From an uncultured bacterium (GTDB lineage: Bacteria > Babelota > Babeliae > Babelales > RVW-14), in contig CAVXAT010000021.1 in the NCBI GenBank assembly GCA_963759805.1, forward strand, positions 1 to 34,510: a stretch of DNA of 34,510 nucleotides, given 5' to 3'. Positions 1 through 34,510 of the stretch are shown here, piece by piece (position 1 is the first letter of the stretch; every line of letters starts with the position of its first letter). The notes under the pieces were generated by a model. The model saw only the letters and a program-made list of their open reading frames with translations, ran no database searches and was not told where the DNA came from. The position numbers and the translations under genes were made by a program.

Positions 1-2400
1 AACTTTGTGTGAATAATTTTCTTTGTCAGCATTAAAGAACCAGTTGTGAACAGGATCCGGTACCCGCTTGGTTACCATTCCATCCTCAATACGGTCAGTC
101 GCCTCGTGAAGCTTCATCTTCGTATACAAATCCATACCCGGAATCTGGCGAGGTTTCACAATTGTCGGACATAAAAAAATGAATATATACTGTTTGATAA
201 CCTTACGTTGTTGCCATTTGAAGAACCACCCTAAGAGTGGAATATCCCCCAAAATTGGTGTCTTACTTATGCTTTCTGTCACATTTGTTGAGACAAACCC
301 TCCAAGAACCAACACCTGTCCATTTGCAACGGCAACACTGGTTTTTAAATTTCGTTTAGTTTGGGATCCCTGAGTAGGATTTATGAAATCCGCAATTTTC
401 AAATCTATGTCCATACTTACAAGACCATCCAAATTTATCTGTGGGGTAATTGTCAAATCCGTATTTGCATCAATAGGCTCATATCCCGTTAACCCACCGG
501 ACCCCTCAGTCTCCTGTTCTATTCGATACTCCGAACCAAATACAACGTTGGCTGCCGTCTTATTTGCAATTGTCATAAAAGGCTGTGATAAAACAGTTGC
601 ATTTGACAGCGATTTGAGTGCTTGCAAATATCCCCAAATATTCTTAGTTGCCCCAAAGGTTAATGTGGATAAACCTAGTTGGGGAGTAATTTGATTAATC
701 ATATTTCCTAACAAGCTGATAGGATTGGCTGGCGGATTGTATTCAAGTTGTGGTGAATCTGCCGGACCTGCTGATTGAGCATCAATATTTATCCCAAGTG
801 TTCCGTGCTTTTTATTTCTAAGGGCACCACCAATTCCCTTTGTGTCTGTCACATCAATAGTCACAATCATTGACTCAATAGCAACCTGTGGTTGAGGCTT
901 ATCCAAATCTTTAATTGTTTTTTTAAGCAACTTCCAATCAACTTTATCGGTACTTGAAACAATCAACCGATTGCCACCTTTGTCTACCTTAAAATTCATA
1001 CTCTTAAAATACTTAACGCCACCACGAATTGCGCCATACTTACTTGCAGCTTGTCCGGCAACACTATCAGGCGTTGCGGTTACCTCTTTTAAAATATCTG
1101 CAATTTGAGTTGCATCGGTATACTGCAGTTCATAAACGTGCAGCGGAGATTTGGCCTGTTGTAGTTCAATATCAATATGATCAACAACAAACTCTTCAAT
1201 TTTTTTGATTACTTTTGGACTACCCAACAAAATTAAAGCGTTTGTACGCTCCTCGGCAATAACTTTGGTTCCCGGAGGAAAATATGATGTTGTACCTTCA
1301 GCAGTTTTACCAAGCAAGCGCGCTAGCGGGCTTATTTCCGGTTGCTTTATTAAACCGTCAAGAAGATCCTTAACATCTTTGGCATTGGCGGTTTTTAGCT
1401 TAATTACAGTAACAGCCTCTGCCGTTCCCATCTGATCAAGTTCGAGCAGTACTTTTGCGGCAGCTTTAATATTAAGAGATTTATCCGTAATTACAAAACC
1501 GTTTACGTCTTTAACAGGAACTTCCATTCCCTTGTCACTGAGCATGCTTTTCAAAAGCTCTTCCAAATCTCCAACATTCATATTTGTTAGGAACATGACA
1601 TATCGAATATTTATGTCATTATCCGGCAAGGTATCCGGTGAAACGTTTATGTAAGCAGGCAATGGTTGAGTGGTTTTCTGATCTTTAGGAATAACTTTGA
1701 ATAGAAGAGGTTCTTTGTCTAAATCCCCGGGGATTTTTATAATACTAAAACCACCCATCTCCAAGACAGTTAAAAAAACATTCCATGCACCATCAACAGA
1801 AAGAGGCTCACGAATGGTTAATGAGATTTTTACAGACTCAATTGATTTATCAACAACCAAATTCATCTGTCTAAGTTCAGCAATGTAATTTACAAAATTT
1901 GAAAGATCCGCATTATCAAAATTCAGGTAAATATCTTTTTCTTCTTTCGCAGTCTCGAACAAAGTATTAATTGCAGGAGTTGCGTTTATTGCGGAGCCAA
2001 CGCTTGTTGTAGGAGCAGCACTCGATGGCAAAATATTTGCATTAGATGGCGCGTTAGTTGGCAAAAAGTTATTCGGTTCAACAATTTGCTCCGGAATTCC
2101 TGAGGTTGAAGCTGCTGGAGTCGCAGAGGCAAGCTGAGTCACCGGATAAGGCTGAACAGATGGAGCTGTCGCAACTGCTGGAGCGACTGGCGCAGGTTGA
2201 ACTGCAGGAGCCGTCGCAGCAATTTGGGCTATTGGAGCAGGCTGAGGAGCTGGAACCGTCACATCCGTAGCAACAGGTTCCGGCATGGAAGGCGTTTGAT
2301 CAGGCATGCCCTCTGGCATAGGCATGCTTTGAGAATGTACAAATCGCGCAGAAAATAAAAAGAGTAATGCTAACCCCAAAAATTTAACCAATCTTTTCAT
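1..2400 (-). CDS. gspD: Type II secretion system secretin GspD, 3' end beyond the window
   Basis: Manual translation from ATG at 2400: signal peptide MKRLVKFLGLALLFLFSARFVHS, Pro/Ala-rich linker, N0 (IYLNFDNADLSNFVNYIAE), N-domain motifs (AEERTNALILLG, DLDKPQPQVAIES) and secretin signature (GQVLVLGG...KTPILGDIPLLGWFFK). Open to position 1. Follows gspC. Confidence 0.93.
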   Translation of the reverse strand, partial: MKRLVKFLGLALLFLFSARFVHSQSMPMPEGMPDQTPSMPEPVATDVTVPAPQPAPIAQIAATAPAVQPAPVAPAVATAPSVQPYPVTQLASATPAASTSGIPEQIVEPNNFLPTNAPSNANILPSSAAPTTSVGSAINATPAINTLFETAKEEKDIYLNFDNADLSNFVNYIAELRQMNLVVDKSIESVKISLTIREPLSVDGAWNVFLTVLEMGGFSIIKIPGDLDKEPLLFKVIPKDQKTTQPLPAYINVSPDTLPDNDINIRYVMFLTNMNVGDLEELLKSMLSDKGMEVPVKDVNGFVITDKSLNIKAAAKVLLELDQMGTAEAVTVIKLKTANAKDVKDLLDGLIKQPEISPLARLLGKTAEGTTSYFPPGTKVIAEERTNALILLGSPKVIKKIEEFVVDHIDIELQQAKSPLHVYELQYTDATQIADILKEVTATPDSVAGQAASKYGAIRGGVKYFKSMNFKVDKGGNRLIVSSTDKVDWKLLKKTIKDLDKPQPQVAIESMIVTIDVTDTKGIGGALRNKKHGTLGINIDAQSAGPADSPQLEYNPPANPISLLGNMINQITPQLGLSTLTFGATKNIWGYLQALKSLSNATVLSQPFMTIANKTAANVVFGSEYRIEQETEGSGGLTGYEPIDANTDLTITPQINLDGLVSMDIDLKIADFINPTQGSQTKRNLKTSVAVANGQVLVLGGFVSTNVTESISKTPILGDIPLLGWFFKWQQRKVIKQYIFIFLCPTIVKPRQIPGMDLYTKMKLHEATDRIEDGMVTKRVPDPVHNWFFNADKENYSHKV

Positions 2401-2427
2401 AACAATTCCCGATTTGTAGCGCATAAA

Positions 2428-3579
2428 TTACCTTACCCGATTCCTTGCATTCCTTAATTTCTCTCTTAAATTTTCAAGAAACCTTGATCTTAAATCTGTC
2501 ACAGTCCTGTTATCTCTATCGTCCCCACTATGTCGTTTGGCAAATTCTCTGGCATATTTTTCTCTCTCTTGCATTTGATTCAGAGGTAGTGCATCCGTCC
2601 CAGTTTTTGCAAGATCCTTTCCGGCAAGCATAGCCATAGACTTAGAAACGCGAGGAAATTTAGCAAGCTCATAATCAACAGAAACTTGATTACCCGCTCT
2701 AAGCATGTTCACTGTAATTGTGTCACCAACTTTCATTCTCGAAATCGCATCAAAAAGGCGTACCCTATCCTTTACGGCAGCAACACTTATTCCATTAATT
2801 GTTGTAATCACATCATTTTGTAAAAATCCAAGAGGAGCAGCCACATCCCTGTCCTTGGTATCACCAATTTTTACACCGACCGGACTGCCGTTGCTGTATG
2901 CTGTACCAAGAACCCCGACTCTTTCAATAAAAGTACCCAACGAATCCACTTCAAGTTTAAATGCATGCGGGTCAATCCTGTATTTCTGGTCGGTAATTTT
3001 TTTTACTATATTTTCCCACTTATCCGTAGAAGAGGGAAATAATTCATCCTTTATAAGATAAAAAGACTCCTGTTGTCCATTAGCACGTAAAACAACAACC
3101 CTGTTTCTAGATATTTTAATGATTTGAGCATCTTTAATTTTATCGCCAAGATAGTACATTCGTTCTTTGTTAGATTCGTCGGCAATCATGGCCGCACTCT
3201 TTTGCTCATCACCGGTAACAATAATGCCCTTCAACGTGATGGTCAAAGGAGGAACAAATGCCGGTAACTTTGGTTCGGGTGGAAGAATAGCCTGAGCCGG
3301 CTGCAATTCGGGAATAGGAGTAACAAGAGGAACCTTCTCGGGGGGAGGACCCTCTTTTTCGACATAGGTCCCAAAAACATCCTCTCTATAAATTTTTCCC
3401 CAATTTTTTTCGGCAACGACAGGCTTGATCTCTGCCAATTTAGCAATGTCAGCAGTGACAGCCTTGACTTTTACAGCCGGTGGCTCTATTTCTAAAAATC
3501 TGCTAACCAGCAAAGCCAACAAAAACATCAGACCCAAGAAACTATTTATTATCCACAATTGCAGCTTCATTCCTACCAT
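2428..3579 (-). CDS. gspC: Type II secretion protein GspC (TM anchor, HR domain, PDZ domain)
   Basis: N-terminal TM helix; HR-like LKGIIV...YYLGDKI...IIKISRNRVVVLRANGQQE; PDZ-like GVKIG...LGFLQNDVITTINGIS; directly upstream of gspD. Start could be 3570. Confidence 0.85.
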   Translation of the reverse strand: MVGMKLQLWIINSFLGLMFLLALLVSRFLEIEPPAVKVKAVTADIAKLAEIKPVVAEKNWGKIYREDVFGTYVEKEGPPPEKVPLVTPIPELQPAQAILPPEPKLPAFVPPLTITLKGIIVTGDEQKSAAMIADESNKERMYYLGDKIKDAQIIKISRNRVVVLRANGQQESFYLIKDELFPSSTDKWENIVKKITDQKYRIDPHAFKLEVDSLGTFIERVGVLGTAYSNGSPVGVKIGDTKDRDVAAPLGFLQNDVITTINGISVAAVKDRVRLFDAISRMKVGDTITVNMLRAGNQVSVDYELAKFPRVSKSMAMLAGKDLAKTGTDALPLNQMQEREKYAREFAKRHSGDDRDNRTVTDLRSRFLENLREKLRNARNRVR

Positions 3580-3597
3580 TCCTTTTTATAGCTTTTT

Positions 3598-3627
3598 AAG
3601 ATAATTGCCGGATGCATGCAATGTCAA
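3598..3627 (-). promoter_or_regulatory. Putative sigma70 promoter for gspC-gspD
   Basis: Minus strand TTGACA-N18-TATCTT about 20 bp before the gspC start. Confidence 0.55.
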
Positions 3628-3667
3628 GAAAATAATCAGAGATAATTTAATTTTCATTTAATAACGC

Positions 3668-4657
3668 CTATGGCGAAGGAATTACCTGTAAAATTTTATG
3701 TACTATCGTATCCGCAGTAACTTGCTCGGCCTCAGCTTCGTAGGTCAAAATAATTCTATGACGTAAAACATCGCAAGCTATAGCTTTTACATCATCAGGA
3801 GTTACAAAATGCCGTTTTTTAATAAAAGCATGAGCCTTGGATGCATTAGTCAGAGCTAGCGTTGCTCGAGGAGAAGCCCCATATTCTATGAAATTTTGAA
3901 TATCGTCAAGCTTATGCTCCTTAGGATTTCTTGAAGCAAAAACTATATTCAAAATATATTCAATAACTTTATCATCAATATAAATCTGCTCAACAATTTT
4001 TTGCGCTTCGAAAATATCTTCTTTTTCTATAACTTTATGAATTGGTTGTGGTTTGAAAGCTCTATTTATAATTTCTCGCTCTTCAGCCATTGTTGAGTAT
4101 GAAACAATAATCTTAAACATGAAGCGATCAATCTGAGCTTCAGGTAACCGATACGTTCCCTCTTGATCAATTGGGTTTTGAGTTGCAAGAACAAAAAAAG
4201 GTTCCTCAAGCATAAAAGATTTATCACCAATGGTTACCTGATGCTCTTGCATCGCTTCAAGTAATGCTGATTGAACTTTTGCCGGAGCTCGGTTTATCTC
4301 ATCGGCCAAAATAAAATTTGCGAAAATCGGACCTTTTTTCGTCTGAAATTCCTGAGTTTTCGGATTGTAAATCAATGTTCCAACCAAATCCGCAGGAAGA
4401 AGGTCAGGGGTAAATTGAATTCGCTGATAATGCAATCCAACTGCCTGAGCAACTGATTTGATCAACGTTGTTTTGGCAAGTCCCGGAACACCTTCAAGAA
4501 GAATGTGGCCGTTGCACAAAAGACCAATTATGATTCTGTCAACAATAAGATCCTGTCCGACTATTACTTTCTTAACTTCGTTTCGTAACCCTTGCCAGAC
4601 AAGGCTTTTTTCTTTAACAATCTCTGCTATCTGCTGAGTACTCATGGAATCTGCCAT
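3668..4657 (-). CDS. moxR: MoxR-family AAA+ ATPase
   Basis: HILLEGVPGLAKT, RIQFTPDLLPAD, LADEINRAPAKVQSALLEAMQE, ATQNP, LPEAQIDRF, GASPRA. ATG at 4657 has a GGAG RBS, preferred over the TTG at 4669. Confidence 0.95.
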   Translation of the reverse strand: MADSMSTQQIAEIVKEKSLVWQGLRNEVKKVIVGQDLIVDRIIIGLLCNGHILLEGVPGLAKTTLIKSVAQAVGLHYQRIQFTPDLLPADLVGTLIYNPKTQEFQTKKGPIFANFILADEINRAPAKVQSALLEAMQEHQVTIGDKSFMLEEPFFVLATQNPIDQEGTYRLPEAQIDRFMFKIIVSYSTMAEEREIINRAFKPQPIHKVIEKEDIFEAQKIVEQIYIDDKVIEYILNIVFASRNPKEHKLDDIQNFIEYGASPRATLALTNASKAHAFIKKRHFVTPDDVKAIACDVLRHRIILTYEAEAEQVTADTIVHKILQVIPSP

Positions 4658-4909
4658 GGTTAGCTCCAAAATTTACAAATTAATTAAATAAAGAAACAAC
4701 TGGCAGTTTAGAATTTAATAGATTGAGGTCTGAATGTAAATATTAATTTAAAATTAACATCTTTTGTCTAAATTTTTTTCTCTAAAAATAAAAGTTGTAC
4801 GTTTAATTTGTGGAAATTATTGACAATAGATAAAAATTACTGCAAATATTACGAATATTTAGTATTATAACAAATTGTATATTTTTTAATGAACCCCTGT
4901 AAGGACGTT

Positions 4910-5380
4910 ATGAAAAATTTAACATTTATTATGATTTTATTTATATTTTTTGAATCGGCTTCTTGCGCAATCAAATCTCCCGAAATAAACCCCAAAGAAA
5001 TTATTGAAATGTTGAAGAATGATATTGACACCAATGATATTTTAAATTGTTACGCCTCTTCCATGAAGGGGTATTGCGTGCAAATAAATTCTGGAGATAT
5101 TGAACTAAGTAAATTCATCGCATTCATTGCAAAAGTAATAACTTTAAATTTAAAGGGTGAAACAACTTGGAAATTAGTTGCAGATGATACAACCGAAAAC
5201 ACAAAAATTTACATATCCCAACCAAAATTTTTAACTGTTTGCGAAATTTGGGGAATTTTTATGGACTTTCTTAAAACAAATGGGTTTATTATTGACAGAA
5301 AAGGCATTATCTGGAAAGTTAGGCAAGAGTACCCAACCAATGCGTTACAAATGTTACCATTTACAGAAGAAGATCGGTAA
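4910..5380 (+). CDS. Exported small protein resembling a secretin N0 domain
   Basis: AAGGA RBS before ATG 4910; signal-like N-terminus; by-eye similarity to the N0 domain of the GspD in this window. Confidence 0.6.
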   Translation: MKNLTFIMILFIFFESASCAIKSPEINPKEIIEMLKNDIDTNDILNCYASSMKGYCVQINSGDIELSKFIAFIAKVITLNLKGETTWKLVADDTTENTKIYISQPKFLTVCEIWGIFMDFLKTNGFIIDRKGIIWKVRQEYPTNALQMLPFTEEDR

Positions 5381-5395
5381 CTTATGCTTAGAAAA

Positions 5396-6724
5396 TTAAT
5401 CCGTATTTAAGCTTTTTAAACTTATATTCAATTTAGAAACTTTATCAGATAAAGAAGCAATGCTTAAATTTAATCTTTCTGACGTCTGCTGCAAGTCAAA
5501 ATTGCTTTTACGTAAAACATATAAAAGATATTTTTTTTCAAAACTTTTAGTTGCCTCTTCAAATGAATTGAAGCTCAGAAAAGACTGTTCTTCGACAAAT
5601 TCAACGCTACGCTCTTCAACCAAATGTTCTAACGTACGCATTGAAACATTCAAGTTTTTATTTTCTGCGAGAATAACAGTTTTTTCAATTAAATCTCTGA
5701 TTTGAGAAATGTTACCAACCCAGTAACGATTTCGTAGATATCTAACACATGGTGCATCAAGCGTAATACTTTTGTTATAAACCTGATTAAACTTCTTCAA
5801 CCAGTGATCTAAAAGTAGTGGAATATCATATCTACGTTTATTTATCGACGGAACTTCAACTGGAGTTATATTCAACTTATAAAACAATTTGCTATTGAAT
5901 TTATCTTCTCGAACCAAATTAAATAATGATCTGGTGCTTGTTACGATAATTTTTACAAGACCAGCATTATTTTTTAAAATATACTCATCACTTTGCAGAT
6001 AATTCAAAAATTTCTTTTGCTCATCAGGCGAAAGCCTATCAATGTTTTTAATTAAAACAGTGCCATCTAAACCAAAGATACTTGAATTAAGATCAACATT
6101 AGACAAGCAGTCAATAGCAGTAAAAGCTCTGTCTTTAATCTGAAAGCCCAACGGATTATAATTTAGATGTACAAATCTGGCCATCAGAGTCTTACCCGTG
6201 CCATGCTCACCATAAATAAGTAATGGCAATTTAACACTGGCGATGCTTTTAATTTGCGTCAGTAATTCCAAAAACAAAAAACTTTCCCCAATTATCTCTA
6301 ATTTTTTGATTTCTTCCACAATTACCGAATTAATATTATTTTGTTTTGATCTCTTTGAATTCTCTTTTAAAAATGAAATTTTCGAAAAAATATCATCAAG
6401 ATTAAATGGCTTTTCAATAAAATCCATTGCTCCATTTTTAACTGCATCAACGGCTAACGGAATGTTCCCAAAGCCCGAAATTACCATAACCTTTTGGGAG
6501 GGATACTCTCTTTTAATTTTGACAAGCAGCTCCAAACCATTGCAGTTCGGCATAAAAATATCAAGAAAAACAAGATCCGGAACTAATTCTCCGATAAGAC
6601 TCAGCGCCTTATTTCCATCTGAAAGCACCTGCACTCTAAAACCTTCATCCAACATTGACTCTTTTAAAGTTTGTAAGATTGCAACTTCATCATCCACAAT
6701 CAAAATAAGAGGAGAATAGTTCAT
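5396..6724 (-). CDS. NtrC/NtrX-family response regulator (receiver, degenerate AAA+, Fis-like HTH)
   Basis: Receiver LIVDDE...LDIFMP...ISGFG...FIEKPF; Walker A GEHGTGKT; no GAFTGA; C-terminal helical HTH-like region. Confidence 0.88.
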   Translation of the reverse strand: MNYSPLILIVDDEVAILQTLKESMLDEGFRVQVLSDGNKALSLIGELVPDLVFLDIFMPNCNGLELLVKIKREYPSQKVMVISGFGNIPLAVDAVKNGAMDFIEKPFNLDDIFSKISFLKENSKRSKQNNINSVIVEEIKKLEIIGESFLFLELLTQIKSIASVKLPLLIYGEHGTGKTLMARFVHLNYNPLGFQIKDRAFTAIDCLSNVDLNSSIFGLDGTVLIKNIDRLSPDEQKKFLNYLQSDEYILKNNAGLVKIIVTSTRSLFNLVREDKFNSKLFYKLNITPVEVPSINKRRYDIPLLLDHWLKKFNQVYNKSITLDAPCVRYLRNRYWVGNISQIRDLIEKTVILAENKNLNVSMRTLEHLVEERSVEFVEEQSFLSFNSFEEATKSFEKKYLLYVLRKSNFDLQQTSERLNLSIASLSDKVSKLNISLKSLNTD

Positions 6725-6773
6725 AGCCGTATTTTTGCCCTATTTTTTTAATAAATCTCTTCTAAAACTCGCA

Positions 6774-6903
6774 TCCTTCGACAGGCTCAGGACGAGCGCC
6801 ATCGAGTGGTGCGCTCCCAGCCGTCGCCAAAGGCTATGGCGGGCAAGCCGTGGTGCTTGTGCGCCGTAGCAAAAAATGCGAAGGCACAAGCTTGTCGAAC
6901 CAT
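6774..6903. repeat. Composite nested REP-like palindromic element
   Basis: GC-rich patch in an AT-rich spacer; outer arms TTCGACAGGCT (6777-6787) and AGCTTGTCGAA (6889-6899); inner stems GAGCGC..GCGCTC, CCGTCGCCAAAGGCTATGGCGG and CTTGTGC..GCACAAG. Confidence 0.7.
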
Positions 6904-6923
6904 CACCATTGGTGACGCGCCAA

Positions 6924-7682
6924 TTACTCTTTTACAAATCCTATCTGTTCTATTGGACCTTCGGTTAACCCCCTAATAAATTGGTATATATATGGATTTT
7001 TACAATCCCATATCTCTTTTGTAGGCCCTTTGTACACAATCTTGCCATGATGCAACATGGCAACCTGCGAGGCATAATTAAAGATATCAATATCATGCGA
7101 GATAACAATTGTCGTTGGTTTTTGTTCTATGTGAGTTTTTTTAATCAATTCATGGATTAGGCGAACTGTTATTGGGTCAAGTCCGGTGGTTGGTTCATCG
7201 TAAATCAATATTTTTGGACTCAGCATCAAGGTACGGGCCAACCCAACACGTTTTTTCATACCCCCGGAGAGCTCGTTCGGAAAGCGATCCAAGATACTTT
7301 CATCAAGTCCAACACTGCGTAACTTTTCAATAACAAGCGGTTTAACCCTTTCCTCAGGCCAATCATCTTCAATAAGCGTTATGCCAACATTTTCAAGCAC
7401 ATTTAACGAATCCAACAGTGCGGCAAACTGAAACACATATCCACATTTCTTGAAAATTGGTTCTAATTCACGTTTTGACAACTTTGTAATATCTTGACCA
7501 TCAATAATTACGCTGCCACTAGTCGGATGAATTAATCCAATAATCTGTTTTAAAAGAACAGATTTGCCCTCTCCGGATCTACCGATTATGGCAAGAAATT
7601 CCCCGTCGCCAACCGTAAGATCTAAGTTGTTTGTTACAACTCTGCCGTCAAAGGATTTGGTTAAATTTTTTAATTCTATCAT
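6924..7682 (-). CDS. mlaF: MlaF-type ABC transporter ATP-binding protein
   Basis: GRSGEGKS, FQFAALLDSLNV, LSGGMKKRVGLAR, YDEPTTGLDP, ISHD; overlaps the mlaE stop. Confidence 0.9.
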   Translation of the reverse strand: MIELKNLTKSFDGRVVTNNLDLTVGDGEFLAIIGRSGEGKSVLLKQIIGLIHPTSGSVIIDGQDITKLSKRELEPIFKKCGYVFQFAALLDSLNVLENVGITLIEDDWPEERVKPLVIEKLRSVGLDESILDRFPNELSGGMKKRVGLARTLMLSPKILIYDEPTTGLDPITVRLIHELIKKTHIEQKPTTIVISHDIDIFNYASQVAMLHHGKIVYKGPTKEIWDCKNPYIYQFIRGLTEGPIEQIGFVKE

Positions 7683-8458
7683 TTTGTAAACATTAAAGCA
7701 GTTAATATATAGTCAGCTACGACAACTGTTAAAATTGAGTATACCACACTTTGCGTAATTGCAATGCCAACGCCCCTGGCGCCACCTTTGGCATAAAAAC
7801 CTTTGTATGTAGTGATAACTGTAAGCAAAAAACCAAACACTATGGCTTTAATCAAGCCATTGATGATATCTGAGAGTTCAACATTTTCGATAATTGCTTG
7901 GGTATAAACCTGTGAATTAATTCCAAGAACATAGACGGAAACCACATAACCGGCTGCTACACCAAATAATGTACAGAAAATTGAAAGGAAAGGCATGATG
8001 AATGTTGCTGCAATAAGCCTGGGAACAACCAAGTACTCCTTTGTATCAATACACAAAGTTTGCAACGCATCAATCTGTTCAGTAATGCGCATGGTTCCTA
8101 ACTCCGATGTAATTGCGGATCCGGCTCGACCGATTACCATGATTGCCGCAAAAACAGGCCCAAATTCACGCGTCATTGCTATGTACACAATTGGACCAAT
8201 AAATTGGCTCGCTCCAAAACGCTCAAGTCCGATATAACTCTGCATGGCAAGAGCCGCGCCAACTGTTATACCGACAAGCATTACAACTCCAAGTGAGTTC
8301 ACACCTATATAATTCATGTGGTAAAAAACTCTTCTGATCTTGAGCTTTTGGCTAAACATGGACTCGAGTGTCTCATAAACAAACAGACCCAGGTCCCCCA
8401 AGGTTTGGCAAAGCTCAATTGTCTTTTTACCCAGGACATCAATAAGATTGATCCCCAC
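7679..8458 (-). CDS. mlaE: MlaE-type ABC permease
   Basis: REFGPV..IGRAGSAITSELGTMRITEQIDAL..VVPR; GGARGVG; multiple TM helices. GTG start. Confidence 0.93.
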   Translation of the reverse strand: MGINLIDVLGKKTIELCQTLGDLGLFVYETLESMFSQKLKIRRVFYHMNYIGVNSLGVVMLVGITVGAALAMQSYIGLERFGASQFIGPIVYIAMTREFGPVFAAIMVIGRAGSAITSELGTMRITEQIDALQTLCIDTKEYLVVPRLIAATFIMPFLSIFCTLFGVAAGYVVSVYVLGINSQVYTQAIIENVELSDIINGLIKAIVFGFLLTVITTYKGFYAKGGARGVGIAITQSVVYSILTVVVADYILTALMFTK

Positions 8459-8483
8459 TATCTTGTCCTTTTAATTTTTCAGA

Positions 8484-8820
8484 TTAATCTTCGTCGGTCT
8501 GTCCGGCAGGGACTGGCTCTACTGGAACTGGTGCCTGCCTTGGCGCTACGGGAGCACTGGTTTTAAAATCCGCAAGGCTTGAGTGTTGCTTCTCCTTTGA
8601 TTTAATCAAGGAAAGACCAAGCGCACCCAAAATAAATAATGCCGCCATTACCCAAGTAATCTTTTCAAAAAAGCTACGACCCTCCGGAACCACCAAATAA
8701 AATCTGTGAGCCACTCCCAATACTTCCCAAACCCATATCCCCTTTGCCGGGTTGAATCAATATGATAATAGCAAGTAAGGCAGAAAGAATTACAAAAAGA
8801 ACCATCAAGAATGTAAACAT
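8484..8820 (-). pseudogene. secG: Preprotein translocase SecG with a +1 frameshift (possibly sequencing error)
   Basis: ATG 8820 gives MFTFLMVLFVILSALLAIIILIQPGKGDMGLGSIGSGSQILFGGSG; removing one base from the C run at 8680-8682 continues GRSFFEKITWVMAALF to the stop at 8484. Classic tpiA-secG order. Confidence 0.88.
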
Positions 8821-8862
8821 CTTCTCTCTCTTCGAAATGTTAAAGGTTAAACGTAATTATTT

Positions 8863-9648
8863 TTAATTATTATCCCCAAGAATAGTCGATTTTACGATTT
8901 TTTCAAATACTTCAAAGTTTGTACTCATTTTCCCTATTAAAAAGCCATTTATATAAGATATTTTACCAATTTTTTCTGCATTTTGAACATCAACACTACC
9001 TCCATACAACAGTTGCCAATTTGGCATAGGACAATGTTTTTGTATTTGAGCATTAATCCAAGCAAAAACCGCCTCAAGCTTATCGATGGGAGGCATTGTC
9101 CCGGACCCAATGCACCACTCCGGCTCGTATGCAATATAAACTGGCCGCCCGTTCAATTTTTTTGTCTCATACTGTGCAATTTCAATTACCCTTTTTAATT
9201 GGATTTCAAGAACTTGCAGTGTTCTGCCGGCTTTATAATCAACCTCTGATTCACCAACACACAAAATTGGAGAAATCCCTTCGTCAATTAACATATCAAT
9301 TTTTTTTGCAATCATTTCATCTGTTTCGCTCTTGTACCTGCGAATTTCGCTGTGTCCAATAATACAGGCTTTGCACCCTACCTGATTCAAGGTTTTTGCA
9401 CAAACCTGCCCGGTAAAAGAACCTGATGCATGATCAGAACAGTTTTGTGCACCAATTTGCACTTTTGTTTGCTCAAAAAATTGTGTCAATGGGTAAAGCA
9501 TTGGAAATGATGTACATAAAATAATGGAAGTGTTTGGTAAATCTGCCAATGAGATAATTTTGTCTAAATTTTTAGTAGCATAATTCATTGATTCACTAAA
9601 ATCGAAATACATTTTCCAATTTGCAATGAACGTGTAGCGCCTCTTCAT
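8863..9648 (-). CDS. tpiA: Triosephosphate isomerase
   Basis: ANWKM, GAQN, GSFTG, GHSE.R, AYEP.W.IG.G, LYGGSV. Confidence 0.95.
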   Translation of the reverse strand: MKRRYTFIANWKMYFDFSESMNYATKNLDKIISLADLPNTSIILCTSFPMLYPLTQFFEQTKVQIGAQNCSDHASGSFTGQVCAKTLNQVGCKACIIGHSEIRRYKSETDEMIAKKIDMLIDEGISPILCVGESEVDYKAGRTLQVLEIQLKRVIEIAQYETKKLNGRPVYIAYEPEWCIGSGTMPPIDKLEAVFAWINAQIQKHCPMPNWQLLYGGSVDVQNAEKIGKISYINGFLIGKMSTNFEVFEKIVKSTILGDNN

Positions 9649-9769
9649 TTACATCCCCTCTTTGAGAATCATACAAATCAAAACTTTAACAAATTATAAA
9701 TGGTTACGGCGCGAAAAGAAAGAAAAAGTTAATAGCGTAAATCTAAAGCTTAAAAATCTAGGCTTTTCC

Positions 9770-9797
9770 TTGACTAACGCCAAATTTAAAGTAAGCT
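9770..9797 (+). promoter_or_regulatory. Putative sigma70 promoter for the 9867 gene and mreB
   Basis: TTGACT-N16-TAAGCT upstream of 9867. Confidence 0.4.
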
Positions 9798-9866
9798 CAG
9801 TGCTTAACACAAGCTGTTTTTTAGTAATGAAACGTTAAAATTTTGTACAAAAAATTTGGATAAAAA

Positions 9867-11213
9867 ATGATTTCAAGCCGAGCTTACTCTTTAATTTTAT
9901 TAATCCTTTTAATCCCAACTGCTGTGTTGGCAACTCACACAGGAGGCAGGTACAGTCTTTTTCTTGAAAAACCGGAATCTTACATAACCAAGCAACGATC
10001 GCTTATTGATGTTTCTGTTTTTTACGCAACAGCATCTACAGCTTGCAGTCGCTACGGCGGCTCATGCGGAATACCGGAACTTTATGGATCCTATAATTTA
10101 AAGGACGTAATTTACAGCTTACAACAAGCAAATCCGGGGGAGTACGAGGGGGATAATAATCCAATTTATACAGTTACAAACTCACATGCTCTTGATGGGA
10201 AAAATTTGCCATTTAGTGTTACAGGAAAAATAAACACCGTTGGGCTAATCTTGGATTATGAACAAAATTTGAGATTCATAAACCTAAAAAATTTTACGAT
10301 TGGGCTTTGGCTTCCAGTAATGAATTCGGATGTAGTTAGCCGTTTTGAATTTGATAGAAAAAAATATGGTCGCATAACTGATCCGGAAGTTCAGAAAATC
10401 GATGAAATTAGAAGGCTTACACATAAAGAGATCGGATTTGAGGGAACAAATATTTCACGAGGCGGTGTTGGCGACATTGATGCGCATTTACGCTGGAACT
10501 ATTTTTTAGATCATAAATTGCTGATGCGAAGCATTGATCTGAATATACAGGGCGGCGTAGTAATTCCAACAGGTCGCAAAATGAATATCGATTATCCGGC
10601 ATCAGCCCCATTCATGAATGACGGACACTGGGGTTTATATCTCGATTTTGTGCCGGAGTTTGAATTGAAACAGGATCTAAAAGTTGGTTTAATTATCGGC
10701 GGGCTTTGGCAATTCAATGACATGCAAACTCGCAGGGTCGCAATTTACAAAGAACCTAGTAACTATAGCGCTTTGATTGGAAAAATTAAAATAGATCCGG
10801 GCAATGTATTTAAAGTTTCACCATATCTTACACTTGAAAATCTTGCCGATGGTGCACATATTCAAATTCGTTATACATATTTAAGACATGGTATGGATAA
10901 ATGGACCGACAAACGAGGAACTGAATCGATTGAATCAATTCCATGCTATCTAGAAACAGAAGCTCGAATAGATCCGAATAATCCCAAAAAGGATATAACA
11001 CACGATGATCTTGCAGAAAACTTGCATTACAAAAATCAGCTGTCAAAATGGAGCGCTCAGTATTTCACAATCGAGGCAATCTATGATTCAAAACTTGCAT
11101 TAAAAAATTGGAGTATGAATCCTAAATTTTACGCATCTTATGATATGCCAATTAGTGTTAATGGTTTTTGTAAAACGTATATGATAACATTAGGTGCGCA
11201 ACTTTTCTTTTAA
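9867..11213 (+). CDS. Exported hypothetical protein, possible outer-membrane beta-barrel
   Basis: Signal peptide ending AVLA; alternating beta-strand-like segments; GVGDID and IPTG motifs; C-terminal ITLGAQLFF with terminal Phe. Confidence 0.6.
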   Translation: MISSRAYSLILLILLIPTAVLATHTGGRYSLFLEKPESYITKQRSLIDVSVFYATASTACSRYGGSCGIPELYGSYNLKDVIYSLQQANPGEYEGDNNPIYTVTNSHALDGKNLPFSVTGKINTVGLILDYEQNLRFINLKNFTIGLWLPVMNSDVVSRFEFDRKKYGRITDPEVQKIDEIRRLTHKEIGFEGTNISRGGVGDIDAHLRWNYFLDHKLLMRSIDLNIQGGVVIPTGRKMNIDYPASAPFMNDGHWGLYLDFVPEFELKQDLKVGLIIGGLWQFNDMQTRRVAIYKEPSNYSALIGKIKIDPGNVFKVSPYLTLENLADGAHIQIRYTYLRHGMDKWTDKRGTESIESIPCYLETEARIDPNNPKKDITHDDLAENLHYKNQLSKWSAQYFTIEAIYDSKLALKNWSMNPKFYASYDMPISVNGFCKTYMITLGAQLFF

Positions 11214-11257
11214 ATAATTATTTATAAAGTTGTTTGATAATTTAAAGGTTGTATGAT

Positions 11258-12295
11258 ATGAAATTTTTTCCGGCAACGAGACTTTTTAGTTTCTTTTCTA
11301 ATGACATGGCAATTGACCTGGGAACTGCCAACACCGTAATTTATGTTAAAAATCGCGGTATTGTTCTCAACCAACCATCAGTGGTAGCGGTAAAATCTAC
11401 ATCAAATGAAGTTTTGGCCGCTGGGGATAAAGCAAAATGTATGTTGGGTAAAACTCCTGAAAGTATAACGGCTAGCCGTCCAATGAAAGACGGAGTTATC
11501 GCCAATTTCGAATTAACCGAAAGCATGCTGCGTTACTTTATCAGTGAAGTTCACAACAATCGTCGTACGTTAGTAAGACCACGTATGATTATCGGAGTTC
11601 CATCAGGAATTACACAGGTTGAAAAACGCGCAGTTGAGGATTCTGCCAAACAGGCCGGCGCACGCGAAGTTTTTACAATCATGGAACCAATGGCGGCAGC
11701 AATCGGATCCGGGCTACCCGTAAATGAACCTACAGGCAACATGATAGTTGACATAGGTGGAGGAACAACTGAGGTTGCTATTATTTCGCTAAAAGATATT
11801 GTTTACTGTAAGTCGGTAAGAGTCGGCGGCGACGAAATGGATCAAGCAATTGTTCAGTATGTTAAGAAAAAATACAATCTGTTGATCGGTGAGAAAACAG
11901 CAGAAGATATTAAAATGAAAATTGGAACGGCAATGTTGACTGATGACGTTAAGCAAGTTGAAGTCAAAGGACGCGACCTTGTAACGGGAGTTCCAAAAAC
12001 CGCGCGCCTTACTTCGCTGGAAACATTCGAGGCATTAACCGAACCAATTTCTATCATTGTTGATGCGGTAAGATCTGCGCTTGAAAATACTCCACCTGAA
12101 CTTTCATCTGATCTGGTCGATCGTGGAATTATGCTTTCCGGTGGCGGATCACAACTTAAGAATCTTGACGTACTACTTTCAAAAGAAACCGGCTTACCTG
12201 TTAAAGTTGCTCAAGATCCACTCTTGTGCGTGGTGCTTGGAGCAGGACAGGTTCTGGAAGAGTTGGATAATTTTAGAGAAGCCTTGCTGAAGTGA
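11258..12295 (+). CDS. mreB: Rod shape-determining protein MreB
   Basis: AIDLGTANT, RPMKDGVIA, EPMAAAIG, VDIGGGTTE, GGDEMD, TPPEL, LSGGGS. ATG 11258 or TTG 11249. Confidence 0.98.
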   Translation: MKFFPATRLFSFFSNDMAIDLGTANTVIYVKNRGIVLNQPSVVAVKSTSNEVLAAGDKAKCMLGKTPESITASRPMKDGVIANFELTESMLRYFISEVHNNRRTLVRPRMIIGVPSGITQVEKRAVEDSAKQAGAREVFTIMEPMAAAIGSGLPVNEPTGNMIVDIGGGTTEVAIISLKDIVYCKSVRVGGDEMDQAIVQYVKKKYNLLIGEKTAEDIKMKIGTAMLTDDVKQVEVKGRDLVTGVPKTARLTSLETFEALTEPISIIVDAVRSALENTPPELSSDLVDRGIMLSGGGSQLKNLDVLLSKETGLPVKVAQDPLLCVVLGAGQVLEELDNFREALLK

Positions 12296-12298
12296 AGC

Positions 12299-12324
12299 AT
12301 GCCACACAGTAAACTGTGTGGCAT
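12299..12324. terminator. Perfect hairpin immediately after mreB
   Basis: ATGCCACACAGT-AA-ACTGTGTGGCAT; no U-tract, so terminator function is uncertain. Confidence 0.5.
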
Positions 12325-12384
12325 CAAACGTAATCTCGCCATAGCCTGTTATTAACTTACTAAGCGGATAAAATAAAATTTTCA

Positions 12385-12448
12385 AAACTTGCATTTTTAT
12401 AAATTTTTTCAATAAGCTCGTCTGTAAATAGACGGGCTTATTTTTTAA
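12385..12448 (+). promoter_or_regulatory. Element A copy 1 (promoter-like boxes overlapping a hairpin)
   Basis: TTGCAT-N18-TAAGCT; stem AATAAGCTCGTCT-GTAAAT-AGACGGGCTTATT then T-run. Confidence 0.75.
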
Positions 12449-12470
12449 ATTATTTAAGGAATGTATGTTT

Positions 12471-15400
12471 ATGAAAAAACTTATAAAAATCATTCTAATT
12501 TTTTGTGTTTTGTTTTATGGACAATCAAATGCAATGCAATCCAAAGAGTTAAAAGACAAACTCAGCATTCTCAAAACAAATCTTGGAAATTTAAAAGACC
12601 AACTAACAACATTAAATCAGAAGTTGGGAAGTTTGAAGAATAAACTAACAGGGACTGAACCAACAGGGGCCAAGCCAACAAGTGTCACAGAATTAGCCGA
12701 CAAACAAGCTTTTATACGTGATAAACAAACAAACCATTACAACAAAACAACACTCGATGATAAAGCGGTTAAACAGGGTTATGGCTATAAAACAGCCAAT
12801 TTAATGGAATTACAAAAATTATGTCAAGACAATGAAGGTAAAGGCATTTCCTGTTATGGTTATAAAATACAAGTTCCAACCATTGCCGGAATTACATCTG
12901 AAGAAATAGTACAATTTTTAGAAAAATATTGCAAAATCGACATAAATGATCTCTGGAGCAAGTTAATTCAAAAATATTTTCCAAACTTTATAACTGAACA
13001 AAAGCAAACCCTGCAAACTTTATTTACTGAACAAAAGTTTCCGGATAAGTTTCTTGATGAATTGAAAACAACAATTGAAGAAAGTGTTTCGAGTAAGATT
13101 AAGGAATTAAATTTTGCGTCACCTGAGATATTTATACAATCATTTTCGCCTGATATGCAAGTTGCACTAACAGAGTTATTTAAACAAATAGGAACCAATG
13201 ATCGCTTCATGGTACGTAGCACAGGTCGCGAGGACACAGAAGAACTTGCAAATGCAGGGGGTAATGAGAGCGTTGCCAACGTTCAAAAAGAAATCAAAGA
13301 TATTTTAAATGCAATGGCGATAGTTGTAAGTTCATATTTTAGTGCAAAATCAATGACACAACGCTTGGGAGCAAGAGATCCAAATTTACTTGATGCTCCA
13401 TTTACTCCTGTTTTATTCCAGAAAATGGTTGGTGAAACAGCGCAAGAAAAACCTTCTGCAGGAATTAACACTGAAGAACGTAAGACAATCACTCGCTGTG
13501 GTGTAATGTACACAGAAGAACCGGAGGGTAGTACTTATAATATCAATGGAAAAACATCAGGATTAACCTTAGCTCAAGTTTCATATGGACATAACGAAGG
13601 GGTTGTAAATAGTATAGTCCCTGTGGATAGTTTTTATATTGATAAAGATCTTGATATACACGCCATTATAAGGCCCAAACCATTCCGACTAGTCCCAACA
13701 ACTAAAAAAGAACAAGAAGCAGATCAATCAGCTAACAACCCTATAAAAAAATTAAAACGTGCCGACAATACTCCTGCTTTTGCAAATCTTGAAACTATTT
13801 CTAATAGTGCAGTTAAATGCCTTAAATTTATTGCTGATATGCTTGAAGCATATTATCAAAAACCAATGGATGTGGAATTTGTTATTGATGAAAAAACAAA
13901 AACAGTATACCTTGTGCAAACTAGGCCCATACCTCAGACAGAAACGGATCCTGCATCATATTTAACAATAGATTTTAACACTTACAAGAGCAATGTTATT
14001 GATGCAGAAGTTATTGTAGGTGCCGGTGGGGCATTGAAGTTTATATCAAATGATGATCAAGTTATAGATGCGAAAACGATTGGGGAAGCTCTTCGTATAT
14101 ATCAGGAACCTAGTATAATTAAAAAGGATATTTTTTGTGTAATCATTGGAGAAAATGCACCGGCAACTTCGCATGAAGCTGCAACGTTTAGGGGTGAAGG
14201 CAAGCCTGTAATTTACGTAAAAGACTTTAAAAACATTGACGCATTACTTGACCAAGAAGATTTTAGATTTGTTATAGATATTCAGCAGGGCAAAATTGTA
14301 AATTGGGCAAAAGCTGGTTTTACAGAAAAAAGTCTAGATGAAGTTTTAGCCCAGTCTTCAAGTGCTGTAAAAGGTTGGTTTTCTTATCCAACCCCAAAAC
14401 TGATTTCTCTTTACTCAGAGCGAAAGATAAATAACTGGACTGATTTGCCCATGACAGAAAATGTTTTTGGAAAACAATTTAAAAATGAAAAGCTTGACGA
14501 TATTGCAAAGCATTATAAAAAAACCAGCAAAGAATTAAGCTTTAATTTTTTTATTCAGATACTTAAAAACAAAGAGACTCAAACCCAAAGTGAGATTTCT
14601 TGGGCCTTGCGAGGTATGCTACATTATCTTGGATCCGTAACAAAAAAATTAAATGAAGCTAAATTCCAAAGTTCTGAAATTAATCTTTTAAATAATTTTA
14701 TTCTGTATTATTCCAAGAGGATTCTCGACCTTTGGGCAGCCCCAAAACCAAATGATCTCGCGTTCAGAATGAATTATCTGTTTTTAGTCAACAAATTAGA
14801 GGCACTGATTTATCAACAACCAGGAGACGAAATTATTAATGGATATTCCATCGCGCAAATTTTAAAAGCTCTTAAAGAAGAAAAACTGGTACAATCAGAC
14901 ATTAAAAAAATAGCACCTGCAGGTAAGCCGGATATTTACACAATTCAACTTTCAAGAATGGGGTTATATGCATTAACACCAGAAATAAAACAAGATTGGT
15001 TAGCGTTTGTACTGAAAGTTCAATCTTTACGAAAAGCTGATAAAGCTGATTGGGAGTCAAAGAATAAATTAAAGCTACTCGTCGTAAAGCTTACAGAGCT
15101 TGGAATTGCCGAAATGTGGCTTAATACTTCATTTATGCAAAGCAAGGGACAAGACGCACAAGCTCGAATAAATAAGTTATTTAATGAAATTTTCGATGAA
15201 AAATATCAATTAAAGCCATTTTTATTAACACTCAATATATATAAACAAAAAATCGATGTCTTAAATCTTGAAGGAGTTGATGACTCTGCCAGCTTTTTAA
15301 AGGTATGGAATGACTTTTATGAAAATGTTTTATCTTATTTTATTGCTGAGCCTTTTAAGCAAGATTTCATAGCAGCAACAACAAATATTGAAAAATTAGC

Positions 15401-17099
15401 AGCAGTACAACTTATGGAGGCTCTGGTTAACAAATTTGATGCTGCAATAAAAATCATGGAATGGAGTGATAAATATAAATTTGCAGAAACAAATGCAACC
15501 GAAGATATAAAAACTGTAATTGATAAAAATGATCCCAAAATAATCAGCACTGAAATAAAAGACAACAAAAATAGGATACTTACTTTTAGTTTCATGCTTT
15601 ATTATTATTTTGAACTTTTACACAATTGGTACAACATTTTAGAATCGACAGGATTTGCGAGTGAATTGAGTGGATATGGCAAATATCCAATAAAAGATGT
15701 TTTAAGTTGGGATATGTCCCAACTTGCGTTAACCGCCCCATGGGGTAAGCAAGATAAGCCGCAGTATAAGATGGGCGCTCTTTTGCGAAACGCATCAATG
15801 AATACAAATTCGACAGACGGCGTCTATCAGCTCGGTACTACATGGCTTTTTAATGTAAATTTTTCTAAGATAGGATCAGGCATATATTATGGAATGATAT
15901 TTCCTAAAAACGATGCTGGTTCTTTCAGCGTCAGACTTGAAGATATGTTTACCACAATTCATCAAAGTTTACTTGTAATTATTGGGAAAATAACTGATAA
16001 ATATGGCCCAGACGAGGCCAACATGCCTCTAGAATTTAAAAATGCTTGCAATGCAATAAAAGATACAATAAATAAATATACTCAACTTCGTACAAAAAAA
16101 ACCAATGCCATAACAACTTTTACAAAAAAACTAAATAATGGAAAATTCAAGGTTGAATATAGCTATGCACAAAAAGATCATAACTCAACAATTAAAATGG
16201 CGTATGAAAAAATAAAGAATAATGAAATACTCAAAATCGCATTTGTTACTTTTGGACAAGATCAATTTGCTCGATTTGAGATTCTTGATGACATTGCTGA
16301 GGTGTTAAGTGATTTATATAAACTTGGACCAATAAATATAAAACCATACGAAGATACGGAAATTAAACTTTCTTGGAAGATTAATGACAAGGTCAATTTC
16401 GAATCTATTTCTAAAAATATAGCAACTTGTATATTCTTTTTATCAGAGATCGAGAGTTTACGTTACCCGGAAGCTACAATAAGCTTTTTGTTAGATAATA
16501 CGGTATTCGATCGGGATACAAAGAAGCAAATTAAATATCCAATAATGGAGCTATTCCAAAATTCTTTCACAGACAAAATAATAGAAAAAATAATCGATTT
16601 ATCGGCTAATTCGAACAAAAATCGAATCTACTGGCCATTAAAAGAGATTTTATTGGAAAAGATAGAATATGTCGATAAAGAAACAAATAACTTAACCCAC
16701 AAGAATATATCTAAATCCAAGCAATTTAATTTTGATTCTGTAAAGGAGCCTCTAAAAACTATTTTGAAAAATATAGGAAATTTAGAAACCCCTTACGCAA
16801 AAAAATCTATGCTTTATTTGGATAGGCAAAGATTGGAGAATAAGAAATATAGTTCATCGGATAAAGATAGCGTAGCCCACAAGCATGAATATAGTTCATC
16901 ATCCGAGGAGGAATATAGCTCATCATCCGAGGAAGAATATGGTGCAGCTCCCGAGGATCTTGATAAAGCAAAAGCTGATTTACAAAGTATTGTAGACAAA
17001 ATTAAACAACTTATCGCAAAAAAGCAGCCCACAAAGATTAAGCACCCCGTAAAAACAAAACAACCCATAAAATCCAAGATTAAACAACCAAAAAAATAA
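12471..17099 (+). CDS. Large exported PEP-synthase/dikinase-like protein (ATP-grasp + phospho-His swivel + unknown C-terminal region)
   Basis: Signal peptide MKKLIKIILIFCVLFYGQSNA; GYKTANL, VRSTGRED..NAGGNES, FQKMV, DVEF, LVQTRPI (PPDK_N-like); TSHEAATFRGEGKP (PEP-utiliser mobile domain). Start 12471 or 12465. Confidence 0.8.
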   Translation: MKKLIKIILIFCVLFYGQSNAMQSKELKDKLSILKTNLGNLKDQLTTLNQKLGSLKNKLTGTEPTGAKPTSVTELADKQAFIRDKQTNHYNKTTLDDKAVKQGYGYKTANLMELQKLCQDNEGKGISCYGYKIQVPTIAGITSEEIVQFLEKYCKIDINDLWSKLIQKYFPNFITEQKQTLQTLFTEQKFPDKFLDELKTTIEESVSSKIKELNFASPEIFIQSFSPDMQVALTELFKQIGTNDRFMVRSTGREDTEELANAGGNESVANVQKEIKDILNAMAIVVSSYFSAKSMTQRLGARDPNLLDAPFTPVLFQKMVGETAQEKPSAGINTEERKTITRCGVMYTEEPEGSTYNINGKTSGLTLAQVSYGHNEGVVNSIVPVDSFYIDKDLDIHAIIRPKPFRLVPTTKKEQEADQSANNPIKKLKRADNTPAFANLETISNSAVKCLKFIADMLEAYYQKPMDVEFVIDEKTKTVYLVQTRPIPQTETDPASYLTIDFNTYKSNVIDAEVIVGAGGALKFISNDDQVIDAKTIGEALRIYQEPSIIKKDIFCVIIGENAPATSHEAATFRGEGKPVIYVKDFKNIDALLDQEDFRFVIDIQQGKIVNWAKAGFTEKSLDEVLAQSSSAVKGWFSYPTPKLISLYSERKINNWTDLPMTENVFGKQFKNEKLDDIAKHYKKTSKELSFNFFIQILKNKETQTQSEISWALRGMLHYLGSVTKKLNEAKFQSSEINLLNNFILYYSKRILDLWAAPKPNDLAFRMNYLFLVNKLEALIYQQPGDEIINGYSIAQILKALKEEKLVQSDIKKIAPAGKPDIYTIQLSRMGLYALTPEIKQDWLAFVLKVQSLRKADKADWESKNKLKLLVVKLTELGIAEMWLNTSFMQSKGQDAQARINKLFNEIFDEKYQLKPFLLTLNIYKQKIDVLNLEGVDDSASFLKVWNDFYENVLSYFIAEPFKQDFIAATTNIEKLAAVQLMEALVNKFDAAIKIMEWSDKYKFAETNATEDIKTVIDKNDPKIISTEIKDNKNRILTFSFMLYYYFELLHNWYNILESTGFASELSGYGKYPIKDVLSWDMSQLALTAPWGKQDKPQYKMGALLRNASMNTNSTDGVYQLGTTWLFNVNFSKIGSGIYYGMIFPKNDAGSFSVRLEDMFTTIHQSLLVIIGKITDKYGPDEANMPLEFKNACNAIKDTINKYTQLRTKKTNAITTFTKKLNNGKFKVEYSYAQKDHNSTIKMAYEKIKNNEILKIAFVTFGQDQFARFEILDDIAEVLSDLYKLGPINIKPYEDTEIKLSWKINDKVNFESISKNIATCIFFLSEIESLRYPEATISFLLDNTVFDRDTKKQIKYPIMELFQNSFTDKIIEKIIDLSANSNKNRIYWPLKEILLEKIEYVDKETNNLTHKNISKSKQFNFDSVKEPLKTILKNIGNLETPYAKKSMLYLDRQRLENKKYSSSDKDSVAHKHEYSSSSEEEYSSSSEEEYGAAPEDLDKAKADLQSIVDKIKQLIAKKQPTKIKHPVKTKQPIKSKIKQPKK
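16887..16940 (+). repeat. 24-bp coding tandem repeat (EYSSSSEE x2 plus partial)
   Basis: GAATATAG(T/C)TCATCATCCGAGGA(G/A) twice, then GAATAT. Confidence 0.9.
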
Positions 17100-17145
17100 T
17101 AGTATTTTCATTGATAGCTTGGACTTGTTAATCAAGCTTTCAAGG

Positions 17146-17206
17146 ACTTGCATTCTTATAACTTTTTTCAAGAAGCTCGCCCATTTACAGTCGAGCTTCT
17201 TTTTTA
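17146..17206 (+). terminator. Element A copy 2, between convergent genes; probable bidirectional terminator
   Basis: ACTTGCATTCTTATAACTTTTTT then AAGAAGCTCG-N12-CGAGCTTCTT-TTTT. Confidence 0.75.
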
Positions 17207-17207
17207 G

Positions 17208-18596
17208 TTATTTTTTGATGGCTTCAGGAATTGTGATAACACGCCCCTCTTCTGTTTCTCTACATACCGGACATGGTCTATCATGAGACCAACCTTTATT
17301 CTTAACCGCATGACCGCATTGATATAAAAAAATCTCTTCACCTACTGCAAATGGTTCCAACGTAACTGGACATTCTTCGCTTTCGACATATTTTTCCCTA
17401 CTCGTGGAAGAAAGCGTACGTAAAACAAGCACCCCAGCGTCATTCAGATATGCAATAATCGGTTTATCTGGCGCAGGCGCTGCTAATGCCTTGAATAAAC
17501 GCATAGAAGATTCTCGCGCACTCTCATCAATATCACCTATGCCTTTGGATGCAGCCGCTACTGCTTCTGAGAACCCCTCCTGCAATGGTTCTATCTTACG
17601 AGCCATCATTTTCCCAACACCAGGCGCATGTAATCGGTCTGATATGGCAGGAAAATTTGACACAATAAATTTATACTCCTCATCTGTAAATCCAAATACC
17701 GCTTTAAATCTAGCTTCGTCTCTAAACACAGTCATGCCCCTAACAAATCCATCAACAAACCAATCCCATCCCCTCATTGAATCACGCCTAAAGGCCTTAG
17801 CAATTAAATCATCAATTCTTTCTGAATCCACTGCTGGTCTCGGTGGTAGGGCTGCTGCTGCCGGTACAGGCACTGCTGCTGGTGCAGGTTCAGTTATTCT
17901 TTCCTCCATAAGCTCCTGAATTCCAGGGGCTCGTAGTCGCTCGAGAATTTGGCCGTGATTAGACCAGAAATACTCGATCTCCTCAACTGTATATCCAAAA
18001 ACTATTTTACAATTACGAACTGTCGAGAAATAATCGCTATAACCCAATCGAACAAAATTACTTTTAAATCCTTCCCAATCACTTCCATGACGAATCGAAT
18101 AAGCCCTAAAGGCTTTAGCAATTAAATCATCAATTCTTTCTAAATTCACTGCTGGTGCCAGGGGTAGTTCCTTTGGTGTCGGGAATAGTTCCGCTGCTGC
18201 TACTGCCGGTCGTGGTTGCACAAATGGTGTAGATGCTTCAGTTATCCTTACCTCCATAAGCTCCTGCATTTCAGGAGCACCTAGTCGATTTCTTATGCGT
18301 CTAAGATTAGACCTATAATACTCATATTCCTCATCTGTATATCCAAACATTATTTTAAAATCATCTCGATTCTCACCAAATCTAGCAAGGTTTTGTTTAA
18401 ATCCTTCCCAATCACTTCCATGACGAATCGAATAAGCCCTAAAGGCTTTAGCAATTAAATCATCAATTCTTTCTAAATTCACTGCTGGTGTCGGGGGTAG
18501 TGCCGCTGCGCTTACTTGCTGCAAACACGATAAACATAAAAAAATAATCAGCATAAAAGACATGCCCAAAGCACCGTATTTATTCACGCGAAGCAT
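17208..18596 (-). CDS. Exported repeat protein with a C-terminal degenerate RING/U-box-like finger
   Basis: RBS GAGAGGG before ATG 18596; hydrophobic leader; three ERIDDLIAKAFR modules; one HEAT-like unit; CPVTLEPF..CGH..W..CPVCR. Confidence 0.75.
   Translation of the reverse strand: MLRVNKYGALGMSFMLIIFLCLSCLQQVSAAALPPTPAVNLERIDDLIAKAFRAYSIRHGSDWEGFKQNLARFGENRDDFKIMFGYTDEEYEYYRSNLRRIRNRLGAPEMQELMEVRITEASTPFVQPRPAVAAAELFPTPKELPLAPAVNLERIDDLIAKAFRAYSIRHGSDWEGFKSNFVRLGYSDYFSTVRNCKIVFGYTVEEIEYFWSNHGQILERLRAPGIQELMEERITEPAPAAVPVPAAAALPPRPAVDSERIDDLIAKAFRRDSMRGWDWFVDGFVRGMTVFRDEARFKAVFGFTDEEYKFIVSNFPAISDRLHAPGVGKMMARKIEPLQEGFSEAVAAASKGIGDIDESARESSMRLFKALAAPAPDKPIIAYLNDAGVLVLRTLSSTSREKYVESEECPVTLEPFAVGEEIFLYQCGHAVKNKGWSHDRPCPVCRETEEGRVITIPEAIKK
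18063..18490 (-). repeat. Identical 95-bp intragenic direct repeats (18063-18157 and 18396-18490); diverged third copy near 17788-17840
   Basis: Direct comparison of the sequence. Confidence 0.9.
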
Positions 18597-18666
18597 GGAA
18601 AACCCTCTCATTTTAAAAATTATTCCTAACAAGCACCCCGAAAGGTCTAAAACATATATCAATTCT

Positions 18667-18696
18667 AGCCTAATATAATAATACCCAATTTGTCAA
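18667..18696 (-). promoter_or_regulatory. Putative sigma70 promoter of the RING-like gene
   Basis: Minus strand TTGACA-N18-TAGGCT. Confidence 0.45.
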
Positions 18697-18728
18697 TTAA
18701 ATATAAATAATCCGCTATATCAGCAATT

Positions 18729-18827
18729 CCTGTTAATGCTGCCCAAGATCCACTCTTGTGCGTGGTGCTCGGAGCCGGACAGGTTCTGGAAGAGTTGGAT
18801 AATTTTAGAGAAGCTTTAATGCGATAA
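18729..18827 (+). repeat. Duplicated 3' end of mreB (99 bp, direct repeat of 12197-12295)
   Basis: 87/99 identical by manual alignment; reads PVNAAQDPLLCVVLGAGQVLEELDNFREALMR* versus PVKVAQDPLLCVVLGAGQVLEELDNFREALLK*. Confidence 0.95.
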
Positions 18828-18900
18828 AGTTTTTCCAAACTTGCATTCTTATAACTTTTTTTAATAAGCTCGGCTTTAAATAGGCGAGTTTATTTGTTTT
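18823..18900 (+). promoter_or_regulatory. Element A copy 3
   Basis: GATAAA..TCCAAACTTGCAT-N18-TAAGCT; stem AATAAGCTCG..CGAGTTTATT. Confidence 0.8.
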
Positions 18901-18928
18901 GAAAGAAAGTAACTTAAGGAGCCTTTCG

Positions 18929-21697
18929 ATGAAAAAATTTTATGTATTTCTACTTTTTGTAGTCGCACTAACTTATCAAACAAGTTTTTACATTCAGGCC
19001 AATGAAAACAACCTTATCGGCACGCTGAGTATTTTAAAGCCGGAGTTTTATCCGACTTCTCCGCTGCACGGTGCGGTGGCCTGGCAACAAGAGTGGGTAA
19101 TGAGATTATATGATTTGGGATGGGACCGCGACAAATCTACGGGCAAGTTGATTATTGAGGATGAACAACCCCCTGCATTAATCAAGATTATTGATAGACT
19201 GTTCCACCGCCCTCCCGAAACGACTGGAATGATGGACTTTGGCCCCGTAAAGGATATCAGGGATCAGGCGGCTGCCGACGTTGCCCAAACTCTTGGGGAA
19301 ATTATTGCCGTTCTTCCCGAGCTTATCAGCAAAGAAGTTGGCAGTAAATTTAACAGATTAAAAGAACTCGCAGAACAGCTTAAAGCAGGAGCCAAGATTG
19401 AAAAGATAAAAGCTGCCGCTTCAAGTTTGTGTGAAGTAAGTGATGCAGAATTTTTTGAGAAACTAGCAGAATCAAAAAAAGCTCTTCAAAATGTAAAGAT
19501 CCCTGAAAAAGCAATTTCTGCTATCGAATTTAAAAAATTAATTAATGAGTTTTGTGAATTTAAAGAGAGCTGTGGGAAATTAGTGCGTGGTGCAGATACA
19601 GCACAACTTTTGCGTCAGGCATTTTCACAAAACCCGCAAGAAACTTTGCTGACGCTACTGGCGTTGCTTTGGGCAAGCAGTGAGTCAAACCGAGACGATC
19701 TGGCAAAATATTATCAAGCACTTGATGAGAAAATACGAGAAGTTAAAAATACATCTATATTTCTCAAAGACCAAGCACCTGGTTGGCAAGCGTGGATTGC
19801 TGATAAATTGGATCCTAAGTTAAAAGACCAAATGATAGCAGACTTGCAATTGCTTAAGGGAAAACTTGAAGATACCCCAAAGCTTTATGAGGCTCTTGTA
19901 TACCTTGTCCTAATGCCTGGTAACTATCCGAAGATTTCGGAATATAAAACGGCAACCCTTTGGCTTGATGGAACCGAACATCTCAATGTAACATTTGCAG
20001 ATTGCATGGATAGCTCAATGATGAATTTTCTGCTCATCTTGGCATACGATAAAGAAACTAAAAATTTTAATGTTGATTTTTTAAAGCAAAGACTTGAACT
20101 GTCAACATTAAATGAAAAGCTTGAGCAGTTTTTGAAAGGTGATCATCCCGCATTCATCCGCAAAATCAAAGATAAAGAAGATAGTAAAATAGATCTTACG
20201 CCACAAACAGTTGAAGAAATTGAAATTCACAATGCATGGACGGATGTTGAATCAAATATTCCCGGTGTGGCGTATAATAAGTGCCTGAGTGGGAAGTCTA
20301 TTGAACAATGTCATGGTCTGTCAAAAGGCTTTATTGTTGCTACAGAGCAAATGGATGAACCGGCAAAAAAAAGGGCTGCCTCCAGCCAAATTGGCGTGGA
20401 CACTTCCAGCTTGAAACAAGCAGGCTATGAAATAGTGGCCCCCACCGAAGGAATCTGTTTCGAACTTCAGCCATCACTAAAAAACTTTATAGTGCTTTTC
20501 AATTACTTATTGAATCTCGGATTATTTGATCCAAACAAAGTTTATGATGAAATTTTAAAGTCGGACTTTGTTAAAGTATATCTTCCAAGGTTGGCCGAAA
20601 AATTGAAAATCGAAATTAAGCCTTCTGTTCCACTCGATAAAGTTGATGAAAAAGATTATGGCGAACAAATCCTAACAAAACTTGGTTTTTATGATGAATT
20701 TCCATTCGAATTATCTACAAGTCATGGTCACGGGGAGATTATTAAGAAATACAATATATTCACAAAGGAATTGAAAAATATGCTTGATAGATTACCAATG
20801 TCTTCGACTTTGCTTACAAGTTTTCGAGGGATAAAGTTAGGGAATATGGGAGATGGTGACATCAGGACTGGCAAGTTTGTAAGCAATGGGATGTGCAATT
20901 TTTATGATCTACCGTGGTTTGATATTAGCACAAGCTTTGCAATTACCGGTATTTTAAATGGTATTGACAAGACTCAGGCCAAATGTTCGCCAGAAGTACT
21001 GAGATATTTTATGCGTTTAACAAAAATTCAACCTGACCTAGCAGTTAGACTTGAGATTTTTGAGCAAATTGTTTTAATGGTCGCAAAGGGGCAGGGATAT
21101 GCAGAGGCTATATATGCAGAGGCAATAGCCTCTGCGTCAGAATGTGTTAAGAACGCTAATTATCGCGTACGACAATCAGCAATAATATTGTTCAGGACAT
21201 TGGTTGAAAATGGGCAGGGGTACCAAGAGGCAGTGGCTGCGGCATCAAAGGGTGTCGGCGATGTTAGTGATGGGGATTCTAGTGAGAGAGTACGACAATC
21301 TGCAATAAGATTATTCGAGGCATTATTTGAAAAGAGAAAAGGATATCCAGATGCAATATCTATCGCGTTAAACGGCATAGAGGATGTGTTGTGGAACGTA
21401 CGAAGCACAGCAGAAGATTTATTCGATGCATTACTTAAAAATGGGCAGGGATATCCAGAGGTAAGAGCTGCATTGTTAAAGTGTTTGGAGAGTACTGATA
21501 AGATGGTACGAATAACGGGACTAAGGTTATTGCATAATTTATGGAAAAAAGGAGGGATTCAACAAAGTAAAATGGCCGCGATAATTAAAGGAATGCAAGA
21601 TAAAGCCGAGGCGCAAAAATTTTTCGACGATATCAATGGAAAGTTAAAAGATACAAAGATAAAAGAAGATCTCGAGCGGTATTTTAGTCAGCCGTAA
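18929..21697 (+). CDS. Exported HEAT-repeat family paralogue 1
   Basis: AAGGAG RBS before ATG 18929; signal peptide; conserved N-domain; about four 36-aa GQGY-led repeats. Confidence 0.85.
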   Translation: MKKFYVFLLFVVALTYQTSFYIQANENNLIGTLSILKPEFYPTSPLHGAVAWQQEWVMRLYDLGWDRDKSTGKLIIEDEQPPALIKIIDRLFHRPPETTGMMDFGPVKDIRDQAAADVAQTLGEIIAVLPELISKEVGSKFNRLKELAEQLKAGAKIEKIKAAASSLCEVSDAEFFEKLAESKKALQNVKIPEKAISAIEFKKLINEFCEFKESCGKLVRGADTAQLLRQAFSQNPQETLLTLLALLWASSESNRDDLAKYYQALDEKIREVKNTSIFLKDQAPGWQAWIADKLDPKLKDQMIADLQLLKGKLEDTPKLYEALVYLVLMPGNYPKISEYKTATLWLDGTEHLNVTFADCMDSSMMNFLLILAYDKETKNFNVDFLKQRLELSTLNEKLEQFLKGDHPAFIRKIKDKEDSKIDLTPQTVEEIEIHNAWTDVESNIPGVAYNKCLSGKSIEQCHGLSKGFIVATEQMDEPAKKRAASSQIGVDTSSLKQAGYEIVAPTEGICFELQPSLKNFIVLFNYLLNLGLFDPNKVYDEILKSDFVKVYLPRLAEKLKIEIKPSVPLDKVDEKDYGEQILTKLGFYDEFPFELSTSHGHGEIIKKYNIFTKELKNMLDRLPMSSTLLTSFRGIKLGNMGDGDIRTGKFVSNGMCNFYDLPWFDISTSFAITGILNGIDKTQAKCSPEVLRYFMRLTKIQPDLAVRLEIFEQIVLMVAKGQGYAEAIYAEAIASASECVKNANYRVRQSAIILFRTLVENGQGYQEAVAAASKGVGDVSDGDSSERVRQSAIRLFEALFEKRKGYPDAISIALNGIEDVLWNVRSTAEDLFDALLKNGQGYPEVRAALLKCLESTDKMVRITGLRLLHNLWKKGGIQQSKMAAIIKGMQDKAEAQKFFDDINGKLKDTKIKEDLERYFSQP

Positions 21698-21728
21698 TTT
21701 TAATTAAAAAATAGAGAGGAGCTCTTCG

Positions 21729-24700
21729 ATGAAAAGATTTTATGTATTTCTACTTTTTGTAATCTCACTAACTTATCAAACAAATTTTAACCTTCAGGCC
21801 AATGAAAATAATCTTATCGGTACACTTAGTATTTTAAAGCCAAAGTTTTATCCAATTTCTCCACTGCACGGTGCGGTGGCATGGCAACAAGAGTGGGTAA
21901 TGAAATTATATGATTTGGGATGGGACCGCGATAAATCTACGGGTAAGTTAATTATTGATGATGAACAACCGCCCGCATTAATCAAAATTATTGATAGACT
22001 GTTCCATCGCCCTCCCGGAACATCTGGAATGATGAATTTTAGCCCAGCAAAAGATATCAGGGATCAGGCGTCTGGAGACGTTGCTCAAACTCTTGGGAAA
22101 ATTATTGCCCTTCTTCCCGAAATGAGCAGTAAAGACGTTGGTAGCAAAGAAGCTGGTAGTAAATTTAATAGATTAAAAGAACTCGCAGAACAGCTTAAAG
22201 CAGGAGCCAAGATTGAAAAGATAAAAGCTGCCGCTTCAAGTTTGTGTGAAGTAAGTGATGCAGAATTTTTTGAGAAACTAGCAGAATCAAAAAAAGCTCT
22301 TCAAAATGTAAAGATCCCTGAAAAAGCAATTTCTGCTATCGAATTTAAAAAATTAATTAATGAGTTTTGTGAGTTTAAAGAGAGCTGTGGGAAATTGGTG
22401 CGTGGCGCGGATACGCCACAACTTTTACGTCAGGCATTTTCACAAAATCCGCAAGAAACGTTGCTAACGCTGCTTGCTTTGCTTTGGGCTTGCTGTGAAT
22501 CAAGTCGAGACGACTTGGCAAACTACTATCAAGCGCTTGATGAAAAAACACGAGAAGTTAGAAATACATCTATATTTTCTAAAGACCAGGCGCCTGGCTG
22601 GGATAAATGGATTGCTGATAAATTTGATCCTAAGTTAAAAGACCAAATGATAGCAGACTTGCAGGTGTTTGATGGGAAGATTGAGGAAAATCCGCAGCTT
22701 TATGAGGCGCTTACATACCTTGTGATGATGCCCGGCAAATATCCGAAGCTTTCTGGATATAAAACTCAGGCGACCCTCTGGTTTAATGGAAAGCAACATA
22801 GCAATGTAACATTTGCAAACTGCATGGATACCTCAATGATGAATTTCCTGCTCGTCTTGGCATACAATAAAGACACAACAGAATTTAATGCTGAATTTTT
22901 AAAACAAAAACTTGAACTACAAACAATAAATGAAAAGCTTGAACAATTTTTGAATAGTGGTCAGCCAGAATTCATCCGTAAAATTAAAGATAAAGAAGAT
23001 AGTAAAATAAGACTTACACCGCAGACAGTAGAAGAGATTGAAATTCATAATGCATGGACAGATGTTGAGTCGAACATTCCCGGCGTAGCATATAATGAAT
23101 GTTTAAAGGGTGAAACCATTGAAATGTGCAAGCATGGATCAAAGGGCTTTATTGTTGCTACGCCTGAACTTAAGAATGCTTCTGGCCTTCAAGAGGCAGG
23201 TTACGTCATAGTATCCCCCGGCGAGGGAATCTGTTTTGAGCTTCAGCCCTCACTTAAAAACTTTATAGTGCTTTTCAACTACTTACTGAATCTCGAATTA
23301 TTTGATCCAGCAAAAGTTTATGTTGAGATATTAAAGCCGTATTTTATTAAAACATATCTTCCAATGTTGGCTGAAAAATTAAAAATCAAAATTGAGCCGA
23401 GTGTTTCACTCGATGAAATTGACATCAAGGATTATAGGGACCAAATCTTAACACAACTTGGCTTTGAAAATGAATTTCCATTCGAGTTATCAACAAGTCA
23501 TGGGCACGGGGAGATTATTAAGAAATATAGTATCTTCGCAAAAGAATTGAAAAATACTTTTGATATGTTGCCAATGGCTTCGAATTCGCTTTCGAGCCTT
23601 CGAGGGATAAAGTTGGGAAACATGGAAAGTAATGACATCAAGGCTGGTAAGTTTGTAAGCAATGGGGTGTACAATTTTTATGATCTTCCATGGCTTGATA
23701 TTAGCTCGACCTTGGCGATTACAAATATTTTGGATGGGATTGCGATTTCTAAGGCACAGGCCTCAGACGAGATAGTTGGATATTTTATGCACTTGGCAGA
23801 AGAAGGGCCTGATATATGGACTAGAGTTAATATTTATAACAGAATTTTTTACTCGTTTGAACAATTGAGTGATAAATACGTAGATAAGATGTTAACCTTT
23901 GCATCAAATAATTTAGTTGATCCTGATGCAGATATACGAAGACAAATGCTTTATGTAATCATGGCACTGGTTAAAAAAGGCAAGGGTTACGCAAAGGCAA
24001 TAGTTGCTGCATCAAATTGTTTAATTGATCGTCATGGAGACGTACGAGGATTAGCCCATCATTTGTTCGAAGTGTTGTTTGAAAAAGGTCAGGGTTACTC
24101 AGAGGCAATAACTTTGGCATCAAACTGTTTAGATAATGCTGATAAGAACATACGAGCTGCTGCATTAGATTTGTTCAAACCACTGATTCAAATGGGGCAG
24201 GGGTACGCCGAAGCAATAGTTGCTGCATCTAAAGGAATATTGGATGTTGAGAATTTTGTACAAACATGTGCATTAGATTTATTCAGAGTCCTGTTTGCAA
24301 AAGGGCATGGGTATCCAGAAGCACTTGCTGCTGCATCAAAAGGTGTCGCGGATGCAGATGTTAGTGTGCGATGGATTTCAATACAGTTGTTTGGAGAATT
24401 GGTTAAAAACGGTCATGGGTATACAGAAGCAATAGCGTCTGCATCCAAATTAATAGGGGATGAGGATGCTCATGTTCGATGGGGTGCAATACAGGTGTTT
24501 AAGGAATTGATTAAACACGATCAAGGGTACCCAGAAGCAATAGTAGCTGCATCCCAAAGTGCAATGGATACCGATTATAATGTACAAATATCTGCGATAG
24601 GTTTATTTGCTGAGCTGGTCAAAAAGGGGCAAGGATATGCAGAGGCCATGTCTGCTGCATCAGAATGCGTGCAAGACGCTGAGTATGACGTACGAGGATC

Positions 24701-24989
24701 GGCGATATACTTGTTCCAGACATTGGTTGAAAACGGTCAGGGATATGATCAAGCAATAGCTGTTTTACCAGTGGGGATGGGTGACGCCAGTCCTAACGTG
24801 CGATATTCGGCGAGCCACTTACTCAATGCATTGATTGAAAAAGGGAGAATTACAGAACGCAATATGGCTGAAATAATTAAAAGGATGCAAAACAAAGTCG
24901 AGGCACGAAGGTTTTTCGATTCAAACAAGGAAAATTTTAAAGATGCAAAAATAAAAGCGGATCTCGAGCAATATGTTGGTCAGCAGTGA
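21729..24989 (+). CDS. Exported HEAT-repeat family paralogue 2
   Basis: Same architecture; eight GxGY-type repeats plus a leading unit. Confidence 0.87.
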   Translation: MKRFYVFLLFVISLTYQTNFNLQANENNLIGTLSILKPKFYPISPLHGAVAWQQEWVMKLYDLGWDRDKSTGKLIIDDEQPPALIKIIDRLFHRPPGTSGMMNFSPAKDIRDQASGDVAQTLGKIIALLPEMSSKDVGSKEAGSKFNRLKELAEQLKAGAKIEKIKAAASSLCEVSDAEFFEKLAESKKALQNVKIPEKAISAIEFKKLINEFCEFKESCGKLVRGADTPQLLRQAFSQNPQETLLTLLALLWACCESSRDDLANYYQALDEKTREVRNTSIFSKDQAPGWDKWIADKFDPKLKDQMIADLQVFDGKIEENPQLYEALTYLVMMPGKYPKLSGYKTQATLWFNGKQHSNVTFANCMDTSMMNFLLVLAYNKDTTEFNAEFLKQKLELQTINEKLEQFLNSGQPEFIRKIKDKEDSKIRLTPQTVEEIEIHNAWTDVESNIPGVAYNECLKGETIEMCKHGSKGFIVATPELKNASGLQEAGYVIVSPGEGICFELQPSLKNFIVLFNYLLNLELFDPAKVYVEILKPYFIKTYLPMLAEKLKIKIEPSVSLDEIDIKDYRDQILTQLGFENEFPFELSTSHGHGEIIKKYSIFAKELKNTFDMLPMASNSLSSLRGIKLGNMESNDIKAGKFVSNGVYNFYDLPWLDISSTLAITNILDGIAISKAQASDEIVGYFMHLAEEGPDIWTRVNIYNRIFYSFEQLSDKYVDKMLTFASNNLVDPDADIRRQMLYVIMALVKKGKGYAKAIVAASNCLIDRHGDVRGLAHHLFEVLFEKGQGYSEAITLASNCLDNADKNIRAAALDLFKPLIQMGQGYAEAIVAASKGILDVENFVQTCALDLFRVLFAKGHGYPEALAAASKGVADADVSVRWISIQLFGELVKNGHGYTEAIASASKLIGDEDAHVRWGAIQVFKELIKHDQGYPEAIVAASQSAMDTDYNVQISAIGLFAELVKKGQGYAEAMSAASECVQDAEYDVRGSAIYLFQTLVENGQGYDQAIAVLPVGMGDASPNVRYSASHLLNALIEKGRITERNMAEIIKRMQNKVEARRFFDSNKENFKDAKIKADLEQYVGQQ

Positions 24990-25009
24990 TTTTTTTTGAT
25001 TTTACATGG

Positions 25010-25078
25010 AGCGCTGAATAAGTCTTGAATGGCTGTTTTTACGGGCTTGTGGTAAAATAACAAAAATAAGTATTATTT
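25010..25078 (+). promoter_or_regulatory. Element B copy 1, probable promoter of the AAA gene
   Basis: GAATAAGTCTTGAATGGCTGTTTTTACGGGCTTGTGGTAAAATAACAAA with extended -10 TG-G-TAAAAT; repeated at 29667 and 33169. Confidence 0.7.
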
Positions 25079-25100
25079 TGCCCTTGAAAGGAATGAAAGA

Positions 25101-26657
25101 ATGAAATTTTTTAACACGGCTGGACCTATTAATCCAGAAAAACACTACTTTTTGAGCCACCGATTAAATGAGGAAGAAATTATATCCTTAATTGAGCAAG
25201 AAAAATATTTTATACTACATGCACCTCGTCAGTCTGGAAAAACCACAGCCATTGTCAACTTTGTTAAAAAATTAAACAATGACAGCAAATATAAAGCCTT
25301 GTATGTAAATATTGAAGCTGCACAAGCATTCAGAAGCAATGTAATTGAAAGCATGCTCGTTATTCTCGACCAACTTAATTCAGAAATTAAACATACCTTC
25401 GGAGAAGACGATTGCGGATTGGAATACTTCAAAGACGACTTAACAAATGCATCGATCTCTGGAAATGAACTCTTTAACTTTCTAGAATTTTGGGCACAAT
25501 GCTCTAAGAAACCAATTCTTCTTTTCATTGATGAGATAGATAGTCTTGTCGGTGATACGCTTATCTCAGTTCTCCGTCAAATCCGAGCTGGATATACCAA
25601 TCGGCCACGCAGATTCGCGCAATCAATATGTTTGGTTGGGGTGCGCGATGTTCGTGATTATCGAATTTGGTCGGACGAGCAGCAGGCAAGTATTTTGGGA
25701 GGCAGCGCTTTTAATATCAAGGCGGAATCTATTACACTTCCAAACTTTTCTGAACAACAAGTCAGGGATTTGTACCTTCAACACACTCAAGAAACTGGTC
25801 AAGTATTCACCAAAGAAGCAATTGAGTATGCCTTTTATTTAACACATGGCCAACCATGGCTGGTTAATGCTCTTGCCTACCAAGCTTGCTTCAAAGATGT
25901 AACCGATCGTAGCCAATCAATCACCAAAGACACAATCGAACGCGCAAAAGAAACTTTGATTCTCAGACGAGATACACATCTAGATGTTTTAATTGATCGA
26001 TTAAGTGAACCAAGAGTAAGAAAAGTTGTTGAACCAATACTTTTAGGGCAGACTCTGCCAAGTGATATCCCAAGCGATGATCTAAGTTACTGCATTGATC
26101 TAGGGATTATTTCAATTCGCAATAAGAACATTGTTATATCAAATCCAATTTATCAAGAGATATTACCCCGCGAATTAATTGCAACAACTCAGCAAACAAT
26201 AACACAACAAACTTCTTGGTATGTTAACCCTGATGGCTCAATTAATATGCATAAACTACTTGAAGCATTTGCACAATTTTTCAGAGAACACTCCGATGCA
26301 TGGCTTGAAAAATTTGCTTACAAAGAAGCCGGACCACACCTACTGCTGATGGCATTTCTGCAACGCATAATTAATGGCGGCGGCAAGATTCACCGTGAGT
26401 ACGCACTGGGACGCAAACGAATGGACCTTCTTATCGAATGGCAGAAACAAAGAATTGTTCTTGAGATTAAACTTTGGTATGGTGAAAAGGCACTGCAAGA
26501 TGGTCTTGAGCAAACAGCAGCATACATGGACACCTGCAATGCAACAGAAGGACATCTTGTAATTTTTAATCAGTCTAAAGCCAAGACATGGGAAGAGAAG
26601 ATCTATCAGCGCCAAGAAAAATTTGCGAACAAATTGATCAATATTTGGGGCATGTGA
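25101..26657 (+). CDS. AAA-type ATPase fused to a C-terminal PD-(D/E)XK nuclease-like domain
   Basis: Walker A APRQSGKTT, Walker B LLFIDEID, T.GQPWLVN; C-terminal REYALGRKRMDLLIEW..VLEIK..Q..Y. Confidence 0.88.
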   Translation: MKFFNTAGPINPEKHYFLSHRLNEEEIISLIEQEKYFILHAPRQSGKTTAIVNFVKKLNNDSKYKALYVNIEAAQAFRSNVIESMLVILDQLNSEIKHTFGEDDCGLEYFKDDLTNASISGNELFNFLEFWAQCSKKPILLFIDEIDSLVGDTLISVLRQIRAGYTNRPRRFAQSICLVGVRDVRDYRIWSDEQQASILGGSAFNIKAESITLPNFSEQQVRDLYLQHTQETGQVFTKEAIEYAFYLTHGQPWLVNALAYQACFKDVTDRSQSITKDTIERAKETLILRRDTHLDVLIDRLSEPRVRKVVEPILLGQTLPSDIPSDDLSYCIDLGIISIRNKNIVISNPIYQEILPRELIATTQQTITQQTSWYVNPDGSINMHKLLEAFAQFFREHSDAWLEKFAYKEAGPHLLLMAFLQRIINGGGKIHREYALGRKRMDLLIEWQKQRIVLEIKLWYGEKALQDGLEQTAAYMDTCNATEGHLVIFNQSKAKTWEEKIYQRQEKFANKLINIWGM

Positions 26658-26735
26658 GATAAACTTTATCCAAACTTGCATTCTTATAACTTTTTTTAAT
26701 AAGCTCGGCTTTAAATAGGCGAGTTTATTTGTTTT
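26658..26735 (+). promoter_or_regulatory. Element A copy 4
   Basis: Nearly identical to 18823-18900; starts right after the AAA stop codon. Confidence 0.8.
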
Positions 26736-26775
26736 GAAATAAAGTAATTTAAAGAAAGTAACTTAAGGAGCCCCA

Positions 26776-29461
26776 ATGAAAAAATTATATATATTTCTAC
26801 TTTTTGTAATCTCACTAACTTATCAGGCAGATTTTTACGTTCAGGCCAATGAAAATAATCTTATCGGCACACTGAATATTTTAAAGCCAGAATTTTATCC
26901 GATTTCACCACTGCACGGTGCAGTCGCCTGGCAGCAAGAGTGGGTGATGAGGTTGTATGATTTGGGATGGGACCGCGACAAATCTACGGGCAAGTTGATT
27001 ATTGAGGATGAACAACCCCCTGCATTAATCAAGATTATTGATAGACTGTTCCACCGCCCTCCCGAAACGACTGGAATGATGGACTTTGGCCCCGTAAAGG
27101 ATATCAGGGATCAGGCGGCTGCCGACGTTGCCCAAACTCTTGGGGAAATTATTGCCGTTCTTCCCGAGCTTATCAGCAAAGAAGTTGGCAGTAAATTTAA
27201 CAGATTAAAAGAACTCGCAGAACAACTTAAAGCAAGTTCCAAGACTGAAAAGATAAAATCTACCGCCTCAAGTTTGTGTGACGTAAGCGATGCAGATTTT
27301 TTTGGAAAATTGGCAGAATCAAAAAAAGCTCTTCAAAATGCAAAGATCCCTCAAAAAGCAATTTTTGCTGTCGAGTTTAAAAAATTAATTAATGAGTTTT
27401 GTGAGTTTAAGGAGAACTGTGCAAAATTGGTGCGTGGTGCAGATACAGCACAACTTTTGCGTCAAGCATTTTCACAAAACCCACAAGAAACTTTGCTAAC
27501 CCTGTTAGCACTACTCTGGTCTTGCTGTGAATCAAGTCGAGACGACTTAGCAAGCTACTATCAAGCACTTGATGAAAAAACACGGGAAGTTAGAAATATT
27601 TCAGTATTTTCCAAAGACCAGGCCCCTGGCTGGCAGCAGTGGATTGCTGATAAATTTGATAACAAGTTAAAAAACCAAATGATAGCAGACTTACACGCGT
27701 TTGAAGGAAAAATTGAGGATAATCCAAAGCTTTATGAGGCACTTACATACATTGTGCTGATTCCCGGTAACTATCCAAAGATTTCAGAATATAAAACGGC
27801 AACCCTTTGGCTTGATGGAACGGAACATCGTAATGTAACATTTGCAGACTGCATGGATAGTTCCATGATGAATTTTCTGCTCATCTTGGCGTACAACAAA
27901 GATGCAATGGCGTTTGGCACTGATTTTTTAAAACAAAAGCTTGGACTGCAAACGATAAATGAAAAACTTGAGCGATTTTTGAACAGCGACCATCCCGCAT
28001 TTATTCGCAAAAGAGAAGGCAAAGAAGACATTAAAATCAACCTGACGCCACAGACAGTTGAAGAGATTGAAATTCACAATGCATGGACAGATGTTGAATC
28101 AAACATTCCCGGTGTGGCATATAACACATGCTTGAATGGAAAAGAAATTAAATCGTGCCAATCGGGAAAAGGCTTTATTATTGCTACGCCGGACCTAAAC
28201 GATGTTTCCCTCTTTCAAAAAGCAGGATATGTAATAGTACAACCATCTGAAGGTATTTGTTTTGAATTTCAGCCTTCACTTAAAAATTTTATAGTCCTTT
28301 TCAATTACTTAATTAATCTCAACTTATTTGACCCAGCAAAAGTTTATGATGAAATTTTAAAGCCGGATTTTGTTAAAACATATCTTCCAATGTTAGCCGA
28401 AAAATTAAAAATTGAAATGGAGCCTTCTGTTTCACTCAATGATATTGATACTAAGGATTATGGGGATCAAATATTAACAAAACTTGGTTTTGATGATGAA
28501 TTTCCATTTGAGTTATCGACGAGTAGCGGGCATGGAGAAATTATTAAAACACATAGTGCCACTGCCGCGAAGTTGAAGAATATATTGCAATCCGAAAAGC
28601 TTCCAAGTCTTCGAGGTATAAAGTTGGGGGAATATGGGATATGATGACATCCAGGCCGGCAAGTTTGTAAACCATGGGGTTCTCAATTTTTATGATCTAC
28701 CATGGTTGGATATTAGCACGATTGAGGCGATTTCCAACATTTTACAAGGTATTAAAAAGGCTGAATCCCAAAGGTCACCAGATATACTGGGATATTTTAT
28801 GCATTTAGCAGAAATCCAACCCGATCCAGCAGTTACAATTAACATTTTTAGATATATTGCTTTCACGTTTGAAAAATTGGGTGAAAAACATGTAACTACT
28901 ATCTTAACTGCTGCATCGAAAGGTTTAACGCATGCTAATACTTCGGTGAGAAGCTGCACGTTGTATTTATTTGCAGCATTGGTCAACAAAGAACAGGCAT
29001 ACAAAGAAGCATTAGCTGCTGCATCTAATGGTTTAACGGATGCTAGTTTAGAAATAGTAGACGACTCATTACATTTGTTTAAAACGTTGGTCGACAAAGG
29101 ACAGGCATACCAAGAAGCATTAGCTGCTGCATCGCACTGTTTAACGGGTGCTGTTCCTTTATTACAATTCAATGTGTTGAACGTATTTATTGCATTGATC
29201 TACAAAGGGCAGGCATCTACAGAGCCATTAGAAGCCACATTAAAGTGTTTAGGGAATGCTAATAAAGAGATACAAATATCCGGGATAAAATTGTTGAAAC
29301 CTTTATGGGAAAAAGGAACAATCACAGAAAATAAAATGGCTGCAATGATTAGAAGTATACAAGATAAAGTCGGAGCACAAATGTTTTTCGATTCCATCAA
29401 ATCAGATTTTAAAGATACAAAGATAAAAGAAGATCTTGAGCAGTATTTTAGTCAGCCATGA
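26776..29461 (+). pseudogene. Exported HEAT-repeat family paralogue 3, split by a +1 frameshift (ORFs 26776-28644 and 28634-29461)
   Basis: G5 at 28626-28630 where paralogue 4 has G4 (TTG GGG AAT ATG); removing one G restores RGIKLGNM and a single ORF. Confidence 0.85.
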
Positions 29462-29513
29462 TTTTTAAAGAGAAAAAGGTTTGTACGATTTATAACCAGC
29501 AAAGAACGGAAAG

Positions 29514-29666
29514 CTACTTACTATTTTCAATCTCAAGCTTTTTGATCTTTCGATACAGCTTACTTCTGCTTATTCCAAGCATCTGGGACGCGCGAAAATA
29601 GTTATTTTAGTTTCCTGCAAAGTAATTAGCCGTTCAACTTCGTGCATGCCCATATCCATGGCAACC
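29514..29666 (-). pseudogene. Fis-type HTH fragment
   Basis: Minus strand reads VAMDMGMHEVERLITLQETK then, after a one-base shift at 29605-29608, NYFRASQMLGISRSKLYRKIKKLEIENSK*. Confidence 0.7.
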
Positions 29667-29728
29667 GAATAAGTCTTAAATGGCTGTTTTTACAGGCTTG
29701 TGGTAAAATAACAAAAATAAGTATTATT
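29667..29728 (+). promoter_or_regulatory. Element B copy 2
   Basis: Near-identical to 25016-25077. Confidence 0.75.
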
Positions 29729-30216
29729 CAGAAGCAACGTAATTGAAAGCATGCTCGTCATTCTCGACCAACTTAATTCGGAAATTAAGTATACCTTCGG
29801 AGATGCCGATTGCGGGTTGGAATACTTCAAAGATGGGTTAACAAACGTATCTATATCTGGAAATGAACTCTTTAGCTTTCTAAAATTTTGGTCAAAATGC
29901 TCTAAAAAACCGATTCTTCTTTTTATTGATGAGATAGATAGCCTTGTCGGAGATTCGCTTATCTTAATCCTCCGCCAAATTCGTACAGGATATACCGATC
30001 GACCAAGCAGATTCCCACAATCAATATGTTTGGTGGGCGAACGCAATATACGGGATGCTGATATCTGGTCAAAAGACTGCTTAGAGTTGCTAAGACACGG
30101 AGGAAGCCCCTTTAAAATATGGTTTTATATAAGGATATAAAAACCGCTGGAAAGAGAAGACCTACCAGCGCCAAGAGAAATTTGCGAACAAATTGATCAA
30201 TATTTGGGGCATGTAA
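29726..30216 (+). pseudogene. Decayed paralogue of the AAA/nuclease gene (internal fragment plus last ~70 bp)
   Basis: 29726-~30117 matches from 25328 onward (Walker B kept, start and Walker A lost); 30148-30216 matches the 3' end ...KFANKLINIWGM*. Confidence 0.9.
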
Positions 30217-30296
30217 GATAAACTTTTTCCAAACCTTGAATTTATATAACTTTTTTCAATAAGCTCGGCTGTAAATAGGCGAGCTTATTTGTTTTT
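30217..30296 (+). promoter_or_regulatory. Element A copy 5
   Basis: GATAAACTTTTTCCAAAC, TTGAAT-N18-TAAGCT, stem AATAAGCTCG..CGAGCTTATT. Confidence 0.8.
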
Positions 30297-30323
30297 AAAG
30301 AAAGTAATTTAAGGAGCCTTTCG

Positions 30324-33137
30324 ATGAAAAAATTTTATGTATTTCTACTTTTTGTAGTCGCACTAACTTATCAAACAAGTTTTTACATTCAGGCCAATGA
30401 AAACAACCTTATCGGCACATTGAGTATTTTAAAGCCAGAGTTTTATCCAATTTCACCACTGCACGGTGCGGTGGCATGGCAACAAGAGTGGGTAATGAGA
30501 TTGTATGATTTGGGATGGGATCGCGACAAATCTACAGGCAAGTTGATTATTGCTGATGAGCAACCGCCTGCCTTAATCAGGATTATTGATAGATTATTCC
30601 ACCGACCTCCCGGAACATCTGGAATGATGAATTTTAGCCCAACAAAAGATATCAGAGATCAGGCGTCTGTCGATGTTGCTCAATCTCTTGGAAAAATTAT
30701 TGCACTTCTTCCAGAGTTTGGCAGCAAAGAAGTTGGCAGTAAATCTAACAGATTAAAAGAACTTGCAGAACAACTTAAAGCAAGTTCCAAGATTGAAAAG
30801 ATAAAATCTACCGCCTCAAGTTTGTGTAACGTAAGCGATGCAGATTTTTTTGGAAAATTGGCAGAATCAAAAAAAGCTCTTCAAAATGTAAAGATCCCTG
30901 AAAAAGCAGTTTCTGCTGCCGAATTTAAAAAATTAATTAATGAGTTTTGTGAGTTTAAGGAGAACTGTGCAAAATTGGTGCGTGGCGCAGATACGGCACA
31001 ACTTTTGCGTCAAGCATTTTCACAAAACCCACAAGAAACTTTGCTAATGCTGCTTGCCTTAATCTGGTCTTGTTGCGAATCAAGCCGAGACGACTTGGCA
31101 AACTACTATCAAGCACTCGATGAAAAAATACGAGAAGTTAGAAATATGTCGATATTTTCCAAAGACCAGGAACCTGGTTGGCAAGCATGGGCTGCTGATA
31201 AATTTGTTTCAGAAACCGAAGGTAAAATGAAAGCAGACTTGCAGGCATTTGAAGGGAAATTTGAGAATAGCCCGCAGCTTTATGAGGCGCTTACATACAT
31301 TGTGCTGATGCCAGGTAAATACCCAAAGCTTTCGGAATATAAAACAGCAACACTTTGGTTTGATGGGATGGAACATCGTAATGTAACATTTGCAGACTGC
31401 ATGGATAGCTCCATGATGAATTTTCTTCTTATCTTGGCATACGACAAAGACGCAAGGGCGTTTGGTCTTGAATTTTTAAAATCAAAACTCGAATTGCAAA
31501 AGTTAAATGAAAAACTTGAGCGATTTTTGAACAGCGACCATCCCGCATTTATTCGCAAAATAGAAGGCAAAGAAGACAGTAAAATCAACCTGACGCCACA
31601 GACAGTTGAAGAGATTGAAATTCACAATGCATGGACAGATGTTGAATCGAACATTCCCGGTGTGGCCTATAACAAATGCTTGAGGAATAATACGATTGAA
31701 TCGTGTCGAGGCGAATCAAGGGGATTTATTGTTGCTGTACCGGAACTTAAGGATGCTCCCAAATTTCAAAAAGCAGGTTACGTGATAGTGGCACCCGCCG
31801 AAGGAATCTGTTTCGAGCTCCAGCCCTCACTAAAAAACTTTATAGTGCTTCTCAATTACTTACTGAATCTTGGATTATTTAATCCGGTCAATGTTTATGA
31901 TGAACTTTTAAAACCGGATTTTGTTAAAACATATCTTCCAAAGTTGGCCGAAAAATTAAATTTAAAAATTGAGCCTTCTATTTCATTGGATGAGATTGAT
32001 AGTAAGGATTATGGCGAACAAATGCTAACAAAACTTGGGTTTGATGATGAATTTCCATTTGATTTATCGACAAGCTATGGACATGGGGAAATTATTTCAA
32101 ACTATCGAGCCGCTGTAAAGGAACTGAAAAATGCGTTTGATAGGTTACCAAACACCCCAGATCTGCTTCCAAGTGCCCGCGGTATAAAATTGGGGAATAT
32201 GGATAGAAAAGATATCGTACGGAGTGCATTTACATCTAACAAAGTTCTCAATTTTTATGATTTTCCATGGTTTGATGTTAGCACAAGCCATACAATTATT
32301 AATATTTTGCGTGGCATTAAAATCGTTCATGCTCAATGTTCACCGGAGATACAGGGATATTTTATGCGTTTAGCAGAAATTCAAGCAGATCTAACGATTA
32401 GAATTAATCTTTTTGAATATGTAGTCTTATTTTTAGAAAATTTGAGTGAAAAATACGTAAATACTATATCAACTACTGCATCAATTAGCATAAATAATAA
32501 TAGAGAGGATATACAAGACTCTGCAATGAGAATATTCAAAGTTTTGTTTGAAAGGGGTCAGGGATATCCAGCGGCAATAGTTGCTGCATCCAAAGGCATC
32601 ACGAATGCGGATGTTGGTGTGCGATGGATTTCAATACAGTTGTTTGAAGAATTGGTTAAAAACGGCCATGGGTATACAGAAGCAATAGCCGGTGCATCAA
32701 AAGCAGGAGGGGATGATGATCCTAACATACGATGGTTTTCGACCCAGGTGTTTAAAGAATTGGTCAAAAACGGCAAGGGATACCCAGAGGCAATAGCAGC
32801 TGCATCCAAAGGTGCAAAGGATACCACTGATTGTAATGTACAAATATCCGCGATAGGTTTGTTTGCTGAACTGGTCAAAAATGGGCAGGGGTATACAGAA
32901 GCCATATCAACTGCATCAGAATGTGTGAAGGCCACTGAGGATGACGTACGACGATCGGCGATAAATTTATTTAAGGCATTGGTTGAGAAGAGAGAAATCC
33001 CAGAAGGTAAAATGTCCGAAACAATCAAAAGAATGCAAGATAAAGCCGAATCTCGAAAATTTTTCGACTCTATCAAGGGAAAATTAAAGGATGCAAAGAT
33101 CAAGGCAGATCTCGAGCAGTGTTTTGGGCAGCAGTAA
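30324..33137 (+). CDS. Exported HEAT-repeat family paralogue 4
   Basis: Same architecture; four GxGY-led repeats plus a leading unit. Confidence 0.87.
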   Translation: MKKFYVFLLFVVALTYQTSFYIQANENNLIGTLSILKPEFYPISPLHGAVAWQQEWVMRLYDLGWDRDKSTGKLIIADEQPPALIRIIDRLFHRPPGTSGMMNFSPTKDIRDQASVDVAQSLGKIIALLPEFGSKEVGSKSNRLKELAEQLKASSKIEKIKSTASSLCNVSDADFFGKLAESKKALQNVKIPEKAVSAAEFKKLINEFCEFKENCAKLVRGADTAQLLRQAFSQNPQETLLMLLALIWSCCESSRDDLANYYQALDEKIREVRNMSIFSKDQEPGWQAWAADKFVSETEGKMKADLQAFEGKFENSPQLYEALTYIVLMPGKYPKLSEYKTATLWFDGMEHRNVTFADCMDSSMMNFLLILAYDKDARAFGLEFLKSKLELQKLNEKLERFLNSDHPAFIRKIEGKEDSKINLTPQTVEEIEIHNAWTDVESNIPGVAYNKCLRNNTIESCRGESRGFIVAVPELKDAPKFQKAGYVIVAPAEGICFELQPSLKNFIVLLNYLLNLGLFNPVNVYDELLKPDFVKTYLPKLAEKLNLKIEPSISLDEIDSKDYGEQMLTKLGFDDEFPFDLSTSYGHGEIISNYRAAVKELKNAFDRLPNTPDLLPSARGIKLGNMDRKDIVRSAFTSNKVLNFYDFPWFDVSTSHTIINILRGIKIVHAQCSPEIQGYFMRLAEIQADLTIRINLFEYVVLFLENLSEKYVNTISTTASISINNNREDIQDSAMRIFKVLFERGQGYPAAIVAASKGITNADVGVRWISIQLFEELVKNGHGYTEAIAGASKAGGDDDPNIRWFSTQVFKELVKNGKGYPEAIAAASKGAKDTTDCNVQISAIGLFAELVKNGQGYTEAISTASECVKATEDDVRRSAINLFKALVEKREIPEGKMSETIKRMQDKAESRKFFDSIKGKLKDAKIKADLEQCFGQQ

Positions 33138-33168
33138 TTTTTACCCAATCGTGGATAATTGTACCCAT

Positions 33169-33224
33169 AGCGCTGAATAAAGTCTCGAATGGCTGTTTTT
33201 ACAGGCTTGTGGTAAAATAACAAA
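33169..33224 (+). promoter_or_regulatory. Element B copy 3 (orphan, no AAA gene follows)
   Basis: AGCGCTGAATAAAGTCTCGAATGGCTGTTTTTACAGGCTTGTGGTAAAATAACAAA. Confidence 0.75.
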
Positions 33225-33244
33225 TAGGAATGCTTATTAATCCA

Positions 33245-33288
33245 TGGATGCTGAAACAAGTTCAGCATGACAAATCTCCGAACCGGAG
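33245..33288. repeat. REP-like palindrome plus small hairpin
   Basis: ATGCTGAA-ACAAG-TTCAGCAT followed by CTCCG-AAC-CGGAG. Confidence 0.55.
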
Positions 33289-33340
33289 GCACTTTTGGCA
33301 TCTTGGACAATTTTTCTGAGTTATTGAACTGGCGTTACTT

Positions 33341-33915
33341 AACCTGAGTTCGACAATTAAAATTCTTTGAAAAGGACTTCCCTTAAAGCAAATCCTCTAT
33401 AGATTTAGAATGTTAAAACCAATCTAAAAAAGGATTTCAAAAAGGGAAGTAAAATGATTTTAACTCAAATTTTTTATGACGTAGACAATTTTTGTAAAGA
33501 TTTTAAAACACATCTAGATGCACATTCAATTTCTGCAGATTTATCGGCATTGGTAAAAAGAGAACAGAAAAGAATGTCTCTCAGTGACATTCTGACGATA
33601 CTCATTTATTTTCATCACTCTGGATATCGTACTTTAAGAAATATTATAAAGAATGTGGCGATTTGAAGGGCGCATTCGACGGGATCGTCAGCTATAATCG
33701 CTTTATAGAGCTGGTTCCGCAGGCTCTTGTGCCGTTAACAATTTTTATGAATTTGTGTTGTAAAAACAAATGTACAGGCTTTGGATTTATCGATTCAACA
33801 AAGCTTCAGGTATGTCATAATTTGCGAATCAACAGAAACAAGGTGTTTTCTGGAATTGCTGCACGCGGAAAAACGTCTACTGGATGGTTTTATGGATTTA
33901 AACTTCATCTGATTA
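33341..33915 (+). mobile_element. IS982-family element, left part; transposase frameshifted and interrupted
   Basis: Putative left end AACCTGAGTTCG; transposase from 33454: IFYDVDNFCK, SYNRF, FIDSTKLQVCHN, ARGKTSTGWFYGFKLHLI; one T missing at 33633-33635; homology stops abruptly after KLHLI. Confidence 0.88.
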
Positions 33916-34510
33916 CAGGACTTCCTCAAAATAACAAACTGCCTGATCTAGTCTGATCTACAAAAAAAATGTACTCTCTCAGAAGGGTTTGATCGTACAA
34001 ATCAAAATCTGAGGAGAGTACAATGCTTTATTCAAGCACAGTTCTAAAATATCCAGTCTTAACATTGTTGTCTAGAGGCAAGAGAAGCTTCGAAAATATG
34101 GGATTACTAATTCAGCGAAGTGGTGACACTGTAAAAAGGTTGCTACATCCAGCAGCGCACAGCTTCAACGTATCAAGAAGCATTTGCCAATCTATGTTTG
34201 CAAAAAATGAAATTTTATGTGTAGGCATTGATGATACCTTGTTGCGAAAAATTTATTCGAGATTTATGCAGGTGCTGGAATGTTCTTTATACGAATTCAA
34301 TTGGTCGCAGTATCATGGCTTACAAGTTGGTCAATGGCATAATCACAGATGGTAATTTGCAATCCCAATCGATTGTGCGTACATTTTTGCAAAGAAATTC
34401 TCGATTCAATCAACGAAAAATTTCCAACAAAAGATGAAATTGCAAAATCATTTGTAAAAACAGCCATAAAACTTTTCCCAGACAAGAAAATAATTGTGGT
34501 TGTTGATGGA
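33916..34510 (+). mobile_element. Second IS (DDE transposase, IS701/IS4-like), truncated by the window edge
   Basis: Begins CAGGACTTCCTCAAAA where IS982 homology ends; ORF from 34023 with GIDDTLLRK and, after several frameshifts, IIVVVDG. Confidence 0.7.

Follow-up and report, generated by a model that had tools for sequence, protein, structure and literature searches.

The genome analysed here belongs to the Babeliales (Dependentiae/TM6), which are widespread protist parasites and, in the available part of one published account, encode many eukaryote-like repeat proteins (PMC4776705). Its assembly is of the metagenome type (21 contigs, 88.7% complete, contamination estimate 0.79%). The window, the whole 34,510-nucleotide stretch under analysis, includes mreB and, behind it, 22 kb that carries mainly predicted secreted-protein genes. 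The gene order and repeats given in a preliminary description, from mreB to the third copy of element B, were borne out by coordinates, Pfam searches and repeat comparisons:

11249..12295, + strand: mreB, intact (Pfam MreB_Mbl, E 2e-146)
12197..12295, + strand: left mreB tail, likely the incoming copy, now completing mreB
12296..12375, + strand: spacer with a perfect 26-bp hairpin (12299-12324)
12379..12446, + strand: A1, terminator-like hairpin with predicted promoter TTGCAT-18-TAAGCT
12465..17099, + strand: dikinase gene, 1544 aa, PPDK_N ATP-grasp domain (E 2e-30), predicted secreted
17138..17205, + strand: A2, diverged copy (78%), in the gap where the dikinase and RING genes converge
17208..18611, - strand: RING gene (inverted), predicted secreted, weak RING finger
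18729..18827, + strand: right mreB tail, ending ...EALMR* and followed directly by A, likely the displaced original end
18831..18898, + strand: A3
18929..21697, + strand: HEAT1, predicted secreted, C-terminal HEAT repeats
21729..24989, + strand: HEAT2, without a preceding A
25016..25077, + strand: B1, AAA gene upstream region, predicted extended -10 promoter (TG-G-TAAAAT)
25101..26657, + strand: AAA gene, AAA ATPase with a weak PD-(D/E)XK domain, N-terminus not signal-like
26666..26733, + strand: A4, fused to the AAA stop at a GATAAA derived from mreB's last codon
26776..29461, + strand: HEAT3, two ORFs (622 and 275 aa) owing to a frameshift near 28,630
29514..29647, - strand: Fis fragment, decayed 3' part of a Fis-family gene (HTH_8, E 2.7e-6)
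29667..30216, + strand: B2 and AAA remnant, matching the intact copy in blocks of 62, 331 and 78 bp
30226..30293, + strand: A5
30324..33137, + strand: HEAT4
33175..33224, + strand: B3, cut off
33236-33274: short hairpin repeat found genome-wide, just after B3
33330..34510, + strand: two multi-copy insertion-sequence pieces, a DDE_Tnp_1_3 fragment and then a second element, reaching the contig end

Signal peptides had been claimed for all cargo except the AAA gene, and we found hydrophobic N-termini in six cargo genes and none in the AAA protein. The maximal 10-residue mean at the N-terminus was 2.8-3.2 in these six, 0.6 in AAA and 1.2 in mreB, a secretion call made on Kyte-Doolittle hydrophobicity rather than by a signal-peptide predictor. 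With these N-termini and with eukaryote-type repeats, the cargo genes are predicted to be secreted and are candidate host-interaction genes. The first 57 residues of the dikinase resemble those of an unrelated gene behind mreB in congener G003. The RING gene, which had no relative in 30 related genomes, encodes three internal repeats, one HEAT-like repeat and a weak C-terminal RING finger (best Pfam E 0.005, below cut-off). HEAT1 begins with an unnamed domain that has an invariant Cys and a near-invariant His; profile searches of Pfam, atlas and PDB gave no match to this HEAT N-terminal domain. A fifth HEAT gene, preceded by a sixth A, lies on contig C9. Two unnamed cargo families merit study: the secreted dikinase-like protein and the Cys/His domain fused to HEAT repeats.

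As described previously, unrelated genes do stand behind the same leader element, since A precedes both dikinase and HEAT genes. An HMM built from the six copies recovered those six at E<1e-17 and, in a search of the genome, nothing else under E 0.2 except the reverse strands of the same copies. With six copies in the genome, A is not the genome-wide repeat before ordinary genes that would have counted against the cassette idea. It had no Rfam match in 12000-34510 and is a plain stem with a T tail. Relatives carry A right at the mreB stop, also at sites without cargo: in this genus A is an ancestral hairpin at the 3' end of mreB, and its proposed role as a dedicated cassette anchor is not supported. 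The GATAAA noted at the start of A copies is present and turns out to be mreB's last codon (Arg) plus its stop. Element B is the upstream region of the AAA gene, with three copies, all in the window. The spacer hairpin (12299-12324) has no copy elsewhere in the genome or in three congeners.

Element A likely doubles as a promoter. The TAAGCT box is found in the five aligned copies with a sense gene behind them, as well as in A6, and is missing from A2 and three cargo-free sites; because those three sites are close kin, few independent events underlie this correlation. In A2 the -10 box is altered to GAAGCT and the base paired with it is altered too. In this genome, gene upstream regions are enriched for promoter spacings of 16-18. 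A consensus scanner listed A1 alone as a terminator and no A as a promoter. A sigma-54 reading of A, considered by eye, was dropped. A1 with its ribosome site and the first codons aligns at 78% to the same place in G003.

The HEAT/AAA units repeat in the same orientation and contain mosaic tracts, and this part of the locus likely arose by tandem duplication. HEAT paralogs share identical tracts of 203, 213 and 95 bp on a 70-90% background, the best partner changing along the gene, although this mosaic identity may include assembly artefact; the frameshift in HEAT3 sits in a G run. The two junctions of AAA tail and A that were previously counted separately are a single junction, copied inside a 2.3 kb tandem duplication (26589-28917 versus 30148-32482). 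The Fis fragment is the sole Fis match in the assembly; in relatives, the Fis-family gene converges on mreB.

Only one event is anchored at an mreB tail, namely insertion of the dikinase+RING block, 6532 bp with two genes between two 99-bp mreB tails. The tail copies align over 89 bp at 93% (right copy 18729-18817), with identical runs of 8, 26 and 38 bp. Intact mreB ends ...EALLK* and congeners end ...EALMR*; the right tail, with ...EALMR* and then A directly, agrees with G002, G003 and two metagenome loci. Across the whole tail pS is 0.28 and pN 0.06 (p 0.03), and the core has 3 silent and 0 replacement changes (p 0.012); congeners differ in this tail at pS 0.44-0.53. Because the differences are mostly silent, each tail probably once served as the end of a functional mreB, and the block itself is likely derived from a related lineage. 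At its 5' edge the right tail has two replacements (K-N, V-A) with residues absent from 55 relative tails, which fits decay or chance microhomology. No recombinase had been seen in the window, and none lies beside the block, neither of whose genes is a recombinase or transposase.

Relatives vary at this position, where fixed content after mreB would have spoken against any cassette reading. Across the family the mreB-to-Fis interval differs, 7 of 16 syntenic loci being empty. A single tail followed directly by A, the empty site, is seen in G002, G003, L021 and L022, all other species or strains of the genus rather than the same species; among the compared genomes there was no donor lineage and no empty site of the same strain. 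A second mreB tail is present in 2 of 241 genomes (G000 and G049, from two families), and both begin at L-P-V codons, within 3 bp of each other. The G049 copy has 8 silent codons and 0 replacements. Second mreB matches in G220 and G221 were set aside as full-length paralogs. Re-searching 26 further genomes at E 10 gave no new mreB tail, and when the DNA behind mreB was searched in relatives, 1 of the 63 usable loci had a tail, which was the case already known (L002 and L005 were without the gene end and L022 was mis-oriented). Among 80 additional loci, which came mostly from outside the phylum, 78 had none.

mreB is not the only gene with displaced tails. Three of 253 genomes have one for mutL, with left ends that lie about 113, 77 and 66 bp ahead of the stop codon, a count that leaves out second matches in G158 and G160, both at contig ends; a second match in G185 was a duplicated region. 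The mutL tail in G049 has 7 silent changes and 3 replacements, and a dnaK tail displaced once, in G015, has 7 and 0. A survey of 2809 ORFs yielded 23 rows of orphan tails, 11 of heads and 6 of middles, figures that also count loci that overlap, pieces of IS elements and paralogs truncated at locus ends. The footprint at other housekeeping genes (mutL, dnaK) likely marks a general recombination scar, not a dedicated cassette system. Of the original proposal that cargo is added by way of a gene tail plus A, what stands is one block, whose addition was most likely a recombination event at the mreB tail.

On balance we favour an account in which the variable mreB-Fis interval grew by one additive 6.5 kb insertion plus tandem duplications of a HEAT gene and its neighbours. 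Donor DNA from a close relative, bearing its own copy of mreB's last 33 codons, would either have circularised or have been attached at one end by an illegitimate join. It would then have entered through one RecA-type crossover, within the 26-bp or the 38-bp run that the tails share without mismatch, keeping mreB whole and shifting the old tail downstream. A would stop mreB transcription and start the next gene through a -35/-10 pair overlapping its 5' arm; whatever lands behind A would therefore be expressed. The excess of tails would follow from the fact that an essential gene survives intact only when the insertion is of this kind. Cases with two diverged alleles speak for incoming donor DNA rather than a copied target. 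This explanation needs no dedicated recombinase or cassette site. RecA is intact in this genome, and a ComEC-like match contains internal stops.

We weighed this insertion account against three others. Growth within a single lineage, by tandem duplication of the mreB tail, A and the first cargo gene, with cargo bodies later replaced or deleted and the mreB end allelically replaced, would involve no additive transfer. Tandem duplications that catch neighbour tails are common here (a cytidylyltransferase tail between ankyrin paralogs, a CDP-alcohol transferase tail, a holB-type tail in G066, the AAA-A-HEAT unit), and the A1, ribosome site and leader shared with G003's unrelated gene show body replacement behind a kept leader. 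Yet the dikinase and HEAT1, which stand behind the two tails, are unrelated, and a free copy with 3-6 silent differences should gather more replacements than the core, which has none; we regard this history as unlikely. Partial assembly chimerism of two co-occurring strains (dikinase+RING and HEAT array), or collapse of paralogs, might be suspected in a metagenome-type assembly with identical paralog tracts and a G-run frameshift. The right junction, however, fuses unique sequence to mid-mreB, which merged alleles would not give, the contamination estimate is 0.79% and the footprint recurs in independent genomes, making an artefact very improbable.

The remaining reading is that a trans-acting site-specific recombinase inserts integrase-free circles at the T-G-L-P-V dyad of mreB as an attachment site, each circle restoring the 3' end of mreB, with the terminator-embedded promoter A as a reusable expression platform for secreted proteins. 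The left boundary is the same within 3 bp in two families; the L-P-V start points of both cases lie near the centre of an imperfect dyad, whose codons form ACNGG-N4-CCNGT, perfect in G049 and G002. We estimate the chance of two starts within 3 bp, for tails of roughly 50-120 bp, at 5-10%. Both islands repeat local terminators, G049 repeating a locus-specific one between cargo genes as this genome does with A, which a purely chance process does not predict. Elsewhere the genome encodes 7 resolvase-family matches, among which several are large serine recombinases of full length, together with 1 tyrosine recombinase on another contig, 3 IS110 matches and 5 Y1 matches. Against this, 2 of 241 genomes carry such a tail, and no serine or tyrosine recombinase matched in any post-mreB locus fetched and examined or in the window. 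Orphan mreB tails were likewise absent from the viral contigs (two returned loci were out-of-frame chance matches), phages and plasmids searched; the plasmid matches were taken collectively, the annotated ones being complete mreB genes. Two short proteins also turned up, both of them fragments of mreB preceded by normal upstream sequence. Moreover, in each case both tails are closest to the host lineage and not to each other, mutL tails have variable ends, and the dyad is an automatic outcome of the amino-acid sequence. We therefore consider such a system, and with it a reusable platform at A, quite improbable; if real, it would turn the mreB end into a plug-and-play platform on which host-interaction genes are expressed. 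At the junction, a dif-like (Xer) site was considered by eye and dropped.

To our knowledge, Dependentiae have no genetics. A literature search, with subscription papers mostly outside it, returned nothing that treats mreB as a site of insertion or describes arrays of this kind in Dependentiae; PMC6379469 mentions mreB in a reference alone. The locus shows the likely gain and multiplication of secreted genes without integrases, by insertion at a housekeeping end followed by tandem amplification and conversion. Displaced tails with silent-only differences may offer a cheap marker of recent gene gain from relatives across the phylum.

Integron cassette arrays likewise stack genes separated by a repeated hairpin, and use the IntI integrase, attI and attC. 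Here there is no IntI, the lone tyrosine recombinase being on another contig. Unlike attC, A forms a simple stem ending in a T tail, is found both in front of and behind genes, has 6 copies and is the host gene's own element, a distinction drawn from its shape rather than from an attC model. T7SS immunity arrays are reportedly tandem paralogs diversified by recombination. The S. aureus lpl cluster, in the available text, consists of head-to-tail paralogs made mosaic by recombination, like the HEAT array, but the units here have also picked up unrelated genes (AAA, Fis tail, mreB tail) (PMC2568036). In tandem paralog clusters, as here, a gene end, the intergenic region and a gene start move as a unit. 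Islander is said to concern islands that regenerate the target gene's 3' end, and e14/phage 21 at icd restore it in this way. Additive flexible genomic islands share a fixed spot with variable cassettes, but those in the accessible part of Lopez-Perez and Rodriguez-Valera use tRNA/tmRNA genes or fixed att sites with integrases, and here the target is a protein gene with no linked integrase (PMC4898812). Islander- and icd-type islands also place the target repeat downstream of the cassette, as here, and have an integrase, unlike here.

Insertion with long target duplication reportedly has an earlier reference in Nobusato et al. 2000. As far as the available text of Furuta, Abe and Kobayashi (2010, PMC2853133) goes, it concerns restriction-gene inserts of <20 kb between direct repeats of >30 bp, its mechanism being unproven in the cited papers. 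The present block matches in size, repeat length and want of a mobility gene; its repeats span the stop codon, the target gene stays whole and relatives have an empty site, again as in that source (PMC2853133). Unlike that screen, the cargo is dikinase- and RING-like and not restriction-modification, the empty site is seen only in other species of the genus, and most differences between the repeats are silent, pointing to two alleles and not a copied target (PMC2853133). Classical homology-facilitated illegitimate recombination (HFIR), in the portion of PMC3240628 available, leaves a deletion and not a duplication. Single-crossover entry of re-circularised DNA, described there by Amarir-Bouhram et al., gave gene-end duplications of 109-950 bp in E. 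coli conjugation with an engineered substrate at ~4e-9 (PMC3240628); as in that system, part of a gene end, here 99 bp, is duplicated around foreign DNA with no integrase.

On re-examination of the window, the gene order and repeats in the preliminary description matched, and the layout is real and well bounded. Its interpretation, an effector cassette array anchored at the mreB tail plus element A, stood only in part: the locus is mostly a recombination scar of known kind plus tandem amplification. The window is one of the 21 contigs (C21) of a 1.5-Mb genome, G000, and the nearest taxon-labelled relatives of its mreB are Candidatus Babeliales (97%) and candidate division TM6 (90%). Members of this phylum, the Dependentiae, are known or inferred protist parasites (PMC4776705). 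The scar comprises the following features:

11249..12295, intact mreB, whose end (12197..12295) is the left tail
12465..17099, dikinase gene
17208..18611, RING gene, inverted
18729..18827, second copy of the mreB end, the right tail

The right tail ends in EALMR* and directly abuts element A, a 68-bp hairpin repeat, as in congeners; intact mreB ends in EALLK*, followed by a hairpin without a copy elsewhere in the genome or the congeners. Between the two tails, pS is 0.28 and pN 0.06, with 3 silent and 0 replacement changes in the core, and the congeners' tails differ at pS 0.44–0.53. Because a freely decaying duplicate is expected to show mostly replacements, the mostly silent differences indicate that both tails likely once functioned as mreB ends, in related lineages. 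In the simplest history, the 6532-bp dikinase–RING block would have come in carrying the left tail, let in by a single crossover where the tails are identical over 26 or 38 bp. At its 5′ edge the right tail has two replacements, which may reflect decay or junction microhomology. In congener G003 the corresponding position is taken by an unrelated gene whose first 57 residues match those of the dikinase at 42% and whose ribosome-site region also resembles the dikinase's. This suggests an older event in which the dikinase body was swapped while the leader stayed; comparable leaders are found on further genes in the genus, which keeps this short of proof. Predicted secreted dikinase-like proteins of this family (PPDK_N plus a T-S-H-E-A motif, presumably a phospho-histidine site) gave long matches in ~10 of the 30 relatives, often multicopy.

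Could the mreB 3′ end instead be a site-specific loading point for effector genes? We consider this improbable. Its strongest support comes from G049, a genome of another family with the same build: mreB, cargo (a SET-domain protein, a toxin-antitoxin-like pair and a small secreted protein) and a 102-bp displaced tail in which 8 codons changed silently and none by replacement, starting at the same L-P-V codons as in G000. The mreB–rsmA interval of G049 (L023:1912-7400) also has a locus-specific terminator recurring between cargo genes in up to six copies (four by search, two by eye), and in it a displaced end of the SET gene surrounds the toxin-antitoxin-like pair. By our own estimate, two tails of ~50–120 bp would fall within 3 bp of one another with a chance of 5–10%. 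Serine recombinases, IS110 and Y1 transposases also occur elsewhere in G000, but no recombinase lay near mreB in any locus examined, and the collections searched held no orphan mreB tail on phage, plasmid or viral DNA. Large serine recombinases of one family in G000 (C1:53919-64678, C3:19060-21230, C9:11162-12547 and C10:49828-50671) in several cases adjoin toxin-antitoxin-like pairs.

Displaced tails of other genes further weaken the attachment-site reading. The mreB tail query matched in 241 of 261 genomes across the phylum, twice in 4 of them, 2 of which carry full paralogs. As a control, 253 genomes were compared for mutL, and 3 had displaced tails, with scattered starts (~113, 77 and 66 bp ahead of the stop codon), surrounding toxin-antitoxin-like or small secreted genes; for dnaK, G015 had a single such tail, 81 bp long, with 7 silent changes and 0 replacements. 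G000 has decayed displaced tails of cytidylyltransferase, Mur ligase and CDP-alcohol transferase genes. An orphan-copy survey of 2809 ORFs (1051 own and 1758 from partly overlapping loci of relatives totalling 2.45 Mb, with IS pieces and edge-cut paralogs counted in) returned 23 rows of tails, against 11 of heads and 6 of middles. RecA is intact in G000, outside the window. The dnaK and mutL tails (L157:5244-6864 in G015, L191:6502-7351 in G049, L214 and L216) enclose inserted AAA, toxin-antitoxin-like or small secreted genes, and the dnaK junction adjoins a REP-like start. One genus of the phylum (L149-L158; G221 C65, G220 C17, G222 C9, G223 C2) encodes a second, divergent full-length MreB (29–34% identity).

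Content after mreB is not fixed in relatives, in line with the preliminary description. Among 25 family-level loci, a Fis gene converging on mreB lay inside the fetched stretch in 16; the mreB–Fis gap was nearly empty (<170 bp) in 7 of these and held 0.8–10.8 kb of differing genes in 9, L021 and G002 being near kin among the loci compared. The G000 interval is at least 22 kb. The assembly's sole Fis match, a fragment at 29.5 kb, corresponds to the 3′ portion of the array's right-hand neighbour gene, and the contig end consists of two multi-copy insertion-sequence pieces. A 325-aa gene found after Fis in relatives, which we take to be holA-like and which had no family match in profile searches, is truncated in G000, where contig C4 ends within it; the secreted-gene array thus probably extends beyond C21 through the assembly gap. 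In G007 (L006), a 213-bp direct repeat (93%; 4544-4756 and 7960-8172) flanks a 3.4-kb block directly behind mreB.

In the remainder of the array, AAA tail, A and HEAT gene form a single continuous 2.3-kb repeat, so the two AAA–A junctions are one event copied. A frameshift near 28,630 breaks HEAT3. Identity among the HEAT paralogs is mosaic: against a background of 70–90% they share fully identical tracts of 203, 213 and 95 bp, a pattern that fits gene conversion but could partly reflect assembly. A fifth HEAT gene (C9:49557-52490; L226) stands between recJ and a thioredoxin reductase gene, accompanied by an A copy and a 59-bp AAA fragment; this unit has moved out of the array. A sixth copy, at the C7 contig end, is broken. 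Tandem secreted-gene clusters occur at many further places in G000. In the HEAT family the N-terminal domain (18929-20830 and its paralogs; proteins P0003-P0152), which is joined to either HEAT or ankyrin repeats, carries the motif F.DCM ... T..HGE, and this may resemble motifs in gene families of microsporidia and giant viruses. Its 162 relatives at E<0.001 share an invariant Cys and near-invariant His, suggestive of a candidate secreted cysteine hydrolase; profile searches gave no family or structure match. Upstream lie a GspC-like gene of type II secretion and an isolated GspD N0-like fragment (2428-3579 and 4889-5380), which might serve to export the cargo.

Element A does not behave as the dedicated cassette element once proposed. 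It starts at the mreB stop codon in G002, G003 and two metagenome loci, with no cargo after it at 3 of these 4 sites, and the GATAAA at its start is an Arg codon plus the mreB stop. G000 has six copies: five in the window and one on C9 ahead of the fifth HEAT gene. Across nine copies the stem pairs in 99% of cells, one pair being seen as T-A, A-T and G-C, and a T run lies 3′ of it, a predicted terminator shape; a consensus terminator scanner listed A1 alone among the A copies. A TTGCAT-18-TAAGCT pair overlaps the 5′ arm, 47–71 bases ahead of start codons, and −35/−10 spacers of 16, 17 and 18 are enriched in 618 upstream regions of the genome (104/134/109 sense versus 66/62/81 antisense). The TAAGCT box is intact at A copies with a sense gene behind and altered in A2 and cargo-free sites. 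We infer from this pattern, since a consensus promoter scanner listed no A copy, that A may double as a promoter for the next gene. Element B, the region ahead of the AAA gene, has three copies, none outside the window. Two families of short hairpin repeats occupy intergenic spaces genome-wide (in the window, 6742-6816, 6889-6922 and 33236-33274).

Our literature search found no paper on mreB or Dependentiae in the role of insertion with long target duplication. The structural features of that process (PMC2853133) are present here, but its restriction-modification cargo is lacking. A laboratory route giving such a footprint is known (PMC3240628). The remaining aspects of the locus have counterparts in additive islands at tRNA genes (PMC4898812) and lpl-type paralog clusters (PMC2568036).
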